The notes beneath the pieces are model-generated. The model worked only from the letters and a program-made list of their open reading frames with translations. It was not told the origin of the DNA and did not search any database. The translations under genes were made by a program, and so were the position numbers. This document shows positions 1-64,000 of a stretch of 64,000 bases of DNA, piece by piece. Source of the DNA: Candidatus Woesebacteria bacterium UBA5941 (GTDB lineage Bacteria; Patescibacteriota; Microgenomatia; UBA8517); contig DJCV01000012.1 in assembly GCA_002430735.1 (NCBI GenBank), forward strand, positions 1,390 to 65,389, in the 5' to 3' direction. Numbering within the stretch: the first letter of the stretch is position 1; each line of letters begins with the position of its first letter.

Positions 1-669
1 GATAGGATAGAAGAACGCTTCAGGGGTGATTCCCATAAATTCAAAACCATGAGTCGTAAGGAATGAATACATTTCTTTAAAGAGCGTTTCTCCTTTATAT
101 AACTCCTTGACTGCTAATTCAATATGAATAATATCAACCTTCTTCAGAGTTTCTTTGCCGTACTTTAAAATCTCACCTTCAGTTCCTTGTGTATCTATCT
201 TTAGAAATACTGGATGAACCAGAGTCTTTGATGCAAAGTAGTCGTCGATGTTTATCGTCTTCACCTTACGTTTTTTAGGTCTCTCTTTGTTAAAGCGAGT
301 GTCGCTATTAAGAAATGGGAGCAGTGATGATAATTCGGTTCGAGGATAGATTAAGAACTGGCTGTACCCGTTTTTTCGAGCAAGAGCAACGTTTTCTAAC
401 ACTACATTGCTATTCTGTATCCGACTTTTTATCTTTGTAATATTCTCCTTGATTGGTTCAAAAGCGTAGTACTTTACTGATGGGAAAACATGAAGTAATG
501 CGGCCATGACTTTTCCTTCATGTGCGCCAACATCAATAATGGTGTTAATTCTATAGTTCTTTAACCACTCGTATTGAACAAAAACCGGTATATATATTCT
601 CCGAAAAATTAGTGGAATTAGATTCGGATTCAGTATAATATACAAACCAAACGCTATCATGTTTTTCAT
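1..669 (-). CDS. FkbM-family SAM-dependent methyltransferase (partial; C-terminus runs off window start)
   Basis: Minus-strand open frame from ATG (plus 667-669) to position 1 with no stop; hand translation MKNMIAFGLYIILNPN...IIDVGAHEGKVMAALLHVFP... carries the IIDVGAxxG glycine-rich SAM motif typical of FkbM/Methyltransf_21 enzymes; not in ORF track because it has no in-window stop. Confidence 0.7.
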   Translation of the reverse strand, partial: MKNMIAFGLYIILNPNLIPLIFRRIYIPVFVQYEWLKNYRINTIIDVGAHEGKVMAALLHVFPSVKYYAFEPIKENITKIKSRIQNSNVVLENVALARKNGYSQFLIYPRTELSSLLPFLNSDTRFNKERPKKRKVKTINIDDYFASKTLVHPVFLKIDTQGTEGEILKYGKETLKKVDIIHIELAVKELYKGETLFKEMYSFLTTHGFEFMGITPEAFFYPI

Positions 670-685
670 AATGGGATAGTGTAAC

Positions 686-1432
686 ATGAGCGCTATGTTA
701 AAAGTAAAAAGATTTATATACGTTTGTGCATACTTAGTGCTTCGTATTGTCTCACCCAGGCATCGAAAGCAATGGGCAAGACTCACAGGAGAGATAAAGC
801 GATTAACTCCAAAAGAAAAACGTGCACTCTTACTGCTTGATCCTTCTCTAGCATATAACAATGAATACTTCCTGTCTGATCAGTTTGAAGATCAAAACGA
901 ATGGTCAAACAAAATCTCTCAAGTTATTGATAAACATCTTAAGCCCAAGAGCGTAGTTGATGTTGGTTGTGGTCGAGGTTTGTTTTTAAGACATTTTCAT
1001 GAGAAGTCCATTCGAATACTTGGCATTGAAGGATCTTCTAGTGCAATAAAAAATCTAGTGGTTCCGAAAAATAAGATTATTCAGACTGACCTTCGCAACG
1101 TGTTTCAGAAGACGAATGCGAGAAAGTATGATATCGCTATCAGTTTTGAAGTGGCGGAGCATCTTGAACGTGAGTTTGCAGGTGTTTTTGTATATAACTT
1201 AACCACCCTCTCTAATACGATTTTGTTTACAGCTGCACACCCAGGCTGGTCTATTCCACATCCTCACCATCCGAACGAACAACCATATGAGTATTGGGAT
1301 ACTCTGTTTGAATTCTATGGTTATAAAGAAGACACGAAAACAACAAATAGGTTGAGACGAGAACTTGCAAAATTACACCTGCCTCTAAACGTTTCTCATT
1401 ACTCAGATGTAAAGGTATACAAAAAAAGATAA
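686..1432 (+). CDS. Class I SAM-dependent methyltransferase
   Basis: ORF track; motif I VVDVGCGRGLF, acidic loop and ISFEVAEHLE typical of Methyltransf_11/12 fold. Confidence 0.7.
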   Translation: MSAMLKVKRFIYVCAYLVLRIVSPRHRKQWARLTGEIKRLTPKEKRALLLLDPSLAYNNEYFLSDQFEDQNEWSNKISQVIDKHLKPKSVVDVGCGRGLFLRHFHEKSIRILGIEGSSSAIKNLVVPKNKIIQTDLRNVFQKTNARKYDIAISFEVAEHLEREFAGVFVYNLTTLSNTILFTAAHPGWSIPHPHHPNEQPYEYWDTLFEFYGYKEDTKTTNRLRRELAKLHLPLNVSHYSDVKVYKKR

Positions 1433-3510
1433 TGAAAAATAGAATAGGAGTATTTTTATTTACACATAAATACCCTATTTTCCTCCTGCTTGTTTCCGGT
1501 TTTCTCACATGGACACACTTTAAGTATGGTCGTTTGATCGCAACCGCCGAGGAGGCACTTACCTTTTATAACCCCGAGAGAACGCTTCGGTTATTCAGCT
1601 CTCTTTGGGTTGAAGTATCATCCGGATTTCCAATCGCATTTTTAATTCCGCGTATTCCTGTTCTTTTTGCTTCAGCACTCCTCCAAGAAGCGCTGTTTCC
1701 GCACTATGTACAAGCTGTTCTCTTCTTCTTTATATTTTGTTCTGGTTTCATTGGATCATTCTACTGTTTCAAATCCTTAACAAAAATTAACTCAAATAGA
1801 ATCGCTTTTTTGGTTGCATTATTTTATGGATCTAATTTGTTTACACTCACACAGGTATGGCAACGTTTCTTGTACCCACTGTTTTTCTTGTGGGCATTTT
1901 TGCCTGTGTTTTTAGTTCTGTGGGATTTATTACTAGGAAGTAAAAAAAGGAAATATCTTGGTTGGCTCGTGGTGACTTCAATTGTTTATTCGTATACCTT
2001 TACCTTTCCCTCATCTATTTTGCTCCTCGGGTTGGTCATGGTATTTGTCTCCTTAAAGCACATTTTCTTTGCAGGTAACAAGGCAAGCCAATTGCGTTTT
2101 ACAGTAAAAACAGTTTCTTTTTGGGCAGTTTTCCAGCTCTGGTGGTTTATTCCACTGTTTTTCCTGAGAAACAGCGCTTTATCTGAAAGTGTGAGTACTG
2201 ATCAAAATATTTCGGCTTTACGGGAAGTAAGTCAATTCTTTAATAACAGTGATGTTCTCCTGTTGAAGCAACAATTCTTCTTTAGCGGTGGAGGATACTT
2301 CAGTGAGTACTATCAAAGCCATCTATTGCAAAGTCTTAGTGGAATTCTGCTCAGCATCGTCATTGTTGGCCTTGTTCTTTCCGCAAAAAGCCGTACATAT
2401 CGACTCGTTAGCATCTTTTTTCTATTCAGTTGGTTTCTTGTCAAAGGTAGTAACCCTCCATTCGGTGATCTTTTTTATACAACGCTCTTTGAGAAGATTC
2501 TTTTTGCACAAGTCCTGCGCAATCCTTATGAGAAGCTTGGCGTCTTATATACTTTGCTTTACTCACTCTTTTTGGGGGTAGGGGTATATTTTCTAACAAA
2601 TAAACTGCAGAGCTACGCTCGCAATGCACTACACATTCTTCTGCTTGTATCACTTCTTGCACTTTCTTGGCCTCTATGGAAAGGGTCTGTTTTTCCGTAC
2701 TTTTATTATGTTACCGTCCCACAACGGTATGAGGAGGTAAACAAAATTGTCTCAGAAAATCAGGGCAGAATACTTCAATTACCACTTTCACGCGGTTCTA
2801 CCGTTGAATACTCATGGTTTTATCGAGGAGAGGACCCGAGTGAATATTTGTATGACAGGCCATCAGTATCAAAATTCACAACACTTACCTCACTAGACCG
2901 TTTTTACTCAGGGCTGGTACAAAATATTTCACATAAAAATATGCCACATTTGTTAGCTGTCGCTAATATTGGGAGCGCGATCGTGAATTATGATCTAGTA
3001 AAGTCCCCGTATTTTTCAGAAACGGCTACTGACAGTAGCCTAATGGTGCAAAAATGGTTAAACGGGGCAAAGCCAATTAAAATCGAGACGTTAGAAGTAT
3101 ATCCTCAGTTAGAAGAATCAGCCGTTGGTGCGGTGTACCTCGTGAATCAGATAAAAAATGTAACAGGAGTTGATTCTGCGTTCCAGTTCATGCTTGAGGA
3201 CGCATTTAACCCAAAGACAATGGCGGTTGTCGAAGGCGCCAATGAAATAAAAATCGCAGAAGTGAAAGAACTACCCTCACATGCTGTGGAGAAAATACAA
3301 CCCCGGCATTACAAGGTAACCGTACATGAAAACTCAGGCACATTCTTACTGATCTTGACCCAAAGCTTCAATAAAAATTGGAGGGCCACAATTAATGGCA
3401 ATCGTGTACCAGAGCACGTATTAGCCAATGGATACGCGAACGGGTGGATTATCTCACATACAGGCACGTACGAAATTGATATAATCTTTCAGGTATTTCC
3501 ATGGGAATAA
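1432..3510 (+). CDS. Large polytopic membrane protein, putative GT-C-fold glycosyltransferase (paralog 1 of 4)
   Basis: 692 aa, about 12 predicted hydrophobic helices N-terminally plus soluble C-terminal domain; shares KGSNPPFGDLF...FAQVLRNPYEKLG motif and C-terminal NGYANGW motif with ORFs at 8187, 11033, 13598. Confidence 0.6.
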   Translation: MKNRIGVFLFTHKYPIFLLLVSGFLTWTHFKYGRLIATAEEALTFYNPERTLRLFSSLWVEVSSGFPIAFLIPRIPVLFASALLQEALFPHYVQAVLFFFIFCSGFIGSFYCFKSLTKINSNRIAFLVALFYGSNLFTLTQVWQRFLYPLFFLWAFLPVFLVLWDLLLGSKKRKYLGWLVVTSIVYSYTFTFPSSILLLGLVMVFVSLKHIFFAGNKASQLRFTVKTVSFWAVFQLWWFIPLFFLRNSALSESVSTDQNISALREVSQFFNNSDVLLLKQQFFFSGGGYFSEYYQSHLLQSLSGILLSIVIVGLVLSAKSRTYRLVSIFFLFSWFLVKGSNPPFGDLFYTTLFEKILFAQVLRNPYEKLGVLYTLLYSLFLGVGVYFLTNKLQSYARNALHILLLVSLLALSWPLWKGSVFPYFYYVTVPQRYEEVNKIVSENQGRILQLPLSRGSTVEYSWFYRGEDPSEYLYDRPSVSKFTTLTSLDRFYSGLVQNISHKNMPHLLAVANIGSAIVNYDLVKSPYFSETATDSSLMVQKWLNGAKPIKIETLEVYPQLEESAVGAVYLVNQIKNVTGVDSAFQFMLEDAFNPKTMAVVEGANEIKIAEVKELPSHAVEKIQPRHYKVTVHENSGTFLLILTQSFNKNWRATINGNRVPEHVLANGYANGWIISHTGTYEIDIIFQVFPWE

Positions 3511-4346
3511 ACAATCTAGACTCAAAAACGAATAAAAGGCTATCTGAATTACTCGCCAATACGGGTGATATGGCATTAAAGCGAAGAGCTCGTGAAATTG
3601 TCACTCACCTTGAGCTGAAGGATGGTCTTTCCGTGTTAGATATTGGGTGTGGTGACGGGTACTATCTCCATTTGTTGTCAAAATTGCCATATAAATTGAA
3701 GTTATCTGGTACAGATTATGATGAAAGTGGTTTGTCTCGTGCACGTAAGAATTTAGGAAAAGGAATCCCGCTCTATCAAGGGGATTTAATGGCAAAATTA
3801 CCTTTTAAATCAAACACCTGGGACAGAGTTGTCATGTCTGAGGTGGCGGAGCATTTGCCCAATGATGTGAAAGGGTTAAAAGAGGTGAATCGCGTTCTGA
3901 AAAAGGGTGGGAGTATTTGTCTAACCGTGCCATGCTGGGATTTCCCTCTTTTGTGGGATCCTCTAAGTTGGATACTTCAACGAGTCGGCACACCTATACG
4001 GCATGGATTTTTTGCAGGTATTTGGAATCAACATGAACGACTGTATAAGCCAGATCAGATTGTGAGTGTCTTAAAAAAAGCCGGGTTTGAAGTTGTGGAA
4101 TCAAAAACAGTGACCTTTTGGTGTTTGCCGTTTAATCATTACATTGTGAACATTACTGCACGGCTTCTTGCCGCAGGTTCTGTCTCAGGAGAGACAGCCA
4201 CAGCTTTAAGTAAGTATTCGGTAAAACCAAAGCGGTCCTTTTTATTAAATATGGCATTCAAATTCGCAAATGCGGTGGACTCATTAAATAATTGGTACCA
4301 ACCACGAAGTGGTGTCGCCGTCTTCGTACATGCAAGGAAAAAATGA
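3501..4346 (+). CDS. Class I SAM-dependent methyltransferase
   Basis: VLDIGCGDGYYLH motif I, EVAEHLPND, LKKGGSICLTVP motifs. Confidence 0.75.
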   Translation: MGINNLDSKTNKRLSELLANTGDMALKRRAREIVTHLELKDGLSVLDIGCGDGYYLHLLSKLPYKLKLSGTDYDESGLSRARKNLGKGIPLYQGDLMAKLPFKSNTWDRVVMSEVAEHLPNDVKGLKEVNRVLKKGGSICLTVPCWDFPLLWDPLSWILQRVGTPIRHGFFAGIWNQHERLYKPDQIVSVLKKAGFEVVESKTVTFWCLPFNHYIVNITARLLAAGSVSGETATALSKYSVKPKRSFLLNMAFKFANAVDSLNNWYQPRSGVAVFVHARKK

Positions 4347-5524
4347 AGCAAATATACATTTGGGCTGCAGGCGCGCGAGGAAACGGCATTTCTGGAAGTG
4401 ACCGTATTTTTATAGAATTTGCTCGACGCTGGCAAAATCCAAAAACTCATGTGGTAGTGACTACCGAGGGGCGAGAAATGTGCCTACGCAATAACTTGAA
4501 CGATACTCAGGTAAACTTCCTCATTGTTCCATCACCTCAAGAAAAACGATTTGGTTTTTTCATTAGTTATTTTTCGACGATCATATCATCAATCTGGTAT
4601 GCGTTTACAATACGGGTCGATGATCCATCTCAATCTGTTGTGTATTCCGCAAGCGAATTTTGGATGGACAGTATTCCAGCAGTTATTCTAAAGTTTCGAT
4701 ATCAAAAGATAACCTGGGCGGCAACCTGGTACCAAACTGCGCCGAACCCTTTAAAAGGGTTTACTGAATCTAAGAGACAGAACGCGTATCGACTCAGTGC
4801 TTTTTACTATTGGTTTATGCAGTTGCCAGTGAAACCACTCATTTCTGCTTTTGCAAATAAAATTCTTGTAAATAATGAACTTGAGAGAAAACAATTTCCA
4901 GCAGCAAACAAGCAAGGGAAAGTAGAGGTTGTCATAGGTGCTGTGGATACAAAAAAGATCATTGCATATAAAGAAAATCACAAGAAACCAACGAAGCCTA
5001 TATACGACGCAGTTTTTCAAGGACGCTTTCATCCTCAAAAAGGAGTCGTTGAGCTTATTCGCATATGGTCAAAGGTTTGTCTTTCCCACCCGACGGCGAA
5101 ACTCGCAATGATTGGTGACGGTCCACTTATGCAAACAGTTCGTAGCGAAATAGCAAAGTATCAGTTAGAGGAGAATATTACGCTGGCAGGGTACGTTTTG
5201 GACGGTGATAAAAAGTACTACACTTTTTTGAACTCAAAGATGGTAGTTCATCCAGCGAAATATGATAGTGGAGGTATGGCAGCTGCGGAAGCAATGTCAT
5301 TTGACATGCCCTGTATTGGGTTTAATTTACAAGCATATAAATCTTACTATCCAGTGGGTATGGTTACCTCAAAAAATGACGAAGACTTTGCTAGAAACAT
5401 TATAAAACTTATTAAGAACGAAACCTTGAGAAAACGATTAGGTCGAGAGGCTGGAATCTTTGTGCTTCGTAATTATTCTTGGGACATTCGCGCTGAAAGT
5501 GTGAGAATATTTATTACATCATGA
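4343..5524 (+). CDS. Glycosyltransferase family 4 (GT-B, retaining type)
   Basis: ORF track frame 4292..5524; likely start ATG 4343 overlapping upstream stop (ATGA); C-terminal GGMAAAEAMSFDMPCIGFN is the GT4 EX7E-region signature. Confidence 0.75.
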   Translation: MKQIYIWAAGARGNGISGSDRIFIEFARRWQNPKTHVVVTTEGREMCLRNNLNDTQVNFLIVPSPQEKRFGFFISYFSTIISSIWYAFTIRVDDPSQSVVYSASEFWMDSIPAVILKFRYQKITWAATWYQTAPNPLKGFTESKRQNAYRLSAFYYWFMQLPVKPLISAFANKILVNNELERKQFPAANKQGKVEVVIGAVDTKKIIAYKENHKKPTKPIYDAVFQGRFHPQKGVVELIRIWSKVCLSHPTAKLAMIGDGPLMQTVRSEIAKYQLEENITLAGYVLDGDKKYYTFLNSKMVVHPAKYDSGGMAAAEAMSFDMPCIGFNLQAYKSYYPVGMVTSKNDEDFARNIIKLIKNETLRKRLGREAGIFVLRNYSWDIRAESVRIFITS

Positions 5525-6354
5525 AAAAAACGCCATTAGTCTCAGTAATTATTCCATGCAAGAATTCTTCAAAGATGATTTCAAGTTGTTTACAAAGCAT
5601 TAAGGATCAAACTTACAAAAACTTAGAAATTATTGTCGTTGATAACTATTCTGTGGACGATACGTACGCGATTGCACGTACATTTACTAAAAATGTCTAC
5701 AAGAAAGGACCGGAAAGGAGTACTCAGCGGAACTGGGGAGTGATGAAAAGTCGTGGTGATTGGGTGCTTTTTGTCGACAGCGATATGGAGCTTTCTCCTA
5801 CAGTTGTCGAAAATTGCGTAAAAATAGTTCGAAAAAATTCAGCAGTAAAGGGCTTGATTATTCCTGAGGAGTCAATGGGGGAAGGGTTTTGGGCAAAATG
5901 CAAGAATCTAGAAAGGAGCTTTTATGTAGGTGTGGCTTATATGGAAGCAGCGAGGTTTTTTAACAAAAAATTGTTCCTTGAGGTTGGTGGGTATGATGAA
6001 ACAATGGTAAGCGGCGAAGACTGGTATCTCTCTCAAAAATTTGAAAAGGTAGGGAAAATAAAAAATGTTCCAGACCTTATATACCACAACGAAGGGCAGC
6101 TAACTTTGAGTGGAACTATTCGCAAAAAATTTTATTATGCAAAGCATTTCGTAAAGTATATGCATATCCGTGACAATAAATATATTAAGCATCAGACCAG
6201 CATTGTTTCTCGGTATAAACTCTTTTTCTCCCGACCAAGAAAATTATTTGCAAACCCATTCGTAGGGGTTGGAATGCTTATTATGAAGACAGGTGAGTTT
6301 GCTGCTGGTGGACTTGGATATTTAATGTCGATTACTTCAAAGACCATCTCATGA
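5521..6354 (+). CDS. Glycosyltransferase family 2 (GT-A)
   Basis: N-terminal VSVIIPCKNSSKMISSCLQSI...EIIVVDNYSVDDT (GT2 signature with DxD region DSDME). Confidence 0.8.
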   Translation: MKKTPLVSVIIPCKNSSKMISSCLQSIKDQTYKNLEIIVVDNYSVDDTYAIARTFTKNVYKKGPERSTQRNWGVMKSRGDWVLFVDSDMELSPTVVENCVKIVRKNSAVKGLIIPEESMGEGFWAKCKNLERSFYVGVAYMEAARFFNKKLFLEVGGYDETMVSGEDWYLSQKFEKVGKIKNVPDLIYHNEGQLTLSGTIRKKFYYAKHFVKYMHIRDNKYIKHQTSIVSRYKLFFSRPRKLFANPFVGVGMLIMKTGEFAAGGLGYLMSITSKTIS

Positions 6355-7379
6355 AAACGCCACTGGTTAGTGTAATCTTAGTAAACTTTAATGGACTGAA
6401 GTGGCTTGAAACTTGTTTGTCATCACTAACAAATCAGTCTTATAAAAACATAGAGGTTGTTTTCGTCGACAATGCTTCATCTGATGAGAGTATTTCCTTT
6501 GTAAAAAACAACTATAAAAAAGTAAAAATAGTTGCACTGAAAGAAAATGTTGGATTTGCAGGTGGGAATAATGCTGGCCTTCCATTTTGTCACGGAACAT
6601 ATCTCTGTTTGCTAAATACAGATACCACAATTGAAAAAGGCTACATAGAAAAGATGATACAGCCCTTTAAAACCGACAATAGTTTGGCGATCGCCCAAAG
6701 TAAAATCGTGCTGATGGACAAACCATCTATTATCGACACATGCGGTTCATACTGGACAGGAAGTACTTTTTTATATCACATGGGTAATGGAAAAAATGCC
6801 AATAAAGGTATGTATAACAAAAACCAGTTTGTTTTCAGTGTAAAAGCTGCGTCAGTCATGATACGCAAGAGTGTTGTTGATGAAATTGGATTATTTGATT
6901 CAAGATTTTGGAATTACTATGAAGAAACAGATTTCTGTCACAGGGCTATGATTTCTGGTTACTCATGCATGTACTATCCATCAGCTATTTGCTATCACGC
7001 AGGGGGCGGAACTACATTGTCTGAATTCAATTATGACTATATACAGTTCCATAATTTTAAGAATAAACTCGCAAGCTTTTTGAAGAATTTCGATCGACTG
7101 ACACTGGTATTTGTATTGCCCAAGTTTTTGTTTCTAAATTTTGTGATTAGCGCTTTGTGGCTTCTCACTGGAAAGTGGAGGTTTAGCGTAGCTCTGTATA
7201 AGGCGATTTGGTGGAATATCTCAAACCTGAAAGATACTTTTAAACTTCGTATGACAAATAACAGAAATCGTGTGAAGAGGGATAGCGAATATTTGCCAGC
7301 CGTTACAAGAAACCCACAGCTAAATTACTACGTTGCATTATTCACAGGAAATTTTAAGAATTACATTGATTATGAATAA
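6351..7379 (+). CDS. Glycosyltransferase family 2 with C-terminal membrane segments
   Basis: LVSVILVNFNGLKWLETCLSSL...EVVFVDNASSDES; hydrophobic C-terminal region. Confidence 0.8.
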   Translation: MKTPLVSVILVNFNGLKWLETCLSSLTNQSYKNIEVVFVDNASSDESISFVKNNYKKVKIVALKENVGFAGGNNAGLPFCHGTYLCLLNTDTTIEKGYIEKMIQPFKTDNSLAIAQSKIVLMDKPSIIDTCGSYWTGSTFLYHMGNGKNANKGMYNKNQFVFSVKAASVMIRKSVVDEIGLFDSRFWNYYEETDFCHRAMISGYSCMYYPSAICYHAGGGTTLSEFNYDYIQFHNFKNKLASFLKNFDRLTLVFVLPKFLFLNFVISALWLLTGKWRFSVALYKAIWWNISNLKDTFKLRMTNNRNRVKRDSEYLPAVTRNPQLNYYVALFTGNFKNYIDYE

Positions 7380-8217
7380 GCAATGTCCAGTCTGTCGTCA
7401 AAGAAATGGAGAACGAAATTTTTCTGCCTATGAGTCTCATGGGAGATTTCAAAAGAGTGGAGGGAAACGTTTTCAATATTATAAATGTACGAATTGTGGA
7501 TCGTTGTTTCATGCCGAAAAAATTACTAACAATTTTTATAAGGCTTATTATCCTGAGCAATACTATGATGATGAGCCTTCTGGATTATCAAAAGTATTAA
7601 CTCAATTTTCAAATTATAAAAAAAGAAAGTTAGTTGAAAGTAGTTCAAAGGACAGGCAGTTAAGCATTCTGGATGTTGGTTGTGGAAACGGGTTGTTTTT
7701 GAAATCTTTACCCAACAGATATAAGAAGCATGGCGTTGAAATTGATCGGAAAGCTGCTTCTGTAGCGCAAGCATCAGGTGCAGAGATTTTTGTGGGCGAT
7801 TTTACAAACATGCAGATCTCGAAAAAGTTTGATGTAATTGTCTCGTGGCATGTGATTGAACATATTGTGAATCCAAACGCTTTTATGAAGAAAGTTAGCG
7901 AGTTACTAAAACCTGAGGGAACCTTCCTTTGCTCAACACCAAACGCCCATTGTTTGGGAATGCACTTTGGCAAAACAGATTGGTTCCATCTTGACGCACC
8001 TCGACACATAACACTCTTTAACAAAAGATCACTGAAGTTAATTGCAGAAAATAACGGACTGGTGTGTGAAAGAATTATTTCTAATTATTGGGAATTTCCA
8101 CTGGACACTTTTTGGTCTCTCAAGAGCACTTTACTCTCAATACCAATGATACTCATGTACCCATTTATGAAGCGCGCTGATGAGGAATGTATAACTATCA
8201 TATGTCGGAAAAAGTAA
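7372..8217 (+). CDS. SAM-dependent methyltransferase with N-terminal C4 zinc ribbon
   Basis: ORF track 7333 (TTG); canonical ATG at 7372 gives MNKQCPVCRQ...YKCTNCGSLF (two CxxC pairs) followed by LDVGCGNGLFLKSL motif I. Confidence 0.7.
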   Translation: MNKQCPVCRQRNGERNFSAYESHGRFQKSGGKRFQYYKCTNCGSLFHAEKITNNFYKAYYPEQYYDDEPSGLSKVLTQFSNYKKRKLVESSSKDRQLSILDVGCGNGLFLKSLPNRYKKHGVEIDRKAASVAQASGAEIFVGDFTNMQISKKFDVIVSWHVIEHIVNPNAFMKKVSELLKPEGTFLCSTPNAHCLGMHFGKTDWFHLDAPRHITLFNKRSLKLIAENNGLVCERIISNYWEFPLDTFWSLKSTLLSIPMILMYPFMKRADEECITIICRKK

Positions 8218-10358
8218 AAACAATTATTCTCTCTTTTGTCTGCCTGGCTTTAATTGTCATTCCGGTCGTAAAAAACCAAAGTGGATATCTTGTAGGTGGT
8301 GATGACACAAAGCTCTATTATGTTTTTCCAGATAAGTTTTTATCAAATTACGCATTCAATCTTATCTCAGACAATACTTTAGCAGGAGCAAATTCTGGCT
8401 ACTATCCGGTGTCATATTTCGCGCCACTATTTATTGTCTTTTGGCTGCTCAAAGTAATCCCTTTAAACACGCAGTTTTTAAGCTTTGGAATAAACCTCGC
8501 TGTTGGGTTTCTCTTCACATACAAACTGCTCATCCTTCTCCGCCCTCAGAAAAGTGTAGCTTCATTTACAGGTTACGTTTTAAGTGCGCTCCTGTTTGTT
8601 TTCTCACCTTTTCTTACTGAGACGCTTTATAACCATCAGCTACTGTCAATGTATTTAGTCGCGACTTTTCCCCTGACGACATTTCTGTTTTTGAAAGGGG
8701 TTAAGGAACATAGATTCTCGTATACCCTGTTTGCAAGCATCGTATTCTCACTGTTTAGTACCACACTAAACGCACTTCCTTGGATCGCTGGTTTTTTACT
8801 CGCTTCGTTACCTGCAATATTGTTTCTCCTTATTGAAAAGAAACATGCAATAAAACACTTCATCGTTTTTACGACCAGCTCTGTATTGTTAAACTTTTAC
8901 TGGATCTTCTTTTTTATACACTCGCAGATTTACGGTTCTGGATTATCAACTACTACGGAAACATATTCTTCAAACAGCTTCGTTTTTGATAACTTACGCA
9001 TAATAGAAACAGTATCTCGAATGTTTAGCCCGCTCAGTCAAATTTTTCATAATGTCTTACCAAACGGATATGCCACATTTCAAACGATCGACGTATTGTC
9101 ATGCACAATTCTTGTGATGGTCATGTTGGCACTTGCAACAGCGCACAAAGAACATCGAAAAGCACTTCTTATATCAGGCCTGTGTTTACTGTTCAGTTGG
9201 TTTTTATTTTCTCCAAATATGGGCTCATGGGGTCCGAAGACATTTGTGTTTTTGAGCAGAAACATACCATTTTTTACCATGTTCAGAAATATGTTTGATA
9301 AGTTCTCACTTCCTTTAGCCTTTTATTATGCGCTTTGTTTTGGCTTTTCTATTCATGCCCTGCAAGGTGTTTTGAAAAAGCATGGTAGTGTCATTGTCCT
9401 GGGGATTTCCTTTACAGTAGTCATGTTTTTTGGCAAATCATTATTCGAATTAAAAGATACACAAGAGAATCGGTTCAGCGGTCGATTTAACTCTGATTAC
9501 ATGAATTTAGTGACTTATTTCGAAGGACAAACAGATCAATCGCGTATTCTATGGCTGCCTTTAAACGGACCCACATATGCAAACATTGAAGACGACACGA
9601 ATACCGGTTCATATTATTCAGGTTTGTCGCCACTGCATATTTTGTCAGGGAAACCTGATTACACTGGTCGCTTCAGTTTTATTATTCCAGAAGACATATT
9701 TTATGGAGACAAAATATTTAATTCGTTAAGGGCAGGAAACTATCAGGAGGTAGGGGAAGCGCTACAAAAGTTAAACGCAAGATATATTGTAATTGATAAG
9801 CAGAGGCTACCCGCTAATATCGCAGATTTTATGTATGGTGGGGAAGGCTATCCGCTGCTAACGGCTCAAAGCGAAGAATTTTATGAACATATCCTAGGGG
9901 AGAAACTAACAGACTTCGGTCAACGGTATTCCGTCTATAAAATAGCCGAGAAATATGACAGCGATAGAGTGTACGTAGCCAGCGACACCGCACGTTCGCT
10001 TGATAGTAATGCGAAGAGTTTAGTCCGGTATGAAAAGCTTTCCAGTGATCGGTATTCAATTACTTTTTCTCGGAGTGACATCTATAACAATCTTGTTTTT
10101 CTAGATCCCTATTACCGTGATTGGGAAGTAATTCATAATGATAATGAAGTATTCCTTGATCAATCTGTCGCATTTGGGTATGCAAACGCTTGGAATACCC
10201 TTCCACTCATTGAAAATAGCAATACGGAAGACGTTACGGTGCAACTCGTGTTCAGACCTCAGCAATATAGTCTTTTTGCGTATTCAGTGAGTATAATAAC
10301 CGTGCTACTGCTACTATCATACATTGCATATGACTACTCAAAACACAGAATTTTATAA
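8187..10358 (+). CDS. Large polytopic membrane protein, putative GT-C-fold glycosyltransferase (paralog 2 of 4)
   Basis: 723 aa; GGDDTKLYYVFPDKF loop motif shared with paralog 3 (GGDDTRVYFEYPFEYF); SPNMGSWGPKTF...IPFFTMFRNMFDKFSLP motif; C-terminal FGYANAW. Confidence 0.6.
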   Translation: MYNYHMSEKVKTIILSFVCLALIVIPVVKNQSGYLVGGDDTKLYYVFPDKFLSNYAFNLISDNTLAGANSGYYPVSYFAPLFIVFWLLKVIPLNTQFLSFGINLAVGFLFTYKLLILLRPQKSVASFTGYVLSALLFVFSPFLTETLYNHQLLSMYLVATFPLTTFLFLKGVKEHRFSYTLFASIVFSLFSTTLNALPWIAGFLLASLPAILFLLIEKKHAIKHFIVFTTSSVLLNFYWIFFFIHSQIYGSGLSTTTETYSSNSFVFDNLRIIETVSRMFSPLSQIFHNVLPNGYATFQTIDVLSCTILVMVMLALATAHKEHRKALLISGLCLLFSWFLFSPNMGSWGPKTFVFLSRNIPFFTMFRNMFDKFSLPLAFYYALCFGFSIHALQGVLKKHGSVIVLGISFTVVMFFGKSLFELKDTQENRFSGRFNSDYMNLVTYFEGQTDQSRILWLPLNGPTYANIEDDTNTGSYYSGLSPLHILSGKPDYTGRFSFIIPEDIFYGDKIFNSLRAGNYQEVGEALQKLNARYIVIDKQRLPANIADFMYGGEGYPLLTAQSEEFYEHILGEKLTDFGQRYSVYKIAEKYDSDRVYVASDTARSLDSNAKSLVRYEKLSSDRYSITFSRSDIYNNLVFLDPYYRDWEVIHNDNEVFLDQSVAFGYANAWNTLPLIENSNTEDVTVQLVFRPQQYSLFAYSVSIITVLLLLSYIAYDYSKHRIL

Positions 10359-11031
10359 CACGAACGAGATTGCTGAAGTATCACACCGCGGGTATTATCC
10401 TGAAAAAGCACGCTTCATAAAAGAGTATTTAGATACCAATATTCGAAGATTGAAGAAGAATGTAAGATCCCGAATACTAGATATTGCTTGTAATGACGGG
10501 GTCCTTACCCATTCGTATTTGAAGTATGGGGAAGTGATTGGAGTTGATATTAACAAAAGGGCGATCGCAGCGACAAAAAAGAAGGGGATTAAAGCGTTTT
10601 GTATGGATATTTCGGAACTAAGCGAGTCATACAACGAATCGTTTGACGTAATTATTGCTGGGGACATTATTGAGCATATTTTTGATTCTGATGCATTTCT
10701 CATGCACATAAATCGTTTATTAAAGCCAGGTGGCTCACTTTTACTGACAACACCGAACGTTGCGTCGTTCCCACGGAGAATACTTTTGTTATTGGGAATA
10801 AATCCGTACTTGGAATATTCGGTTGAGTTGCCTTCTCGGGAATATAACGTTGGGCACGTTCGATACTACACAGCAGCCGATTTACGAAAACAGCTTGAAC
10901 ACCATCACCTTACAGTTGAAGAAATAAGGGGTGACAAAGTAAATCTCGGGATTTTTAGCTTGACAGGAAAAATTGCGGCAATGATCCCTACATTGTCGAG
11001 AAATTTAATGGTGCGAGCAACAAAGCAGTGA
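10324..11031 (+). CDS. Class I SAM-dependent methyltransferase
   Basis: ILDIACNDGVLTH motif I, IIAGDIIEHIFD, LLKPGGSLLLTTPN. Confidence 0.75.
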   Translation: MHMTTQNTEFYNTNEIAEVSHRGYYPEKARFIKEYLDTNIRRLKKNVRSRILDIACNDGVLTHSYLKYGEVIGVDINKRAIAATKKKGIKAFCMDISELSESYNESFDVIIAGDIIEHIFDSDAFLMHINRLLKPGGSLLLTTPNVASFPRRILLLLGINPYLEYSVELPSREYNVGHVRYYTAADLRKQLEHHHLTVEEIRGDKVNLGIFSLTGKIAAMIPTLSRNLMVRATKQ

Positions 11032-11032
11032 A

Positions 11033-13444
11033 ATGAAAATCTTTTACGTTCCGCTCGCGCTTCTATCCGCCATTATCGTAGCGACGCTTTTTAATAATTT
11101 CTTGCTTGCTGAAAAGATAGCACCACTTTTTTGGTTGTCGTTCAGTGCCTCTCTCATTAGTTCACTGCTTTACGAAATGCGCAGTGAACTAATGCAGTCG
11201 TTTAACACGTACTCACTATTTGTATTGAAAAAGCTTGATATAATACTCTCCAAAACGCGTGCTTTATTTATTGCTTGTGGCATCATTGCACTGCTCTATG
11301 GATTTACCACCACTAAATTCATGGGAGGAGATGACACTCGAGTTTATTTCGAATATCCCTTTGAATATTTTACGAATTTTTCTTCTCATGTTGCAAGTAA
11401 CAATGCATTCAGCGGACTTATTGGCTTCTTACCACCTCCATCAATTAGCCCGTTTGTATTAATGCTTTCAGGCGTCAAGACAATACTTCCGTTTCTTAAT
11501 TTGCAGGCCGTGTATTTCGTTGGAAATATCACGTTTGGATTTTTCTTCTTCTTTCAACTGTTACTTCAACTCTTTCCGAAGAAGAGCGAATATCAGAATG
11601 TTGTCTTTGCCATTTGTTCGCTCCTCTATGTATTTTCGCAATTTAATATCTATACGCTTTACTCATCACAGACACTCGGGATGTTTGTCGTGAGTGTCTT
11701 ACCTTGCTCACTGTATTTATTTTCTCGTTCAATCAGAGAGCGAAAACTTTCCTTTTTGATTATTATCGCGCTTCTATTAACGCTTTTTAGCGTATTTGCT
11801 GTTGGACTACCGTGGTTTGCCGGGTCTGTACTCGTATTACTGCCAATCGCGATTTATATTTCTTTCTTTAATGTGAAGCGAAGCGTCTTTTATTTCACCA
11901 TTCTGTGCATATTGCTCGCTCTCTTTAATGCAAACTGGTTGGCATTTGTAACACATTCACCAGTTGTTCAAAACACGGTTGGTGTTCAAAGTAGTTTATC
12001 TTCAACGACGTTCAGAGAAATGAATGAGGTAGGTATTCGTTCAACGGCGGCTCACAACAATCCGTTATATGCGGTGTTAAACATTTTCCCAAAAGGACTG
12101 CAGACCGCATTTAATTGGCCATATCTTTCTGTGTATCGTGATTGGTATTCGAATATTCTTTTGGTAAATGGATTTTTTGTTGGAATCTTTGTCTCTGGGT
12201 TAGTTATTGCTTATAAAAAACGAAGAGAGAGAGTCGTGTATCTGGTAACGCTCGTATCGTTCTTAGTAGGATTGTATTTATTTATTGTAAATTTCGGTTC
12301 AATAGGTGTCGACTTATTTATACTTCTTACAGAACGCATTCCAGGGTTTGTAATGTTTCGAAATATGTACGACAAATTCGCACTTGGATTTTCTTTAGCA
12401 TATTCACTACTTCTTGCATCGAGTTTTTATATTGTCATGCAATCTAAGATATCCGACGTTGCTAAGAGAGTAGTTGTAGCACTGTTCTTTTTTGTAATGG
12501 TTCTCAACTTAAAACCAGTTCTCTTTAATGACTTTAGTCGAATTCCACTTTGGACAACTGAGGCATCATACGGAACGATTAAAGCGTTTAATAGCGATTT
12601 TGAATTACTGCTTCAGTACATGAAGTCGCATCCAACGGATGCACGATATCTGCTTGCACCACTTGCCAGTGGAAATATTTTCCCAATTGAGGATCGCTTC
12701 AATAGAAATAATTATTACGTTGGTGTCTCTCCTCTTTTCCTACTGACTGGTCAAAATGATTATTCGGGGATATTAAGTTTTGGTGCCTTAGGGGAAGAAG
12801 TGCGTACGTATCTACGAGAACGAGAATATGAAAAACTGCGCGGGTTTTTTAAAGAAATGAATGTAGGGTATATTATCAAAAACAATAGTGTTTCACCTGA
12901 TATTCAAAGAAGCTATATTTATTCTGATAATTTAATTGAGGACCAAGACAGTGAATTCTTTGACGAAATACTTGGTTCTAAGATTGCGGACTTTGGCAGC
13001 AGATATTCGTTGTACTCAGTGAAGGATGACTACATTCCACAAAAGGTATTTATTGCTGATAACCCTGGGGCAAATGTTACTTACGAAAAGACTGGCGACT
13101 ACCATTATGTAGTGCACATCACTAATGCGAAAGTAGATGATGTACTTGCATTCCTTGAGCCGCTCAGCGGGGATTGGATACTTGAATCAGTGTCAGGGAT
13201 TCCAATTACATCTGCAGCTACTGTCGTTTACAACGGATATGCAAATAGCTGGAAACTTACAGATACCTTGCTGTCACAGCTCCCACAAAGTGATGTAACC
13301 CGTGAGGGAGACGATGTTATTCAAGCCACCTTGTCACTATCGTATGTCCCACAGAAAATGTATACCCCTACCTTCTACCTATCATATGGAGCAATGATCG
13401 TTGCAGTGATCCTCTTAATAGTCTTACTATTACGAAATGAGTAA
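11033..13444 (+). CDS. Large polytopic membrane protein, putative GT-C-fold glycosyltransferase (paralog 3 of 4)
   Basis: 803 aa; ERIPGFVMFRNMYDKFALGF motif, C-terminal NGYANSW. Confidence 0.6.
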   Translation: MKIFYVPLALLSAIIVATLFNNFLLAEKIAPLFWLSFSASLISSLLYEMRSELMQSFNTYSLFVLKKLDIILSKTRALFIACGIIALLYGFTTTKFMGGDDTRVYFEYPFEYFTNFSSHVASNNAFSGLIGFLPPPSISPFVLMLSGVKTILPFLNLQAVYFVGNITFGFFFFFQLLLQLFPKKSEYQNVVFAICSLLYVFSQFNIYTLYSSQTLGMFVVSVLPCSLYLFSRSIRERKLSFLIIIALLLTLFSVFAVGLPWFAGSVLVLLPIAIYISFFNVKRSVFYFTILCILLALFNANWLAFVTHSPVVQNTVGVQSSLSSTTFREMNEVGIRSTAAHNNPLYAVLNIFPKGLQTAFNWPYLSVYRDWYSNILLVNGFFVGIFVSGLVIAYKKRRERVVYLVTLVSFLVGLYLFIVNFGSIGVDLFILLTERIPGFVMFRNMYDKFALGFSLAYSLLLASSFYIVMQSKISDVAKRVVVALFFFVMVLNLKPVLFNDFSRIPLWTTEASYGTIKAFNSDFELLLQYMKSHPTDARYLLAPLASGNIFPIEDRFNRNNYYVGVSPLFLLTGQNDYSGILSFGALGEEVRTYLREREYEKLRGFFKEMNVGYIIKNNSVSPDIQRSYIYSDNLIEDQDSEFFDEILGSKIADFGSRYSLYSVKDDYIPQKVFIADNPGANVTYEKTGDYHYVVHITNAKVDDVLAFLEPLSGDWILESVSGIPITSAATVVYNGYANSWKLTDTLLSQLPQSDVTREGDDVIQATLSLSYVPQKMYTPTFYLSYGAMIVAVILLIVLLLRNE

Positions 13445-13601
13445 ATACTTATTTGTTAGCATTCTCTTGATTACGCCTCTTTTAGCATTTACCACAGTAA
13501 TCGGAAGGTACGGGTTATTAAATAGGTTACCTTTATTTGTTGGAGTGGTTATCGCATTTGGCGTAGTAGTCTACTTGGCTGAGTTACTGCATAAAAAATG
13601 A
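13437..13601 (+). CDS. Small 54-aa two-helix membrane protein (unlisted small ORF)
   Basis: ATG 13437 overlapping stop of upstream gene; hand translation MSKYLFVSILLITPLLAFTTVIGRYGLLNRLPLFVGVVIAFGVVVYLAELLHKK; TGA 13599-13601 overlaps ATG 13598 of next gene (ATGA coupling). Confidence 0.35.
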   Translation: MSKYLFVSILLITPLLAFTTVIGRYGLLNRLPLFVGVVIAFGVVVYLAELLHKK

Positions 13602-16291
13602 TGAAACTAACGAAGTACTCCATTTTTATAATTCCAATCCTAATTGGAGTCTCGTTGTATTTTCGCACGGCAGTATCACCTCAAATTGGAGCACACGATC
13701 TACCGTTTATTTATTCCGCCCAATTACAAGAAGCCTTTGCGACACCACAGGCCTGGATCACCAGATATGGAAACAGCTTTGGAAGTGACAACGTTTCGAC
13801 GCTTTGGTTGTGGCCATACGATTTTCTCGGCGGAGCGTTATCTAAAATTGGATTCTCTTATAGCAGTTTTATAAAGGTATTTGGAATTCTGCCGTCAGTA
13901 CTTCTGGGATACTTCGGCATTTACACGATTCTTAAAAAAGCGAATTTGCACAAAAATGCTCGTGTGTTGGGAGGACTTTTGTATGTGACAAGCACGTACT
14001 TTTTACTACTTATCGATGGGGGACAAGTGCAGGTCGCTCTGGCATATGGCATGTTACCAATCGTCTTACAAGCATTCCTTGTAAGCCTTGAAAAGAAGAC
14101 TTTGATACCAAAAATGTATTTCGGAATAACACTCACCCTTTTGGGTTTTTGCGATTTCCGATTTGTGTACGTCGCGTTAATTGTACTTGCGCTATGGACA
14201 CTCGTGCATGTAAAGCAATTAAAATCTGCAGCAACAACAACGATTGTAGGATCTCTTGTTTTATTAATTGCGAATATCTACTGGATGTATCCAGTGCTCG
14301 TGTATCGATCAGTGTCACTTCCTTATAGCTATTCACAACCGGCAGAATTAGGTTTTTTAAGTTTTGCTACATTCTGGCATGGGTTTCAGTTTTTAGCACC
14401 GCATTGGTATGAAAATATATTCGGTACCATTGCTTTGATAAATCCACTCTTTTTCGTTGTTCCATTTATCTCATTTGCTGCGCCAGTCTTTGTGCGTCGA
14501 AACAAATCTGTCGCATTTTATTTACTTGTTTTGGCAGTTGGATTGCTACTGAGCAAAGGGTTAAATCCACCGCTTGAGTCAGTGAATTTATTTATATTTC
14601 AGAACATTCCAGGAATGTCGTTATTTAGAGACCCAACGAAATTTTACTTTCTCCTTGGGTTAGGATTTGCAGGACTCTCTGCATATACTCTCAACTATTT
14701 AATTGAGCAAAAACGCGTCTACTTAACCCGCGGAGTCTACACGCTTTTTTCTTTGTATCTAATCGGTGTGGTATCTCCAATTATTAGTGGGAAGATGACC
14801 GGAATTCTCAACTATCCTGATCAGGTTTCTGAATACAACACGTTTAAAGAAGTTATTACGAAGAAAGGACCTGGACGTACCCTCTGGATTCCTGATCGCG
14901 GTCAACTTGGGTTTTCTTCACCGCTTAATCCATCACTTGATATGACAATACTCAATCAAATTCGACCATTTGTAAGTCAATCTGTGGGGTCGTATGAAAT
15001 TAATAATTTCTTAAGGGAGGGATCTTTTGTCGGTGAGTTACTTTCTATGAGTGGCATTTCTCGAATTGTTTATCCTGGAGTTGATAAACGCAGAGTGAAG
15101 CTTTCAGACGAAGATCTGCCATATCATGATATATTCTTTGATCAAATTGCAAGGCGCCCGTGGGCAGAGCAAGGGGAAGTCGAGAATACCCTCTTAGTTG
15201 AAAATGCACAGGCAGAGATATATCCGTTATCAAGTATGAACTTTGTTCTCGGTCCTGATTCTTTCTATGATGAAATGGCTTCAAGTAGTGCCCGATTAGC
15301 AGGAACAGTATTGATAGAGCAGTTCCCTGGTCTAATGGAAGAAGTGTGGTCACAGAATTTTCCAGTACTCGCATTCCGAAAGACTGAAACTGATATTGTG
15401 GCCTCCCTCATACCATCACATTTCATGCATAGCATTGCGGATAGTCTGAAAAATGACCCTGATCAGTCTGGTTGGTGGAAAAGGGGAACAAACCAATTCA
15501 GGGAGGCGCGAGTATTCCTGCAAGAAAAATACGCGATTGATATGAGAGATTTTGATTATGGTCATGGATGGGCATTCTCTGAGGGAAATCTTACCCATGA
15601 AGTAAAAGAGCCGACAATTGATGGTCATCTCTACATTAGAGTGCTTACAACAACGTTAGGAGGCATGGTCAGTGCCGTAAATAACGGAAACGCTATCGGA
15701 ACAGTCTCAACTATTCCCGAAAACAAATCAGTACGTACAGTTTCGTTTAGTGGCGGCGGCGCTCCAAGTGTTACTGAATATGAAGAAGGTGTTTTCCACT
15801 GGTATTATCTTGGAAAAACAACAAAAGGAACCCTCTCACTCCAAACAAAGGGAGAATTAAATGCGGTTACTTCAATTGCAGTTATTCCTGATACTGTTCA
15901 AAACGAAATAACTCAAAAAAGGTCTCATTTGTCCGTGCGTTTTTGGGATGAGATGTCTGATGTCGATAAGCGCGCGCTGTTTCAAACTGGAACACCGACT
16001 ACGTTGTCCATCCTTGCCTCTACGCCAACAAGTAAAGAAATAGAGGTGAGTGGTACATCTGGTGGTGCTTTTATCGGTTTTTCTAATACATATAGTCCCC
16101 ACTGGAAAATTCAAAACGACGAAAATTCGCAAAGCTATCCCCTTTTCACATTTCTAAATGCATTTTATATACCTGCTGATGGGAGGTATACTCTACAATA
16201 TGAGCCACAGACCTCAGTTGCTATTGGGTCGATCGCTAGCGGTATTGGTATCATACTTATCACATTAGTTGTTTTATGCAAAAGAAAGTAA
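13598..16291 (+). CDS. Large polytopic membrane protein, putative GT-C-fold glycosyltransferase (paralog 4 of 4, largest)
   Basis: 897 aa; KGLNPPLESVNLFIFQNIPGMSLFRDPTKFYF motif aligned with other paralogs; C-terminal NTYSPHW; C-terminal TM. Confidence 0.6.
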   Translation: MMKLTKYSIFIIPILIGVSLYFRTAVSPQIGAHDLPFIYSAQLQEAFATPQAWITRYGNSFGSDNVSTLWLWPYDFLGGALSKIGFSYSSFIKVFGILPSVLLGYFGIYTILKKANLHKNARVLGGLLYVTSTYFLLLIDGGQVQVALAYGMLPIVLQAFLVSLEKKTLIPKMYFGITLTLLGFCDFRFVYVALIVLALWTLVHVKQLKSAATTTIVGSLVLLIANIYWMYPVLVYRSVSLPYSYSQPAELGFLSFATFWHGFQFLAPHWYENIFGTIALINPLFFVVPFISFAAPVFVRRNKSVAFYLLVLAVGLLLSKGLNPPLESVNLFIFQNIPGMSLFRDPTKFYFLLGLGFAGLSAYTLNYLIEQKRVYLTRGVYTLFSLYLIGVVSPIISGKMTGILNYPDQVSEYNTFKEVITKKGPGRTLWIPDRGQLGFSSPLNPSLDMTILNQIRPFVSQSVGSYEINNFLREGSFVGELLSMSGISRIVYPGVDKRRVKLSDEDLPYHDIFFDQIARRPWAEQGEVENTLLVENAQAEIYPLSSMNFVLGPDSFYDEMASSSARLAGTVLIEQFPGLMEEVWSQNFPVLAFRKTETDIVASLIPSHFMHSIADSLKNDPDQSGWWKRGTNQFREARVFLQEKYAIDMRDFDYGHGWAFSEGNLTHEVKEPTIDGHLYIRVLTTTLGGMVSAVNNGNAIGTVSTIPENKSVRTVSFSGGGAPSVTEYEEGVFHWYYLGKTTKGTLSLQTKGELNAVTSIAVIPDTVQNEITQKRSHLSVRFWDEMSDVDKRALFQTGTPTTLSILASTPTSKEIEVSGTSGGAFIGFSNTYSPHWKIQNDENSQSYPLFTFLNAFYIPADGRYTLQYEPQTSVAIGSIASGIGIILITLVVLCKRK

Positions 16292-17016
16292 TTATTGTAA
16301 TGCCGGCATATAACGCCGCAAAGACGCTACAAAAGACCTATTCTGACATCCCCAAAAAGTATAAGAAATCAATATTGCTTGTTGATGACGGGAGTCATGA
16401 CTCGACAGTCCGCAAAGCAAAACGATTAGGAATTAAAACCATTAGCCATCCGCAAAACAGAGGATACGGCGGTAATCAAAAAACCTGCTACACCGTTGCG
16501 GTGTCTGAAAAGGCAGATATTGTAGTAATGATCCATCCAGACTATCAGTACGATGCAACATTAACAGAAGAATTAATTAGACCGTTATTACAAGGGCGCG
16601 AAGATATTATGCTCGGCTCCCGGATCAGAACTCGTGAAGAGGTATTAAGTGGAGGAATGCCCTGGTGGAAATATGCTGGAAACCGCTTTCTCACTATATT
16701 TGAAAACACAGTACTCGGTCGGAACTTGTCTGAATACCACACAGGTCTTCGCGCATACACAAAAGAAACATTAAAGGTATTACCGTTCCACCGATTTTCT
16801 GATGATTTTGTTTTTGATCAGGAATTGTTAGTATCCGCAGTCTATTCAGGTTTGCGTATTGGAGAAATCCCCGTACCCGTGAGGTATTTCCCTGACGCAT
16901 CTTCGATCAGCTTTATGCGCTCAGTAAAATATGGACTCATGACACTCCTTACTCTCGCTAAATATATGATTGCAAAGACCGGAATTGTGGTACCTGCTAT
17001 TTTTATAAAAAAGTAA
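16276..17016 (+). CDS. GT2 polyprenyl-phosphate sugar synthase (DPM1/ArnC/CsbB-like)
   Basis: VIIVMPAYNAAKTL...LLVDDGSHDST; HPDYQYD; LSEYHTGLRAYTKETL region typical of dolichol-/undecaprenyl-phosphate glycosyltransferases. Confidence 0.7.
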   Translation: MQKKVIIVMPAYNAAKTLQKTYSDIPKKYKKSILLVDDGSHDSTVRKAKRLGIKTISHPQNRGYGGNQKTCYTVAVSEKADIVVMIHPDYQYDATLTEELIRPLLQGREDIMLGSRIRTREEVLSGGMPWWKYAGNRFLTIFENTVLGRNLSEYHTGLRAYTKETLKVLPFHRFSDDFVFDQELLVSAVYSGLRIGEIPVPVRYFPDASSISFMRSVKYGLMTLLTLAKYMIAKTGIVVPAIFIKK

Positions 17017-17017
17017 T

Positions 17018-17812
17018 ATGAAAATTAGTGCAAATGTCTTAGTTGAGAATGAAGAAAACTTTTTGTGGTTTGCAGTCACCAGTGTTATCGCGTATGTAGA
17101 TGAAGTGCTCATTTATAACGCGGGATCTGTTGATTACACAAGGCGAGTTATTTCAGAGTTAGTCACAAAATTTCCTGACAAAATTATTGTAAAACATTTA
17201 CCTAAATTAACGAAGGAAGAGTACCCTGCTGTTCGACAGGAAATGCTAGAAAAATCGTCAGGTGATTGGATCTTCATACTAGACGGAGATGAAGTGTGGT
17301 GGGAGAGTTCCATTGCCGAACTGACAAAACAAATACACGACAATGGCAATAGCCTTGATTCGATCGTGTCTTATTTCACAAATTGCATTGGGGACTTATT
17401 TCATTTCCAAGACGAGAAGAAACAGAACTATATTATTGATGGCAAAAAAGGTGCTCTTACCATACGTGCATTTAGTAAACACTTGCCAGGATTGCATGTG
17501 GATCGAGAATACGGACGTGAAGGGTTTTTCTCCGAGCAAACGCTTATTCAGGATCTGTCCTCGGAAAGAAGAATGCATTTAGTAAATACAGCCTTTCTTC
17601 ATATGACCCATTTATCACGAAGCGATGTCGGTTCTAAGAAAATGAAAAGCGAAGTGGGACATGCCTTTCCACTTGATTACTACTACCCTGAAGCATTGTT
17701 CAAAGAACGGCCTTCATTTGTTTCCTACCCGTTTTATGTAAGAGGCAAAGGATATTTATTGAAAAGCGCCGTTCGAAAAGCTGCAAAGTCGATATACTCT
17801 GTAGTTAGATGA
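17018..17812 (+). CDS. GT-A-fold glycosyltransferase-like protein (Glyco_tranf_2_4-like)
   Basis: N-terminal VLVENEENFLWFAVTSVIAYVDEVLIYNAGSVDYT and ILDGDEVWW (DxD-like). Confidence 0.45.
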   Translation: MKISANVLVENEENFLWFAVTSVIAYVDEVLIYNAGSVDYTRRVISELVTKFPDKIIVKHLPKLTKEEYPAVRQEMLEKSSGDWIFILDGDEVWWESSIAELTKQIHDNGNSLDSIVSYFTNCIGDLFHFQDEKKQNYIIDGKKGALTIRAFSKHLPGLHVDREYGREGFFSEQTLIQDLSSERRMHLVNTAFLHMTHLSRSDVGSKKMKSEVGHAFPLDYYYPEALFKERPSFVSYPFYVRGKGYLLKSAVRKAAKSIYSVVR

Positions 17813-17846
17813 TAGCTGCTGGATTTGAAAATTAGTAAAATACTCT

Positions 17847-18536
17847 ATGGACCATATTGGGGCAGAAACATTAAAGCGTATGGATACCGCTCGCTTTTAT
17901 AACGACGAGATTTTTCGACGAGCGAAACCGTTTATGCATGGTGATATTTTAGAAATCGGGTGTGGTATCGGGTCATTCACAAAAAAACTCACGAAACGAG
18001 GTGATGTATGGGCAATTGATATTGAAAAATATTATATTTCTAAAACAAAAAAGGCACTTGGTAAAAGCGCACATGTTGGGTTTGGAGATATAGAGGCGGG
18101 AAAGTATTTTTTTGATTCCAAAAAGAAATTCGACTCAATCATTTGCTTAAACGTCTTAGAACACATAAAGAATGACGATACAACTTTAAAAAACATTTCC
18201 AACTTATTAAAAAAAGGTGGAAGTGTTTTTCTGCTCACCCCTGCACACCAATTATTTTTTGGCTCACTTGATCAAGGATTGGGACATGAAAGACGATACA
18301 CAGTAAAAAAACTAGGCGATCAGTTCACTAAAGCTGGATTAACTGTTCAGCATACGTATTACTTTAATGCATTCGGCGGTATTGGGTGGTTTGTCAATTC
18401 TCGGATTTTTCGTCGTAAAATTATGCCAAGCAATCAACTCAGAATCTTTACCATGATTGGACGCATTCCATTGTTCTTTGAGAAATTTATACGCCCGCCA
18501 TTTGGATTGTCAGTTATTGTTGTAGCATCCAAATGA
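17847..18536 (+). CDS. Class I SAM-dependent methyltransferase
   Basis: ILEIGCGIGSFTKKL, DSIICLNVLEHIKND, LLKKGGSVFLLTP. Confidence 0.75.
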   Translation: MDHIGAETLKRMDTARFYNDEIFRRAKPFMHGDILEIGCGIGSFTKKLTKRGDVWAIDIEKYYISKTKKALGKSAHVGFGDIEAGKYFFDSKKKFDSIICLNVLEHIKNDDTTLKNISNLLKKGGSVFLLTPAHQLFFGSLDQGLGHERRYTVKKLGDQFTKAGLTVQHTYYFNAFGGIGWFVNSRIFRRKIMPSNQLRIFTMIGRIPLFFEKFIRPPFGLSVIVVASK

Positions 18537-19255
18537 AATTATCAGTTATTATCCCCGTCTATAATGAAGAGCGAACTATTCTGCAACTTCTAAAGAAAGT
18601 TGTTGCAGCACCACTCCCTAAAAATGTGAAGCTAGAGATTGTTGTTGTAGATGATGGATCAAGAGACAAATCCTGGAAAATAGCAACTTCATTTCAAAAG
18701 AAACACGCAAAGCTCGATATGGTTGTGTTAAGACAGCCTAAAAATAGAGGAAAAGGAGCTGCGATACGAACCGGGTTGTCAGCGGCTACTGGCAATGTAC
18801 TCATGATCCAAGATGCTGATTTAGAATACGATCCCGTGCAATACCTTGCACTTCTTGAACCCATATTGAAACGAAAGGCTCACGTTGTATATGGCACGCG
18901 ATTAAAAACATACCCCCTTCATTTAGTGGGAAAGCATAGAACGCCACTTTTTACTCACTATTTGGGAAATAAATTTCTCACGTTCATGACAAACATTTTG
19001 TATCACAGCAATTTGTCTGATATGGAAACATGTTACAAAGTCTTTACGAGACAGGCACTTCACGGCGTAACGATTGCCTCAAATCGCTTTGAGTTTGAAC
19101 CAGAAATTACTGCAAAACTATTGAAGAAAAAGATTTCTATAGTGGAAATACCAATCACGGTTTCACCTCGAGGGTATGATGATGGCAAAAAAATTAGTTG
19201 GAAAGACGGATTCAGTGCATTGTGGACATTGGTTAAATACCGCTTCAATGATTGA
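18533..19255 (+). CDS. GT2 polyprenyl-phosphate sugar synthase (DPM1-like)
   Basis: LSVIIPVYNEERTI...VVVDDGSRDKS, IQDADLEYDP. Confidence 0.7.
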   Translation: MKLSVIIPVYNEERTILQLLKKVVAAPLPKNVKLEIVVVDDGSRDKSWKIATSFQKKHAKLDMVVLRQPKNRGKGAAIRTGLSAATGNVLMIQDADLEYDPVQYLALLEPILKRKAHVVYGTRLKTYPLHLVGKHRTPLFTHYLGNKFLTFMTNILYHSNLSDMETCYKVFTRQALHGVTIASNRFEFEPEITAKLLKKKISIVEIPITVSPRGYDDGKKISWKDGFSALWTLVKYRFND

Positions 19256-19273
19256 TCTTGATATACTGCGTCA

Positions 19274-20302
19274 ATGAAAGTTGCAATTTTATCCTACTAC
19301 TCGACACACGTTGAACGTGGAGTTGAAGTATGGGCACTTTCTTTAAAAGAAGCCTTACAAGATGAATGCGAGGTCACTATTTTCCATGAGAAGCGGGAAA
19401 TAGACCGTAGTATTCCAGAAAGCGCTGGGGTTATTCGAAAATTATTTCTCGACCATTGGAGCCGTGCAATCTTTGGCTTTACCTGGCAAATTTTAAGTAC
19501 ACTCAGGAAAGACAACTTCGACATTATTATTCCGACTAATGGCGGGTGGCAGGTTGCCTTAATTCGCATATATACGTTTTTCTTTCGAAAGAAAATGATC
19601 ATAGTTGGGCATGCTGGCATCGGTTATGACGATGCCTGGAATGTATTGTGGTGCCCCGATTGTTTCGTCGCTTTAAGCACATTTGCAAAACAGTGGGCGC
19701 GAAGAATTAATCCACTCATACGAATTGAGATGATCCCAAACGGTATATGGCTTGAAAAATTTACGAAAGGAGGGCAAAAAGTCTCTCTAGAATTGAAGAA
19801 GCCAATCGTTCTTTCAGTCGGTTCTCTGCAAGCCGGGAAACGGCCAGCTCTGACCATTGAGGCAGTTGCACAAATGCAGAATACTTCACTATTAATGCTT
19901 GGCGATGGCCCACTAGTAACTTCACTGTCTGAACTTGGACATGAGCTACTGGGCGAACGGTTTTTGTTAAAGAAAGTCCCGCATGTAGAAATTGCAAAAT
20001 ACTTTCATGCTGCAGATGTCTTTACATTATCAACGTGGTCTCGTGAGGCTTTTGGAATTGTGTACTTGGAAGCAATGGCGTGTAACCTTCCGATCGTTAC
20101 AACGGATGATCCGATTAAGCGCGAGATAATAGGGGATGCTGGAATCTATGTTGATCCAAATAACTCTGGTGAATATGCACGCGCACTGAAAAAGGCACTA
20201 TCGAAAGATTGGGGTCGAACGCCAAGAATTCAGGCAGAGAAATATCGATGGGAACGGGTATCAGCTCAATACAGTACACTATTTCAGTCACTTATAAAAT
20301 AA
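19274..20302 (+). CDS. Glycosyltransferase family 4
   Basis: C-terminal SREAFGIVYLEAMACNLPIVTTDD. Confidence 0.7.
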   Translation: MKVAILSYYSTHVERGVEVWALSLKEALQDECEVTIFHEKREIDRSIPESAGVIRKLFLDHWSRAIFGFTWQILSTLRKDNFDIIIPTNGGWQVALIRIYTFFFRKKMIIVGHAGIGYDDAWNVLWCPDCFVALSTFAKQWARRINPLIRIEMIPNGIWLEKFTKGGQKVSLELKKPIVLSVGSLQAGKRPALTIEAVAQMQNTSLLMLGDGPLVTSLSELGHELLGERFLLKKVPHVEIAKYFHAADVFTLSTWSREAFGIVYLEAMACNLPIVTTDDPIKREIIGDAGIYVDPNNSGEYARALKKALSKDWGRTPRIQAEKYRWERVSAQYSTLFQSLIK

Positions 20303-20306
20303 TGCG

Positions 20307-21044
20307 ATGGTATCAATCATTATCCTCACCTATAACGAAGAAAAAAACATACAACGCGCGATTGATTCCGTAAAAAAAATAAGCGATGACATCGTGATCG
20401 TCGATTCGGGAAGTATAGACAAAACGCTCGCCATTGCCAGACAGTCTGGCTGTCGCATTATCAGCCATGCACTTGATGACTTTGCTTCACAACGTAATCG
20501 AGCTACCAAACACACAAAATACCAGTGGGTGCTTTCTATGGATGCTGATGAAGAAATCCCAAAAGATCTGCAAAATGAAATCGTTACCCGATTAAAAGAA
20601 CCGATCGAAGACGCCTTTTTAATTCCACGAAGAAATATCATCTTTGGGAAAGAGATCAAACACACGAGATGGAGTCCGGATGCACATGTCTGGCTGTATA
20701 ACAAAGAAAAAGGGAAGTGGGTTGGTACGATCCATGAAGAGTATGTGACAACAGGGAGTGTTGGAATCCTCATGCATGGAAAACTGCACTATTCACACAA
20801 ATCGGTAAGAGAGTTTATCGAAATGCTAAACCAATATACTGATGAAGAAGCAAGCCGGTTATATAAAGCAGGCAACAAAGGAGGGCTGATCCCTATGTTC
20901 TTTTATTCCGCTCGTTCGTTTATTGGACGGTTCATTATAAAGAAAGGATTCCTTGATGGATATCATGGACTAGTATTATCGCTCCTCATGGCTTTTTACA
21001 GATTCGTTACCTGGGCTAAAGTGTGGGAGAAAGGACTCAAATAA
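20307..21044 (+). CDS. Glycosyltransferase family 2
   Basis: VSIIILTYNEEKNIQRAIDSV...IVIVDSGSIDKT. Confidence 0.75.
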   Translation: MVSIIILTYNEEKNIQRAIDSVKKISDDIVIVDSGSIDKTLAIARQSGCRIISHALDDFASQRNRATKHTKYQWVLSMDADEEIPKDLQNEIVTRLKEPIEDAFLIPRRNIIFGKEIKHTRWSPDAHVWLYNKEKGKWVGTIHEEYVTTGSVGILMHGKLHYSHKSVREFIEMLNQYTDEEASRLYKAGNKGGLIPMFFYSARSFIGRFIIKKGFLDGYHGLVLSLLMAFYRFVTWAKVWEKGLK

Positions 21045-21045
21045 A

Positions 21046-22479
21046 ATGCTGTACTTTTTTGTGTTGGCGTTTGTCTTGCGGTTGGTTGCAATCAACCAAG
21101 GGCTTTGGCTCGATGAGGCTATTGGCGCAATTGCTGCGAAGCAATATTCATTTATAGACATAGTCACGGTCTTTCTCCGGAATGACAATCATCCACCGCT
21201 CTATTATTTACTGTTAAAAGCATGGGCGAGTGTCTTTGGATTTTCTGATATCGCCCTTAGACTTCCGACTGTGATCCTCGGCTCACTTTCAGTTGTGATG
21301 GTATATAAGCTTACAAAAAAATATGTACCAGGAGCTGCCGTTTTGGCTGCGCTCTTCACCGCTGCCTCACCATTTCTGATCTATTACTCTCAAGAAGTTC
21401 GTATGTATATGCCAACGGTGTTTCTAACGCTTAGTGCAGTGTTTTTCTTTTTGGATACATTTGAAGACAAACGCAACCGATATTCATGGTATCTATTCAG
21501 TCTAAGTGTATGTGCATTGCTGTTTACTGATTATGTTCCAGTATTCTTACTGCCTGTTTTTCCACTGTATGCGCTTCTGAAGAGAGCTCGTACCGTTTGG
21601 TGGAGATCGTTTGGATTGTCATTTGTACCATTAGTTGTCCTCGGAATAGCATGGCTCCCTATACTACAAGTTCAAATATCTGGTGGAGCAACAGTGCTAT
21701 CATTTCTTCCTGAGTGGAAAGGTTTAGCAGGTGGTGCAACACTAAAGCAACTGATTCTTGTATGGAATAAATTCCTCTTAGGCAGAATTTCAATTCGTCC
21801 ACAATCTGTGTATTTCGCATTGATCTTGCTCTTTTCCATTCCTGTAATATACGCACTCATACGGAGTTTTATCTCAAAACGGTCATCATTTATAACCTTC
21901 GTATGGCTGTGGCTCCTCGTTCCACCATCAGTGTGTTTCCTCGTATCATTTCTCTTTCCCGCATTCATATATTTTAGACTTTCGTTTGTGGTACCTGCAT
22001 TCTTCATTCTCATTGCACATGGCATTTCACAGATAAAAAATCAGGCAACATCATTTGCGATAACAATCTCTGTACTCGTCTGCTCGACTGTAGGGCTGTA
22101 TGTGTATGCAACGCAACCGCACCAACAGCGAGAACAGTGGCGTGAAGCAGTATCGTTTGTCGAATCTACGGCGCCATCGGGGGCGATCTCTCTTTTTGAG
22201 TTTCCGGACAGTTTTGCTCCTTACCGCTGGTATACGAACGGTATTGTACCCGGCGTTGGAGGTCTTTCTGAAATAAAATCCCAAGGCGAATCTGAAAAAG
22301 GCGTGCTTTTGTCAAAAATCGAAAAGCATAAAACCATTTATTACTTTAGTTACTTACAAGATTTAACAGACCCTGATAACATCGTTCGGAGTGTCTTAGT
22401 TGAAAATGGATACCTGGTAAAAAAGGAGGTTGGAGATTTTCAAGGAGTAGGTATTATAACTATATGGGAAAGACCATAA
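21046..22479 (+). CDS. GT-C glycosyltransferase, PMT/ArnT-like (GT39/GT83-type)
   Basis: Polytopic; first loop LWLDEAIGAIAAKQ (DE motif) and NDNHPPLYYLLLKAW, characteristic of dolichyl/undecaprenyl-phosphate-sugar dependent GT-C enzymes. Confidence 0.6.
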   Translation: MLYFFVLAFVLRLVAINQGLWLDEAIGAIAAKQYSFIDIVTVFLRNDNHPPLYYLLLKAWASVFGFSDIALRLPTVILGSLSVVMVYKLTKKYVPGAAVLAALFTAASPFLIYYSQEVRMYMPTVFLTLSAVFFFLDTFEDKRNRYSWYLFSLSVCALLFTDYVPVFLLPVFPLYALLKRARTVWWRSFGLSFVPLVVLGIAWLPILQVQISGGATVLSFLPEWKGLAGGATLKQLILVWNKFLLGRISIRPQSVYFALILLFSIPVIYALIRSFISKRSSFITFVWLWLLVPPSVCFLVSFLFPAFIYFRLSFVVPAFFILIAHGISQIKNQATSFAITISVLVCSTVGLYVYATQPHQQREQWREAVSFVESTAPSGAISLFEFPDSFAPYRWYTNGIVPGVGGLSEIKSQGESEKGVLLSKIEKHKTIYYFSYLQDLTDPDNIVRSVLVENGYLVKKEVGDFQGVGIITIWERP

Positions 22480-23852
22480 TTACGAATCGCCATTTTGGCA
22501 TTATATTATCGAGCATCATTGCTCTGCATGTGTTTTTGCTTCTGAGCATACATTTCTTCCCATACCCTGAACTGTTTGTCTATCCATATCTCACAAAAAT
22601 TGGACTGGTTCCGTATAAAGAGATTTTAGACCAACACTTCCCAGGACTTATGTTCTTCCCACTAAACCTTGCAACACTCGGATTCACAACGCCAGCATCC
22701 TTCCGGTTATTACAAATAGGATGTGTGCTCCTCAGTCACGTTGGAATTCTGCTTCTGACTCGAATGCTCACAAAAAATAAGTTAAAGATACTTACGGTAT
22801 CGCTCTTATATGTGATATGGCAATCATATTTTGAAGGATATACCGTGTGGATTGAAACGTTTATTACCCCCATACTCTTATTTGGATGTTACTTCCTTAT
22901 TAAAGGCATCGAATCAACATCTCGAAGACAGCTGGTCGGAAGCGGTATCTTGTTGGGGATAGCGCTCGTGATGAAACAGGTGGTCTTACCGCTCATTTTG
23001 TTATTAGGACTCATCTTATGGATCAAGAAAGTTAGATGGAGTCTCTTGCAGTGGATCGGTGTAGGCATCGGTATTCCATTAGTTGTTCTCGGTGTTTTTG
23101 TTTTGGCACGGGGAATTATTTTAGATTTTTGGTATTGGACCGTTATATTTAACGTAAGCGTATTCCGTGAAATGGGTCGTAAGTTTGCAACTCCCCGAGA
23201 GGCTCTAACGCTTCTTGCGTTTTGTTCCGTTGCATTGGGAAGTCTTCTCGTCCAGCTAAAATCAAAAAATGTCGCATTATCGCGGTTATTAATAGGCACA
23301 TTTTTCCTCGGTTCATTTGCCTTCGCGTATGCGCGCTTTGATTTTATTCACCTCCAACCATTAGTCCCATTTGCTCTTGTTTTAACGGCAACTATAGAAA
23401 TTAAGAGTAAACGGTTTATGCTTGGATTATTAATGGCATATGTGGTTGGGAGTGTTATTTTTGGGGCACGGTTCTTTACTCGATATTGGGGACCTTCAGT
23501 CAAGTTTTTCGATCAACAGGATTATGTAGTCTTTAATGAAGTGTCTGAGCGAGTATCTAAAGGTGACGCCGTTTTTGCGTTTGCCACATACCCACATGTA
23601 TACGCCATGACAGAAACACACCCTGCAGGAAACGTCTTTGTCTTTCATTTCCCTTGGTTTATGAAAGTTTCTGAAAAACGAATATTAGCTGGGCTCATGA
23701 TGGATAAGCCGAAAGTTGTACTGAGGGATATGAATGCAACCACAGATGGGTATAATCTAGTTACTTATATGCCTGAAATCAGTCGCTATATTGAGCGATA
23801 TTACAAAGTAGACGAAATTGTTGGTCAAACTGAAATTATGATTCCCCGATGA
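22464..23852 (+). CDS. Polytopic membrane protein, possible GT-C-like glycosyltransferase
   Basis: 462 aa, many hydrophobic helices; no specific motif recognised. Confidence 0.4.
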   Translation: MGKTIITNRHFGIILSSIIALHVFLLLSIHFFPYPELFVYPYLTKIGLVPYKEILDQHFPGLMFFPLNLATLGFTTPASFRLLQIGCVLLSHVGILLLTRMLTKNKLKILTVSLLYVIWQSYFEGYTVWIETFITPILLFGCYFLIKGIESTSRRQLVGSGILLGIALVMKQVVLPLILLLGLILWIKKVRWSLLQWIGVGIGIPLVVLGVFVLARGIILDFWYWTVIFNVSVFREMGRKFATPREALTLLAFCSVALGSLLVQLKSKNVALSRLLIGTFFLGSFAFAYARFDFIHLQPLVPFALVLTATIEIKSKRFMLGLLMAYVVGSVIFGARFFTRYWGPSVKFFDQQDYVVFNEVSERVSKGDAVFAFATYPHVYAMTETHPAGNVFVFHFPWFMKVSEKRILAGLMMDKPKVVLRDMNATTDGYNLVTYMPEISRYIERYYKVDEIVGQTEIMIPR

Positions 23853-24907
23853 ATATAGGTATAGACATTTCACAGGTAGTCTATGGGACTGGCGTTTCCG
23901 TTTATACAAAAGAGCTCGTTCGAGAACTGCTTCTTTTAAAAAGCGAACATCATTTCACCTTATTTGCAGGAGTGCTCCGTAGGTCACGGGATCTGGATGC
24001 ATATGTAAAAACCCTGAGTGGGAATTTCACTCTGGTCACAGCACCCATACCACCTCGTGTTGCAGATGTTCTGTGGAATTACATTCAAGTAATCCCTATC
24101 GAGTTCTTTGTGGGGAATGTGTCACTCTTTCATACCTCAGACTGGACCGAACCACGGGCTCGGTGTCCAAAAATATCTACCGTGCATGATCTCTCTCCTC
24201 TTTTGTACCCTGAGACTGCACATCCTCGAGTCAAACGGGTGTTTTTAAGAAAACTCCATTTACTTAAAGAATCACAAAACCATGTAATAGTGCCAAGCTT
24301 AACAATTGAAAACGAGCTCTTAAAACAGGGATTCCTTTCAACGCACATTCACACTATTTACGAAGCCCCACATCCAGCACTTATCAACGCTCCACAGCTT
24401 GATGTTTTTAAACGATTTTCACTGCCTAAACAGTATGCCTTGTGTGTGGGTACAAATGAGCGGAAAAATCTTGAACGTTCGATAGGGGCGTGCCGGAAGT
24501 TGGGCATACACTTAGTAGTTGTTGGAGAATCACAAAACAACATGCATGTCAGTAGTGAGGTGACATATACCGGATTTGTCTCCAACACCGAACTTGCAAA
24601 TCTCTATCGTCATGCAGTGGTTTTCTTGTATCCGTCGCTATATGAAGGTTTTGGGCTGCCCATTCTAGAAGCATTTGCGTTAGCTTGTCCTGTCGTGACG
24701 AGTAATCTTGGCAGCATGCAAGAAATTGCAGGGGATGCAGCAGTTCTCGTAAACCCTTACGACGAAGCATCTCTGGTATCTGGCGTGAAGCGTGCAATTA
24801 AGACAAGAACAACGCTTATTAAAAAAGGTGAAAAGCGTGTAAGGATGTTTAGTTGGCGGACTGCTGCAGAAAAAACGTTAGCGCTTTATGAATCACTCGA
24901 TCTATAA
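23849..24907 (+). CDS. Glycosyltransferase family 4
   Basis: YPSLYEGFGLPILEAFALACPVVTSN. Confidence 0.75.
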   Translation: MNIGIDISQVVYGTGVSVYTKELVRELLLLKSEHHFTLFAGVLRRSRDLDAYVKTLSGNFTLVTAPIPPRVADVLWNYIQVIPIEFFVGNVSLFHTSDWTEPRARCPKISTVHDLSPLLYPETAHPRVKRVFLRKLHLLKESQNHVIVPSLTIENELLKQGFLSTHIHTIYEAPHPALINAPQLDVFKRFSLPKQYALCVGTNERKNLERSIGACRKLGIHLVVVGESQNNMHVSSEVTYTGFVSNTELANLYRHAVVFLYPSLYEGFGLPILEAFALACPVVTSNLGSMQEIAGDAAVLVNPYDEASLVSGVKRAIKTRTTLIKKGEKRVRMFSWRTAAEKTLALYESLDL

Positions 24908-24916
24908 GAAAACCGT

Positions 24917-26062
24917 ATGAAAAACACCGTGAAACCAATTATCGGAATAGATGGTAATGAAGCCAATGTTGAAAACCGTGTTGGGGTGAATACCTACGCA
25001 TACGAAGTGCTCAATAGTATCGCGAAACTAGAGGATGACTGGAGCACACGCGCTCGGGTGGTTGTTTACTTGCGCTCAAAACCGCTGAACCATATGCCTC
25101 CAGAGACTCAGCACTTTTCATACAAGGTCTTACACGGAGGTGGCCAATGGATCCTCCGGACATTGACCCCTCATCTTTTCATGAGCTCTACTCGTCCGCG
25201 CGTTTTTTGGTCTCCGAGTCACTACATCCCTCCGGTTGCGCCGATGAGTCGAGTATGTTCAATAATGGACCTTGGTTACTTGGAGTTTTCGAGCCAATTT
25301 AAAAAATATGATTTCTGGCAGTTAAAGCTCTGGAGTGCTTGGTCTATAAAAAATGCCCGAAAGGTTTTGTCGATCTCTGAGGCAACGAGAAAAGACATTA
25401 TAAAACATTACCCCGGAAGTCGTGAAAAACTGACAACCACCCTTCTTGGCTATGATCATACCATCTATAACACACACATAAACCCAACCGCAATTGAAAC
25501 GGTAAAACGCACTTACTCTATAGGTCAACAATATCTTTTGTTCATGAGTACCTTAAAGCCGAGTAAGAATGTAGAAGGGCTACTTCGAGCATGGGCACGT
25601 ATTGAAAAGGATTATCCTAAGGTGACCCTTGTCATTGCAGGAAAGAAAGGTTGGCTCTTTGAACAAATCTTTTCTCTCACGGAAAAGCTTTCACTGGAGG
25701 AGCGTGTAGTCTTCACCGATTTTGTTCGTGAAAACGAAAAACCCCCGCTTATTGCAGGAGCTACTGCGTTCGTTCTGCCATCGTTCTGGGAAGGATTCGG
25801 GTTAGATGTTGTCTCTGCTATGGCATGTGGTGTGCCGGTTGTTATTTCGGATCGAGGAAGTCTCCCTGAAGTTGCAGGGAAGGCCGGCATTGTCGTTAAT
25901 CCTGATGATGATCGCTCGATCGCACAAGGAATTGAGAAGATACTTACTGCATCAAGCGGTGAATATAAGGAGAGGGTCAAAATGGGCCTCCATGAAGCAA
26001 AGCGCTTTAACTGGGACAACACTGCGCGAGAAACAATAAAAGTACTACTCTCTTTATTGTAA
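24917..26062 (+). CDS. Glycosyltransferase family 4
   Basis: PSFWEGFGLDVVSAMACGVPVVISD. Confidence 0.75.
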   Translation: MKNTVKPIIGIDGNEANVENRVGVNTYAYEVLNSIAKLEDDWSTRARVVVYLRSKPLNHMPPETQHFSYKVLHGGGQWILRTLTPHLFMSSTRPRVFWSPSHYIPPVAPMSRVCSIMDLGYLEFSSQFKKYDFWQLKLWSAWSIKNARKVLSISEATRKDIIKHYPGSREKLTTTLLGYDHTIYNTHINPTAIETVKRTYSIGQQYLLFMSTLKPSKNVEGLLRAWARIEKDYPKVTLVIAGKKGWLFEQIFSLTEKLSLEERVVFTDFVRENEKPPLIAGATAFVLPSFWEGFGLDVVSAMACGVPVVISDRGSLPEVAGKAGIVVNPDDDRSIAQGIEKILTASSGEYKERVKMGLHEAKRFNWDNTARETIKVLLSLL

Positions 26063-26107
26063 GGAAATGATCCTGTGTAAGCTCCACGATTTTGGTACAA
26101 TAAGCTC

Positions 26108-26749
26108 ATGTTGGTTTTACAGAACTTAGAAATTACTGGGAGTGGAATTTCTTTTCAGGATAAACACGGCAAGAAATTAACACTTGGAAATGCAGCATCG
26201 AAAATTTTAAACCGGTTTTATAACTACTATTTAGACTTCTCCTTATTTGTCATTCACCTAGTTACCCTTCATGTTCCTATTTGGACAATACGTAAAGCAG
26301 TCTTACAAAGTGCTGGCGTTACAATTGGTTCAGGAAGCGTAATTCACATGGGTGCAAAGTTCTTCGATCCTAAGGGTGTTACCGTTGGTGAAGATTCTAT
26401 GCTCGGCGATCGAATCTTTTTGGACGGTCGTGAAAAACTAACCATTGGAAGCCATGTTGATATTGCTTCAGAAGTTATGATTTATAACTCTGAGCACGAT
26501 TTAAGCGCCCAAGACTTTCATGCTGTAAATGGTGCGGTCACCATCGAAGATTATGTCTTTATCGGACCGCGAGCGATTATCTTGCCAGGAGTTACTATCT
26601 CTAAAGGTGCAGTCGTTGCTGCAGGTGCTGTGGTTACAAAGGATGTTCCGGCATTTACTATGGTCGGAGGCGTTCCTGCCAAAGTGATTGGTGAGCGCAA
26701 ATTGAAAAAGCTGTCATATCGATTGGGACGCGCACGATTATTTCAATGA
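26108..26749 (+). CDS. Sugar O-acetyltransferase, left-handed beta-helix (hexapeptide repeat)
   Basis: Repeated [LIV]G hexapeptide pattern: IGSGSVIHMGAKF, VGEDSMLGDRIFL, IGSHVDIASEVMI, IGPRAIILPGVTISKGAVVAAGAVV, VGGVPAKVIG. Confidence 0.7.
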   Translation: MLVLQNLEITGSGISFQDKHGKKLTLGNAASKILNRFYNYYLDFSLFVIHLVTLHVPIWTIRKAVLQSAGVTIGSGSVIHMGAKFFDPKGVTVGEDSMLGDRIFLDGREKLTIGSHVDIASEVMIYNSEHDLSAQDFHAVNGAVTIEDYVFIGPRAIILPGVTISKGAVVAAGAVVTKDVPAFTMVGGVPAKVIGERKLKKLSYRLGRARLFQ

Positions 26750-27270
26750 GAAAATCCACAATCCTAAAGCTTGCCTTCGGTATTCCATTTTTAGCACTGT
26801 ATTTTCGCTATTTTACAATTCCCAATTATCCATTCCCAGGGCCGCCACCTGATGCGCTGCAATCATATGAGCCAGCAGACACAGAAACTCCGCTTAGACG
26901 CGGATACTTCACACAGTACACGCGAGAGCAAGTAATTGCGCATTATCGCGGACAGCTCGATTATCTTCCGGTCATTCGTTTGAACTATCCACCAGAGGAG
27001 GCGGGGACCATTATTCGTGATCAGACCCGCAGCTGGTATCTTGAAGAATTAGCTCACCCACTGCGAGGTTCACTCTTCATTAATGGGTTTATTGCACAAA
27101 AAGCACAGGATAACATCGTCATTGATGGAAAACCGTTTCACCAAAAAATCACTATTAAGTACGTGCCAAGCAATGTATTTGTGAGACTTGCAATTTCAGG
27201 TCTTATATTGCTGGCCATTTACCTCCTCTATTTGGAATGGAAAAAAGCCCTACAGTCTCTATTGTCATAG
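26746..27270 (+). CDS. Hypothetical membrane protein (N- and C-terminal hydrophobic helices)
   Basis: ORF track; ATGA-coupled to upstream gene; no recognisable motif. Confidence 0.4.
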   Translation: MRKSTILKLAFGIPFLALYFRYFTIPNYPFPGPPPDALQSYEPADTETPLRRGYFTQYTREQVIAHYRGQLDYLPVIRLNYPPEEAGTIIRDQTRSWYLEELAHPLRGSLFINGFIAQKAQDNIVIDGKPFHQKITIKYVPSNVFVRLAISGLILLAIYLLYLEWKKALQSLLS

Positions 27271-28130
27271 TTAACTACAACACGAAGGATTTACTGAAAA
27301 ATTGTATTGAATCAATTACGCAGCAGATTCGCGTATCTTTTGAAATCATTGTTGTAGACAATGCATCAACTGATGGAAGTGTTGCGTTTGTTAAGTCCTT
27401 AAAAAACAGCGCAGTACGATTAATTGAATCAAAGGAGAACACCGGTTTTGCGAAAGGAAATAATTTGGGTTTAAAAAAAGCTCGCGGGGCCTATTTATTG
27501 CTTTTAAACTCAGATACGGTTTTAACCGAAGATTCAGTGTCTGCGTGCATCTCGTATCTCAAAAAAAACGAGGAAGCAGGGATTGTAAGTTGTTCTCTGA
27601 AAAACGCCGATGGTTCAATGCAACCAACTGGAGGGTACTTCCCAAACCCAGCGCGGCTCTTTTTATGGATGACCTTTCTTGATGATGTCCCACTTATTAA
27701 TAGTATCTGCAAACCGTTTCACCCGCCGGCGAGTTACTATACTCGGGACATGCCTCTCGATTGGGTAACCGGTGCATTTTTTATGTTTCCACACAAATTA
27801 TTGAAAACTGTTGGTTATTTGGATGAAGACTACTTCATGTACGTAGAGGAGATGGATTTTTGTTACCGCGCACGAGAGAAGGGCTATCGAGTTCAGTACC
27901 TACACAACAGTGCGATTACTCACTTAGGGCGTGCAAGCAGCACAAACGAGTTTGCAATTCTTTCAGAATACAAAAATATTATGCTGTTTTATCGGAAGCA
28001 TTTGTCATCGTTCACGCAATACTGTCGAGTTATGTTGAAGTTTGGAGCAGGACTTCGAGTATTGGTATTCGGTATACTAGGGAAATCAGCTCAAAGAGCA
28101 ATTTATGCAAAAGCTTTTAAATCTATTTGA
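27237..28130 (+). CDS. Glycosyltransferase family 2
   Basis: TVSIVIVNYNTKDLLKNCIESI...EIIVVDNASTDGS. Confidence 0.8.
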   Translation: MEKSPTVSIVIVNYNTKDLLKNCIESITQQIRVSFEIIVVDNASTDGSVAFVKSLKNSAVRLIESKENTGFAKGNNLGLKKARGAYLLLLNSDTVLTEDSVSACISYLKKNEEAGIVSCSLKNADGSMQPTGGYFPNPARLFLWMTFLDDVPLINSICKPFHPPASYYTRDMPLDWVTGAFFMFPHKLLKTVGYLDEDYFMYVEEMDFCYRAREKGYRVQYLHNSAITHLGRASSTNEFAILSEYKNIMLFYRKHLSSFTQYCRVMLKFGAGLRVLVFGILGKSAQRAIYAKAFKSI

Positions 28131-29448
28131 AACCGTTTGGAATAAGACAGGTAAGTATTTGATTGGGACGCTTATTTTAGCGATTCCTCTCTATCCAAAG
28201 TTCCCTTTTTTTGATATCCCAGGGATTTATGTATCTATTAGACTTGAAGATTTTGTTATTTTTGTGATTTGCCTCGTTTGGTTTCTCGCACATATCAGAA
28301 AAATTCCAACGATTCTTAAAACAAATAATATTTGGCGTGCATTTCTCCTTTTTTGGGCAATTGGACTCCTTTCAACGATTTCAGCAATCTTTTTGACTCA
28401 AACCGTTGACCCACTGATCGCATTATTAAGTTGGGCCCGAAGAATTGAGTATATGGTGATTTTTCTTCTCTGTCTTGATTTGAAAGTAACCAAGAAAGAA
28501 CTCCTTTTCTTTGTAGCTTGTTTCGCCGCGGTTGTTGTCTACGCTTTTGGTTATGGAGTAGGTCAAAAATACTTTAACTGGCCTATTATTACTACACAAA
28601 ACGAAGAGTACTCCAAGGGAATTGCACTCTTTTATATGCCAGGAGGACATTTGGTATCGACGTTTGCTGGGCATTATGACATGGCATCAGTTCTAATTTT
28701 AATAACACCATTGTTATTAGTGTTTGCGACACATCCGTCCATCTTTGAAAAAGGCAGACGAGGACTGCTTATTAGTGGATTATTGTCTGTAATTATCCTG
28801 CTTGGTATGTGGCTTGTTGCGAACGCGGCCTCACGTATTTCAATTGTTTCATATGTCGGGGTAGCCTCCCTTGCACTGCTTTTGGTGAGGCGCATGTATC
28901 TAATCCCTGTATTTGCCATTGTGGTATTTCTTGTTGCCGCTAGCTCAAGCAGCTTAATTGGCAGATATATGAATATCTTTGACGTACTGATCGACAAAGT
29001 AAGTGCAGCAGATGTCTCAACCATTATGACCCCTACTCCGGAGCCGACTCCGATCCCTCCGGTTGAAGATCGCTCGACAAATATTCGTCTTGCAGTTGAA
29101 TGGCCGCGTGCAATCAGAGCGTTAACAAAAAACTCTTTACTCGGAACAGGATATTCATCAATCACATTAGCAACAGATAACGAGTATTTGCGCAGTCTAG
29201 GAGAAGTGGGCATTATTGGATCACTCTCATTTTTACTGTGTTTCGTGTTGATTATCACGGAATTGGTGAAGCGATTTTGGAGAAACAAAACATTTAATAC
29301 CCAGAAATTACTCGTTGCTTCGGCGCTGGCACTTTTGCCAGGCGTCTTTTTAAATATGGTATTTATTGATATTTTGGAGGCATCTAAATTTGCCATTATG
29401 TTTTGGCTCTTTTTAGGGATAACATTGGCACACGCACGTACATCATGA
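28105..29448 (+). CDS. O-antigen ligase/polymerase-like membrane protein (Wzy_C-like)
   Basis: Polytopic; periplasmic-loop region with Pro/Thr linker TPTPEPTPIPP and WPRAIRALTKNSLLGTGYSS resembling the Wzy_C/O-antigen-ligase loop. Confidence 0.45.
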   Translation: MQKLLNLFETVWNKTGKYLIGTLILAIPLYPKFPFFDIPGIYVSIRLEDFVIFVICLVWFLAHIRKIPTILKTNNIWRAFLLFWAIGLLSTISAIFLTQTVDPLIALLSWARRIEYMVIFLLCLDLKVTKKELLFFVACFAAVVVYAFGYGVGQKYFNWPIITTQNEEYSKGIALFYMPGGHLVSTFAGHYDMASVLILITPLLLVFATHPSIFEKGRRGLLISGLLSVIILLGMWLVANAASRISIVSYVGVASLALLLVRRMYLIPVFAIVVFLVAASSSSLIGRYMNIFDVLIDKVSAADVSTIMTPTPEPTPIPPVEDRSTNIRLAVEWPRAIRALTKNSLLGTGYSSITLATDNEYLRSLGEVGIIGSLSFLLCFVLIITELVKRFWRNKTFNTQKLLVASALALLPGVFLNMVFIDILEASKFAIMFWLFLGITLAHARTS

Positions 29449-30890
29449 AAAATCGATTTCCACAGTCATTGTTTTATATATTTATAGGAGTTATTTTGTT
29501 GGGAGCAATTGGCGTGAGGCTCTACAAGATTTCGAGCCCCGTTGCGGATTGGCATTCATGGCGACAGGCTGACACTGCTTCCGTAAGTTATCTCTATGTT
29601 CGCGACGGAATCGATATTTTATATCCACGCTATTTTGACGTATCGAGTATTCAGACATCTTACATCAATTTAGAAGGGTGGAGGTTTGTAGAATTCCCTT
29701 TCTTCAATATTGCCCATGCAATAGGATATAAATACGTGGGTGCAGGTTATAGCTTTGATGAATGGGGGAGGCTAATTTCAATTGCTTCGTCCGTGGTAAC
29801 TACATTTGTGTTATTTCTACTTGGATGGCGGGTTATTGGGAGATTTGGTGGATTGGTCGCTGCATTTGTGTACGCATTCCTTCCTTATAATATCTTTTTT
29901 ACACGAGTCATTCTCCCTGAACCGATGGGTGTGATGTTTGCAGTGCTCGGCCTCTATTTTGGTGTTGTGTATTTTGACACATTTAAGAAGAAGTACTTGA
30001 TCCCAACAGTTATATTCTTTGCATGCGCGCTTCTCATGAAGCCCTTTTTTGCGTTCTTTGCGTTCCCGTTGGTATATATGGCTTGGAGGGAGTATGGCAT
30101 CATCGGAATTCTGAAGCAAAAAGTGCTCTTGCTCTCATTTAGCGGGGTACTGATTCCGTTTTTCGTCTGGCGAGGCTGGATGAATTATGAAACACGATTC
30201 ATTGGGATCCCATTCTTCGCTTGGGCATTTAATGGAGATGGAATTCGCTTTAGACCGTCATTTTGGAATTGGATTTTTGCTGAACGGATTGCAAAGATGA
30301 TTCTTGGTATGTGGGGAGTTGTCCCATTGAGCGTTGGTTTTCTCTATTCAATTAAGAAATATCCAGTTATTTTCTTCTCAGCGCTAGGGATGCTTTGTTA
30401 TCTCAGCTTAGTAGCAACGGCAAATGTACGGCATGATTATTATCAAACGATGATTGTGCCCGCAATTGCGCTCTGTGTTGCAGCTGGGGTTGATTGGTTT
30501 ATTTCTCATGCGCCGTTTCATAAATTTGCGACTACCGTTTTTGTCGCATTTTCAATGTGTATGATGATTCTTGTTGGATGGTACCAGATTCGAGATAATT
30601 ACCAAGTTAATCACGGTGAAATTATTGCAGCAGGCGAGGCAGTTCAGAAGTTAACCAGCGAAGATTCTCGGGTTATTGCACCATACAATGGTGATACTGC
30701 CTTTTTATATCAAACAAAACGGTTTGGATGGCCTGTCGTCGATCGAAGCATCGATGAAATGATTACTCTGGGCGCTGACTATTTCGTTTCTGTAAATTAT
30801 GATGCCGACACGAATAATTTTATGAAGCTCTTTAAGACTGTAGAGAAAACCAACCAATATATAATTCTTGACTTACATGAACGACTATGA
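29445..30890 (+). CDS. GT-C glycosyltransferase, PMT/ArnT-like
   Basis: ORF track frame 29403; ATG 29445 overlaps upstream stop (ATGA); polytopic, early loop ADWHSWRQADTASVSYLYVRDG; family assignment tentative. Confidence 0.45.
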   Translation: MKNRFPQSLFYIFIGVILLGAIGVRLYKISSPVADWHSWRQADTASVSYLYVRDGIDILYPRYFDVSSIQTSYINLEGWRFVEFPFFNIAHAIGYKYVGAGYSFDEWGRLISIASSVVTTFVLFLLGWRVIGRFGGLVAAFVYAFLPYNIFFTRVILPEPMGVMFAVLGLYFGVVYFDTFKKKYLIPTVIFFACALLMKPFFAFFAFPLVYMAWREYGIIGILKQKVLLLSFSGVLIPFFVWRGWMNYETRFIGIPFFAWAFNGDGIRFRPSFWNWIFAERIAKMILGMWGVVPLSVGFLYSIKKYPVIFFSALGMLCYLSLVATANVRHDYYQTMIVPAIALCVAAGVDWFISHAPFHKFATTVFVAFSMCMMILVGWYQIRDNYQVNHGEIIAAGEAVQKLTSEDSRVIAPYNGDTAFLYQTKRFGWPVVDRSIDEMITLGADYFVSVNYDADTNNFMKLFKTVEKTNQYIILDLHERL

Positions 30891-32089
30891 AGATTTTAAT
30901 GCTCGTTCCGTTTTTGCCTAATACTTCAATGTCTGGCGGCCAAACCCGCTGGTATAACATTATTAAAGGACTATCTAAAGAGCACGAAATTACGCTTTTT
31001 TCATTAATCAAAGACGAAAGCGAGAAAAAATTTATTCCAGAGCTTCAAAAATACTGCAAAAAAGTCAGAGTATTTAACCGCCCCAAGTCACCGTGGACGG
31101 TCAGAAACATTTTGCTTACAGCGTTTAGTTATTACCCACTCTTAGTTATTCGTAATTTCTCTCTCAAAGAACGTCGCGCAGTTGTAGCTGAGCTCAAGAA
31201 AGAAAAGTACGATCTCATTCATGCCGAGACGTTTTACGTTATGCCTCACGTTCCCAGTAATATCCCGCAGGTCCCATCGGTTTTAGTTGAACAAACGATT
31301 GAATACATGGTCTATAAGCATTATGTCGATCATGAAGTCCCTTGGTTTTTAAAGCCAATTTATTTACTCGATATTTTGAAGCTTCGATATTGGGAACTCT
31401 ATTTTTGGAAGAAGGCAAATAGGCTCGTTGCTGTATCCGATGAAGATCGTGAAGTAATGAGAAAGCTGATCCCAGATATTCAGGTCGATGTTATTCCAAA
31501 TGGGGTAGACGCAGCATATTTTGAAAAGTATCCGGTGAAGCGAAAGTCTCCTCCACGAGTTCTCTATGGAGCAGCTAACTTTAACTGGCTGCAAAATGTA
31601 GAGGCTGTAAATATTTTGCTTGAGGAAGTTTGGCCAGAAATTGTAACCAAAGTGAAGGATGCATATTTGTGGATTGTAGGTCGAAATATTCCTGAGTCGA
31701 TTTACACAAAAGCAAAAACACTCGATCGTGTCGAATTCACAGAATCGATTCCTGATGTACGTGATGCGTTAAAATCAGCTTCAATTATGGTGGTCCCTGT
31801 TGAGGGGCCTGGTGGAACAAGACTGAAAGTTCTTGAGGCAATGGCGTCAGGTCTCCCAGTTGTTTCTACATCAACAGGAGTTGCGGGACTTGGAATCGAT
31901 GAAGGAACTCATGCAATTGTAAGCCAATCCAGTGAAGGGATGGCTCGTGAAGTTGAGGCCCTCCTTAAGAACTCTAGTAGAGCAAAAAAGGTTGGTGAAG
32001 CAGGGAAGAAGTTTGTGGAGAAGTATTTTGACTGGTCTGTAATAGTGGGAATTCACAATAAAATCTATAAAGAACTTGTTCATGATTAA
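30887..32089 (+). CDS. Glycosyltransferase family 4
   Basis: GGTRLKVLEAMASGLPVVSTSTG. Confidence 0.75.
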   Translation: MKILMLVPFLPNTSMSGGQTRWYNIIKGLSKEHEITLFSLIKDESEKKFIPELQKYCKKVRVFNRPKSPWTVRNILLTAFSYYPLLVIRNFSLKERRAVVAELKKEKYDLIHAETFYVMPHVPSNIPQVPSVLVEQTIEYMVYKHYVDHEVPWFLKPIYLLDILKLRYWELYFWKKANRLVAVSDEDREVMRKLIPDIQVDVIPNGVDAAYFEKYPVKRKSPPRVLYGAANFNWLQNVEAVNILLEEVWPEIVTKVKDAYLWIVGRNIPESIYTKAKTLDRVEFTESIPDVRDALKSASIMVVPVEGPGGTRLKVLEAMASGLPVVSTSTGVAGLGIDEGTHAIVSQSSEGMAREVEALLKNSSRAKKVGEAGKKFVEKYFDWSVIVGIHNKIYKELVHD

Positions 32090-32951
32090 GCCGTTGGTCT
32101 CTATTATTATTGTGAGCTATAACACGAAGGAGTTATTGTTGAACTGCCTCGCTTCAATTAAAGAATATAAAGACGTTTCTTTAGAGATTATTATTTCTGA
32201 TAACGGATCAACAGATGGAACTTTGGAGGTCCTGCGGAAATACAAAGATCTTCCGATCACGCTCATTGAAAACCAGGAGAACCTTGGATTTTCTAAGGGT
32301 AATAATGTCGGGAGAAAGTATGCAAAGGGCGAGTATGTTTTATTTCTTAACCCAGATACGCTCCTTCAACGGCATGTACTTTCAGAAACGCTCTCATATA
32401 TGCAAAACAGGCCGGATGTCGGAGCTCTGACGTGTAAAGTTGTTCTTCCTGACGGTTCACTTGATCCTGATACAAGAAGGTCATTTCCCACACCATTGGT
32501 TGCAATTACTCATTTTAGTGGTCTTGATCGACTATTCCCAAAGTCTCCAATCGTTGGACGGTATTGGTATGGGTACAAAGATGAAGATGAAATTTCAGAA
32601 ATTGATTGCTTGCAAGGAGCCTACTTTTTAACACGAAAAAAAGTATTAAATAAGGTCTCATGGTTTGATGAAGACTACTTTCTGGATGGGGAGGATATCG
32701 ATTTATGTTGGAAAATTAGAGAGCAGGATTTAAAAATAATCTATTATCCACAAATTGCAATTACCCACATTAAAAAAGGGTCGAAAAAGAAGAATAAATC
32801 CCGACGGTCAGTTACTGGTGGGGTACAGGCTATGGAAATCTTCTATCGAAAGAGAATGTGGACGAAATATCCACTCCTCGTTAATTACATGGTAATAGCA
32901 GGCATTAAAGTCTTGTTGCTTATTAGGACGGCGAAGTTTTATTTATCATGA
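32076..32951 (+). CDS. Glycosyltransferase family 2
   Basis: LVSIIIVSYNTKELLLNCLASI...EIIISDNGSTDGT. Confidence 0.8.
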   Translation: MFMIKPLVSIIIVSYNTKELLLNCLASIKEYKDVSLEIIISDNGSTDGTLEVLRKYKDLPITLIENQENLGFSKGNNVGRKYAKGEYVLFLNPDTLLQRHVLSETLSYMQNRPDVGALTCKVVLPDGSLDPDTRRSFPTPLVAITHFSGLDRLFPKSPIVGRYWYGYKDEDEISEIDCLQGAYFLTRKKVLNKVSWFDEDYFLDGEDIDLCWKIREQDLKIIYYPQIAITHIKKGSKKKNKSRRSVTGGVQAMEIFYRKRMWTKYPLLVNYMVIAGIKVLLLIRTAKFYLS

Positions 32952-34060
32952 AAATTGCAATTGACGCTCGCTTTTACGGCCTTGAGAATGCAGGGCTTGG
33001 TCGATATACCATGAATCTTATTGCAGAACTGCAAAAAATCGACACTAAAAATGAGTACACACTGTTATTGAACGAAAAGTGGTGCAAGTCGCTTTCTCTC
33101 TCTCCTAACTTTACAAAGGTACTTGTGCGTGCACGCCACTACAGTGTTGCTGAACAGAGAGAGGTTCCTATGGTTTTAAAAAAAATTAATCCGGACCTCA
33201 CACATTTTCTACATTTAAATGTCCCTCTTTGGTATAACCGTCCATATGTTGTAACCATTCATGATTTACTTATGCACTCAGGTATTGGTAAAGAGGCAAC
33301 AACACTTCCGCTATGGAAATTTCTCATTAAGCGCTTAGGCTATAGAGCTGTATTTGATCACGCGGTGAAGAGTGCACAAAAAATAATTGTTCCCTCGAAA
33401 TTTGTGAAGTCGGAGCTTGAGAAAACGTATCCACAGGTACTCGATAGGATATCGGTTATTTATGAGGGAGTGAGCTTACAAGAGAACCATGCGAAGACAA
33501 GCGTCAGAATCTCTGACGAGTATTTCCTGTATGTCGGGAATGCATATCCGCATAAAAATCTAAAGACGTTGTTGTCAGCTATTTCATATTTAAATGTTAA
33601 AAGAGAACAATCAGTGAAGCTGGTTTTGGTTACCCCTCGTGATGTGTTTACTGAACGATTGAAAAAGGAAATTGAAAAAACGAAGACTAAACATCTGGTC
33701 ATCCTCAAAAGCGGTGTTGATGACGATGAATTACAATCGCTATACGCACATGCAAAAGCGTTTGTGTATCCAAGTTTCTCTGAGGGCTTTGGATTGCCTG
33801 GACTTGAAGCAATGCAAAGTAATACCAGGCTTGTCGTATCTGACATCCCGGTTTTCCATGAAGTATATGAAGATAACGCGCTGTACTTTAATCCCCATGA
33901 TGTTGAAAGTATGAGCTTAGTACTTTTACGAGTTCTCAATGAAAAAAACGAGAAGCGATTTGGTGCGCTCCGGAAAGCGTCCTCATTTGCAAAGCGCTAT
34001 TCATGGACTGCAATGGCAAAAGAAACAGTAAAGCAATATAAAAGCCTGTCACAAGTGTAA
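32948..34060 (+). CDS. Glycosyltransferase family 4
   Basis: YPSFSEGFGLPGLEAMQSNTRLVVSD. Confidence 0.75.
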   Translation: MKIAIDARFYGLENAGLGRYTMNLIAELQKIDTKNEYTLLLNEKWCKSLSLSPNFTKVLVRARHYSVAEQREVPMVLKKINPDLTHFLHLNVPLWYNRPYVVTIHDLLMHSGIGKEATTLPLWKFLIKRLGYRAVFDHAVKSAQKIIVPSKFVKSELEKTYPQVLDRISVIYEGVSLQENHAKTSVRISDEYFLYVGNAYPHKNLKTLLSAISYLNVKREQSVKLVLVTPRDVFTERLKKEIEKTKTKHLVILKSGVDDDELQSLYAHAKAFVYPSFSEGFGLPGLEAMQSNTRLVVSDIPVFHEVYEDNALYFNPHDVESMSLVLLRVLNEKNEKRFGALRKASSFAKRYSWTAMAKETVKQYKSLSQV

Positions 34061-34118
34061 CAGGCTTCCGTCGATATTGTGCTCCTTTTTCGATCGGTCG
34101 GTGTTATTATAGGCACAG

Positions 34119-35204
34119 ATGCATACAAAGGCAAAAAAGGTAGCGATCGTATATGACCGGGTTAATAAATGGGGTGGTGCAGAACGTGTTTTGTTATCCC
34201 TTCACGAATTGTTCCCAAATGCTGATTTGTTTACCTCCGTATATGACAAAAAAGGAGCGCCCTGGGCGTCTTCATTTAAGAATGTGAAAACGTCCTTTGT
34301 GCAGTACATCCCATTGGCAAAAAGAAACCATGAATACTTTGCACTTCTTATGCCAATGGCTTTTGAATCGTTTAATTTTTCCACGTATGACGTAGTTATT
34401 TCAGTAACGAGCGAAGCGGCAAAAGGGGTGATCACTGGACCAGACACACTGCACTTGTGTTATTGCTTAACTCCTACCCGATATTTGTGGAGTGGACGAA
34501 AAACATATTTTGATTCTGCTTTAAAACGGGCAATAACAAAGCCAGCCCTCACGTACTTGCGTAACTGGGACCGGACAGCCAGTGGACGGCCAGACAAAAT
34601 GATAGGAATTTCCACAGAAGTAAAAAAACGAATACAGAGATATTACGGGCGGGAAAGCGCTTTGATATTCCCACCTGTCGAGACTGAACTGTTTATAAAT
34701 ACGAAAAAGAGAAAAGGTGAGTACTTCCTGCTCGTTTCACGATTAGTTGGATATAAAAAGGTGTCTCTTGCGGTTAAGACGTTTAATCAAATCGGCGAAA
34801 AGTTAATTATTGTAGGAACTGGTAGACAGGAGCGTCATTTGAAATCCATTGCAAACCGTAATATTGAATTTCGTGGCACGGTAAGTGATCAAGAACTTGC
34901 GAAATTGTATGCAGGTGCAAAAGCTCTCATCTTTCCTCAGCATGAGGACTTTGGTTTAGTATCCCTCGAAGCACAAGCCGCGGGGACGCCCGTAATTGCC
35001 TACAAAAAAGGAGGTAGTCAAGATACGGTGAAAGATAAAAAAACTGGACTTTTGTTTAATAAACAAACAATTACCAGCTTAACCAGGGCAATACAGAGCT
35101 TCAATGAAAGAGATTTCAACCCAAAAGTATTGAAAAATCACGCCAAACAATTTGAAAAGAAGCGTTTCCTAGATGAATTTGCTACAATGCTTTCATCGTT
35201 ATGA
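34119..35204 (+). CDS. Glycosyltransferase family 4
   Basis: FPQHEDFGLVSLEAQAAGTPVIAYKKGG. Confidence 0.7.
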   Translation: MHTKAKKVAIVYDRVNKWGGAERVLLSLHELFPNADLFTSVYDKKGAPWASSFKNVKTSFVQYIPLAKRNHEYFALLMPMAFESFNFSTYDVVISVTSEAAKGVITGPDTLHLCYCLTPTRYLWSGRKTYFDSALKRAITKPALTYLRNWDRTASGRPDKMIGISTEVKKRIQRYYGRESALIFPPVETELFINTKKRKGEYFLLVSRLVGYKKVSLAVKTFNQIGEKLIIVGTGRQERHLKSIANRNIEFRGTVSDQELAKLYAGAKALIFPQHEDFGLVSLEAQAAGTPVIAYKKGGSQDTVKDKKTGLLFNKQTITSLTRAIQSFNERDFNPKVLKNHAKQFEKKRFLDEFATMLSSL

Positions 35205-36286
35205 AGATTGTTATTTTCTGTGGTGGCTACGGGACTCGAATGTGGCCAGCAAGCCGAAAAAGTTATCCAAAGCAATTCTTTCCGATTATAGGCGGAAAAT
35301 CCTTCTTTGAGCACACACTTCATCGATTTGAAAAAGCATATAAGCCAGAAGATATTTTAATTTCAACGGAAGCTACTTACGCTGACTTTATTTATAAACT
35401 GGCACCAGAAATCCCTGTAGAGAATGTGATTATTGAGCCCGAGAGACGCGATAACCTTGCTGCAATTGCATTAGTTACCGCGCTCTGCGAGAAACGTTTC
35501 CCAGGAGAAGTGATTTTCTTTAGTTGGTCTGATCACTTGATCAAAAAAGAAAAGGAATTTTTACAGTATGTGAAAGTTGCAGGCGATTATGCACATGAAA
35601 CAGGCACCCCTGTTTCAGTGAACGAATATCCAACATTTCCAAATATCTACGATGGATGGCTGCACTTCGGAAATAAGATTAATACCTATAACGGTGTGAA
35701 TCTGTATGAAATTGAAAAGTTTATAGAGAAACCGAATCTGCAAACTGCGAAGCGGCTCTTTAAATCAAAAGGATACTTAATCCATACCGGTTATGGTGCG
35801 TGGCGAATTGATCGCCTGGTTGGCTATTTCAAAGAATATGCAGGCGAAAGCTACGCCCACGTTGAAAAAATTGCACAGACCTGGGGTACCGATCAGTTTG
35901 AATCAACATTGAAAAGTGAATATGGAAAAATTGAAAAGAATTCAATTGATTATGGACTCTTTGAAAAAATCCCTGCAAATGAACGGCTTACGATGGCCGT
36001 AGATACTGGTTGGCAAGATGTCGGTACTTGGCAGCTTATGTTTGAATCACTCGCCTCTGATGCAGAGGCAAATCTCGTTGAAGGAGAAGGAAAAGCTCGA
36101 TTTATTGATGCTTCTGGAAATCTCGTTGTCGGGAGTAAAGGCAAAATGGTTGCCGTTATTGGATTATCAAATATTGCAGTAATAGATACTCCAACTGGCT
36201 TACTGGTAAGTTCACTTGAAAAAACTGCACGCGTGAAGGAATTATTTGGTATGCTTGAAAAAGATGATCCGGATTTCGTAAACTAG
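35201..36286 (+). CDS. manC: Mannose-1-phosphate guanylyltransferase (nucleotidyltransferase)
   Basis: N-terminal IVIFCGGYGTRMWPASRKSYPKQFFPI matches the GGxGTRLWPxSRxxxPKQF signature of GDP-mannose pyrophosphorylases. Confidence 0.65.
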   Translation: MKIVIFCGGYGTRMWPASRKSYPKQFFPIIGGKSFFEHTLHRFEKAYKPEDILISTEATYADFIYKLAPEIPVENVIIEPERRDNLAAIALVTALCEKRFPGEVIFFSWSDHLIKKEKEFLQYVKVAGDYAHETGTPVSVNEYPTFPNIYDGWLHFGNKINTYNGVNLYEIEKFIEKPNLQTAKRLFKSKGYLIHTGYGAWRIDRLVGYFKEYAGESYAHVEKIAQTWGTDQFESTLKSEYGKIEKNSIDYGLFEKIPANERLTMAVDTGWQDVGTWQLMFESLASDAEANLVEGEGKARFIDASGNLVVGSKGKMVAVIGLSNIAVIDTPTGLLVSSLEKTARVKELFGMLEKDDPDFVN

Positions 36287-36312
36287 TGGTTCGTCATATA
36301 GAATAGATACGT

Positions 36313-38355
36313 ATGGAAAAAAATGCCCATGACATTCCACAAATAAAACCTGCATCAGTGCTTGAACCAAACCTTGAGCACGACATACCGAAGATTACGC
36401 CTGAAGACATGCATGTACCCATGAAACAAGCAACTCATTCAACAGCTAAACCCAGAACGAAGCGAAACAAAAAGGCAATTCGTATTGCGGGTATTGTCTT
36501 AGTTGTACTACTCGTTGTAACGGGGATTTTTGGGGTGTTGCTTGGTATCCCTGCGTTTGCTGTATACAAAGAGTCTCAAATATTAGCTCAGAAGGGGCAA
36601 GCACTGAAAGCATCCATCGCAACAAATGACATTAGTGTTGTAAAGGCAGAGCTTCAAACATTTGAAGGTGCATTGGGCTCTTTCCAAGGAAAATTTAAAG
36701 GAATGGCTCTTATGAAACCACTGCCTATTTTGGGAGCCTATTACCAGGACGGTGAGCATGGTATTCAAGCGGGTCTTTACGGTATCCAAGCAGCCAAGTT
36801 ACTCCTTGAAACAGTAGAGCCATATGCTGATATCATTGGATTTAAAGGTGCAGCGAGCAAAGTAGCCACAAGCGGTGCTGAAAATGCCAATAATCGGCTC
36901 GAATTTTTAATTAATACTATTAAAGGCGTTACTCCAAAGATTGGTGAGATTTCTGAAAAAGCAGCTCTAGCAGAAAAGGAACTTGAAACAATTGACCCTT
37001 CACGATATCCAGAAAACTTTAGAGGGATTAAAGTACGCGAACAACTTACTCAGTATCTTGATCTTGCCAAACAAGGAACAACAGTACTTGCTCAAAGTAA
37101 GCCTCTTGTTGAACAAGCTCCATATTTATTAGGAGTTGATGAACCACGTAAGTATTTACTTATCTTCCAAAACGACAGCGAGTTGCGTCCAACCGGTGGG
37201 TTTTTAAGTGCATATTCAATTATTGAAATTTCTAAAGGAAAGTTTAGGTCAGTATCTTCGAATGACATCTATATGTTAGATGATAAATATAAGCCTTCTA
37301 TTCAAGCACCTGACATATTCCCTGAATATTTAGCAGGTATTTATGTCGCCAACAACAAGTTCCGTTTGCGCGACATGAATTGGTCCCCAGACTTTAGAAC
37401 CAGCATGGAAATGTTCCTTCCTGAAGCGCAAAAGGCAGGCCTAACTGGGTTTGATGGAGTTATCATGGTTGATACAAAGGTCCTTGGAAATTTGCTCGAA
37501 GTGATTGGACGAGTCGGAGTTCCTGGATTTGGTAATTTTGGAACACAAACTGATAAACGCTGTAACTGTCCAGAGTATATTTATGTGCTCCAAGACTATA
37601 CAAGCGTGGAAGGACCGGTTGTATGGAGTCAGGATGAACCTGGAAAAATTATCTTTGCACCTGCTAACTATGGTAAGAATCGAAAAGATATTTTGGGTGT
37701 ACTTATGAATTCAGTACTCTCCAATACCTTAGGACAACCAAAGGAGAAACTTCCAGCCTTATTCCAAGCGGCATGGGATTCTGTGATTGGAAAAGATGTT
37801 CAAATGTACATGTTTGATCCAGATGCTCAAGCTGCACTGGAGTCGTTTAATTTAGCTGGTCGCATTCAGGAAACAACGGGTGACTATCTCCATATTAATA
37901 ACGCGAACCTCGGAGGACGAAAGTCTAACCTTTATGCAACGAATGAAGTTGCACAGACATTTAAGAGAAATAGTGATGGGTCTGTTGAGAAAACCGTTGA
38001 GATTACCTATAAAAACCCTCAGAAGTACGATGGATGGTTAAATTCAGTGCTCCCAACATATACTCGCATTTATGTTCCAAAAGGAAGTACTTTAATTAAA
38101 GCTGATGGATTTGAGACACCTGGAGAAACATTTGAAGAACTTGGGAAGACCGTTTTTGCTGGAGGCTTTAAATTGAGACCTGAAGGTTCAAAGAAAATTA
38201 CAGTAACATACAAAATTCCTGGAACCTATGGTGGTACATTGCAAACGTTAATTCAAAAGCAACCTGGTGTTGAGTCTCTCTACACCGTAACCGGAAATAG
38301 ACAGGTTGAAGAGTTTATGCTCTTGCAAGACAAGGCAATGACTATTCGCTTGTAA
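36313..38355 (+). CDS. Membrane-anchored extracellular protein, DUF4012-like
   Basis: 680 aa; basic N-terminus then single TM (IAGIVLVVLLVVTGIFGVLLGI), large hydrophilic domain; family call from memory, tentative. Confidence 0.35.
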   Translation: MEKNAHDIPQIKPASVLEPNLEHDIPKITPEDMHVPMKQATHSTAKPRTKRNKKAIRIAGIVLVVLLVVTGIFGVLLGIPAFAVYKESQILAQKGQALKASIATNDISVVKAELQTFEGALGSFQGKFKGMALMKPLPILGAYYQDGEHGIQAGLYGIQAAKLLLETVEPYADIIGFKGAASKVATSGAENANNRLEFLINTIKGVTPKIGEISEKAALAEKELETIDPSRYPENFRGIKVREQLTQYLDLAKQGTTVLAQSKPLVEQAPYLLGVDEPRKYLLIFQNDSELRPTGGFLSAYSIIEISKGKFRSVSSNDIYMLDDKYKPSIQAPDIFPEYLAGIYVANNKFRLRDMNWSPDFRTSMEMFLPEAQKAGLTGFDGVIMVDTKVLGNLLEVIGRVGVPGFGNFGTQTDKRCNCPEYIYVLQDYTSVEGPVVWSQDEPGKIIFAPANYGKNRKDILGVLMNSVLSNTLGQPKEKLPALFQAAWDSVIGKDVQMYMFDPDAQAALESFNLAGRIQETTGDYLHINNANLGGRKSNLYATNEVAQTFKRNSDGSVEKTVEITYKNPQKYDGWLNSVLPTYTRIYVPKGSTLIKADGFETPGETFEELGKTVFAGGFKLRPEGSKKITVTYKIPGTYGGTLQTLIQKQPGVESLYTVTGNRQVEEFMLLQDKAMTIRL

Positions 38356-38897
38356 TGCGTGGAAGATCACGTTCTTCACTACTTCACGGAATTGTAATTG
38401 GAAGTACCCCTCAAGGAGAAGCTGACAATCTAATAACCTTTTATACGAAAGAAAAAGGACGGTTGTCTGCCATTGGGAAAGGTGCTCGAAAAATAGCAAG
38501 TAAAAAAAGAGGTGCGCTGCAAGTTTTTAATCAGGTGTCGTTTGAATATATTGATACTGGTGGTTTAGGTCTTGTGACTGAAGCGAAATTAATTCGTTCG
38601 TTCCAAAATATTCAGCTTGATTTAAAAAAGCTTTCCCTCGCATTCTTCTTTTGCGAAGTGACTCGTAAAATTACCCCAGAACACGTTCCACAACCTGAAA
38701 TATATGCACTGCTCGTTTCTGCAATGATGACGCTTGAAAAGGAGTCCAAACTTCGCATGGTTAAAAATACATTCATTAGAAAGATACTCGACTATACGGG
38801 GTTTTCTTCCGAGGAAATGGTGGACCCAATGAAACATTTACAGGATGTATTAGAGCGCGATTTGGGCAGCGTACGCATCGGACGGATGATACAATAG
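38355..38897 (+). CDS. recO: DNA repair protein RecO (short form)
   Basis: N-terminal LHGIVIGSTPQGEADNLITFYTKEKGRLSAIGKGARK matches RecO OB-fold start (GIVL..GESD.I..LFT.E.G.....KGARR); 180 aa, no Zn-finger cysteines. Confidence 0.55.
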   Translation: MRGRSRSSLLHGIVIGSTPQGEADNLITFYTKEKGRLSAIGKGARKIASKKRGALQVFNQVSFEYIDTGGLGLVTEAKLIRSFQNIQLDLKKLSLAFFFCEVTRKITPEHVPQPEIYALLVSAMMTLEKESKLRMVKNTFIRKILDYTGFSSEEMVDPMKHLQDVLERDLGSVRIGRMIQ

Positions 38898-38901
38898 CCC
38901 G

Positions 38902-39999
38902 ATGAATACTTTCTTGTGTCCTCATTGTGGTAAAGACGTTGAACTCTCTGAAGCAGTTAAACACCAGCTTGAAGAAACAGTTCGTGCTGAGACAGAGGCA
39001 CGAGTTCGAAAGGAAATAACAGAGCAAGCTTCAATTGAGTTAGAAGACTTAAAAAAAACCATTTCTGAGAAAGACAAGAAAATGGATGAAATGCGTAAAG
39101 CAGAAATGGACCTGCGCGAACAAAAGCGAAACCTTGAGGAGCGCGAAAAAAGTATGGAACTTGAAATGGCTCGACGTATCGACGAGCAAAAGAAAAACCT
39201 TTCACAAGAAATTCGAAAGCAGGCTGACGAGGAATATCGCTTCAAAGAAATGGAAAAGGAAAAAGTGATCTCACAACTGCGAGATGCACTGGACGACGCA
39301 CGGCGCAAAGCAAGCCAGGGCAGCCAGCAACTTCAAGGTGAGGTGTTAGAGCTGGACCTTGAAGAGAACTTGCGTGCAAGCTTTCCAGGGGATCTTATCG
39401 AACCAGTTGGAAAAGGGGTTCGAGGTGCTGACATTAGGCAAGTTGTAAAAACGCCGTTAGGAAACATTTGTGGAACAATTCTGTGGGAGAGTAAACGGAC
39501 CAAAGCGTGGAGCGATGAATGGGCTACGAAACTCAAAGAAGATTTACGAGCCGAGAAAGCTGATGTTCCTATTATTGTGACAATGGCTTTTCCGAAAGAC
39601 ATGAATCCTTCGATGGGTTTATATGACGGTGTGTGGGTTGTGAAGTATGACTTGGCGTTAATTCTGGCTCAACTCATTCGAAAAAATATTTTAGACGTTG
39701 CACGGCAAAAAGCAGTTTCAGCACAAAAGTCAGATAAGGCGAGTTTGCTCTACGACTATGTGATGGGGCATGAATTTAGGCAACAAATCGAATCCTTGAT
39801 TGAAGTGTATAAAGAGATGCATGATCAAGTTGATAAAGAGCGAGCAGCGTTTGAGCGCATTTGGAAAGCGCGAGAGGCGCAACAAAAACGTCTTATGCTT
39901 GCAACTGTTAACGTGTATGGAAGTATGCAAGGGTTAGTTGGGGGTAGTATGCCGCAAATCAAAGGCATTGAATTAGAATTAGGGGAAGGACAACAGTAG
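38902..39999 (+). CDS. Zinc-ribbon plus long charged coiled-coil protein (DUF2130-like)
   Basis: N-terminal CPHCGKDVELSEAVKHQLEE then about 150 aa of E/K/R-rich heptad-like sequence; DUF2130 assignment tentative. Confidence 0.4.
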   Translation: MNTFLCPHCGKDVELSEAVKHQLEETVRAETEARVRKEITEQASIELEDLKKTISEKDKKMDEMRKAEMDLREQKRNLEEREKSMELEMARRIDEQKKNLSQEIRKQADEEYRFKEMEKEKVISQLRDALDDARRKASQGSQQLQGEVLELDLEENLRASFPGDLIEPVGKGVRGADIRQVVKTPLGNICGTILWESKRTKAWSDEWATKLKEDLRAEKADVPIIVTMAFPKDMNPSMGLYDGVWVVKYDLALILAQLIRKNILDVARQKAVSAQKSDKASLLYDYVMGHEFRQQIESLIEVYKEMHDQVDKERAAFERIWKAREAQQKRLMLATVNVYGSMQGLVGGSMPQIKGIELELGEGQQ

Positions 40000-40022
40000 T
40001 TATCCTCCCCCTTGGTGCGACC

Positions 40023-40307
40023 TTACATCATCCTGTAAAAGATGCACCTGTAGAATAAGAGGGATTGCTCCCCCGTGCCGATTTGGGAATACTGATCATG
40101 TATTACTGGGCCAGGGATCCATCCATTCTCAATAAGCGCTGCCATCTCATCAAGACCCCAAGAATGCTTGTCACCCGACTCGGGTCCCAGCATATTTGTT
40201 AATTCGCTTCCAGTATGTTTGTTCAGGACTCCAGTGAACCATGAATCAACAAAGTCCTGACCACTTGCTGGTTGCCTTGTAACAAAAACTTGAATAACTT
40301 CAGCCAT
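40023..40307 (-). CDS. Hypothetical small protein (about 94 aa from internal ATG)
   Basis: ORF track 40023..40364; start trimmed to MAEVIQ so as not to overlap the glyQS start; no motif recognised. Confidence 0.3.
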   Translation of the reverse strand: MAEVIQVFVTRQPASGQDFVDSWFTGVLNKHTGSELTNMLGPESGDKHSWGLDEMAALIENGWIPGPVIHDQYSQIGTGEQSLLFYRCIFYRMM

Positions 40308-40389
40308 GTCAGATCTCCTAAATTGCGGACATAACATTATAAGGTGTATACGGTCGTTTTTCAAAAGTATTCATAGTACAATAGCGAAT

Positions 40390-41775
40390 ATGGATAAGAT
40401 GGAAAAAATAGTTGCTCTTGCGAAGCGACGCGGTTTTGTATTTCAAACCTCAGAAATCTATGGAGGGCTTTCAAACTCCTATGATTACGGTCCTATGGGA
40501 TCAGAATTATTAAGAAATATTCGAAACCTCTGGTGGAGTGAGTTTATTCACAAACGAGAGGACATGGTTGGACTCGATTCTTCAATTATCTTGCATCCGC
40601 AAACATGGGTAGCAAGTGGGCACGTAGGTTCGTTTTCTGATCCCCTAGTTGAGGATGTGAAAACCCACAAACGATATCGTGCTGATCATATTATTGAGGC
40701 GTTTTTGCCTGATGACTCAGGAGTTATTGTTGAAGATATGTCGATTGAAGAAATGGGGCAGTTTATTCAAGAGAATAAAGTGAAAAGTCCGGAAGGAAAT
40801 GATTTAACACCTCCAAAAGCATTTAACCTTCTGTTTGAAACTGAAATTGGTTCAGTCGCCAATGATAAATCAAAAGTATATTTAAGAGGGGAAACAGCTC
40901 AAGGGATATTTACAAATTTTAAACAGGTTCTTGATTCAACTCGAGTGCAATTGCCGTTTGGTATCGGTCAAATTGGAAAAAGCTTTAGAAACGAAATCAC
41001 CACAGGGCAGTTTATTTTTAGAACCCTAGAATTTGAGCAGGCTGAAATTGAATACTTCTTTAATCCTAATGAATCGAATTGGGAAGACATCCTTAGTAAC
41101 TGGAAAGATGGAATGTGGAACTTTGTCACCAAAGTGTTGGGTATTAACGAAGAACACGTTCGATGGAGACAGCATACTGATAAAGAACGAAGCCACTACA
41201 GTAAAGATACGTATGATCTTGATTACCAATTCCCGTTCGGATGGAAAGAACTGTGGGGAGTTGCATATAGAACGGATTACGATTTAAAACAGCACATTGA
41301 GCATAGTAAAACAAATTTAGAGTATTTAGATCCAAAAACAAACAAAAAGTTTGTGCCGCATGTTATTGAACCTGCCGTAGGTGTCAATAGATTATTCTTA
41401 ATGGTATTAGCTGATGCATATACTGAGGATCCCGAAACTGGGCGAGTCGTATTAAAGCTTGACCCAAAGCTTGCTCCATACACGGCATGTATCTCGCCAC
41501 TTTTAGCCAACAAAGAAGAGCTTGTCACAAAGGCGAAGGAACTCTTTAATTCTATGAAATCCAAATATCACTTGGTGTGGGATGCGAGAGGCAACATCGG
41601 AAAGCGATATGCTGCACAAGATGAGATTGGAACACCGTTTTGCGTCGTTGTAGATTTCCAAACGCTTACTGATAACACGGTTACTGTTCGGGACCGCGAT
41701 ACGGGAGAGCAGGAACGGGTCGCGATCTCAGAACTTTCTCAGTATATTAACGATAGAGTTGAGAAGTCCGCTTAA
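40390..41775 (+). CDS. glyQS: Glycine--tRNA ligase, dimeric alpha2 type
   Basis: MDKMEKIVALAKRRGFVFQTSEIYGGLSNSYDYGPMGSELLRNIRNLWW is the conserved GlyRS N-terminus; ATG 40390 in frame of ORF-track 40306 ORF. Confidence 0.8.
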   Translation: MDKMEKIVALAKRRGFVFQTSEIYGGLSNSYDYGPMGSELLRNIRNLWWSEFIHKREDMVGLDSSIILHPQTWVASGHVGSFSDPLVEDVKTHKRYRADHIIEAFLPDDSGVIVEDMSIEEMGQFIQENKVKSPEGNDLTPPKAFNLLFETEIGSVANDKSKVYLRGETAQGIFTNFKQVLDSTRVQLPFGIGQIGKSFRNEITTGQFIFRTLEFEQAEIEYFFNPNESNWEDILSNWKDGMWNFVTKVLGINEEHVRWRQHTDKERSHYSKDTYDLDYQFPFGWKELWGVAYRTDYDLKQHIEHSKTNLEYLDPKTNKKFVPHVIEPAVGVNRLFLMVLADAYTEDPETGRVVLKLDPKLAPYTACISPLLANKEELVTKAKELFNSMKSKYHLVWDARGNIGKRYAAQDEIGTPFCVVVDFQTLTDNTVTVRDRDTGEQERVAISELSQYINDRVEKSA

Positions 41776-41812
41776 TTTGACAAGTGGAACAAGCGAATGA
41801 AAGAATAGACTA

Positions 41813-42562
41813 ATGAAAAAGTATACTCCATTTATACTCCTCGCCTTAGGTGTCGTTTTGGTGGTTGGTGTGTTTGCCTATACCAATAGCGGAGGCTCAT
41901 CAGTTACTGAACCTACTCCTATTGCAGACGAAGTAGCACCAGAAATCCCTTTTGATCAAAGACCATTTGTTAGCTTAACTCCACGCACAGACGGTCATTG
42001 GCTCAAGTTAACGGTAATGGGGGTTAACAAAGTAACTGGTGCAGCGAGCGTTGATTATGTTCTTGAATACACAACTGAAGCAGGCTTAAACCAAGGAGTC
42101 CCAGGAACTGTTAAGTTAAGTGGTATCACAACCATTGACCGAGATTTGTTGTTAGGATCTGAATCTTCAGGAAAGTTTCGATACGATGAGGGCGTGAGTA
42201 AGGGAATGATCACTCTTAAGTTTAGAGATGATAAAGGGAAGCTCTTAGGAAAGCTTGCAACCGATTTTCATTTCCAAGGTCCTGATACTGAATTAACCTC
42301 AGGTGATGGCATGTTTACTTACAAACTCGATAAGGCAATCAAAAAAGGCTACTTCGTTACAATGATGACTTTTGGTGTTCAAGAAGGGGTGAAAGGAACC
42401 ATTAACAAAGGTCCTTATGGAGTATTCTCTTCAGAAACCACCAAGTTGCCTGGAAAAGTAACGCTTGAAGGATCCTCAATTATGCGATGGGGAGAATCAA
42501 AATGGAATGAAGTTAAAAACGGCGTATCTCCAGATCTAGGTATTTTCGTATCTCTCCAATAA
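41813..42562 (+). CDS. Hypothetical exported protein (N-terminal signal/TM)
   Basis: MKKYTPFILLALGVVLVVGVFAYT then hydrophilic domain. Confidence 0.5.
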   Translation: MKKYTPFILLALGVVLVVGVFAYTNSGGSSVTEPTPIADEVAPEIPFDQRPFVSLTPRTDGHWLKLTVMGVNKVTGAASVDYVLEYTTEAGLNQGVPGTVKLSGITTIDRDLLLGSESSGKFRYDEGVSKGMITLKFRDDKGKLLGKLATDFHFQGPDTELTSGDGMFTYKLDKAIKKGYFVTMMTFGVQEGVKGTINKGPYGVFSSETTKLPGKVTLEGSSIMRWGESKWNEVKNGVSPDLGIFVSLQ

Positions 42563-42565
42563 AAA

Positions 42566-42590
42566 GACCGGGGTATAAGCCCGGCTTTTG
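42566..42590. terminator. Short GC hairpin with flanking T-tracts (bidirectional intrinsic terminator candidate)
   Basis: CCGGG(42568-72) gtataag CCCGG(42580-84) followed by CTTTT; reverse complement followed by TCTTTTT. Confidence 0.4.
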
Positions 42591-42602
42591 CCACGATTTA
42601 CT

Positions 42603-42826
42603 CTATGGCAATAATATGTGTGCGGCGAGATTTACCGCCTCTTCAATATCTGTAGACTTCCACAGCTTAAACGGAGCGGCTTCTCGAACAAACAAATGAT
42701 TGTGAACATTGTTCGGCTCCATTAATAGAATTACCGGAGTTCTAGCTTCATATGCCCAGGCTAATTCAAAACATGTACCAAATATACCATTGGACGATGA
42801 ATGAGTCTCAGTGGTTGTGTCTCCAC
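42603..42826 (-). pseudogene. Gene remnant with nucleoside 2-deoxyribosyltransferase-like C-terminal motif, frameshifted/N-terminally truncated
   Basis: Minus strand has AGGAGG-N7-GTG then a 21-codon frame ending in TAG; the +1 frame continues a protein-like sequence ...NGIFGTCFELAWAYEARTPVILLMEPNN...AVNLAAHILLP (resembles DSGTxFELGxAxAxGKPVI of the Nuc_deoxyrib_tr fold) with no start codon. Confidence 0.3.
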
Positions 42827-42922
42827 AGTGTATCCTCCTTACATTATCGATACAGGGTTATACCTGAGGCGCGCGCAGTTTTCATAACCTCAAAGCCTGT
42901 AAGAAATACGTAAGATTTCCCC

Positions 42923-42951
42923 TTGACGTGTCCGTGAAAACACGTCAAAAT
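42923..42951 (+). promoter_or_regulatory. Candidate mraZ promoter (TTGACG-17-CAAAAT) overlapping a palindrome TTGACGTGT-N8-ACACGTCAA
   Basis: -35 TTGACG 42923-42928; weak -10 CAAAAT 42946-42951; perfect 9-bp inverted repeat 42923-42931/42940-42948. Confidence 0.35.
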
Positions 42952-42976
42952 GGTGAAGATTGGTGACAAATGGTGA
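42951..42976 (+). promoter_or_regulatory. Three direct repeats TGGTGA with exact 10-bp period immediately upstream of mraZ (MraZ-box-like operator)
   Basis: TGGTGAagatTGGTGAcaaaTGGTGA at 42951, 42961, 42971; MraZ proteins are known to bind triple direct repeats at 10-bp periodicity in their own promoter. Confidence 0.55.
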
Positions 42977-42979
42977 AAT

Positions 42980-43411
42980 ATGCTCTTAGGAAACTATTCA
43001 ACGAACTTAAGTCAGGGGAAGCGATTAGCAATTCCCAAGAAATTTCGGTCTCAACTGGGAGACTCATGTATTGTGGCCAAATGGTACGACAAATGTCTGG
43101 TAGTTCTCTCACCCGACAATTGGTCTGAACTTTTACAACGGTTAACAGTTACTGATTCTGTTCCAACAGCAGCAGTTCGAGACACGATGCGATTCGTAAT
43201 GGGATCAGCATATGAGGTTTCACCTGATGCTCAAGGAAGAGTGGTACTTCCTGATAGTTTATTAAATTATGCAGGGATTACTGGGGAAGTGGTCTTTTTA
43301 GGATTGGGTTCACGAGTTGAGGTTTGGGATAAGAAAGAATGGGAAACAAAGGAAAGCTTTATTGGTGAGAATGCCGCTGCCCTATTAGAACAGATGGCAG
43401 ATGGAAAATAA
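42980..43411 (+). CDS. mraZ: Transcriptional regulator MraZ
   Basis: MLLGNYSTNLSQGKRLAIPKKFR matches MraZ N-terminus (MFxGxxxxxLDxKGRxxIPxxFR); second half-domain present; first gene of dcw cluster. Confidence 0.85.
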   Translation: MLLGNYSTNLSQGKRLAIPKKFRSQLGDSCIVAKWYDKCLVVLSPDNWSELLQRLTVTDSVPTAAVRDTMRFVMGSAYEVSPDAQGRVVLPDSLLNYAGITGEVVFLGLGSRVEVWDKKEWETKESFIGENAAALLEQMADGK

Positions 43412-44249
43412 TTACACGCACATTCCAGTTTTACTTGAAGAGACGATTCACGAACTAAATGTTATTGAAGGTGGACGATACATCGACGGCACATTGGGTG
43501 CTGGCGGTCATTCTGAAGCCATTTTGAAAAAAGGAGGATTAGTTTTGGGAATCGAAGCTGACGAAACTATGCTCAAAATCGCGGAGGAGCGTCTATCCGT
43601 TTACTGTCCTACGCTTGTCCGAGGGAATTTTGGGTCAATGGAATTAATTGCAACTGCCCAGCAATTAATTCCAGTTGATGGTGTCGTTCTTGATTTAGGA
43701 ATTTCTAACTATCATTACGACACGCTTGAGCGGGGATTCAGCTTTAAAAGACCAAACCAACCCCTTGATTTACGGCTTTCGACTGAGCAAGGAGTTACCG
43801 GGAGCACTCTATTAAACATATTGTCTGAAGAGCAGTTAAGAGAGTTATTTGAACCCATCATTGGGAATCAAAAGGCTCGGACAATTGTAAGACGAGTTGT
43901 TGAACGGCGATTAACAAAGCCATTTCAAACAGTAGGTGATCTATCAAATATCGCGGGAAGCCTGAGTCCTGAGACATTCCTGGCACTACGGATCGCCGTT
44001 AATACCGAATTCGTTGTATTAGAAAAAGGAATAGTAGGAGCGGTGAACATTTTGAAGAGCAAAGGAAGACTCGCAATCATTTCCTTTCATTCATTAGAAG
44101 ATAAAATCGTTAGTCGTTTGTTCAAGAAACTAGAACGAGATGGAATAGTACGACAATTGCAAAAAAGCCCTATTATCCCAAGCGAGAAAGAAATAGAGCT
44201 GAATGCAAAAAGCAGATCAGCATTATTAAGAAGTATTGAAAAAATTTAA
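43401..44249 (+). CDS. rsmH: 16S rRNA (cytosine1402-N4)-methyltransferase RsmH
   Basis: HIPVLLEETIHEL...YIDGTLGAGGHSEAIL signature; position after mraZ. Confidence 0.85.
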   Translation: MENNYTHIPVLLEETIHELNVIEGGRYIDGTLGAGGHSEAILKKGGLVLGIEADETMLKIAEERLSVYCPTLVRGNFGSMELIATAQQLIPVDGVVLDLGISNYHYDTLERGFSFKRPNQPLDLRLSTEQGVTGSTLLNILSEEQLRELFEPIIGNQKARTIVRRVVERRLTKPFQTVGDLSNIAGSLSPETFLALRIAVNTEFVVLEKGIVGAVNILKSKGRLAIISFHSLEDKIVSRLFKKLERDGIVRQLQKSPIIPSEKEIELNAKSRSALLRSIEKI

Positions 44250-44532
44250 TATGAATAATCATTCAAAAGTTACTAAAAAGTTCGTCATCCTTCCAGTTCT
44301 CCTGATCACTGGAATTGTAATCACCTCAGTGTTTACAACCGCAACAGGGGCTGTGCTTCAATCAGTGAAGTCAGACATCTCAACCCTTTCGACTGATACG
44401 GAACAAGTCCAAGAAGAACTTCATACCAAAACTTCATTAACGAACTTGTCTGAGAAAATCGCAGCTCTTGGATTTAGCAAGAGTACTGTGAAGTACGTAA
44501 AGGACACTGCAGGAGCATTGGCCTCAAAGTAA
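44236..44532 (+). CDS. ftsL: Cell division protein FtsL-like (small bitopic membrane protein)
   Basis: 98 aa, single TM (VILPVLLITGIVITSVF) then coiled-coil-like tail; syntenic position between rsmH and ftsI. Confidence 0.5.
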   Translation: MKKFNMNNHSKVTKKFVILPVLLITGIVITSVFTTATGAVLQSVKSDISTLSTDTEQVQEELHTKTSLTNLSEKIAALGFSKSTVKYVKDTAGALASK

Positions 44533-44533
44533 T

Positions 44534-46252
44534 ATGCAAGATCGAAGTAGAATTCTCGCAGGTTCATTCATGATCGGTGTCGTCGCACTTATTATACGAC
44601 TCTTCTATTGGCAAATTATCGAAGGCGCACGACTCTCGGATGTTGCTGCTGCACAACAAACAAACAGACAAACCTTAAATGCAAAACGAGGTCGTATTCT
44701 CGCGTCTGATGGTTCTGTGTTAACAGCCTCAGCACCGACTTGGAACATGTTTTTATATAGACCAGAGAGCGAAACAAAAGAGCCAGAAATTATAACCCGG
44801 GTCACACCGCTCCTTGTGCCAAATAGTACTGATATGCTTGCAATCTCCAGTGAAAGCGCTCGATTACAGTCCATCCTTTCTAACGCTTCAGCACAATGGC
44901 TTCCTCTTAAAAATCACATGAGTCGCGAACAAAAGTCTGCCATTGAGTCATTGAAAATAAAAGGCATTGGATTTGATCAAACAGAAGCGCGTATGTATCC
45001 AGAAGCTTCCATGAGCGCACACATTTTGGGGTTTGTAGGGAAGGCAGATAATGGTGAGGACATCGGGTACTTTGGGTTAGAAGGAAATTATGATCTATTG
45101 CTCTCTGGAAAAAGCGGAGTATACGAGACGGAGGCAAACGCATTAGGTGCCCCAATTGTGACGGAGGATGATGTGAAGCTCAGTTCATTTTCAGGAGTAG
45201 ACTTGCGTACGAGTATTGAGAAGCGGATTCAACTCAGCGTGGAAAAACACCTGAGAGACGGGCTCGCGAAATATGAGGCTGACGCGGGGACTATTACCGT
45301 AATGGATCCTAAAACCGGTGAGATATTAGCTATGGCGGCATTCCCATCCTATGATCCAGGGAAATATTTCGAGAGTGATGACAGTTTATTTAGAAATCCA
45401 ATTATCTCCGACTCTTTTGAGCCCGGTTCGATTATGAAACCGATTGTTATGGCATCTGCTTTTGATGCTGGGCTTATTAACCCAGCTACCGAGTGTGATA
45501 TCTGTTCCGGACCATACCACACAGGTCCGTATGTGATTCGCACTTGGAATAATCAATATTATGCAAACACAACGATGGCTGATGTAATAAAACATTCAGA
45601 TAACGTTGGGATGGTGTTCATTGGCAATAAACTGGGGACACCACGTCTCTATGAGTATCTTTCAAAGTTTGGTTTTGGGACATACACAGGAATTGATTTG
45701 CAAGGTGAGTTCGATGCGCCAATGAGAAAAAAGGAGGAGTGGGGAGAGGTCGAACGACATACTGCGTCTTTCGGTCAAGGAATTGCCGTGACCCCGATAC
45801 AAATGCTTTCAGCAATCTCAGTTATTGCTAACAAAGGCATTTCCACAACCCCACATGTGGTAAAAGCAGTGGAACTGGGTTCGTGGAAAAAGGAGAAGCG
45901 ATATCCGCAAGGTAAACGTGTCATTAGCGAGGAAGCAAGTAATCAAATAACGTCTATTATGGTAAACGCGGTTTCTCAAGGTGAAGCCAAATGGGCAGTA
46001 CCAAAAGGATACGAGCATACGTTTGCAGGGAAAACAGGAACCGCCCAGATTGCAGTTGAAGGTAAGTACGATGAGGAAAAAACGAACGCAAGCTTTATTG
46101 GGTTTGCCCCAGCGAACGATCCTCGGTTTGCAATGCTTATTACGCTCAAGCAACCAAAGACTTCCCCCTGGGCATCAGAAACCGCAGCTCCATTGTGGTT
46201 CCAAACAGCAGCTGATCTTATGAGATATTTAGGCATTCCGCCAAAACAGTAG
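44534..46252 (+). CDS. ftsI: Penicillin-binding protein 2/3 family transpeptidase (FtsI)
   Basis: N-terminal TM; RGRILASDGSVLTAS; active-site motifs SIMK (SxxK), HSDN (SxN), KTGT. Confidence 0.85.
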   Translation: MQDRSRILAGSFMIGVVALIIRLFYWQIIEGARLSDVAAAQQTNRQTLNAKRGRILASDGSVLTASAPTWNMFLYRPESETKEPEIITRVTPLLVPNSTDMLAISSESARLQSILSNASAQWLPLKNHMSREQKSAIESLKIKGIGFDQTEARMYPEASMSAHILGFVGKADNGEDIGYFGLEGNYDLLLSGKSGVYETEANALGAPIVTEDDVKLSSFSGVDLRTSIEKRIQLSVEKHLRDGLAKYEADAGTITVMDPKTGEILAMAAFPSYDPGKYFESDDSLFRNPIISDSFEPGSIMKPIVMASAFDAGLINPATECDICSGPYHTGPYVIRTWNNQYYANTTMADVIKHSDNVGMVFIGNKLGTPRLYEYLSKFGFGTYTGIDLQGEFDAPMRKKEEWGEVERHTASFGQGIAVTPIQMLSAISVIANKGISTTPHVVKAVELGSWKKEKRYPQGKRVISEEASNQITSIMVNAVSQGEAKWAVPKGYEHTFAGKTGTAQIAVEGKYDEEKTNASFIGFAPANDPRFAMLITLKQPKTSPWASETAAPLWFQTAADLMRYLGIPPKQ

Positions 46253-46266
46253 TACAATAACCACTC

Positions 46267-47400
46267 ATGAAACACGTCGCAATTTGCTTTGGAGGAATTT
46301 CACCTGAACATGAAGTATCAGTCATTACTGGACTGCAAGTGATCGAGAATATTGAGACAAGTGAATTTATCCCCTACGCCCTTTATGTTGCCCCATCGGG
46401 TGAATTTTCCTTGTTAAGGAATCTTACTGACCGTTCTGATTTCTTAAAAACCGCACGAACCCAGATTCGATTCGGACGAGATGACAAAGGTGGATATTTT
46501 GAAACGGTGGGGCTCTTCGGAAAGAAAACGTATCTTGATTGTGCGTATTTTGCATTCCACGGAGGCACTGGTGAATCTGGCCAACTGCAAGGTATGTTTG
46601 AGTCGCTTGGGATCCCACACACAGGAGCAACGGTACTCGGGGCGGCACTAAGTATGAACAAAGCAGCGACAAAGGAAATGCTCACCGCATATGAAATCCC
46701 TTCAATTCCTGGAGTATCTGTTGATAGCGATGCTGCGCGATTACAAACGAAAGATGTCGTTTCACATGTACTGGAGGAATTAAAGTTGCCCGTAATTGTG
46801 AAGCCATCACATCTTGGTTCAAGTATTGGAGTCACCATTGCGAAGACCTCAGGAGCGTTAACAAAAGCACTTCTTGCTGCGTCTCAGATCGACTCTGAGA
46901 TCGTTATCGAAAAGCTCATGGAAGATTTTATTGAATACAATTGTGCAGTAAAACGCGTCAACGGGGAGCTCCTTGTAAGTGAAGTAGAGCGACCTATTAA
47001 AAAGGATCTGATTTTATCGTTTGCTGATAAGTATGAGCGTGGTGGTGGTAAGAAAACCGGAGGTATGGCTTCTCTCTCACGAGAGTTACCAGCAAAAATC
47101 TCTCCACGCTTGAAAGATGAAATCCAAGAGCTCGCAAAAACGATGTATGAAGCTGTGAGGGCAGAGGGAATGTTACGATGCGACTTTATGCTTGTTGGAA
47201 AACGACTCTATCCAATCGAAATAAATCCGATCCCGGGTTCAATGGCCTTTTATTTGTGGGAAGCAAGTGGAATGAGTTTTACAGACCAAATAACCGAAGC
47301 GATTACTGAAGCTATTCGAACATTTGAAAATGCCAAGGAGAAAAATTTAAAATACGACTCCGATATTATTAAAAACTTCGTTAATAGTACAGATCATTAA
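46267..47400 (+). CDS. ddl: D-alanine--D-alanine ligase
   Basis: VAICFGGISPEHEVSVITGLQV N-terminus and ATP-grasp C-terminal region. Confidence 0.8.
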   Translation: MKHVAICFGGISPEHEVSVITGLQVIENIETSEFIPYALYVAPSGEFSLLRNLTDRSDFLKTARTQIRFGRDDKGGYFETVGLFGKKTYLDCAYFAFHGGTGESGQLQGMFESLGIPHTGATVLGAALSMNKAATKEMLTAYEIPSIPGVSVDSDAARLQTKDVVSHVLEELKLPVIVKPSHLGSSIGVTIAKTSGALTKALLAASQIDSEIVIEKLMEDFIEYNCAVKRVNGELLVSEVERPIKKDLILSFADKYERGGGKKTGGMASLSRELPAKISPRLKDEIQELAKTMYEAVRAEGMLRCDFMLVGKRLYPIEINPIPGSMAFYLWEASGMSFTDQITEAITEAIRTFENAKEKNLKYDSDIIKNFVNSTDH

Positions 47401-48727
47401 GTTCTGGCTGTATAAGAAGGATATATTTTTTAGGACTGTATTTGTCAGAAATAATGTTCCACGCTTCACTCAATGTCTGTGCTCTATGAAACCGGCTCCG
47501 AATCATGTCTTTAGAGAGTATTGTGTTTAAAAGGACAACTTCATCAACATGCTTCTCCAAGTAATCTGCGTATTTTTTGTTGGCATCTAGATTGTCTGGA
47601 CCGAGTTCGGGTATTCCACCTGTCACAACAATTGTCTTCTTTTTCTCTTTGTCTCCGAGCTTTTTTAGTTCAGAAACCGCTGCTAAGGCTGTAGTAAAAC
47701 TTATGTTGTATGAATCATCAATTACACGATATCCATTCATATAAGAAAGTTTCTGTCGTCTGTCAGGCAGTGTTAGATTTTGCAATGTGTCTTTAATAAT
47801 TTCTTTGGGAATATCAAACTCTTCTGAAATCTTTTTTGCCATGAGTAAATCCTTTTGGGCGCTCTCGCTTCTGATGTTTGATTTTATGTAAATACTACTA
47901 TCAATTTTTGTTACTGCTTTTGTAAAAGCGATACCAAGCTGTTTTAATTTTTTATATTCCTCGTTGAACATGAATAATTTGGCATGAGGTTTAGCATACT
48001 CAAATATCTCAAGTATTGCCTGCGCCATCTTTTTGCGATTGCCAAATCGTTCAACGTGTTGATCTCCAATTGATGTAATTACAGCCATGTCAGGTGGCGT
48101 TATCATACAACTGCGTCTAATTTCTCCCTGAAAATAAGTATCCATCTCCACGATAAGGAGTTCTGTATTGTCTTTCAATTCTTTTATAACCCATGCTGCA
48201 ATGCCTGTTGGAGTATTTATATTTCCAGGCACCATCTGAGTGCGTTTCGTAAAACGAATCAACTCGTAGAAGAAATTTTTTGTTGTCGTTTTTCCATATG
48301 AGCCCGCAACACCAACTATTAATAAGTCAGAACGCATTGCAACAATTCCAGCAGCTTTTCGTTGTAAACGATATTTCATGAACGAATAAAACGGAGTTAG
48401 TAAGACGTTTGATAACAACACAAAAAAAGGTATAAGGAGCACAGTCCCTAATATGCTTACTGGTGATATAACCATAAAAACGAGAGAAAGAACTGTGATT
48501 GATACGGATAAGAGACATGTTGTTTGTATTCGAGAAGTGAATTTTAAAGTATCGCGCTTTTGCAGTTTGCGCTTGAAATAAAACTGAGGCAATCGATTCA
48601 GATATCGTTGTGAATCGTATTCTTCTAATTGCAAGATATACAAAAAGTCCTCAAAAGGAAAAATGTATTTATAACTGTTCAATAAATTCTTTAACATATC
48701 CGAAAAATAAATATGGATGTGAGACAA
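47381..48727 (-). CDS. MurF-like Mur ligase with N-terminal transmembrane hairpin replacing the usual N-terminal domain
   Basis: P-loop LLIVGVAGSYGKTTTKNF; IDDSYNISF (MurF DDSYNANP-like); VVTGGIPELG (MurF GDMLELG-like); N-terminal 130 aa contain two long hydrophobic segments (TTCLLSVSITVLSLVFMVI..., VLLIPFFVLLSNVLLTPFYSF). Confidence 0.6.
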   Translation of the reverse strand: MSHIHIYFSDMLKNLLNSYKYIFPFEDFLYILQLEEYDSQRYLNRLPQFYFKRKLQKRDTLKFTSRIQTTCLLSVSITVLSLVFMVISPVSILGTVLLIPFFVLLSNVLLTPFYSFMKYRLQRKAAGIVAMRSDLLIVGVAGSYGKTTTKNFFYELIRFTKRTQMVPGNINTPTGIAAWVIKELKDNTELLIVEMDTYFQGEIRRSCMITPPDMAVITSIGDQHVERFGNRKKMAQAILEIFEYAKPHAKLFMFNEEYKKLKQLGIAFTKAVTKIDSSIYIKSNIRSESAQKDLLMAKKISEEFDIPKEIIKDTLQNLTLPDRRQKLSYMNGYRVIDDSYNISFTTALAAVSELKKLGDKEKKKTIVVTGGIPELGPDNLDANKKYADYLEKHVDEVVLLNTILSKDMIRSRFHRAQTLSEAWNIISDKYSPKKYILLIQPELNDLYY

Positions 48728-49352
48728 ACGTATTATGTTTTGCCTTTTTTATTACTTTCAACTGAGACTTGGGAATGAGTGTATTGGTTTTATGTGCAAT
48801 TTGCAAAGGTGCGCTGTCATCATTTTCTCCCCAAATAAGAAGCGTTGGAACTTTGATTCGTGGCAGAAACGAGGTTTGGTCAAATGGAACAACATTTCGT
48901 AAAATACCGCCAAGGCCTTTAGTAGACGCTACCTTTAAATCATCTGAGTAAAACTGAGATTTCACTATGTCAGGTGTTACCGACTTAAACGTTTTAGAGA
49001 AGAGTTTTTTTATTTTCACTGAGGTAGATGGGCTATAGATCGTTGGGGTACCGGACAATATAAGTGCCTTTACATATGCTGGATCCTGTGATGCAAGGTA
49101 TGCCGCGATTCTTCCGCCGAAGGAATGGCCTAATAGTATGACATCTGAAAGCTTCTGTCGTTTTATATAGAGAGACACCCATTCTGCATATTCAGGTATC
49201 CCCCAATTAGTCGGAGGTAATGGCTCCTCACCAAAACCCGGCAAATCAATGATGTGGACAGAACGAATTGCTTGTATTCCTCTTAATTGCGATTCAAGAT
49301 TCATCCATTCTTTTTTGGTATGCCCCCACCCATGAAGAACAAGTAAATCCAT
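48669..49352 (-). CDS. Alpha/beta hydrolase-fold protein
   Basis: LVLHGWGHTKKEW and nucleophile elbow ILLGHSFGGRIAAYL (GxSxG); 59-nt out-of-frame overlap with murF-like gene start. Confidence 0.7.
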   Translation of the reverse strand: MDLLVLHGWGHTKKEWMNLESQLRGIQAIRSVHIIDLPGFGEEPLPPTNWGIPEYAEWVSLYIKRQKLSDVILLGHSFGGRIAAYLASQDPAYVKALILSGTPTIYSPSTSVKIKKLFSKTFKSVTPDIVKSQFYSDDLKVASTKGLGGILRNVVPFDQTSFLPRIKVPTLLIWGENDDSAPLQIAHKTNTLIPKSQLKVIKKAKHNTFVSHPYLFFGYVKEFIEQL

Positions 49353-49398
49353 TTCTCTATTATATATGGTATTTTGAACTGGATGTTATAATTATCTA

Positions 49399-50907
49399 TT
49401 GGGAACAATGAATAAAACCCTCGATGAGCTTCTCGAAAACGTTCTCGTAACAAATTCCATACATTATAAGAATCACACAATTACTGGTGTGACTGCGAAT
49501 TCTAAACATGCAAAACCAGGAGATCTATTTGTCGCAGTAGTTGGCTTAACAAATGATGCTCATCAATATATTCCACAGGTCATTAATCAAGGCGTTACCG
49601 TGGTCGTTGGACAGCACGAACTATCAAATCTCCCATTTTCTATCCCAGAAAGTGTTACCTACATTACAGTCCCTGATTCCCGTAAAGCACTCGGACTTAT
49701 TGTTGCAAATTATTATGACAATCCCTCCGATTCACTCACTGTTATAGGCGTAACGGGAACTGATGGAAAGACCACAACATGTCACATGATTTATGCAGTA
49801 TTAAGAAAGACATATTCAGTGGGAATGATCACAACATTGGGTGCGTATATTAATGGCGTCTTAATCGATACTGGTCTCCATGTAACAAGTCCAGACGCAC
49901 CTGTTGTACAAGCCCTTCTTCATAAAATGAAAGAGGGTGGAGTTACTCACGTCGTTCTTGAAGTTACATCACACGGGTTACACCAAGATCGTTTTAGCGG
50001 CGTGAAGTTTGATGTGGGAGTGCTGACGAATATTACGCATGAACACCTCGACTACCATAAGACATTCGACAATTATTTACAGGCTAAGATGATTCTTCTT
50101 AGAAATGCCAAGCATGTGGTATTAAATGCAGATGATCCTTCATTTAAGAACGTTCGATCCGAGATAAAAAACAAATCGATGACTACTTATGCAATAAAAG
50201 CGCAGGCAGATTTTGTGGCATTTAACATTTCATTTGATACTGGAATTTCATTTTCAGTTAAGAACAACGCAGTGACGTATACCGTTTCTTCCAAAGCTGT
50301 GGGCCAATTTAATGTCTTTAATGCACTTGCCGCAATTGCAGTTGCGCGAACCTTTTCGGTTCCGTGGAAGAATATCGTGTCTTCTCTAAAGTCATTTAAA
50401 TCTCCAAAAGGACGCGTGGAAGAAATAAAAAATGAGAAAGGGCTACGGATCTTTGTGGACTTCGCACACACCCCAAATGGATTGCAACATATTTTGCAAG
50501 CACTCCGAGTTAAAACTCCCAAGGAACATAAGTTGATCGTTGTGTTTGGTTCAGCAGGAGAGCGGGATCGTGAAAAACGACTGCTCATGGGAGAAGTCGC
50601 AGGAACGTATGCTGATTTGTCTGTGATTACCACTGAAGATCCCCGAAGCGAGAGTATTCATGAAATCGCACAATCAATTCAAAAAGGTATTGAAAAAGTA
50701 AACGGGAAATATGTTGTTCAATTAGATCGCGGTCAAGCGATTTATGATTCGATACATAAACATGCAGATCGTGGAGATACCATCGTTATCTGTGGAAAAG
50801 GACATGAAAAATCGATGGCATTTGGTAAAACGGAAATCCCATGGTCCGACCAGAGAGCTATTAAGTCAGCACTCAAGATGAAGGCGTTGCATACCCCAGT
50901 TAACTAA
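49399..50907 (+). CDS. murE: UDP-N-acetylmuramoyl-L-alanyl-D-glutamate--2,6-diaminopimelate ligase MurE
   Basis: ITGVTANSKHAKPGDLFVAVVGLTNDAH, VIGVTGTDGKTTT, VDFAHTPNGL (MurE DYAHTPDAL-like); C-terminal EDPR at the DNPR specificity position. Confidence 0.85.
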   Translation: MGTMNKTLDELLENVLVTNSIHYKNHTITGVTANSKHAKPGDLFVAVVGLTNDAHQYIPQVINQGVTVVVGQHELSNLPFSIPESVTYITVPDSRKALGLIVANYYDNPSDSLTVIGVTGTDGKTTTCHMIYAVLRKTYSVGMITTLGAYINGVLIDTGLHVTSPDAPVVQALLHKMKEGGVTHVVLEVTSHGLHQDRFSGVKFDVGVLTNITHEHLDYHKTFDNYLQAKMILLRNAKHVVLNADDPSFKNVRSEIKNKSMTTYAIKAQADFVAFNISFDTGISFSVKNNAVTYTVSSKAVGQFNVFNALAAIAVARTFSVPWKNIVSSLKSFKSPKGRVEEIKNEKGLRIFVDFAHTPNGLQHILQALRVKTPKEHKLIVVFGSAGERDREKRLLMGEVAGTYADLSVITTEDPRSESIHEIAQSIQKGIEKVNGKYVVQLDRGQAIYDSIHKHADRGDTIVICGKGHEKSMAFGKTEIPWSDQRAIKSALKMKALHTPVN

Positions 50908-50908
50908 T

Positions 50909-52252
50909 TTATTTCTTTTTCGGTGAAACCGATTTTAAATACTCTTTCTGATGTTTCTCCATCTCAGTCTTTTTCATTTGGAGTAACAATTGTTCATTTC
51001 GCATTGATGATTCTTGAAACTCAATATCTTTTTGTAATACATCTTCGTTTACTTTGAGTGCCATTTCATTAAAGCCGGTAAGCTTCATACCAGATAATGA
51101 TCGCACTCGTGAAAGGGCAACATATCCCATGCCTGGAACGAATGAACGGGAAAGGTCAATCTCAGCGGCATCTAGACTCATCCCTTGGCTTTTGTGAATA
51201 GTGATTGCCCATGCCAAGCGAAGGGGAACTTGAGTGATCTGCGCCTTCGTCATGTTATCATCTTGGATCATCCAGACTTCAGGTGTTGCAACTATTTGCT
51301 CTCCGCTTTTTGTCGTAACAATTGGATAATTTGTTTTCGGTTCAAAACCAGTAACGATTCCCACCGTGCCGTTAACATATCCTTTGTCATAATTGTTTTT
51401 TACAAACATAACAATGGCACCTTTTTTTATGATGAGTTCACTCGGAGCGAGACAGCTTTTTTTCAATAGTTCACAGAGTTCTGGGATACCCTTACTCTCG
51501 GTTTTATAGATATGTGCTTTCTCATCCATTGTTTCAAGCGCCTTTAAATTAATCGAATCAACATCGATGTTATGTGTATACAACCGAGTTGGTTCACTAA
51601 ACCCGTCTATCTCTTGCCGATATCTACTTTGGAGTGCCTCTAATGTATCTTCACTGGTTGATCCACTGCGGATATCATTTAGTACTTTTAGAATCCCATC
51701 ATCCTCTTGCCGATGTTGTTCTGATAGATAACAGATCTTTAGATCCATCTCATTCCAAACATTGGATTCGTATGCAAACCGTCCATCTTCTGAAGAACTT
51801 CTGGTAACCGGTGGGAGTTGAAAAAAGTCGCCACACATAACAAGCTGAAGCCCGCCAAACGGCACATCTTTATACATAAACGCCCGACAGACCTGATCAA
51901 CCATGTCTAGACGGTATGCATGAAGCATTGAAATTTCGTCGATAATTAACACCTTTGTTCCTTGGAATTTTGTTTGCAGATGATGTTTGTCTAACATGTT
52001 GTCGATATCTCGATCTGTTAACGCATCTTTAATTCCCAGGCCACTCCAGCTATGAATAGTCATCCCGTTTAAATGTGTCGCAGCGATTCCTGTTGAAGCG
52101 GTAACCCCAACATGGACGTTACTCCATTTCAGGTAACTAATGTATTGGTTCAATACATATGTTTTTCCAGCACCAGCTGCACCAGTGAGATACACGTTAT
52201 GACCCAATTTCAAAATATCGAGAGCGTCGGATTGAGTCATGAGGAGTTTCAT
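50909..52252 (-). CDS. PIF1/RecD-like SF1 DNA helicase (standalone, about 445 aa)
   Basis: Walker A VYLTGAAGAGKTYVL; ILIIDEISML (Walker B); GGLQLVMCGDFFQLPPV; C-terminal ITIHKSQGMSLD; all typical of AAA_30/UvrD_C_2 Pif1-family helicases. Confidence 0.75.
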   Translation of the reverse strand: MKLLMTQSDALDILKLGHNVYLTGAAGAGKTYVLNQYISYLKWSNVHVGVTASTGIAATHLNGMTIHSWSGLGIKDALTDRDIDNMLDKHHLQTKFQGTKVLIIDEISMLHAYRLDMVDQVCRAFMYKDVPFGGLQLVMCGDFFQLPPVTRSSSEDGRFAYESNVWNEMDLKICYLSEQHRQEDDGILKVLNDIRSGSTSEDTLEALQSRYRQEIDGFSEPTRLYTHNIDVDSINLKALETMDEKAHIYKTESKGIPELCELLKKSCLAPSELIIKKGAIVMFVKNNYDKGYVNGTVGIVTGFEPKTNYPIVTTKSGEQIVATPEVWMIQDDNMTKAQITQVPLRLAWAITIHKSQGMSLDAAEIDLSRSFVPGMGYVALSRVRSLSGMKLTGFNEMALKVNEDVLQKDIEFQESSMRNEQLLLQMKKTEMEKHQKEYLKSVSPKKK

Positions 52253-52323
52253 TCTAACAGGTAATCGGAATTTCTGGACAGAGAAAACCCCCGCAGTTGT
52301 TACCGCAGGGGTTTAGTGACTAT

Positions 52324-52998
52324 TTAGAGAGAAAGCTCCATATTAGTCATTGAAAGTTCGTGAACCTCGTACTCTTCAAAGTTCACTTCATCAAATGCTT
52401 TTTTGACCTCCGCACGTGGGTCAAAGTAGAAATATTGATGGCTTATACGCCAACCGTAAAAGTAATACCCATGTTCAATATGTATTACGATCCGGTTTCC
52501 ATCATCAAATTCTACATTTAAACTTATAAGCGGGTCTTTCTGATCCACGCTTTCGTTCATTGCATGTTCGATTGCTACCTGCCGGGATTCAAATTGTTTC
52601 ACATCGTTTGAGTTAAAACCGTTCCAGTTCCAGGGTGACAGCATGACGTTCATTGTTGCATTCGGATCAGACATGATTTTTCTCACTTTTTTGTCTATGG
52701 CTCGATCCTTTAATATTTGGATTCGAACCGTTAAATGAATATTGCCGTACGCCATAACGAGCTTTGAATGGTCGTTGCCCCAATCCTGTTTCTCAGGGTC
52801 GGAACTTTGCCATGAAACCTGAACTTCATTCAGGTGATTCAAGACAACTAGCTCTACAGCGTCTGCAAATGGTTTTAATGCAAGGGTTGTATCGATCTCT
52901 TGACCGTAACCCGAGCTTGCAACCAGCTTCGCAGCTTGTTGATAATTCCATGCTATTTGCATGAGGGTACCAACACCCTGTTTTGCTTTGTTAGCCAT
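52324..52998 (-). CDS. Hypothetical protein (224 aa), operon partner of PIF1-like helicase
   Basis: ORF track; strong SD AAGGAG 8 nt upstream of ATG on minus strand; no recognisable motif. Confidence 0.6.
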   Translation of the reverse strand: MANKAKQGVGTLMQIAWNYQQAAKLVASSGYGQEIDTTLALKPFADAVELVVLNHLNEVQVSWQSSDPEKQDWGNDHSKLVMAYGNIHLTVRIQILKDRAIDKKVRKIMSDPNATMNVMLSPWNWNGFNSNDVKQFESRQVAIEHAMNESVDQKDPLISLNVEFDDGNRIVIHIEHGYYFYGWRISHQYFYFDPRAEVKKAFDEVNFEEYEVHELSMTNMELSL

Positions 52999-53066
52999 TA
53001 TTAGCTCCTTTGGATACTATTGGCGTAACATAAACGAATCGTGCAAGCTGAGCTCAACACGAGTCA

Positions 53067-53121
53067 CTTAATAGCGACAGTCTAGCTATTTTAAGTAAAC
53101 AACCAGAAGGTCGCTATTAAG
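53067..53121. repeat. 12-bp perfect inverted repeat CTTAATAGCGAC-N31-GTCGCTATTAAG in leader of hypothetical/helicase operon
   Basis: Read directly: 53067-53078 and 53110-53121 are exact reverse complements. Confidence 0.8.
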
Positions 53122-53267
53122 ATTAAGTGAGAATGTGCTGTCTGTGTAAACGTGCGAATCTTTCTAAGCGTAGGTACGAGAGCATTGTTTGTGCGCTTGT
53201 ATCTAGGCTCAAAATTCACTTAATTACGGGAGATTTTCCGAGGTATTAGTTCTTTACTAATATGAAT

Positions 53268-53296
53268 ACTATAGCATTAAAAAGACACTTTGTCAA
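53268..53296 (-). promoter_or_regulatory. Near-consensus sigma70-type promoter on minus strand (TTGACA-17-TATAGT)
   Basis: Plus TGTCAA 53291-53296 is minus-strand TTGACA; plus ACTATA 53268-53273 is minus-strand TATAGT; 17-nt spacer; drives hypothetical+helicase genes with about 260-nt leader. Confidence 0.5.
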
Positions 53297-53319
53297 TACT
53301 ATAAGACTATCAATTGGAG

Positions 53320-54675
53320 CTAAAACGAGGCTACAATTTGATTAAATTGCTCGCCACGGTCGTACTCGTTTTTAAATAGTCCGAATGAGGCAAATGCTGG
53401 ACTGAGTAAAATGACATCGCCGGACTGAGTGTTTTTAAATGCAGTTTGAACAGCATTTTTGAGTGACTCTTCAAAAAAAACAGGGAGCGTGAGAGTCAGT
53501 ATCTGTTCCCGAATTTTGTCGGTACCAGACCCGGGGAGCATGACGACTGCTTTGCAGTAAGATGGAATTGCTTGGATGAGCGCTCCCATTTCTATCTCCT
53601 TATCGGCCCCTCCCATGATTAATACGACGTTATTGTTTCTAGAGACTGCTTTTAATCCTACGATTGTCGCGTCAGGCATTGTTGCAGTTGTGTCGTTATA
53701 AATCTTCACACCATTGACCTGTTTAATTAATTGAAGTCTTCCTTCAACGCCGGTAAAGGATTGCAGTACTTCTCGTATCGTTATGTCTGATATTTTCATT
53801 GCGCGACATGCTGCAATTGCGAGTGCTGCGTTATATTTATTATGTTCCCCGGGAATTGACAGTGACCATCCACTTGGAAAATCTGAGACATCACGGATTT
53901 CATGAGGCGCATTAAACGAATATTTTTTCGTGATGAATGGCGCAGCTTGAGCACCCATGATGACAAAATCATTTCTCGTTTGGTATTTAAAAATGTTTGC
54001 CTTGTCGTCTAAGTACTTAGCCATATCACCTTTGTAATAATTCATATGATCCGCGAGGAATGTAGTGAAAACGGCAATATGTGGTGATATTTGATCGGCA
54101 CCAAACCCTTGCAATTGCCACGAGTCCAGTTCTAAAACAGCAATGTCTTCACCTTCAACTTCATCAAGGAAGGGAAGAGTTGCTACACCCTTTACATTTC
54201 CCCCCAAAAAAACATGCCGTGCTTCGATCTCTTTCTTTTTCTGCGCTGCTTTAAGGATTTGATAGATCATGTGGGTAACAGTGGACTTCCCACGGGTTCC
54301 GGTTACGCCGATAATTCGCACGTCTCTTTTTTGGCTTAGTCGAGCAAAAAGAGCAGAACTCATTTCAACAGGAATGCCATTCTTTTTTGCTTCAGCAATA
54401 TAAATGTTATCGAGTGGGACTCCCGCTGCCTTGAGAACGAGATCTCGATCCTTGAAGTCTTCAAGTCTATGTTCACCTAGTACATAGGTTATATTTGTAA
54501 ATCCTTTTAATTGATCCAAGCTTGTTTGCAAGTCTTCAGCCTTTTTTAAATCAGTGACAATAATCTCTGCTCCGGACTCAGCTAAGTATTTAACATCGCC
54601 CACACCACGTCCTAAAACCCCGAGACCCATTACAGTAATTTTCATTTCACTGAAGTACTTGGAAAAACTTTTCAC
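53320..54675 (-). CDS. murD: UDP-N-acetylmuramoylalanine--D-glutamate ligase MurD
   Basis: KITVMGLGVLGRGVGDVKYLAESGAEIIVTD N-terminus, IIGVTGTRGKSTVT P-loop, NDTTATM (NDSKATN-like), LLSPAFASFGLFKNEYDRGEQF C-terminus; probable true start MKITV (54645). Confidence 0.8.
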   Translation of the reverse strand: MKSFSKYFSEMKITVMGLGVLGRGVGDVKYLAESGAEIIVTDLKKAEDLQTSLDQLKGFTNITYVLGEHRLEDFKDRDLVLKAAGVPLDNIYIAEAKKNGIPVEMSSALFARLSQKRDVRIIGVTGTRGKSTVTHMIYQILKAAQKKKEIEARHVFLGGNVKGVATLPFLDEVEGEDIAVLELDSWQLQGFGADQISPHIAVFTTFLADHMNYYKGDMAKYLDDKANIFKYQTRNDFVIMGAQAAPFITKKYSFNAPHEIRDVSDFPSGWSLSIPGEHNKYNAALAIAACRAMKISDITIREVLQSFTGVEGRLQLIKQVNGVKIYNDTTATMPDATIVGLKAVSRNNNVVLIMGGADKEIEMGALIQAIPSYCKAVVMLPGSGTDKIREQILTLTLPVFFEESLKNAVQTAFKNTQSGDVILLSPAFASFGLFKNEYDRGEQFNQIVASF

Positions 54676-54793
54676 ATATCATTGTAACCTGAAACGTGCC
54701 AAAAGCTAAATATTTGGTCGCGCTTGAGCTGAGGAGATTGGAAAGAGACTAGTATGCGCTTGTGAAAAGATGGTACACTAAAGACTACATTTT

Positions 54794-55846
54794 ATGGGTA
54801 ACCAAAGCGTCCTCACCTTGGCACTCGGTTTAATTATCTTCTCCTTTTTAATTACTTCTATCCTTGTGGTGCCTTTTATTGACTTCCTTTTTAAGATGAA
54901 ATTGACGCGTCAGGTGCAGGGAGGGAAAAACAGTAAATCTCTTTTTGATAAATTGCATGACAAAAAAGCAGGCACTCCAATTGGAGGCGGCATTTTAGTA
55001 ATTGCAGTTGTTACCATTCTTTTTTTAATTCTCATGCCTTTCATGAATTATGTGGGGATTGCGATCCAGTCCTCCTTTGATTTTAATCAAGAGCGATTTA
55101 TTATCCTTTTTACTTTTATATCCTTTGGATTACTGGGATTACTCGATGATTACGTCAAAATCTTTGGCAAACCACGGCCGGGAAAACTGGGTTCTGTATT
55201 TGGGCTTACAAAAATGCAAAAGTTTTCACTCCAATGGGCTCTTGGTCTTTTTGTTGCGTTTTATCTCTATAATTTTTTAGGTATTCAGATCCTTCATATC
55301 CCACTGTTTAACGTAACAATTCATTTAGGGCTTCTGTATGTCCCGTTTGCAGCTTTTGTTATCGTCTTTTTCACCAATGCCTTTAATATCACAGACGGTT
55401 TAGATGGACTCGCTTCAGGGTTACTCATGATTTATTTGTTCGCGTATGTGATTATTGCTGCAGGAAACCTGGACACACCACTGTTTATGTTTATTTCAGT
55501 GTGGCTCGGTTCGCTCATTGCCTTTTTGTACTTTAATACCTGGCCAGCACGTATCTGGATGGGGGATGCGGGTGCATTAAGTTTTGGTGCCATGATTGCA
55601 GTAATGGGGCTTATTACCGGAAATGTTGCAACTACATTTGTAATCGGAGCTATTTTTGTTATGGAAGCACTTTCTTCTCTGCTTCAAATGTTTGGATATA
55701 AAGTATTGAAGAGAAAAATCCTCCCTCTTGCGCCGCTGCATCACGCCTTTGAACTGGGAGGATGGGAAGAACCGAAAATTGTCATTCGTGCATGGCTTGC
55801 TGGAATAATGCTTGCCATTCTCGGACTATGGCTTGCTACAATCTAA
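54794..55846 (+). CDS. mraY: Phospho-N-acetylmuramoyl-pentapeptide transferase MraY
   Basis: FNITDGLDGLASG and DAGALSFG motifs, 10-TM architecture. Confidence 0.85.
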   Translation: MGNQSVLTLALGLIIFSFLITSILVVPFIDFLFKMKLTRQVQGGKNSKSLFDKLHDKKAGTPIGGGILVIAVVTILFLILMPFMNYVGIAIQSSFDFNQERFIILFTFISFGLLGLLDDYVKIFGKPRPGKLGSVFGLTKMQKFSLQWALGLFVAFYLYNFLGIQILHIPLFNVTIHLGLLYVPFAAFVIVFFTNAFNITDGLDGLASGLLMIYLFAYVIIAAGNLDTPLFMFISVWLGSLIAFLYFNTWPARIWMGDAGALSFGAMIAVMGLITGNVATTFVIGAIFVMEALSSLLQMFGYKVLKRKILPLAPLHHAFELGGWEEPKIVIRAWLAGIMLAILGLWLATI

Positions 55847-55847
55847 C

Positions 55848-57005
55848 GTGTACAAAACATCTTCAAGTGGAGACCGAGTTTTTTTTGGCTTAACAATATT
55901 ACTCACAATTCTGGGACTCTTAAGTGTTGCCAATACTTCAGCTCCTCTCGCGGTTACTGTATTTAATGACCCGCTTTTCTTTGTAAAGCAACAAGTCGTA
56001 TGGGCAATTCTTGGTTTTATTGCGTTGATTGCTGCATACATGACGCCATATACCTTGTGGAAAAAGTTTGCCCCGCACATCTTTGTTGGTACGGTGATTC
56101 TGCTAATACTCGTTCTTATTCCAGGATTTGGTTCAAAGCTCTTGGGTGCACGACGTTGGCTCTCAATTGGCCCGGCATCGTTTCAACCCTCAGAATTCAT
56201 TAAACTCGCACTCGCACTCTTCTTTGCATGGCTCTCTGAGCGAAATGCTCCGATTAAATATTATGCATGGACCTTAGCAGTTGTGTCTGGCCTTGTGATG
56301 TTACAACCAGACTTGGGAACGACGATTACGATTGTTACGATGGGTTTTATTCAAATGTTTATAACCGGCTTCCCACTGCTCACACTAGGGATTTTTGGCG
56401 GAGCAGGCGCAATTTCAGCATTGGTGTTAATTTTAACTTCCGGATATAGACGAGCACGCCTTATCTCGTTCTTCTCGCATGAAACTGATCCAAATGGGAC
56501 GAGCTATCACGTTCGCCAAATTGTGCTTGCATTAGGTTCAGGTGGCTTATTTGGAGTGGGTTTGGGGCAATCTAAACAAAAGCAACTTTTTTTGCCTGAG
56601 ACCGCGACTGACTCAGTCTTTGCAGTTATAGCTGAAGAGCTCGGCTTTATTGGGGCATTAGCATTAATTCTACTTCTAAGCTATTTCTGCTTGCGGGCGC
56701 TTAAAATATCGAAAAACGCGCCTGATAAATTCTCTCAAATTTTAAGTGCTGGTATTGCAGTGTGGTTAGGTGGGCAGATGTTTTTAAATATTGCATCCAT
56801 GGTGTCACTAACGCCACTCACGGGAATACCTCTCCCATTTTTTAGTTATGGGGGAAGCTCCCTTACCATGATTCTGCTTTCGGTTGGTATACTATTACAG
56901 ATTTCACGACATGGAGCATATCAAGAACCCAGTTCACATCTTGCTGACCGGAGGGCACGCCGCCACCACAGCCCTCGCTACCATCCAAGCATTAAAAAAA
57001 GATAA
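55848..57005 (+). CDS. ftsW: SEDS-family peptidoglycan glycosyltransferase FtsW
   Basis: ORF track frame 55812 (TTG); GTG 55848 follows the mraY stop; TDSVFAVIAEELGFIGA and polytopic SEDS architecture. Confidence 0.75.
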   Translation: MYKTSSSGDRVFFGLTILLTILGLLSVANTSAPLAVTVFNDPLFFVKQQVVWAILGFIALIAAYMTPYTLWKKFAPHIFVGTVILLILVLIPGFGSKLLGARRWLSIGPASFQPSEFIKLALALFFAWLSERNAPIKYYAWTLAVVSGLVMLQPDLGTTITIVTMGFIQMFITGFPLLTLGIFGGAGAISALVLILTSGYRRARLISFFSHETDPNGTSYHVRQIVLALGSGGLFGVGLGQSKQKQLFLPETATDSVFAVIAEELGFIGALALILLLSYFCLRALKISKNAPDKFSQILSAGIAVWLGGQMFLNIASMVSLTPLTGIPLPFFSYGGSSLTMILLSVGILLQISRHGAYQEPSSHLADRRARRHHSPRYHPSIKKR

Positions 57006-58026
57006 AGATCATAACTGGTCAATTAGTTGGGTTGGTCCTAAAAAGGCCGTAGAAAGTAGTGGTATCGCGCCTTTTGAATTAAAACTGTTTCCTACACTCA
57101 ATGTATCTGTCTACTCAATTATCTCAGGAAAATTGCAGAGTAAATTCACAAGACACACAATCCCTGCACTCTTTAAGATACCCATTAGCTTTGTGCAGGC
57201 ATTCTATTACATATTGAAAATCCGTCCACAGATCGTTGTTTCCTTTGGAGGATCTGTGGCTCTTCCCATTGTGATTGTCTCATGGCTTTTAAGGATTCCT
57301 GTTATTGTTCATGAACAAACGGTTGCGGCAGGGCTTTCAAACACGGTTGCGAGTTACTTTGCTCGAAAAGTGACGCTTGCGCGCGCTGATAGTCTGTCTT
57401 ACTTTAACCCACAGAAAACAATTGTTGTGGGAAATCCTCTTATCGACGAAGTGTTAACCGTTAAGAGGCAGAATGTGCTTAAAAAGCCGACTGTGTATGT
57501 AACAGGCGGATCTCGCGGTGCACAGCGAGTGAATACGGTTATCTTTGCTGCATTACCTGAGCTTTTGAAGCATTTTCGAGTCATTCACCAAACCGGGGTA
57601 TTTGATTTTGAAAAAGCAAAATCGCTTAAATCACTGTTGTCTCTCGAAGAGCAAGAACGCTATGAAATCCATTCATTTATTAATCCGTTAGAAATCGGAA
57701 CTATTTTTCAGAAGACGACTATATTAATAGGACGCGCAGGGGCAAATACCGTAGGCGAGACAATCGCTTTGGCAATACCGAGCATTTTTATTCCAATCCC
57801 GTGGAGTAGACATGATGAGCAAACCAAAAATGCGCGCTTTGCAGAAAAGTTGGGAATTGCAACGGTTCTTCCTGAGTCGCAATTGTCGGTCGAATCATTG
57901 GTAAAGGCAGTCAGTGAGACAATGAAGAAGTGGAATGTGATGACTGCACATGGAAAACAGTCGGCACATATTGATCGAGATGCGAGTAAACTGCTCGTTT
58001 CTGTAATCGTTCAAGAACTCTCATGA
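56911..58026 (+). CDS. murG: Undecaprenyldiphospho-muramoylpentapeptide beta-N-acetylglucosaminyltransferase MurG
   Basis: ATG 56911 in ORF-track frame 56884; HILLTGGHAATT glycine loop; C-terminal GRAGANTVGETIALAIPSIFIPIPW...DEQTKNARF (GT28). Confidence 0.7.
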   Translation: MEHIKNPVHILLTGGHAATTALATIQALKKDKDHNWSISWVGPKKAVESSGIAPFELKLFPTLNVSVYSIISGKLQSKFTRHTIPALFKIPISFVQAFYYILKIRPQIVVSFGGSVALPIVIVSWLLRIPVIVHEQTVAAGLSNTVASYFARKVTLARADSLSYFNPQKTIVVGNPLIDEVLTVKRQNVLKKPTVYVTGGSRGAQRVNTVIFAALPELLKHFRVIHQTGVFDFEKAKSLKSLLSLEEQERYEIHSFINPLEIGTIFQKTTILIGRAGANTVGETIALAIPSIFIPIPWSRHDEQTKNARFAEKLGIATVLPESQLSVESLVKAVSETMKKWNVMTAHGKQSAHIDRDASKLLVSVIVQELS

Positions 58027-58700
58027 AGCGGAAGAAAATATTTGTAGCGATTGGAATTCTTGGGACAATACTTCTTATTGGATCTCTCTTTTTACTCAAA
58101 GTGAGAAGCGTGAGCTGCAGCACAACAACAAACGTTCCATGTCCTTCTGTCATTGAAACTGATTTACTTCGATTAGAAGGAATGCCACTATTACGATATG
58201 CTCCATCACTAAAGCAGATAGTCACACGCTCCGAAGTAAAAAAGTATACAACGCGCATTAGTCCACTGGGATCGCTTGCAGTAACGCTCACCCTCAGAGA
58301 TCCCGTTATTGCATTTAAAGCAAGTGGAGCAGAAGTTTCGACACTGTACACTGAGGATGGTACTGTTGTTGGCGAGTCGACGGCAACGGACCTCCCCACT
58401 ATTGCGATTGTTGAGCAAGTCGAAAAGGAAAATATTCCGTTTTTGGCACAATTTGGATATGAACTTTCGAGAACGTTTTCAGTGAATACCTTTATAGTGA
58501 CCGGTACTGCCCTTGAAGTGAATCTTTCTGATGGGCGAAAGTTGTTTTATCCCCTCTCAGGGGATATCGATGTTCTGCTTGGCGCATCACTCTTAACGTT
58601 TTCACAGTTGAACCGCGACGAAGGAAAACTTATGATAAATGGTGAACCGACAGCGGTGAAGGAAATCGACTTCCGATTTAAAAATCCGGTTTTGCGATAG
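58023..58700 (+). CDS. ftsQ: Cell division protein FtsQ/DivIB-like
   Basis: Single N-terminal TM (IFVAIGILGTILLIGSLFLL) then periplasmic domain; syntenic position before ftsA. Confidence 0.5.
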   Translation: MKRKKIFVAIGILGTILLIGSLFLLKVRSVSCSTTTNVPCPSVIETDLLRLEGMPLLRYAPSLKQIVTRSEVKKYTTRISPLGSLAVTLTLRDPVIAFKASGAEVSTLYTEDGTVVGESTATDLPTIAIVEQVEKENIPFLAQFGYELSRTFSVNTFIVTGTALEVNLSDGRKLFYPLSGDIDVLLGASLLTFSQLNRDEGKLMINGEPTAVKEIDFRFKNPVLR

Positions 58701-58717
58701 TGTGATACATTAAACTC

Positions 58718-60007
58718 ATGGCTAAACAGAAAATTGTTGCAGGAATTGATATAGGATCAAGTAAAATTACGACACTTATTTCTCAAGTGTCTATTGAACC
58801 ATTGACGTACGAAACTTCAGTGTCCATTGTTGGTGTCTCAAATACACCAAGCAGAGGCGTAAAAAAGGGACAAATCGTAAACATTGAGGAGGCTGTTGAG
58901 TCTATTATCGCTTCAGTTGAAGCAGCCGAACGTATGGCTGGATACAATTTAGATTCAGCTTTTATTTCAGTAGGTGGTGCGCATGTGGCATCTCAAAATT
59001 CAACAGGAGTTGTAGCTGTTTCCGATCCAAGTGGGGAAGTAAATGCAGCTGATGTTACTCGAGTCATTTCAGCCGCTCGTGCGATCTCTGTTCCTGCGGC
59101 ACGACAGGTAGTTCATGTGTTACCACGCGAATTTATGGTAGATGGTGAGCGGGGAGTTCGGGATCCCGTTGGAATGAGTGGGGTTAGATTAGAAGTTGAT
59201 ACTCATTTAATTACAGTTAGTACTGCTGCGCTTAAAAATGTATCAAAAGCAGTGAACGAGGTTGGGGTTAAGATTAATGACACGGTCTTTAGCGCATTAG
59301 CCTCAGCATATGCAACGCTCTCTGATACTGAAAAAGAATTAGGGTGTGTTTTAATTGATATTGGCGCAGGCACTACATCTATTGCTGCATATGTCGACGG
59401 TGCGCTCGCGTATTCAGGAGCTCTTCCTGTTGGTGCTCGAAACGTGACAAACGATTTGGCAATTGGACTCCGCGTTTCATTGGATACTGCAGAAAACATA
59501 AAGCTCATGCTTTCTGATCGAAATAATATTGAACGTCCGCGTATTGCAGGGAAAGATTCAAAGCATGAGCAGATTGAAATTTCAGAGACAGGATCCTCTG
59601 AAGTGAAGAAAGTGGCCAAGAGAACACTAACGGAAGGGATCATAAAACCACGCTTGAATGAAATATTTAGTATGGTTCGCGCAGAACTTGAACGGGCAGG
59701 GATTGTTCATAAAATTCCGTCCGGTGCCATTTTAACAGGCGGTGGTGCGTTGACTGTGGGAGCAGAAGATGCGGCACGAAAAGTACTTTCAGTTCCAGTT
59801 CGGGTTGCTTCTCCTGGCGGCGTTTCTGGTCTTATTGATGATATTTTGAGCCCACAGTATGCAACAGCTGTCGGATTAATCTTGTACGGAGTGCGCATGT
59901 CTCCAGAAAGTGCTCAGACCAATTCTTTCTCAGCTTCAAAGATGAAGTTGCCAAATACAAAAATATTTACTAGACTGGTAGAATCAATCCGAGATTTACT
60001 GCCGTAA
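58718..60007 (+). CDS. ftsA: Cell division protein FtsA
   Basis: VAGIDIGSSKITTLI actin-fold phosphate-1 motif, LIDIGAGTTSIA phosphate-2. Confidence 0.85.
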   Translation: MAKQKIVAGIDIGSSKITTLISQVSIEPLTYETSVSIVGVSNTPSRGVKKGQIVNIEEAVESIIASVEAAERMAGYNLDSAFISVGGAHVASQNSTGVVAVSDPSGEVNAADVTRVISAARAISVPAARQVVHVLPREFMVDGERGVRDPVGMSGVRLEVDTHLITVSTAALKNVSKAVNEVGVKINDTVFSALASAYATLSDTEKELGCVLIDIGAGTTSIAAYVDGALAYSGALPVGARNVTNDLAIGLRVSLDTAENIKLMLSDRNNIERPRIAGKDSKHEQIEISETGSSEVKKVAKRTLTEGIIKPRLNEIFSMVRAELERAGIVHKIPSGAILTGGGALTVGAEDAARKVLSVPVRVASPGGVSGLIDDILSPQYATAVGLILYGVRMSPESAQTNSFSASKMKLPNTKIFTRLVESIRDLLP

Positions 60008-60046
60008 ATCTTTCTGCTACACTGCCCGTAGTGATACGTACACACT

Positions 60047-61237
60047 ATGGCGCTTGTTAAACCTGACGCAAGTCGAATTGCAAAAATCAAAGTTATTGGA
60101 GTTGGTGGTGGTGGTGGAAATGCCGTCGCTTCAATGGTTGAAGGAAACACTATTGCTGGTGTTGAATTTATCGTCGTCAATACTGACGCACAAGTACTTC
60201 TTGATAATACAGCTACTACAAAACTTCAAATTGGTGAAAAGCTAACTCGTGGACTCGGTGTCGGGGGAAATCCAGAAGTTGGATCTCAAGCAGCAGAAGA
60301 ATCCCAAGAAAAAATCAAAGAACTCCTTCAAGACTCAGATATGGTCTTTATCACTGCAGGTATGGGTGGTGGAACCGGAACCGGTGCGTCTCCAATTGTT
60401 GCGCGCTTAGCGAAAGAGGTAGGTGCATTGACTGTTGGTATTGTCACAAAGCCATTTGCATTTGAAGGTGCACGACGTGCTAACAATGCGGAAGATGGAA
60501 TCGATCGATTACGCGATGAAGTTGACACGTTGATTGTTATTCCAAATCAACGACTTATGGATGTGGTTGATCGAAAGATGACCTTAGTTGAAGCATTCAA
60601 GATTGTTGATGGCGTTTTGGGTCAAGCAGTGACAGGTATCGCTGAAATTATCACAACTCCTGGACTTGTGAACGTTGACTTTGCTGACGTAAAGACCATC
60701 ATGAAAGACGCTGGAACGGCTTTATTGGGTATTGGAGTTGGTGTTGGAGAAAACAGAGCTCAAATGGCTGCTCGAGCTGCTATCAGTTCACCACTTCTTG
60801 ACCTTTCAATCGATGGAGCTCGTGGAGTGCTCTTTAATGTAACCGGTGGATCTGACTTAACGATGTATGAACTTGATGAGGCTGCACGCATCATTAGTAG
60901 TGCAGCAGACCCAGATGCAAACGTTATTTTTGGATCTGTTATTAAGACCGATATGTCAGATCAGGTGAGAATTACCGTTGTTGCAACTGGATTTGATGAA
61001 ACACAAGCTCGATTGACTAAGTTTGGTCGCCCTGTTGAGCCACAACGAATGGAAGGCATGGTCGGGGATCCTCGCCCAACGGTGAGCGCAAGCGAACCAC
61101 AGGAAGAACGACAACAAGAAGAGCAACCACGCTCAGTTTTCAGTAACCAACAGCCAGTAAATCAAGCTCAGCCTGAAGAAAAGGATGAATTTGGGGATGA
61201 TTTTGAAATCCCAGCCTTCTTACGCAAGGTGCATTAA
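60047..61237 (+). CDS. ftsZ: Cell division GTPase FtsZ
   Basis: [14 protein letters not shown], tubulin signature [10 protein letters not shown], conserved C-terminal peptide [11 protein letters not shown]. Confidence 0.9.
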
Positions 61238-61250
61238 CACCTATAATACT

Positions 61251-61278
61251 TGACAAACAGAGTAGTTCTGCTATACTG
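61251..61278 (+). promoter_or_regulatory. Near-consensus sigma70-type promoter TTGACA-16-TATACT
   Basis: TTGACA 61251-61256, TATACT 61273-61278, 16-nt spacer, 14 bp after ftsZ stop. Confidence 0.55.
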
Positions 61279-61284
61279 CTTTCA

Positions 61285-61851
61285 ACTCGTTACACATTAA
61301 CGAGCTTGATGCGTCCCGCTCTGTGGGATGCCTGCTTGAAAGACAATTTGCGTTTTTACCTAGCGAGCACTGTGTTTAAGTACACACCACTTGCGGGACG
61401 CTATCATTTTGCTCATTACACAATCATTCGTTGTGGCAACCTAAAAGGATATACCTTTTTGTATCTTTCTAGTTTGCCATTCAACACGGTCATCCGTTAA
61501 TCTGGTCCCCCTCAGGGACCCCCACCAGATTATCCGGAACCCTGAAAACTCATCCTTTAGCGCTGAGGTGTAGGCTACCATGGATGGATGAGTGAGACTT
61601 GATACCGCGGCGATGGATCATACCAGTGCACAATGTGTACGTATGGGGTCCGTCTAGGTGCGGGCGGTATTCCCAGAGCACTGGTACTAGTCTCATGTTG
61701 ATGGCGGGCCCACGTTGGATGGGAGTAGCGTAAGCGACCCTGCTCCCAAACACGGGGTGTTCTTTTAAATAGGTCCAAGGAGGTGACTCATTGGACAATG
61801 AATATTAAAAGGGGTGAAGCGTTAAAAACTTCACCCCTTATTTACCCTTTT
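61285..61851 (+). ncRNA. Candidate structured non-coding RNA of about 560 nt with GC-rich 3' half, ending at intrinsic terminator
   Basis: Follows promoter; 5' hairpin CTCGTTA-cacat-TAACGAG; long-range perfect 9-bp pairing GCGTCCCGC (61311) with GCGGGACGC (61394); 61501-61680 is 55-57% GC by hand count against a visibly AT-rich background; ends at hairpin GGGGTGAAG-N9-CTTCACCCC plus TTATTT; no convincing ORF. Confidence 0.4.
61811..61851 (+). terminator. Intrinsic terminator (9-bp GC-rich stem plus interrupted T-tract)
   Basis: GGGGTGAAG 61811-61819, loop cgttaaaaa, CTTCACCCC 61829-61837, then TTATTTACCCTTTT. Confidence 0.55.
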
Positions 61852-62182
61852 GACCTTCGTAAACAGGGCACCTATCTGGTGCCCTCTTTAAGGAGGCCAA
61901 TCCGTTCAAAAGCACATCTAAATTGTTAGAAAAGAACTTTTGAAAGAGACAGGCATTGTGCCAACAGATTGTTGCCTCCTTTCCTTAAATAATTACTCGC
62001 ACATAGTTGCGAATAAAAGAGACAGTAAGACATTTGGGATGTCAGAGCGGTACCAATACCGCGCGCGCGTGTCTTACCGGTCGGTATGTGAATGGGAGAA
62101 ATCCCCCCTTTACGAGGCGACAGACCCAGTCGCCTCTTTTTTATGGCCAAAAAATAAGAAACAGTGTAAAATACGCTCACAG
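61852..62182 (+). promoter_or_regulatory. ileS 5' leader of about 330 nt, riboswitch/attenuator-like (possibly a divergent T-box)
   Basis: Second hairpin GGGCACC-tatct-GGTGCCC; AGAGA-containing helix GAAAGAGACAGGCA...TGCCTCCTTTCC; CGGTACC...TACCGCGCG resembling T-box core GGGUGGUACCGCG; alternative pairings CGGTACC/TACCGGTCGGTA; terminator immediately before ileS. Confidence 0.35.
62115..62142 (+). terminator. Strong intrinsic terminator/attenuator 41 nt upstream of ileS start
   Basis: GAGGCGAC 62115-62122, loop agaccca, GTCGCCTC 62129-62136, then TTTTTT 62137-62142. Confidence 0.7.
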
Positions 62183-64000
62183 ATGTCTACTAAATCTTCA
62201 TTTAAGCCTGTTGACCTGCAAGTGAATTTTCCTGAAATGGAAAAAACGCTCTTGTCCCATTGGTATGACTCAGGAATTGTGAATAAATATCTTCATAAAA
62301 ACGACGAATCAGAGAAGTATTTCTCATTTCTCGATGGACCGATCACTGCAAATAACCCAATGGGTGTACACCATGCGTGGGGGAGGACGTATAAGGACTT
62401 ATGGCAAAAGTACCACAACATGAAAGGATACAAACAGAGATTTCAAAATGGATTCGACTGCCAAGGTCTCTGGGTTGAAGTAGAAGTTGAGAAAGAATTG
62501 GGTCTTCATAACAAAAAAGATATTGAAAACTTGGTTCCAAATGACAAAAAGGAAAGTATCGCTAAATTTATTACTCTCTGCAAAGAGCGAGTCTTAAAGT
62601 TTTCTGGTATTCAAACTGAACAAACGAAACGTCTTGGTAACTTCATGGATTGGGAAAATTCATACTTCACGATGTCCGCTGAAAACAATTACATGATTTG
62701 GCATTTCTTGAAAAAATGTCATGAACGTGGGCTTATTTACAAAGGCCATGACTCAGTTCCGTGGTGCCCACGCTGTGGTACTGCAATTTCTCAACATGAA
62801 ATGCTCACTGAAGATTACAAAGAGGCGGTTCACGAATCAGCATTCTTGGCGCTTCCTGTAACGAATGAAAACTATTCATTACTTGTGTGGACCACAACTC
62901 CATGGACAATTCCTGCAAACGTCGCTGTCGCGGTGCACCCTAATTGGACATATCAGGTGTGGGAAAACACAGAAACGAAAGCAAGAATTGTTTTACTCGA
63001 TAGTGGTGATTGGGAAGGGTCAGTGGATATTGCAAAACGTGTGTTTGGCTTCGTAAAAGGGGACTGGACCAAAGGAGAGACGATAAAAGGTTCAGAGTTA
63101 CTCGGAAAGAAGTACCGAGGTCCGTATGACCATGTAGACGCTGTAGCGAAAGCACAAAAGGAACATCCAGAGACATTTCATACTGTTATTGCGGCCAAAG
63201 ATTTAGTGACTCCTCATGAAGGAACAGGCTTAGTTCATATAGCTCCTGGTGCAGGAACAGAAGATTTTGCGTTAGGAAAAGAATTTAATCTGCCAGTTGT
63301 TGCACCAATTGATGAAGAAGCGAGCTATGTGGATGGATTTGGAGAGCTTTCAGGACAAAATGCAAAAAAACATCCTGAAATTATCCTCGATTACTTGAAA
63401 ACGACTGAATTTTTCGTTGCATCTCACCAATACAAACACCGCTATCCAGCATGTTGGCGATGTAAGACTGAGCTTGTGTGGCGCGTTGTTGACGAATGGT
63501 ACATCGGAATGGACATCGGAACCCCGTCGCTTCGAGAAGACATGATTGAGGTTGCAAAGAAAATCACTTGGATGCCAGAATTTGGACTGAAACGAGAGCT
63601 TGATTGGCTTGCAAATATGCACGATTGGCTCATTTCGAAAAAACGGTATTGGGGACTTGCCCTTCCAATTTGGGTATGTGGATCCTGCGATCACTTCGAA
63701 GTTATAAGCGGCAAAGAAGAGTTAAAAGAAAAAGCGATGAGTGGATGGGAAGAATTCGAAGGGAATACGCCTCATAGGCCATGGATCGATCAGGTAACTA
63801 TCAAATGTAGCAAGTGTGGAGGGGAAGCGCACCGTATTCCTGACGTTGGAAATCCGTGGCTTGATGCAGGGATTGTTCCCTACTCAACTATTATGAAAGA
63901 AAACACGGGAGATCCGTTATATCTCACTAATAGAGCAGAATGGGAAAAGTGGTTCCCGATTGATTTCATCACAGAAAGTTTCCCTGGACAGTTTAAAAAC
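62183..64000 (+). CDS. ileS: Isoleucine--tRNA ligase (N-terminal about 600 aa; runs off window end)
   Basis: Hand translation from ATG 62183: MSTKSSFKPVDLQVNFPEMEKTLLSHWYDSG...FLDGPITANNPMGVHHAWGRTYKD...WTTTPWTIPANVAVAVHP...PIDFITES; open to window end; not in ORF track because it has no stop in window. Confidence 0.75.
   Translation, partial: MSTKSSFKPVDLQVNFPEMEKTLLSHWYDSGIVNKYLHKNDESEKYFSFLDGPITANNPMGVHHAWGRTYKDLWQKYHNMKGYKQRFQNGFDCQGLWVEVEVEKELGLHNKKDIENLVPNDKKESIAKFITLCKERVLKFSGIQTEQTKRLGNFMDWENSYFTMSAENNYMIWHFLKKCHERGLIYKGHDSVPWCPRCGTAISQHEMLTEDYKEAVHESAFLALPVTNENYSLLVWTTTPWTIPANVAVAVHPNWTYQVWENTETKARIVLLDSGDWEGSVDIAKRVFGFVKGDWTKGETIKGSELLGKKYRGPYDHVDAVAKAQKEHPETFHTVIAAKDLVTPHEGTGLVHIAPGAGTEDFALGKEFNLPVVAPIDEEASYVDGFGELSGQNAKKHPEIILDYLKTTEFFVASHQYKHRYPACWRCKTELVWRVVDEWYIGMDIGTPSLREDMIEVAKKITWMPEFGLKRELDWLANMHDWLISKKRYWGLALPIWVCGSCDHFEVISGKEELKEKAMSGWEEFEGNTPHRPWIDQVTIKCSKCGGEAHRIPDVGNPWLDAGIVPYSTIMKENTGDPLYLTNRAEWEKWFPIDFITESFPGQFKN

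Follow-up and report, generated by a model that had tools for sequence, protein, structure and literature searches.

The genes at positions 686 to 36286 of the window, the whole 64,000-nucleotide stretch analysed here, probably form the main locus for surface-glycan assembly in a bacterium of the Microgenomates group (CPR/Patescibacteria), whose ~0.94-Mb genome devotes ~5% to the cluster, and would operate a two-compartment pathway. The predicted product is a heteroglycan or lipoglycan that contains mannose, carries O-methyl and O-acetyl groups and belongs to a Gram-positive-type envelope. The order of these genes is kept across the lineage.

Gene content and layout

The ORF listing gives 31 ORFs of at least 100 aa between 686 and 36286, all on the + strand; a 54-aa ORF (13437-13601) lies below this size floor and is left outside the 31. 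The first-pass annotation had described a single-direction run of about 35 genes, a number that falls to ~31, and the single direction is borne out by the listing and by junction analysis. Neighbouring ORFs overlap at 21 of the 30 junctions (by exactly 4 nt in 8) and are separated by gaps at 9, only three of which exceed 40 nt (153, 58 and 45 nt); overlapping stop and start codons are frequent along the run. The + strand run goes on to 47400 with genes for DUF4012, RecO, DUF2130, aaRS, MraZ, MraW, PBP and Ddl, and dcw/mur peptidoglycan genes adjoin the glycan locus. The glycan cluster extends beyond the window start by 8 kb or more, and this upstream part contains a nucleotidyltransferase gene and two dehydratase/epimerase genes. 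The features are as follows (profile scores in bits).

1-687, −: FkbM-type (Methyltransf_21) methyltransferase, 5′ part; open frame of 229 codons, runs off window start; JGI call at 8498-9256 of L002/L003, PF05050
686-1432, +: class I SAM methyltransferase; Methyltransf_23 44.5; 1-nt overlap with 1432
1432-3510, +: AftD-like GT-C bigA, 692 aa; ~9 TM (TM scan) plus soluble C-terminal domain
3501-4346, +: class I SAM methyltransferase; Methyltransf_11 66
4292-5524, +: GT4; Glycos_transf_1 87; JGI start 4343
5521-6354, +: GT2; Glycos_transf_2 93.9
6351-7379, +: GT2; Glycos_transf_2 86.2
7333-8217, +: class I SAM methyltransferase; Methyltransf_23 90.2
8187-10358, +: AftD-like GT-C bigB1, 723 aa; homologous to 11033; in alignment A1
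10324-11031, +: class I SAM methyltransferase; Methyltransf_23 75.2
11033-13444, +: AftD-like GT-C bigB2, 803 aa
13437-13601, +: two-TM ORF, 54 aa, doubtful gene (JGI gene caller); not conserved in relatives
13598-16291, +: AftD-like GT-C bigC, 897 aa; anchor gene of conserved core
16276-17016, +: GT2, polyprenyl-phosphate sugar synthase-like, soluble; 16-nt overlap with bigC stop
17018-17812, +: GT2; Glycos_transf_2 52.5
17847-18536, +: class I SAM methyltransferase, NodS-like; Methyltransf_23 61, NodS 40
18533-19255, +: GT2, DPMS-like (polyprenyl-phosphate sugar synthase); Glycos_transf_2 113.8
19274-20302, +: GT4 (Pfam)
20307-21044, +: GT2 (Pfam)
21046-22479, +: PMT_2-type GT-C, 10 TM; PMT_2 58.8, cut-off 26.1
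22464-23852, +: PMT_2-type GT-C; PMT_2 30.8, cut-off 26.1
23849-24907, +: GT4 (Pfam)
24917-26062, +: GT4 (Pfam)
26108-26749, +: left-handed beta-helix (LbH) O-acetyltransferase, WcaF-like; Hexapep; NCBIfam WcaF 98, below cut-off
26746-27270, +: 174-aa protein, hydrophobic N- and C-termini; no match in Pfam or NCBIfam; homologs in L008 and L067
27237-28130, +: GT2 (Pfam)
28105-29448, +: Wzy_C-like polytopic protein, polymerase/ligase candidate; 10 TM
29403-30890, +: PMT_2/PMT-type GT-C; PMT_2 35.2 and PMT 25.4, both above cut-offs
30887-32089, +: GT4 (Pfam); TIGR03087-like 170, below cut-off
32076-32951, +: GT2 (Pfam)
32948-34060, +: GT4 (Pfam)
34119-35204, +: GT4 (Pfam)
35201-36286, +: mannose-1-phosphate guanylyltransferase, ManC-type without PMI domain; NTP_transferase plus ManC_GMP_beta-helix; TIGR01479 198, covering positions 3-348 of 467
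36313-38355, +: DUF4012 membrane-anchored protein; DUF4012 82.5

The glycosyltransferase and methyltransferase family calls of the first-pass annotation hold in the Pfam profile search. The 31 ORFs comprise, as it had counted, 8 GT2 enzymes (5521, 6351, 16276, 17018, 18533, 20307, 27237 and 32076), 7 GT4 enzymes (4292, 19274, 23849, 24917, 30887, 32948 and 34119), an LbH acetyltransferase at 26108, a ManC-type NTP transferase (GDP-mannose pyrophosphorylase) at 35201 and seven GT-C proteins, three of them PMT_2 members above the gathering score and four large membrane proteins assigned by fold and profile comparison. The supposed seven SAM methyltransferases are five class I enzymes on the + strand (686, 3501, 7333, 10324 and 17847) and a sixth on the minus strand, the divergent FkbM-type gene, whose ATG overlaps that at 686 head-to-head by 2 nt. 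A Wzy/ligase-like candidate does exist at 28105, but the match is weak, as its Wzy_C score of 30.1 bits lies under the cut-off of 31.7; its relatives score 17-21 bits, and it has no PDB sequence match. The 174-aa protein completes the tally. The DUF4012 protein may be an envelope/EPS auxiliary member of the cluster. DUF4012 is enriched in CPR bacteria and Gram-positives, and occurs in a Bifidobacterium EPS locus (PMC6744442).

The AftD-like proteins and the donor synthases

High-confidence AlphaFold models and profile comparison show that the four large proteins, bigA, bigB1, bigB2 and bigC, belong to one AftD-like GT-C superfamily; AftD itself is a tuberculosis cell-wall enzyme. None has a Pfam match above cut-off (bigC reaches 16.6 bits against GT-C_AftD, cut-off 26), and their family profile found no PDB sequence. 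They had been taken as GT-C-like from the sequence, and structure searches with the models returned a GT-C fold with AftD as best match. For the bigC model (pLDDT 90.3), the best Foldseek match is AftD 6w98 (E 2.8e-11, TM-score 0.53), followed by AglB, EmbB, STT3 and PglB; its C-terminal part matches CBM-containing structures. AftD is clearly the top structural match in both structure searches, with ALG9, ALG12, STT3 and AglB among the weaker matches of the AftD-like models. It should be noted that the similarity to AftD is at the level of the fold only.

Within the superfamily, hhalign joins bigA, bigB and bigC at probabilities of 98.8-99.9% (bigA against the bigC profile: 98.8%, E 4e-17), and bigB1 and bigB2 are 29% identical over 687 aa (E 2e-70). 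Common to all is an acidic residue in the first loop together with an FR[DN]..KF motif: EE at 40-41 and LRNPYEKL at 362 in bigA, DD at 39 and FRNMFDKF at 366 in bigB1, and the invariant D34, GGQ141-143 and FRDxxKF343-349 in bigC. A methyltransferase gene lies directly 5′ of each of 1432, 8187 and 11033.

The GT2 enzymes at 16276 and 18533, each of ~240 aa, most resemble polyprenyl-phosphate sugar synthases and would supply the donors of the GT-C enzymes. The best PDB matches of 18533 are the Pyrococcus DPMS 5mlz (E 1e-16, full length), GtrB and ArnC; 16276 matches only ArnC (full length, E 1e-5) and DPMS, and its top NCBIfam names are AglJ, PpgS and Dol-P-hexose transferase. Both score far under the curated NCBIfam cut-offs and are without the membrane anchor found in DPMS, GtrB and ArnC. 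Since the solved structures closest to them all belong to polyprenyl-phosphate glycosyltransferases (DPMS, GtrB, ArnC), extracytoplasmic transfer from polyprenyl-phosphate sugars, as first proposed, is well founded.

The other half of that proposal, export by the GT-C enzymes, is not supported. The Wzx, ABC-transporter and Wzz families of Pfam have no match among the 31 ORFs, as had been noticed, but this absence does not imply GT-C export because GT-C enzymes transfer sugars and do not flip lipids. Apart from MraY among the dcw genes, the window holds no priming phosphoglycosyltransferase, flippase, chain-length regulator or LCP-type ligase, and the inspected part of the ~942-kb genome, 74 kb made up of the 64-kb window and the 10 kb before it, has no GtrA- or Wzx-type gene. 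Characterised multi-component transmembrane glycosylation systems use a GtrA- or Wzx-type flippase that is a protein of its own and may be shared between systems; in tabulated examples its locus tag is distant from those of its GT-A/GT-C partners (PMC8035078), so that flippases are commonly encoded elsewhere. For this reason, a missing flippase is weak evidence.

Proposed pathway and its precedents

We infer enzyme activities, donors and acceptors from family, fold and relatives. By family assignment, ManC would provide GDP-mannose, and the upstream nucleotidyltransferase and two dehydratase/epimerase genes a second nucleotide sugar. At the cytoplasmic face, soluble GT4 and GT2 enzymes would build a lipid-linked oligo- or polysaccharide. 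Methylation and acetylation would also take place there: a crude TM scan predicts no membrane-spanning domain or signal-like N-terminus in the methyltransferases and the LbH protein (one internal hydrophobic stretch is flagged in the latter), and such soluble enzymes must act in the cytoplasm, as SAM and acetyl-CoA are cytoplasmic. Judging from their closest solved relatives, 16276 and 18533 may attach monosaccharides to polyprenyl phosphate, mannose probably among them. A putative flippase encoded outside the inspected region would move the lipid-linked intermediates across. Outside the membrane, the three PMT_2-type and four AftD-like GT-C enzymes would extend and branch the glycan with polyprenyl-phosphate sugars, the beta-sandwich C-terminal domains of the latter perhaps holding the growing chain. 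Finally, the Wzy_C-like protein might polymerise or ligate the product; if genuine, it implies a polyprenyl-diphosphate-linked intermediate that needs flipping.

The layout is indeed not standard for O-antigen, capsule or teichoic-acid loci, as had been remarked; its logic has precedents in mycobacterial LM/LAM/arabinogalactan synthesis and in Gram-positive three-component systems. The best reading is a hybrid pathway like the former, which in mycobacteria and corynebacteria involves the GT4s PimA/B, the polyprenyl-phosphate-mannose synthase Ppm1 and the GT-Cs MptA/B/C, AftA-D and Emb. Both have cytoplasmic GT4 steps from GDP-mannose, a soluble GT2 polyprenyl-phosphate sugar synthase, many outside GT-C enzymes, and periplasmic beta-sandwich, CBM-like domains. 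Here, however, the host belongs to the CPR and has no mycolates, and the genes form one co-directional locus instead of being scattered. The Mycobacteriales aftD-mmpA locus also keeps a putative methyltransferase, MtrP (bioRxiv 10.64898/2026.07.31.741767). AftD is an arabinan-acting GT-C with three carbohydrate-binding modules (CBMs) and a C-terminal helical bundle binding ACP, and its homologs are reported only in Actinobacteria (bioRxiv 10.1101/2019.12.22.885152). Unlike AftD (~1,300-1,400 aa), the proteins described here have 690-900 aa and a single C-terminal TM helix, and with Pfam scores under the cut-off they lack sequence-level membership.

Three-component systems, both Gram-positive and of the Gtr type that modifies O-antigen (CsbB/GtrB + GtrA/GtcA + YfhO/PMT_2 GT-C), likewise combine a GT-A polyprenyl-phosphate sugar synthase with a PMT_2-type or unannotated GT-C. 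Their logic is that of a GT-A lipid-phosphate-sugar synthase, a flippase and a GT-C, and soluble GT-A variants working with a separate membrane protein exist (PMC8035078). In contrast to their one-to-one pairs, 7-8 GT-C proteins stand here against two synthase-like GT2s, among 13 further Leloir-type glycosyltransferases and 5-6 methyltransferases, and look like main builders rather than decorators. The eukaryotic and archaeal lipid-linked oligosaccharide pathway (ALG GT4/GT2, DPM1, lumenal GT-C ALG3/9/12, STT3/AglB) shares cytosolic GT4/GT2 enzymes, a Dol-P-Man-synthase-like enzyme, several far-side GT-Cs and a final transfer step; in contrast to it, the large proteins here have no STT3-type WWDYG motif, and any protein acceptor is hypothetical. 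Wzy-dependent O-antigen and capsule loci share GT2/GT4 enzymes, an LbH O-acetyltransferase, sugar-nucleotide genes and a Wzy_C-like polytopic protein, but no Wzx, Wzz or initiating phosphoglycosyltransferase was found in this cluster, and its Wzy_C score is below cut-off. Seven GT-C enzymes and 5-6 methyltransferases are not known to be part of such loci.

Conservation of the locus and alternative readings

Comparison across related genomes found the order kept gene for gene in 80 loci, with named records nearly all from Microgenomates (CPR). The conserved order is bigC-GT2-MT-GT2pp-GT4-GT2-PMT2-PMT2 followed by GT4-GT4-LbH-GT2-Wzy-PMT2, and 709 of the 740 classified genes are co-directional. 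We count this recurrence as a sign of selection on the unit.

The same comparison bears on the possibility, to which we assign a rather low but appreciable probability, that the run is two or more separate glycan pathways in a shared neighbourhood and not one assembly line. For example, GT4-GT4-LbH-GT2-Wzy-PMT2 could make a Wzy-using repeat-unit polymer, and GT2pp with PMT2 or AftD-like GT-C enzymes and methyltransferases could be three-component decoration systems. In many loci, GT2pp-GT4-GT4-LbH-GT2-Wzy comes straight after bigC, others carry bigC-GT2-MT-GT2pp-GT4-GT2-PMT2-PMT2, and the bigA/bigB complement of the left arm (686-13444) differs between loci; since some relatives carry individual sub-modules on their own, two or more products may come from this locus. 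Two different synthase-like GT2s fit such a division, and several systems can share one flippase (PMC8035078). Against it, the modules are contiguous and co-directional here and in several relatives (for example L032, and L008 for the right-hand module), often translationally overlapped with internal gaps of at most 153 nt, and the ManC gene and the Wzy-like gene each occur only once.

Protein glycosylation is an unlikely explanation for the locus: a lipid-linked oligosaccharide would pass to S-layer, pilin or other surface proteins via an OST- or PglL-like enzyme, and PMT-type GT-Cs would O-mannosylate proteins. The locus does contain PMT and PMT_2 domains, the best NCBIfam names are AglJ (archaeal S-layer N-glycosylation) for the small GT2s and Agl23 for 21046, the AftD-like models resemble AglB, PglB and STT3 too, and the Wzy_C family takes in protein O-oligosaccharyltransferases. 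Pili and sortase substrates are also abundant in CPR bacteria (PMC6744442). However, a motif scan found no WWD[YWFN]G motif (STT3/PglB/AglB type) in any large protein, AftD outranks those structural matches, and the CBM-like C-terminal domains suggest glycan acceptors. With 15 Leloir-type and 7 GT-C enzymes, the locus far exceeds what known bacterial protein glycosylation loci need.

The four AftD-like proteins are very unlikely to act in the manner of Mycobacteriales MmpA, as scaffolds or in lipid delivery, which would leave outside glycosylation to the three PMT_2 proteins; CPR bacteria are not known to have a mycolate pathway. The sole curated family match of 13598 (E 1.3e-8) and 1432 (E 2e-3) is the NCBIfam "MmpA family trehalose lipid delivery protein", far below its cut-off. 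Conservation of the acidic first-loop residue and of several invariant charged residues is, nevertheless, as expected for GT-C active sites. MmpA, poorly understood in function, is homologous to the first 11 TM helices of AftD and, per Foldseek, may itself be a glycosyltransferase (bioRxiv 10.64898/2026.07.31.741767).

Virtually no credence is due to the idea that the cluster is a chimera of the assembly or came in recently as a foreign island. Assembly JGI 3300013289 is broken at ~32.1 kb, inside the GT2 gene 32076-32951, but two ~942-kb contigs and a 68.9-kb contig bridge this break and rule out a chimera; assemblies made independently from different samples share the sequence, and synteny is kept across the lineage. 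All sampled 40-mers of the window are identical in three assemblies, and a 941,966-bp contig and the 68.9-kb contig, both from other samples, run through the whole 24-45 kb stretch. The cluster is native, not acquired, its GC content of 0.402 being taken as equal to the 0.419 of the flanking housekeeping DNA.

Gene content and layout of the locus

In the ORF listing, genes follow one another on the + strand without interruption from 686 to 47400. The part from 686 to 36286, which the first-pass annotation described as a 36-kb co-directional glycan-assembly supercluster, comprises 31 ORFs with a length of 100 aa or more. Twenty-one of the 30 junctions between them are overlaps, eight of exactly 4 nt, and nine are gaps, only three of which exceed 40 nt (153, 58, and 45 nt). 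At the 3′ end of the GT4 gene 32948–34060, within one of these three gaps, lies a palindromic hairpin (34040–34069; stem of 13 bp) that is a possible site of processing or attenuation within the operon. Promoter and terminator scans gave no enrichment over shuffled sequences in 1–20 kb and no convincing intergenic terminator on the + strand; scans for Rfam families, tRNAs, and tandem repeats were negative. Families were assigned by a Pfam scan of every ORF at gathering-score cut-offs.

Pfam assignments in the locus (genes are named by start coordinate in the window)
5521, 6351, 16276, 17018, 18533, 20307, 27237, 32076; + strand; GT2 glycosyltransferases (8)
4292, 19274, 23849, 24917, 30887, 32948, 34119; + strand; GT4 glycosyltransferases (7)
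21046, 22464, 29403; + strand; PMT_2 proteins (3), above gathering score
686, 3501, 7333, 10324, 17847; + strand; class-I SAM methyltransferases (5)
26108; + strand; hexapeptide (left-handed β-helix, LbH) acetyltransferase
28105; + strand; Wzy_C-like protein, 30.1 bits, below the cut-off of 31.7
35201; + strand; ManC-type nucleotidyltransferase
1–687, continuing beyond the window start; − strand; FkbM-type methyltransferase gene (sixth methyltransferase)

The scan of all ORFs reproduced the numbers of GT2, GT4, LbH, and ManC proteins proposed from the sequence alone. The single Wzy-like protein likewise stands as a count, with a Wzy_C score short of the cut-off (30.1 vs 31.7), whereas the seven methyltransferases originally claimed are reduced to five on the + strand and a sixth on the − strand at 1–687. 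The ATG codons of this FkbM-type gene and of the + strand methyltransferase gene 686–1432 overlap head-to-head by 2 nt; there is no intergenic space between the two genes, and each promoter must therefore be located either within the neighbouring gene or still farther upstream. As to which sugars the GT4s, GT2s, and methyltransferases act on, NCBIfam returned only generic, sub-cut-off matches; the methyltransferases are merely UbiG/NodS-like. Five ORFs of 686–36286 have no valid Pfam match, namely four polytopic proteins of 692, 723, 803, and 897 aa and one 174-aa protein. Together with the three PMT_2 proteins, the four polytopic ones, which are AftD-like by fold and profile comparison, make up the seven GT-C proteins anticipated for the window.

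The large membrane proteins and their resemblance to AftD

The four large proteins, bigA (1432), the bigB pair (8187 and 11033), and bigC (13598), each have a polytopic membrane domain at the N-terminus and, after it, an extracytoplasmic domain. Their overall fold matches that of solved GT-C enzymes, with AlphaFold confidence (pLDDT) of 88.1 for 11033 and 90.3 for 13598. A Foldseek search with 13598 retrieved AftD first (E 2.8e-11, TM-score 0.53), then AglB, EmbB, STT3, and PglB; the C-terminal β-rich part of the same protein matches CBM-containing proteins. The STT3/PglB/AglB-type enzymes are thus structural matches weaker than AftD, and a regular-expression search for their WWD[YWFN]G motif showed it to be absent from all eight polytopic proteins. 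Profile-profile comparison joins bigC to bigB (probability 99.9%, E 1e-35) and to bigA (probability 98.8%, E 4e-17). The three families have in common the motif FR[DN]..KF and acidic residues in the first loop: D34 is invariant in 36/36 bigC sequences, GGDD is conserved to 90% or more in bigB, and bigA has EE at 40–41, these positions being aligned with each other by hhalign.

At the level of sequence, the picture is different. The Pfam family GT-C_AftD (PF11847, DUF3367) scores 16.6 bits against 13598, vs a cut-off of 26, and among family members it gives a weak match in only 4/36 bigC and 0/24 bigB sequences. A direct sequence link to AftD was also sought by comparing the bigC profile with PDB sequences, and none was found at E up to 1. 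The sole curated family to match the large proteins is NCBIfam MmpA, far below cut-off; MmpA is itself a membrane protein related to AftD, and its function is unclear (bioRxiv 10.64898/2026.07.31.741767). AftD itself, an essential mycobacterial cell-wall enzyme with homologs reported within Actinobacteria only, carries three periplasmic CBMs and a C-terminal helix bundle to which acyl carrier protein binds (bioRxiv 10.1101/2019.12.22.885152). Unlike AftD, the models of 11033 and 13598 contain neither three CBMs nor a C-terminal multi-helix bundle; they show a smaller β-rich periplasmic region with fewer β-sandwich modules and a single C-terminal TM helix, and the large proteins measure 692–897 aa vs 1,250–1,312 residues for the AftD chain. 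The structural models and the profile comparison place bigA, bigB, and bigC as AftD-like GT-C enzymes by fold, outside the AftD family at the sequence level.

The other membrane proteins are more readily classified. The PMT_2 proteins are polytopic, with 8–10 TM segments, and score 58.8 (21046), 30.8 (22464), and 35.2 bits (29403) with PF13231, vs a cut-off of 26.1; a PMT match is seen as well for 29403 (25.4 bits vs 22.7). Relatives of the Wzy_C-like protein 28105 score 17–21 bits with Wzy_C or do not match it, and the 28105 profile found no sequence in the PDB. In related loci (L052–L084, e.g., L084:16787–20056) the Wzy-like gene encodes ~1,000–1,090 aa, including an extra polytopic C-terminal half of ~550 aa with a conserved GDDFTWLRW, which looks, from the motif, like a GT-C first loop; the protein of the window (28105–29448, 447 aa) is without this half. 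A 595-aa protein encoded upstream of the window (L002:609–2396, − strand) bears TGDDYLGLWRY, with TGDD after TM1, and is a possible eighth GT-C. BLAST was not significant for either the PMT_2 gene 29403 or the 595-aa protein as a counterpart of the extra half. The GDD motif common to that half and the 595-aa protein is only a hint of a relationship.

Sugar donors and a possible assembly pathway

Two GT2 proteins of ~240 aa each, 16276 and 18533, differ from the remaining six. AglJ, PpgS, Dol-P-hexose transferase, and ArnC are the top NCBIfam names for the two proteins. In the PDB, 18533 matches Pyrococcus DPMS (5mlz, E 1e-16, residues 1–219), then GtrB and ArnC; the only matches of 16276 are ArnC (E 1e-5, residues 3–230) and DPMS. 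The products of all these enzymes are polyprenyl-phosphate sugars. The GT-A domain of both proteins is thus closest, over its full length, to lipid-phosphate sugar synthases. It should be noted that all NCBIfam scores are far below the curated equivalog cut-offs (e.g., AglJ 97.8 vs 325), and that a TM segment is predicted in neither protein; soluble synthases of this kind, dependent on a membrane partner, have been described (PMC8035078). The start of 16276 overlaps the bigC stop codon by 16 nt. Because ManC is encoded in the cluster, GDP-mannose would be the most probable substrate for one or both proteins. The presence of these two synthase-like GT2s, the single observation that points this way, suggests that the large proteins may use a polyprenyl-phosphate-linked sugar donor.

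The core idea of the first-pass annotation, namely extracytoplasmic assembly by GT-C enzymes from polyprenyl-phosphate sugars, is well supported by the two synthase-like GT2s. Its argument from the lack of a flippase is weak: in systems of this kind the flippase is a protein in its own right, commonly encoded elsewhere, and a single one may serve several systems (PMC8035078). Pfam calls on all ORFs did confirm that no Wzx, ABC-transporter, or Wzz family is matched: there is no GtrA- or Wzx-type flippase in the window or in the 10 kb upstream (~8% of the genome), no Wzx, Wzz, or initiating phosphoglycosyltransferase among the cluster ORFs, and no match to ABC_tran or ABC2_membrane (Wzm/Wzt) anywhere in the window. 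The only PF00953 protein of the window is MraY of the dcw cluster (54794). The cluster itself contains no initiating transferase, flippase, chain-length regulator, or wall ligase. A 54-aa two-TM ORF (13437–13601), considered as a GacJ- or flippase-like partner, proved by tblastn to be unconserved in the 80 related loci. As proposed earlier, the layout is unlike that of O-antigen, capsule, and teichoic-acid loci; its clear analogues are the synthesis of LM, LAM, and arabinogalactan, the multi-component glycosylation systems of Gram-positive bacteria, and the lipid-linked oligosaccharide (LLO) pathway of the ER and archaea.

In the mechanism that we propose, the soluble methyltransferases and the LbH acetyltransferase would act in the cytoplasm, because SAM and acetyl-CoA are found there. 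At the inner face, 13 soluble Leloir-type glycosyltransferases would assemble a lipid-linked glycan, while 16276 and 18533 would make polyprenyl-phosphate sugars. After flipping, the seven GT-C enzymes would lengthen the glycan outside and add branches to it. The β-sandwich domains of the AftD-like enzymes may grip the chain, as the CBMs of AftD have been shown to do (bioRxiv 10.1101/2019.12.22.885152), and the Wzy_C-like protein would polymerize or ligate the product.

A methyltransferase gene lies directly 5′ of 1432, 8187, and 11033 in the window, and 5′ of bigA in 12 related loci among the best 80 of 164. Mycobacteriales likewise keep MtrP, a putative methyltransferase, within the aftD-mmpA locus (bioRxiv 10.64898/2026.07.31.741767). 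A functional coupling of methyltransferase and GT-C enzyme is an attractive hypothesis.

Conservation, genomic setting, and significance

A scan of one genome per species yielded 164 loci with bigC relatives; the best 80 were taken further, and their ORFs were classified by best match to the window proteins. Among these best 80, the named loci nearly all belong to Microgenomates-group CPR (Patescibacteria), and many others are labelled "uncultured Gammaproteobacteria," a placeholder, with the same gene content. The closest relative among them is only 34% identical. The gene order of the window recurs among the best 80 loci, 13598-17018-17847-18533-19274-20307-21046-22464-23849-24917-26108-27237-28105-29403, and 709/740 of their classified genes are co-directional. 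Two sub-modules are separable (GT2-MT-GT2pp-GT4-GT2-PMT2-PMT2 and GT4-GT4-LbH-GT2-Wzy-PMT2, where MT is a methyltransferase and GT2pp a synthase-like GT2), and the left arm, made up of methyltransferase genes paired with bigA or bigB, varies more than the rest. The locus is conserved in Woese-, Davies-, Ames-, Blackburn-, and Gottesmanbacteria, and the preservation of gene order across these lineages argues for a core envelope function. The sole exception among the named loci is L059 (JBAZVO010000006.1), labelled Candidatus Woesearchaeota archaeon (binned DPANN), which has a bigC-GT2-MT-PMT2-GT4 module at 29% GC; it is either a misbinned Microgenomates contig or a transfer between episymbiont lineages.

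The bigC and bigB families are essentially without Pfam coverage. A word-indexed search, which gave 23 and 47 homologs, had suggested rare families. For bigC this was overturned by an exhaustive HMM search, which retrieved 13,764 50%-cluster representatives at a limit of E 1e-3 and 2,899 at a limit of E 1e-30.

CPR bacteria live in attachment to other cells, and their genomes are minimal; to our knowledge, almost nothing is known of the chemistry of their surface. A full-text literature search found no description of such a locus in CPR bacteria. A survey of CPR protein families found those enriched in Microgenomates to be mostly hypothetical and often membrane proteins (PMC6744442). The locus is, in our opinion, a glycan super-operon conserved across its lineage and dominated by GT-C enzymes, with AftD-like families that are as yet unclassified. 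Current Pfam families do not cover its four largest enzymes, whose own families have thousands of metagenomic members; these enzymes provide concrete candidates for the biochemistry of the CPR envelope and take AftD-type GT-C enzymes beyond their previously known range. No new principle is involved; both the two-compartment logic and the building blocks have been described before. The result, in which enzyme functions are predicted, should be useful and somewhat surprising to CPR or GT-C specialists, and it overturns nothing.

A more far-reaching reading, which we regard as rather unlikely, is that Microgenomates build their major envelope polymer on a lineage-wide assembly line resembling the arabinogalactan/LAM or ER LLO pathways. 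The unclassified AftD-like GT-C families would be its main builders, each with a dedicated cytoplasmic methyltransferase, and O-methylated sugars would be made on polyprenyl phosphate and transferred outside. If that were true, AftD-type enzymes would be ancient and widespread rather than an actinobacterial speciality, and the glycan would be a distinctive CPR wall layer mediating host attachment.

An assembly chimera and a foreign island are both rejected as explanations of the locus. Exact-protein look-up places the window sequence on single ~942-kb contigs in two JGI metagenomes (941,859 and 941,966 bp), and it is also present on 76-kb, 117-kb, and 69-kb contigs of other assemblies; sampled 40-mers are identical wherever the loci fetched from these assemblies overlap the window. 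The JGI 3300013289 assembly breaks at ~32040–32172, inside the GT2 gene 32076–32951, where contigs 100004 and 100046 end or start; other assemblies bridge this break at ~32.1 kb, which may mark strain-level variation at that glycosyltransferase. The GC content of the cluster (0.402) matches that of the adjacent housekeeping DNA (0.419).

Glycan genes go on over the 10 kb that precede the window, so the inspected locus measures at least 44 kb, or ~4.7% of the ~942-kb genome. Beyond these 10 kb, a metagenome scan retrieved relatives only, at 52–66% identity.

Genes flanking the 686–36286 cluster
10 kb upstream of the window; 595-aa protein on the − strand; nucleotidyltransferase, 595-aa nine-TM protein, GT2, GT4, two dehydratase/epimerase genes, GT4, GT2
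Downstream; DUF4012, RecO, DUF2130, aaRS, MraZ, MraW, PBP, Ddl, Mur ligases, MraY, FtsW, MurG, FtsA, FtsZ

The host is a peptidoglycan-bearing cell. Its dcw/mur (peptidoglycan gene) region is itself divided between both strands; within 47381–54675, a Pif1-family helicase (50909–52252, − strand) and an α/β hydrolase (48669–49352, − strand) lie among the Mur ligase genes. DUF4012 is possibly envelope-related (PMC6744442). The RecO gene (38355–38897) lies directly 3′ of the DUF4012 gene with a 1-nt overlap; at only 180 aa, with RecO_N and a short piece of RecO_C, its product looks truncated vs the full RecO_C profile. The ORF-free stretch at 61.3–64 kb is only apparent: an ORF of more than 693 aa (61921–64000, + strand) continues past the window end.

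Follow-up and report, generated by a model that had tools for sequence, protein, structure and literature searches.

Four large membrane proteins (named P1, P2, P3, and P4) encoded in a glycan-biosynthesis locus of a Patescibacteria (CPR) genome probably represent an AftD-like branch of the GT-C glycosyltransferases, and would act on the outer side of the membrane as polyprenyl-phosphate-sugar-dependent enzymes of a surface-glycan pathway, as judged from sequence profiles and structural models. The four proteins are true, anciently diverged paralogs with the GT-C fold. CPR bacteria make up a large, mostly uncultured share of bacterial diversity, with tiny genomes and cells attached to host cells, and their surface chemistry is almost unstudied. 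The assignment provides a fold and a likely activity for the P2/3-type and P4-type families, which carry no Pfam or NCBIfam annotation and whose homologue names and clusters are unannotated, and would extend the AftD-like branch of GT-C well beyond Actinobacteria. Literature searches (DUF3367; Patescibacteria with GT-C; CPR with arabinofuranosyltransferase) returned nothing on these CPR families.

Organization of the glycan locus

The window analyzed here is a 64,000-nucleotide stretch of a genome of about 0.94 Mb. The glycan-biosynthesis locus spans more than 45 kb, adjoins the dcw peptidoglycan cluster, and consists of about 30 co-directional genes whose ends overlap. Its products include GT2, GT4, PMT_2 GT-C, and Wzy_C-like proteins, an acetyltransferase, and sugar-nucleotide enzymes, with at least seven GT-C proteins (four AftD-like and three PMT_2-type). 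The four ORFs described in the initial annotation were all found on the plus strand, in the following gene order.

686..1432, +: MT1, class I SAM methyltransferase, 248 aa (Pfam Methyltransf_23, E 1.8e-11; no TM segment)
1432..3510, +: P1, AftD-like GT-C paralog, 692 aa
3501..4346, +: MT2, class I SAM methyltransferase, 281 aa, with UbiE-like hits (Pfam Methyltransf_11, E 4e-18)
4292..7379, +: one GT4 and two GT2, cytoplasmic, between P1 and P2 (ORFs 4292-5524, 5521-6354, and 6351-7379; Glycos_transf_1, E 1e-24; Glycos_transf_2, E 1e-26 and 3e-24)
7333..8217, +: MT3, class I SAM methyltransferase with an N-terminal Cys4 motif (Pfam Methyltransf_23, E 1.6e-25)
8187..10358, +: P2, AftD-like GT-C paralog, 723 aa
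10324..11031, +: MT4, class I SAM methyltransferase, 235 aa (Pfam Methyltransf_23, E 6.5e-21)
11033..13444, +: P3, closest paralog of P2, 803 aa (BLASTP to P2, E 9.6e-72; P2/3-family HMM, E 1e-214)
13437..13601, +: small ORF of 54 aa with two TM segments, filling the P3-P4 gap exactly and overlapping both neighbors
13598..16291, +: P4, most diverged paralog, 897 aa
16276-17016, +: GT2, polyprenyl-phosphate sugar synthase-like
17018-17812, +: GT2 (Pfam)
17847-18536, +: MT5 (Pfam)
18533-19255, +: GT2, polyprenyl-phosphate sugar synthase-like

The MT1 stop overlaps the P1 start, and the 3' end of MT3 overlaps the P2 start. The genes at 16276..19255 downstream of P4 may supply donors; among the NCBIfam models, their GT2 products come closest to AglJ, PpgS, Dol-P hexose transferase, and ArnC, with scores well short of the cut-offs. 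Within the window, no flippase (including GtrA, MATE, and SMR types) and no initiating phosphoglycosyltransferase was recognized, and no gene of the decaprenyl-phospho-arabinose pathway was seen among the window ORFs (no UbiA-type, no DprE1/E2-type). A 595-aa polytopic protein upstream of the window was considered as a fifth paralog and dismissed, since the family HMMs give no match to it.

Paralogy of P1-P4

P2 and P3 form the closest pair, aligning by BLASTP at 29% identity over 687 aa. P1 is linked to P2 (E 2e-5) and to P3 (E 3e-5), and the pairwise comparisons of P4 with P1-P3 are not significant (E 0.015-4). Pairs other than P2-P3 are secure only with family profiles, so that the paralogy was settled at the profile level. 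The P1 family comprises 1691 representatives at E<=1e-3, and its HMM scored P2 at 5.5e-45, P4 at 3.5e-30, and P3 at 1.6e-27. Profile-profile alignment by hhalign connected the P1 and P4 families (E 3.9e-55, 679 columns), the P1 and P2/3 families (E 3.6e-52, 663 columns), and the P2/3 and P4 families (E 6.4e-30, 657 columns). As a negative control, the P1-family profile was aligned with a PMT_2-type GT-C of the window (21046-22479), giving an hhalign probability of 0.9% and E 0.06. The description of the four as diverged paralogs is thus borne out.

The weak pairwise scores of P4 are what would be expected if the shared motifs reflected chance or compositional similarity of unrelated polytopic proteins, or if the proteins were transporters. 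The chance of this is very slight, given that the profile alignments run colinearly through the soluble domains as well, for about 660 columns with E values between 1e-30 and 1e-55, and the control GT-C does not align. The best matches to transporter folds had only E>0.03 and TM-scores of about 0.1, and that fold was rejected. Apart from one misplaced motif match in P4 (see below), neither spurious motifs nor a transporter fold, the two outcomes that would have counted against the initial annotation, was encountered.

Domain architecture and conserved residues

All four proteins share the architecture first proposed for them, an N-terminal polytopic domain with about 11-13 hydrophobic segments by hydropathy followed by a large C-terminal soluble part. 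In each protein, TM1 is followed by an outward loop with an Asp or Glu, further TM helices, a juxtamembrane R-N/D-x3-K loop, and the soluble domain, which is composed of an extracytoplasmic alpha/beta part and a beta-sandwich. The secondary structure of the AF2 models of P2 and P4 shows TM1, the helices of loop 1, and then about 12 further TM helices; the range of 7-13 TM helices and the extracytoplasmic region after TM1 that characterize the GT-C superfamily are both present. An extra C-terminal TM helix ends P2 (690-719), P3, and P4 (870-896), while P1 has no such anchor. P4 possesses an additional CBM-like beta-sandwich region, and CBM-like modules are found in P4 only.

The register of the motifs was checked in a joint alignment of 106 sequences. 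The internal motif, reported previously as common to the four, is in register: KGSNPPFG...LRNPYEKLG in P1, SPNMGSWG...FRNMFDKF in P2, FRNMYDKF in P3, and KGLNPPLE...FRDPTKF in P4. Within it, an arginine (R363/R367/R443/R344 in P1/P2/P3/P4) and a lysine (K368/K372/K448/K348) are conserved family-wide, and the R-N/D-x3-K loop is kept in all P1-P4 families. The corresponding segments are R363-N364...K368 of P1 (nt 2518-2535), FRNMFDKF of P2 (366-373, nt 9282-9305), FRNMYDKF of P3 (442-449, nt 12356-12379), and FRDPTKF of P4 (343-349, nt 14624-14644).

A conserved acid in the first extracytoplasmic loop, which had been suggested as a check, occupies one alignment column in all four proteins (E40 of P1, D40 of P2, D101 of P3, and D34 of P4). 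This column is conserved at 86-100% within each family and lies directly after TM1 in the P2 and P4 models. It corresponds to the acidic pair E40/E41 in P1 (nt 1549-1554) and to nt 13697-13699 in P4. The GGDDT(K/R) motif noted for P2 (37-42) and P3 (98-103) is indeed common to both and nearly invariant across the P2/3 family, with GGDD at 37-40 (nt 8295-8306) and 98-101 (nt 11324-11335), respectively. P4 has DGGQ at 140-143. The proposed C-terminal motif held in part. NGYANGW (P1, 666-672), FGYANAW (P2), and NGYANSW (P3) are in register, but NTYSPHW of P4 (830-836) had been misplaced, as it aligns with an upstream motif around an invariant Trp column (SFNKNW / PYYRDW / PLSGDW), and the P4 counterpart of NGYANGW is TFLNAF (851-856, with N854).

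Relation to AftD

P1-P4 are structurally similar to solved GT-C enzymes, and the closest known system is AftD, the Rv0236c-type arabinofuranosyltransferase D of Mycobacteriales (PDB 6W98/6WBX; PF11847 GT-C_AftD, formerly DUF3367). Among the families initially named as candidates, AftD/DUF3367 proved to be the right one and YfhO and DUF2079 went unmatched. None of P1-P4 matched YfhO (PF09586), DUF2079 (PF09852), or PMT/PMT_2 (PF02366/PF13231) at E<=5, a rejection at the sequence level, and these families were also absent among 28 P4-family and 35 P1-family relatives. Of the 35 P1-family relatives, 22 match PF11847 at E<=0.01 (best 7e-23). P1 and P4 themselves score 12.7 and 16.6 bits, both below the gathering cut-off of 26 bits, in weak matches that are colinear, and P2 and P3 have no match; PF10131 is present in one P4 relative. 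The P1-family profile aligns colinearly with AftD 6w98 over three stretches (E 1.3e-8), and in one of them the C-terminal NGYANGW is paired with VNGWQQGW of AftD. In searches of the PDB, the P2/3-family and P4-family profiles did not retrieve AftD, and what they did retrieve was noise (an S-layer protein, E 0.27; NAD kinase, E 1.2); direct phmmer queries with P2 and P4 gave nothing meaningful either.

In AftD, D41 of loop 1, K361, and D474 are essential (bioRxiv 10.1101/2019.12.22.885152). Alignment to AftD through a long P1-type relative (phmmer) or a profile of 20 long relatives gave no matches, so the mapping of the essential AftD residues K39, D41, E251, K361, and D474 onto P1-P4 is approximate, with the loop-1 acid and the loop Lys conserved; the numbering of the PDB AftD chain is apparently offset by 3 from that of the paper. 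E467/D468 of P1 aligns with the D-E-P segment of AftD. The P2/P3 family carries no acid where AftD has D474/E475; the aligned residues are G-L-S-P, and the closest comparable acid, the almost invariant D469, precedes this column by about 10 residues.

Beyond the profile link through the P1 family, the proteins share with AftD an acidic residue in loop 1, a C-terminal N-G-[YW]-x-x-G-W, CBM-like beta-sandwich modules (P4 only), and a TM helix after the soluble domain (P2-P4). AftD itself has about 1400 aa, three CBMs, and, at its C terminus, a bundle of five TM helices that binds acyl carrier protein. P1-P4 do not have this architecture: they are about half the size (692-897 aa), have fewer CBMs, and end in a single TM helix in P2-P4 and none in P1. 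Unlike AftD, they occur in Patescibacteria, which lack arabinogalactan and LAM, and in tandem arrays of 2-4 paralogs with methyltransferase partners.

Alternative interpretations

Two other functions compatible with a GT-C-like fold were weighed, and we regard each as unlikely. P1-P4 could be non-catalytic AftD-like scaffolds or lipid-delivery factors that organize or transport a glycolipid, similar to MmpA (Rv0226c/NCgl2761). MmpA is homologous to the N-terminal part of AftD. It has been linked to the transport of lipids, has no demonstrated catalytic activity, and is encoded in a locus that likewise includes a soluble methyltransferase, MtrP (PMC8698533). The NCBIfam model NF053599 (MmpA family trehalose lipid delivery protein) gives weak local matches to P4 (E 1.3e-8, 33.9 bits) and P1 (E 2e-3, 16.7 bits), confined to the R...K loop region and far short of its cut-off of 210 bits. 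Moreover, the loop-1 carboxylate and the R/K motif are strongly conserved in all four families, and P1-P4 carry a large AftD-type soluble domain, with CBM-like modules in P4, whereas MmpA is smaller (474-543 aa) with a small soluble domain. MmpA is also associated with the transport of trehalose mycolates, lipids that CPR bacteria are not expected to have, and may itself be an uncharacterized enzyme.

The other function is that of oligosaccharyltransferases of the STT3/PglB/AglB type, which would transfer a preassembled glycan from polyprenyl diphosphate to proteins of the cell surface, for example pilins or S-layer proteins. Pili and surface layers are known from CPR cells, and structural comparison with these enzymes gives high scores, their fold being of the same GT-C(A) type. 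However, their soluble domain is different and they show no sequence similarity to P1-P4: a regular-expression search found no WWD(Y/W)G motif in P1-P4, the ground on which this reading was set aside, and the oligosaccharyltransferase families gave no sequence-level match. AftD aligns over 583 residues and the oligosaccharyltransferases over 389-422, because the soluble domain of AftD also matches. The CBM-like modules further suggest a glycan rather than a protein as the acceptor. AftD-like GT-C glycosyltransferases are the favored reading.

Proposed mechanism

For AftD-like glycosyltransferases in this context, cytoplasmic GT2s would load sugars onto polyprenyl phosphate, and the lipid-linked sugar would be flipped outward. 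The R/K loop of each paralog may then bind the lipid phosphate, and the loop-1 carboxylate may serve as a base or a metal ligand, so as to add one sugar to a surface glycan under construction, which the soluble, CBM-like domain would hold. The four paralogs could account for four different linkages or acceptor positions. We infer a lipid-phosphate-linked sugar donor from the polyprenyl-phosphate sugar synthase-like GT2s nearby. The donor and transfer logic proposed here is that of the three-component systems (Gtr, YfhO, GT136), which combine a small GT2 of the GtrB/CsbB type with a flippase and a GT-C, and in which some GT-Cs also carry CBMs, as in GT136 ORF12 (PMC11127046, PMC8035078). The GT2s just downstream of P4 fit this scheme; unlike in these systems, no flippase is recognized within the window, and P1-P4 have no sequence relation to YfhO, GtrC-like proteins, or PMT_2. 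With four GT-Cs of the AftD-like kind and three of the PMT_2 type, the locus seems better suited to building a backbone or to introducing several branches than to decorating a polymer with a single side chain.

Methyltransferases and conservation in other CPR genomes

The methyltransferases reported beside P1-P4 are real, with matches to Pfam Methyltransf_23, Methyltransf_11, or Methyltransf_25 at E 1e-11 to 1e-25. None of them contains a TM segment, and they are therefore expected to act in the cytoplasm; because the active site of the GT-Cs would face outward, any coupling between them should be indirect. Most likely, the methyltransferases work at the cytoplasmic face and add O-methyl groups to sugars of this glycan, on lipid-linked intermediates or donors.

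The initial view of duplicated glycosyltransferase-methylation modules found weak support overall. MT3-P2 and MT4-P3 could be one duplicated unit, as P2 and P3 are the closest GT-C pair and MT3 resembles MT4 (E 1.5e-20), but MT4 and MT5 are on par (E 1.7e-19), and no comparable pairing pattern was found for P1 and P4 in other genomes. That the methyltransferases are recent duplicates traveling with the GT-Cs does not hold generally, since their similarity of 23-36% is that of the Rossmann core only.

The positions of methyltransferases next to P1-P4-type genes are conserved in other CPR genomes. Among 31 species-level CPR loci, 24 have two or more superfamily members within 10 kb, and the order P1-MT2...MT3-P2-(MT4)-P3-P4 recurs, for example, in loci L006, L007, L009, and L016. 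MT2 orthologs (56-61% identical) are located downstream of the P1-type gene in about 10 other CPR loci examined. A methyltransferase, mostly MT3-like, stands immediately upstream on the same strand of 17 of the 44 P2/3-type genes in other genomes, and MT4 orthologs (43-49% identical) adjoin P2/3-type genes in L006, L011, L026, and L034. The block downstream of P4 (16276..19255) is syntenic in L002, L003, and L005. Such an investment in GT-Cs by a genome of this size, recurring across many CPR lineages, implies that the cells depend on a surface glycan or lipoglycan of some complexity, which is probably methylated.

A more speculative extension, which we consider rather doubtful, is a lineage-specific assembly line of Patescibacteria, in which each of the tandem AftD-like GT-Cs would have its own genetic partner among the cytoplasmic SAM methyltransferases, and the partner would methylate the polyprenyl-phosphate sugar donor ahead of flipping. 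Sugars already methylated would thus be attached by the GT-Cs to a surface polymer mediating host-cell attachment, and the conserved 2-TM mini-protein upstream of P4 would be a dedicated partner subunit or flippase. This 54-aa ORF has no family match, and a membrane ORF of 53-107 aa abuts every long-form P4-type gene examined except that of L005.

Four diverged paralogs in one glycan gene array

A single co-directional array of about 30 genes, with ends overlapping or almost touching, occupies positions 686-36286 of the window. The four large polytopic membrane proteins (P1-P4) of the initial annotation were all found there as described, together with five class I SAM methyltransferases (MT1-MT5), eight GT2 and eight GT4 enzymes, three PMT_2-type GT-C proteins, a Wzy_C-like polytopic protein, a hexapeptide acyltransferase and a ManC-like nucleotidyltransferase. 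P1-P4 and the three PMT_2-type proteins bring the GT-C count of this locus to seven, in a Patescibacteria (CPR, Microgenomates-like) genome of ~0.94 Mb.

Features of the array discussed in the text
686-1432, +, methyltransferase MT1
1432-3510, +, P1
3501-4346, +, methyltransferase MT2, with UbiE/COQ5-like Pfam matches
7333-8217, +, methyltransferase MT3
8187-10358, +, P2
10324-11031, +, methyltransferase MT4
11033-13444, +, P3
13437-13601, +, mini-ORF of 54 aa, two TM helices and a basic tail (...YLAELLHKK)
13598-16291, +, P4
16276-17016, +, GT2
17847-18536, +, methyltransferase MT5
18533-19255, +, GT2
21046-22479, +, PMT_2-type GT-C
22464-23852, +, PMT_2-type GT-C
28105-29448, +, Wzy_C-like polytopic protein
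29403-30890, +, PMT_2-type GT-C

At the sequence level, BLASTP makes the paralogy of P2 and P3 clear (E 9.6e-72, 29% identity across 687 residues). P1 gives weak pairwise matches to P2 and P3 (BLASTP E 2e-5 and 3e-5), and pairwise comparison of P4 with P1-P3 yielded no significant match. Relatives were then compared as families, built from 69 sequences for P2, 47 for P4 and 1691 cluster representatives (E ≤ 1e-3) for P1. By hhalign, the P1 family aligns with the P4 family (E 3.9e-55, 679 columns) and the P2/3 family (E 3.6e-52, 663 columns), and the P2/3 family aligns with the P4 family (E 6.4e-30, 657 columns), all three alignments being colinear from TM1 through the C-terminus. The P1-family HMM scores P2 at 5.5e-45, P4 at 3.5e-30 and P3 at 1.6e-27. 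The window's PMT_2-type GT-C proteins are without sequence relationship to P1-P4, and as a negative control such a protein matched the P1-family profile with a probability of 0.9%; hydrophobic composition therefore does not account for the kinship of P1-P4, which is specific. The family-profile E values and this control uphold the earlier description of the four ORFs as diverged paralogs.

Family assignment and predicted fold

None of the four proteins reached a Pfam or NCBIfam cut-off. The only matches, all weak, were those of P4 and P1 to GT-C_AftD (PF11847; 16.6 and 12.7 bits, at colinear profile positions), the family of the mycobacterial cell-wall arabinofuranosyltransferase AftD, and to MmpA (NF053599; 33.9 and 16.7 bits). 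Among P1-family relatives, 22 of 35 match PF11847 (best 7e-23), and the P1-family profile matches the AftD sequence of PDB 6W98 (E 1.3e-8) in three colinear stretches, in the last of which NGYANGW is aligned to AftD VNGWQQGW. Of the families initially proposed, AftD/DUF3367 is retained on the PF11847 matches and this P1-family link; YfhO and DUF2079, and likewise PMT, were rejected at the sequence level, their models giving nothing at E ≤ 5. Compared with AftD, P1-P4 are shorter and simpler in architecture.

The AlphaFold2 model of P2, made from the family alignment, is confident (pLDDT 89.8, pTM 0.90). Foldseek searches of this model against the PDB returned STT3, AftD and PglB at E ~3e-7, with STT3B, Pmt4, Pmt2, PglB, AftA, ALG9, ALG12, AglB, ArnT, DPY19 and AftB among the lower matches. 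The models of P2 and P4 place the invariant Asp immediately behind TM1, which is the canonical site of the carboxylate that serves GT-C enzymes in catalysis or metal binding, and in both the R...K motif lies within short helices separating two late TM helices. One TM helix closes P2, P3 and P4 after the soluble domain; P1 and the proteins closest to it lack this helix. For P4, public gene calls disagree between 878 aa and 897 aa (window 13598-13654). The shorter call would drop TM1, located before the invariant D34; both the family alignment and the AlphaFold2 model (helix 4-26) speak for the longer start, which overlaps the mini-ORF stop.

Conserved residues

In the joint alignment of 106 sequences, two motifs of the initial annotation, the internal one and GGDDT(K/R), are in register. 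Its C-terminal motif holds for P1-P3 and fails for P4, in which NTYSPHW falls in the W column further upstream and TFLNAF takes the place of NGYANGW. A conserved acid in the first loop, a check named in the initial annotation, is present in every family.

Columns at least 80% conserved in each family (P1, P2, P3, P4)
Loop-1 acid: E40, D40, D101, D34
G/S: G65, G67, S127, G62
Y/F: Y132, F137, Y199, Y129
P: P158, P162, P224, P154
W: W238, W239, W302, W229
R: R363, R367, R443, R344
N/D: N364, N368, N444, D345
K: K368, K372, K448, K348
P: P451, P458, P543, P432
W: W650, W646, W715, W836
N: N670, N667, N738, N854

Residues reported as essential in AftD are K39, D41, E251, K361 and D474 (bioRxiv 10.1101/2019.12.22.885152). 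E467/D468 of P1 are aligned to the AftD D-E-P segment, and P2 and P3 are without an acid at that column.

Proposed function and alternatives

The evidence best supports a reading of P1-P4 as extracytoplasmic glycosyltransferases acting on polyprenyl-phosphate-linked sugars. Their homology, fold, conserved motifs and synteny are observed; which donor, acceptor and sugar are involved, as well as the flippase and the target of methylation, we infer. Each protein would contribute its own residue or linkage to a surface glycan, and the soluble and CBM-like domains may hold the acceptor. The lipid-linked donors would be made by the GT2 enzymes at 16276-17016 and 18533-19255, the most plausible candidates, which could equally serve the PMT_2-type proteins; their best NCBIfam matches are AglJ, PpgS, Dol-P-hexose transferase and ArnC, all far below cut-offs.

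A non-catalytic role in lipid delivery or as a scaffold could be drawn from MmpA, an AftD-related protein for which catalysis is not shown and whose locus also holds a methyltransferase (PMC8698533), but the catalytic-type residues conserved in P1-P4, and their large soluble domains, weaken this reading. The oligosaccharyltransferase reading is likewise weakened, since a motif search found no WWDYG in P1-P4 and the AftD match is better and wider. That P1-P4 resemble each other by chance, or are transporters, which Foldseek reports for the P2 model only at E>0.03 with TM-scores near 0.1, is refuted.

Conservation across CPR genomes

In the species-level genome collection, the relatives found all belong to CPR MAGs: Levyibacteriota, Amesbacteria, Moraniibacteriota, Saccharibacteria, Berkelbacteria, Staskawiczbacteria and Peribacteria. 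Scanning P2/3-family patterns over one genome per species gave 34 loci, each CPR, the ORFs of which were classed by three family HMMs and one methyltransferase HMM. At least two superfamily members lie inside 10 kb in 24 of the 31 loci having a full-length member. Commonly, a P1-type gene and an MT2 ortholog come first, followed by a few GT genes, an MT3-like and a P2-type gene, in some cases an MT4-like gene, then another P2/3-type gene and lastly a P4-type gene. Among the numbered comparison loci, the whole window order is repeated in L006 and nearly so in L007, L008, L009 and L016, and the block after P4 (GT2, MT5, GT2, GT4, GT2, PMT_2, PMT_2, GT4, GT4) is syntenic in L002, L003 and L005. 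Many TPA MAG records with clear Patescibacteria-type loci (L009, L011-L013, L016-L018, L020, L021, L023-L026, L028, L030, L032, L036, L037) are titled 'uncultured Gammaproteobacteria bacterium', which looks generic or erroneous and should not be taken for taxonomy.

The methyltransferases are alike in the Rossmann core only, and no TM segments were found in them. A methyltransferase lies directly upstream on the same strand of 17/44 P2/3-type, 1/19 P4-type and 0/8 P1-type genes. MT2 shows the strongest conservation in the neighbourhood, with orthologs 56-61% identical over about 10 CPR loci, compared with only ~40% for the GT-Cs adjacent to them. That the methyltransferases keep their place beside these genes speaks for one common pathway but does not demonstrate a direct module. 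They probably methylate sugars of the same polymer at the cytoplasmic face.

The mini-ORF occupies exactly the only 'intergenic' gap of the array, overlapping the P3 stop and the P4 start (ATGA). Similar ORFs of 53-107 aa with 2-3 TM helices adjoin the start of long-form (at least 830 aa) P4-type genes in L001, L002/L003, L006, L007, L009, L010, L013, L016, L028 and L032; in the loci examined, none accompanies the long-form gene of L005 or the short-form genes. The mini-ORF gave no family match and may be a partner subunit or flippase-like protein.

While the fold and general chemistry are already known, the new elements are the placement in an AftD-like branch of two unannotated CPR-specific families (P2/3-type and P4-type) and of the sub-threshold P1-type, their shorter and simpler build, the conserved tandem arrays with methyltransferase partners, and the mini membrane ORF upstream of long-form P4. 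We found no paper describing these CPR families.

Surroundings of the glycan locus

No Wzx/MATE/GtrA-type flippase, ABC exporter or initiating phosphoglycosyltransferase was recognised in the array. A Wzx-type flippase gene (Polysacc_synt), which the window is without, directly follows the P4-type gene in L002, L003 and L006. Upstream of the window (L004), the glycan locus goes on for 10 kb or more and holds GT2/GT4 genes, one nucleotidyltransferase gene and three genes of the epimerase/dehydratase type. A 595-aa polytopic protein there carries 'LTGDDYLG' right behind TM1 and looks GT-C-like; it has zero Pfam matches and went undetected by the P1-P4 family HMMs. Downstream, the array is followed by DUF4012, RecO, GlyRS and the dcw peptidoglycan and division cluster, ~7 kb or less from the end of the glycan locus.

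Flanking features
1-~690 (L004 9244-10002), -, divergent FkbM-type methyltransferase (Methyltransf_21, 252 aa) crossing the left end of the window
L004 1355-3142, -, 595-aa polytopic protein
36313-38355, +, DUF4012 protein of 680 aa at the array end
43401-61237, dcw-type cluster: MraW, FtsI, Ddl, MurF-like, MurE, MurD, MraY, FtsW, MurG, FtsA, FtsZ

The N-terminus of the DUF4012 protein weakly resembles the Mbov_0395-family pilin-like conjugal transfer model (E 8e-5, below cut-off). A Pif1-like helicase gene (50909-52252, -) interrupts the run of Mur ligase genes.

Follow-up and report, generated by a model that had tools for sequence, protein, structure and literature searches.

The head of a dcw (cell division and cell wall) cluster is found in the 64-kb window (the whole stretch of DNA analyzed here, from an uncultured, ultra-small CPR/Microgenomates bacterium), with the gene order mraZ, rsmH, an ftsL-like gene, ftsI and ddl. 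The mraZ coding sequence (42980..43411, + strand) encodes a protein of 143 aa with a match to Pfam PF02381 (E = 8e-24) that comprises two stretches, as expected of tandem SpoVT/AbrB-like domains, and with full-length alignments (residues 1-140 or more) to the solved MraZ structures 1N0E (E = 9e-16) and 9QLR (E = 2e-14). It is followed by rsmH, or mraW (43401..44249, + strand; Pfam PF01795, E = 4.5e-71), which begins before mraZ has ended. An in-frame TGA at 42974-76, upstream of the ATG at 42980, leaves no earlier start for the mraZ reading frame, and the N-terminus of the protein, MLLG, aligns residue for residue with those of the M. genitalium and M. pneumoniae MraZ proteins. Arg15, Asp83 and Arg87 of the window MraZ align with R15, D82 and R86 of M. 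genitalium. The second DXXXR motif is intact (D83-AQG-R87), while the first is degenerate, reading S11-Q12-G13-K14-R15 where M. genitalium has D11-N12-K13-N14-R15 and E. coli has D-S-K-G-R; Asp11 is replaced by Ser and Lys13 by Gly, and Arg15 is kept. The closest MraZ homologues, as well as all 80 related genome loci used below, belong to Woesebacteria/Microgenomates (CPR, Patescibacteria).

On the other side of the mraZ promoter lies the divergent remnant of a nucleoside 2-deoxyribosyltransferase gene (42603..42826, - strand), which has a 253-bp internal deletion, a frameshift and stop codons in its translation. The reference for calling this copy a remnant is a strain variant (L084), in which the gene is intact and encodes 159 aa. 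Three relatives with 76-78% MraZ identity (L086, L088 and L090) have no deoxyribosyltransferase gene upstream, and their mraZ is preceded, across a gap of ~130 bp, by an orthologue of the window's 249-aa ORF.

Directly upstream of mraZ, the hexamer TGGTGA occurs three times, at 42951-56, 42961-66 and 42971-76 (coordinates read off the window sequence), and only 3 nt separate the end of the third copy from the ATG. These positions, along with those of a palindrome discussed below and of the mraZ start, had been reported in a preliminary description of the locus, and all of them are exact on re-reading. With the preceding base included, the boxes read ATGGTGA (box 1; 42950..42956, + strand), TTGGTGA (box 2; 42960..42966, + strand; clade consensus GTGGTGA) and ATGGTGA (box 3; 42970..42976, + strand), and the sequence across the promoter and boxes is ...cccTTGACGTGTccgtgaaaACACGTCAAaaTGGTGAagatTGGTGAcaaaTGGTGAaatATG.... 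Single TGGTGA hexamers are frequent in the window (43 observed versus 32 expected). The TGGTGA-N4 triple occurs once in 64 kb when both strands are counted, where shuffles give an expectation of 0.06, and the mraZ promoter is likewise the sole occurrence of TGG-N7-TGG-N7-TGG in the window. Tandem Repeats Finder describes the same region as an array of period 10 with 3.6 copies (42947-42982, consensus AAAATGGTGA); the start codon falls in its incomplete fourth period, AATATGC.

The boxes are embedded in what appears to be the core promoter. A promoter scan finds only one promoter-like site nearby, TTGACG-17-CAAAAT, which ends at 42951, 28 nt before the ATG. Its -35 hexamer, TTGACG (42923..42928, + strand), has the clade consensus TTGACA, with TTGAC nearly invariant in relatives. 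Its -10 hexamer, CAAAAT (42946..42951, + strand), is recovered by both the scan and the clade alignment (clade consensus NANAAT); close relatives have CATAAT at this position, which is a better -10. The -10 and box 1 have one T in common, which closes the hexamer and opens the TGG of the box, and box 1 reaches from the end of the -10 into the discriminator region. From the conserved promoter geometry, a transcription start is predicted 6-8 nt past the -10 (42957..42959, + strand), between boxes 1 and 2. Relative to this predicted start, the three boxes would span from approximately -8 to +19, with boxes 2 and 3 at approximately +3 to +19. Transcription would thus probably begin near 42958 and yield a leader of ~22 nt that includes boxes 2 and 3.

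For comparison with orthologous promoters, the upstream regions of mraZ were aligned in 80 GTDB loci from Microgenomates/Woesebacteria, with TTGAC as the sole anchor, a choice that avoids forcing the boxes. The resulting consensus, from 77 loci, is TTGACA....cgTgAAAA.ataTcAaAATGGT..a.AgTGGTGAaAAgTGGtgaa. When four further relatives are added, 80 of the 84 loci are anchorable. A metagenome scan with a single MraZ protein yielded only one extra locus. Approximately 80 loci share a common layout, consisting of TTGACA as the -35, a 17-bp spacer, NANAAT as the -10 and three TGG-core boxes at 10-bp steps. TTGAC precedes the TGG of box 1 by 28 nt in nearly all anchored loci (78/80), whereas the interval between box 1 and the ATG ranges from 28 to 176 nt; the position of the boxes is thus linked to the promoter rather than to the start codon. 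The pattern TGG-N7-TGG-N7-YGG occurs no more than 200 nt upstream of mraZ in 71/80 GTDB loci; overall, the triple repeat is kept in 71 to 77 of the 80 and in every further relative for which the promoter region was recovered. It is also specific to this position, in that 73 of the 78 triple-TGG patterns found on both strands of 833 kb of relatives' loci are located just upstream of mraZ. The preliminary description had proposed that the triple repeat is probably the MraZ operator, and its conservation in ~80 orthologous promoters at a fixed distance from the -35 supports that proposal.

The degree of conservation is best seen against the background of the surrounding sequence. Among five relatives with 71-80% MraZ identity, third codon positions are 47-55% identical and the 60 nt upstream of the -35 show ~30-38% identity, whereas over the 34-nt segment that runs from the -10 up to the ATG four of these relatives share 97% identity with the window and the fifth shares 91%. 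This pattern of sequence identity indicates that the 34-nt segment is under strong purifying selection. The spacers between the boxes are also ~100% conserved within the subclade, which implies that constraints beyond contacts with MraZ, such as promoter clearance or translation initiation, also bear on the segment. The packing of the -10, the start site, the operator and the translation start into 34 nt may explain why the segment is nearly invariant at a distance where synonymous sites are nearly saturated.

Based on these comparisons, the three boxes are almost certainly the binding site of MraZ itself, in an arrangement that would be both ancient and ordinary. We further consider it very likely that MraZ uses them, as part of the core promoter, as an operator for negative autoregulation of the dcw operon. 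As TGG-core boxes recur every 10 bp, they would lie on one face of the helix, and adjacent subunits of the MraZ oligomer could insert their β-sheet “cradle,” with Arg15 and Arg87, into successive major grooves. MraZ bound in this manner would cover the -10, the start site and the early transcribed region and exclude RNA polymerase, and the outcome would be negative autoregulation of mraZ-rsmH-ftsL-ftsI and the genes downstream, with MraZ translated from the ATG at 42980 on a leader of ~22 nt. What the data show directly is the anatomy of the locus, its conservation and the family of the protein; from these we infer MraZ binding and repression, the position of the start site and, if box 3 has one, its role in ribosome binding. 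Repression by promoter occlusion is favored because the operator would lie inside the footprint of RNA polymerase and because of the parallels with E. coli, M. genitalium and B. subtilis. The direction of regulation is read solely from the position of the boxes, and MraZ has been reported as an activator in M. gallisepticum (as cited in PMC12957436).

When compared to characterized MraZ operators, the window promoter shares its overall design with E. coli Pmra (Eraso et al. 2014, as cited in PMC8475190 and PMC12957436), the sequence of which was read directly for this comparison and consists of TTGACA-17-GTAAAC followed by three GTGGG boxes at 10-bp steps. The two promoters differ in the sequence and placement of the boxes, with GTGGG beginning 8 nt past the -10 in E. 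coli and A/T-TGGTGA, with box 1 overlapping the -10, in the window. Box 3 of E. coli is followed by a 19-nt stretch with a strong Shine-Dalgarno sequence, whereas only 3 nt lead to the ATG in the window. In B. subtilis, three copies of GTGG[A/T]G with 4-nt spacers are needed for repression, and the triple repeat is found only upstream of the mra operon (bioRxiv 10.1101/2022.02.09.479790). The window likewise has a 6-mer with a 4-nt spacer, and one of the two forms that the B. subtilis box can take is identical to the Microgenomates consensus GTGGTG(A); unlike in B. subtilis, all three window boxes have A or T in place of the leading G, and the protein has SQGKR instead of D..K.R as its first DXXXR motif.

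Across diverse bacteria, the operator usually consists of three GTG(G/T) boxes that are six nucleotides apart (PMC12957436). M. genitalium has four boxes, AAAGTGT-N3 three times plus AAAGTGG, which are needed for repression and one of which contains the measured transcription start (PMC12957436). The window resembles this operator in its A-rich 5′ flank, (G)TG(G/T) core and 10-bp period, as well as in the conservation of the equivalents of Arg15 and Arg86, and the Microgenomates consensus AAAGTGG-TGA corresponds to the fourth M. genitalium box. It differs in having three clear boxes and not four, with AATATGC as a possible degenerate fourth, and in having Gly at the position equivalent to Lys13. 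Both the B. subtilis GTGG[A/T]G and the Mollicutes AAAGTG(G/T) can be found within the clade consensus AAAGTGGTGA, the TGG core of which is shared with E. coli.

The MraZ autoregulatory design, comprising a -35, a -10 and three TGG boxes phased at 10 bp, is thus intact in CPR/Microgenomates and would therefore predate the split of CPR from other bacteria. Among the papers searched, none dealt with MraZ in CPR bacteria.

Against this expected feature, the one small variation in the window is the pairing of Gly13 with A/T-TGG boxes. Relative to the canonical core GTG(G/T), the window boxes have lost the first G, with A, T and A preceding TGG in boxes 1-3, and have kept the TGG; the clade consensus of boxes 2 and 3 is GTGG. 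The window MraZ has Gly at the position of Lys13 in other species. In the M. genitalium cryo-EM structure, Lys13 is close enough to the first T of the box for a hydrogen bond and in one box can also reach the preceding G, and the K13A substitution abolishes binding (PMC12957436). Within our dataset, the two positions co-vary. Where residue 13 is Lys or Arg, a G precedes TGG in both of boxes 2 and 3 at 37 loci, in one of them at 8 and in neither at 0, while the corresponding numbers for loci with any other residue are 4, 3 and 29. When loci are collapsed into maximal clades that are uniform for residue 13, a G is found in most boxes in 19/23 Lys/Arg groups versus 2/14 of the others (Fisher p = 8e-5), with the caveat that the phylogenetic correction is rough, being derived from a neighbor-joining tree of a short protein.

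This co-variation between protein and DNA sequence is independent support for direct recognition of the boxes and for the GTGG register, and such natural variation offers an inexpensive way of testing the recognition code that was proposed from the 2026 cryo-EM structure. It also refines the preliminary description, in which the box sequence was called lineage-specific: the TGG core and the 10-bp period are canonical, and what is specific is the loss of the leading G together with that of Lys13. Given the missing G and the degenerate first DXXXR motif, the window MraZ may differ in affinity or binding mode.

A conserved element of the spacer, GTGAAAA (42934..42940, + strand), had been missed by the preliminary description. 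It is situated in the palindrome's loop and stands out in the clade alignment by its high information content, with GTGAAA present in the spacer of 72/80 anchored loci. The element is 16 or 19 bp from box 1 and hence out of phase with the 10-bp array; an in-phase fourth box, which would require 20 bp, was ruled out. Loci that have lost GTGAAA show only a weak tendency toward an incomplete third box (p = 0.04, uncorrected). One may go further and propose that this lineage carries a natural specificity variant of an ancient regulator, the loss of Lys13 having co-evolved with that of the leading G several times independently in Microgenomates, and that GTGAAAA is either the site of a second input to dcw transcription or an off-phase fourth MraZ contact. 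We regard this combined proposal as possible and advance it tentatively.

The promoter is also overlapped by a perfect palindrome, TTGACGTGT-N8-ACACGTCAA (42923..42948), with 9-bp arms at 42923-31 and 42940-48 and an 8-nt loop. The preliminary description suggested that a second, dimeric regulator binds here, and such an operator would occlude the -35 and the spacer of the mraZ promoter. There are attractive aspects to this idea. The inverted repeat is perfect, covers the -35, is present in a single copy in the 64-kb window and has hairpin or cruciform potential (-8.3 kcal/mol as single-stranded DNA, z = -4.3). Moreover, the four substitutions that distinguish its right arm from that of close relatives (CTATTCAT to CACGTCAA) all raise complementarity, and the palindrome is confined to the lineage with the divergent upstream deoxyribosyltransferase gene.

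The distribution of the palindrome, however, argues against such a role. It is specific to this species, and its right arm, ACACGTCAA, is limited to the window, two identical contigs (L082 and L083) and the strain variant L084, which has an identical MraZ protein and in which the left arm gives 8/9 pairs. None of the eight related lineages that were compared (L001/L086, L088, L002, L081, L085, L090, L091 and L093) has the right arm; they carry ACTATTCAT, ACTAATCAT or similar at this position, and relatives whose MraZ is 65-80% identical lack the palindrome. The clade-conserved -35 and a conserved TCAA before the -10 by themselves account for four of the nine pairs (TTGA/TCAA), such that only about five pairs are extra. 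Perfect 9-bp inverted repeats with loops of 3-20 nt are also not rare in this sequence; the window has 19 hits at ~10 distinct sites, where Markov simulations give 7.4 ± 3.7 hits, so that about seven are expected per window by chance.

A familiar point of reference is the CIRCE/HrcA-type operator, a 9-bp inverted repeat with a 9-nt spacer and the sequence TTAGCACTC. Both it and the window palindrome have 9-bp arms that are 8-9 nt apart over a promoter, but the sequences are unrelated (TTAGCACTC versus TTGACGTGT), and the window palindrome is neither conserved in relatives nor found in another copy in the window. To judge from its sequence distribution, the palindrome looks incidental, and we consider a second regulator acting through it unlikely.

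We return to the reading of the boxes as an operator within the core promoter and to its implications for the transcript. The preliminary description noted that mraZ has essentially no 5′ untranslated region and might be leaderless. Box 3 and the ATG do indeed abut, an arrangement that is common to the subclade and a few other lineages and that represents the shortest end of the range of leader lengths, and every relative with a short leader retains GGTGAA(A/T)(A/T)ATG. For the mRNA to be leaderless, or to have a leader of ≤3 nt, it would nevertheless have to start at or just before 42980, and the promoter scan finds no -10/-35 match spaced for such a start, the only promoter-like site nearby being the one that ends at 42951. 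The same promoter is present at fixed geometry in ~80 relatives, including those with leaders of up to ~170 nt, and the start in these relatives must therefore fall between boxes 1 and 2.

The case for a leaderless message would come from the 3-nt distance and from the neighboring genes: among seven of their called starts that we inspected, there is no obvious Shine-Dalgarno site, which makes unconventional initiation plausible in this organism. On balance, a leaderless mraZ mRNA appears improbable. A Shine-Dalgarno heuristic applied to 51 long ORFs was uninformative, as it is biased by the choice of start codon. With a leader of ~22 nt, the GGUGA of box 3 is at a workable distance from the AUG, and pairing with the UCACC of a standard 16S 3′ end might give it a weak Shine-Dalgarno role, although the lack of such sites at neighboring genes leaves this as a possibility only.

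If such pairing were the main function, the repeats would act primarily as RNA, providing three GGUGA sequences as Shine-Dalgarno-like or ribosome standby sites rather than a DNA operator. The complementarity to the 16S 3′ end and the placement of box 3 are compatible with this explanation, and so is the finding that the spacers are conserved along with the boxes. We nonetheless consider it quite improbable, since the boxes of relatives keep their distance to the -35 and not to the ATG, box 1 overlaps the -10 and is probably untranscribed, and the best-conserved part of each box is TGG and not GGTGA. The leading base of the boxes, furthermore, co-varies with residue 13 of a DNA-binding protein. 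Rfam searches of the locus, the whole window and 12 relatives gave no credible match to an RNA family. Finally, a non-functional 10-bp tandem duplication produced by replication slippage would account for the period-10 call of Tandem Repeats Finder, but it is effectively refuted by the conservation of the array over a superphylum-level clade at saturated synonymous divergence.

Some minor features of the transcribed region may be mentioned in addition to the boxes. TGGGCAG, considered as a pairing partner of the leader motif CTGCCCA, shows no clear positional cluster in the operons of relatives that carry the motif. A CTGCCC that is not conserved in relatives is located near the 3′ end of the window mraZ, 24 nt before the rsmH ATG. 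Lastly, an out-of-frame AUG at 42970, inside box 3, would fall within the predicted leader.

A conserved element that we observe in the mraZ leaders of relatives is the motif CTGCC[CT](A), which lies 11-25 nt (mode 17) 5' of the mraZ ATG in 48 of the 63 long-leader Microgenomates mraZ loci. Examples include L034 (~2479-2484, with the mraZ ATG at 2501), L043, L058, L060, and L070, and the motif is absent from the corresponding stretch of the window (42951-42979). Over 417 kb, 44/106 plus-strand occurrences of CTGCCC are found within 60 nt before mraZ, as opposed to 0/68 on the minus strand. The motif is frequently located in a hairpin loop; the hairpins are small, and their stems co-vary. These stems have a mean length of 3.35 bp, compared to 2.29 +/- 0.13 bp with permuted flanks, and the observed value was reached in 0 of 2000 permutations. 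A comparison with Rfam gave no match for the motif. As a matter of speculation, CYGCCCR is similar to the sequence around C1402 of 16S rRNA, the site at which RsmH, encoded by the next gene of the operon, methylates it.

When the window is compared to its strain variant, L084, the MraZ proteins are 100% identical (42980-43411 in the window), despite a 17% difference at third codon positions and an identity of only ~72% in the flanking pseudogene region. The identity of the protein against this divergent background indicates that MraZ is under very strong purifying selection or that the locus has undergone recombination. The pseudogene is that of a nucleoside 2-deoxyribosyltransferase (42603-42826, minus strand), which retains its GTG start at 42826; relative to the intact 159-aa gene of L084, it is frameshifted and lacks 253 bp of internal sequence. 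No nucleoside 2-deoxyribosyltransferase gene is found in relatives with 76-78% MraZ identity. The pseudogene also retains a perfect AAGGAGG Shine-Dalgarno site, in contrast to the called starts around mraZ (40399, 41813, 43401, 44251, 44534, and 46267), none of which has a recognizable one. Between the pseudogene and a 249-aa ORF, a G+C-rich hairpin (AAAAAGACCGGGGTATAAGCCCGGCTTTTG, 42567-42585) with A/T runs flanking both sides looks like a bidirectional terminator, and as such, it would shield the mraZ promoter from upstream read-through.

Within the spacer of the mraZ promoter, the window contains GTGAAAA (42934-42940), which is kept in 72 of 80 relatives. This element is the same as the 3' half of the MraZ box unit (GGTGAAAA), yet it is out of phase with the boxes. 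Among relatives, an incomplete third box is weakly associated with loss of GTGAAAA (p = 0.04, uncorrected). Many distant relatives (e.g., L026, L027, L040, and L046) have a semi-conserved TTCGGGT directly 5' of the -35 element, ~39-45 nt before box 1, a motif not present in the window.

Owing to their ATGG sequence, the MraZ boxes of the window introduce ATG codons upstream of mraZ, while relatives with GTGG boxes have none at these positions. An out-of-frame ORF of 52 codons (42970-43128, plus strand) begins with the ATG at 42970; it overlaps the mraZ start and would fall inside the predicted mraZ leader. The ATG at 42950 opens an 8-codon mini-ORF (42950-42976, plus strand) that is probably not transcribed.

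Further downstream, the rsmH coding region contains a perfect 13-bp inverted repeat, TGGAATTAATTGC-N9-GCAATTAATTCCA (43639-43673), which is the longest perfect hairpin of the window. Two further long perfect inverted repeats are found at 61809-61839 and 11156-11193, one of the form AAGGGGTGAAG-N9-CTTCACCCCTT and the other with perfect arms of 13 bp that begin with ATTAGTTCACTGC.
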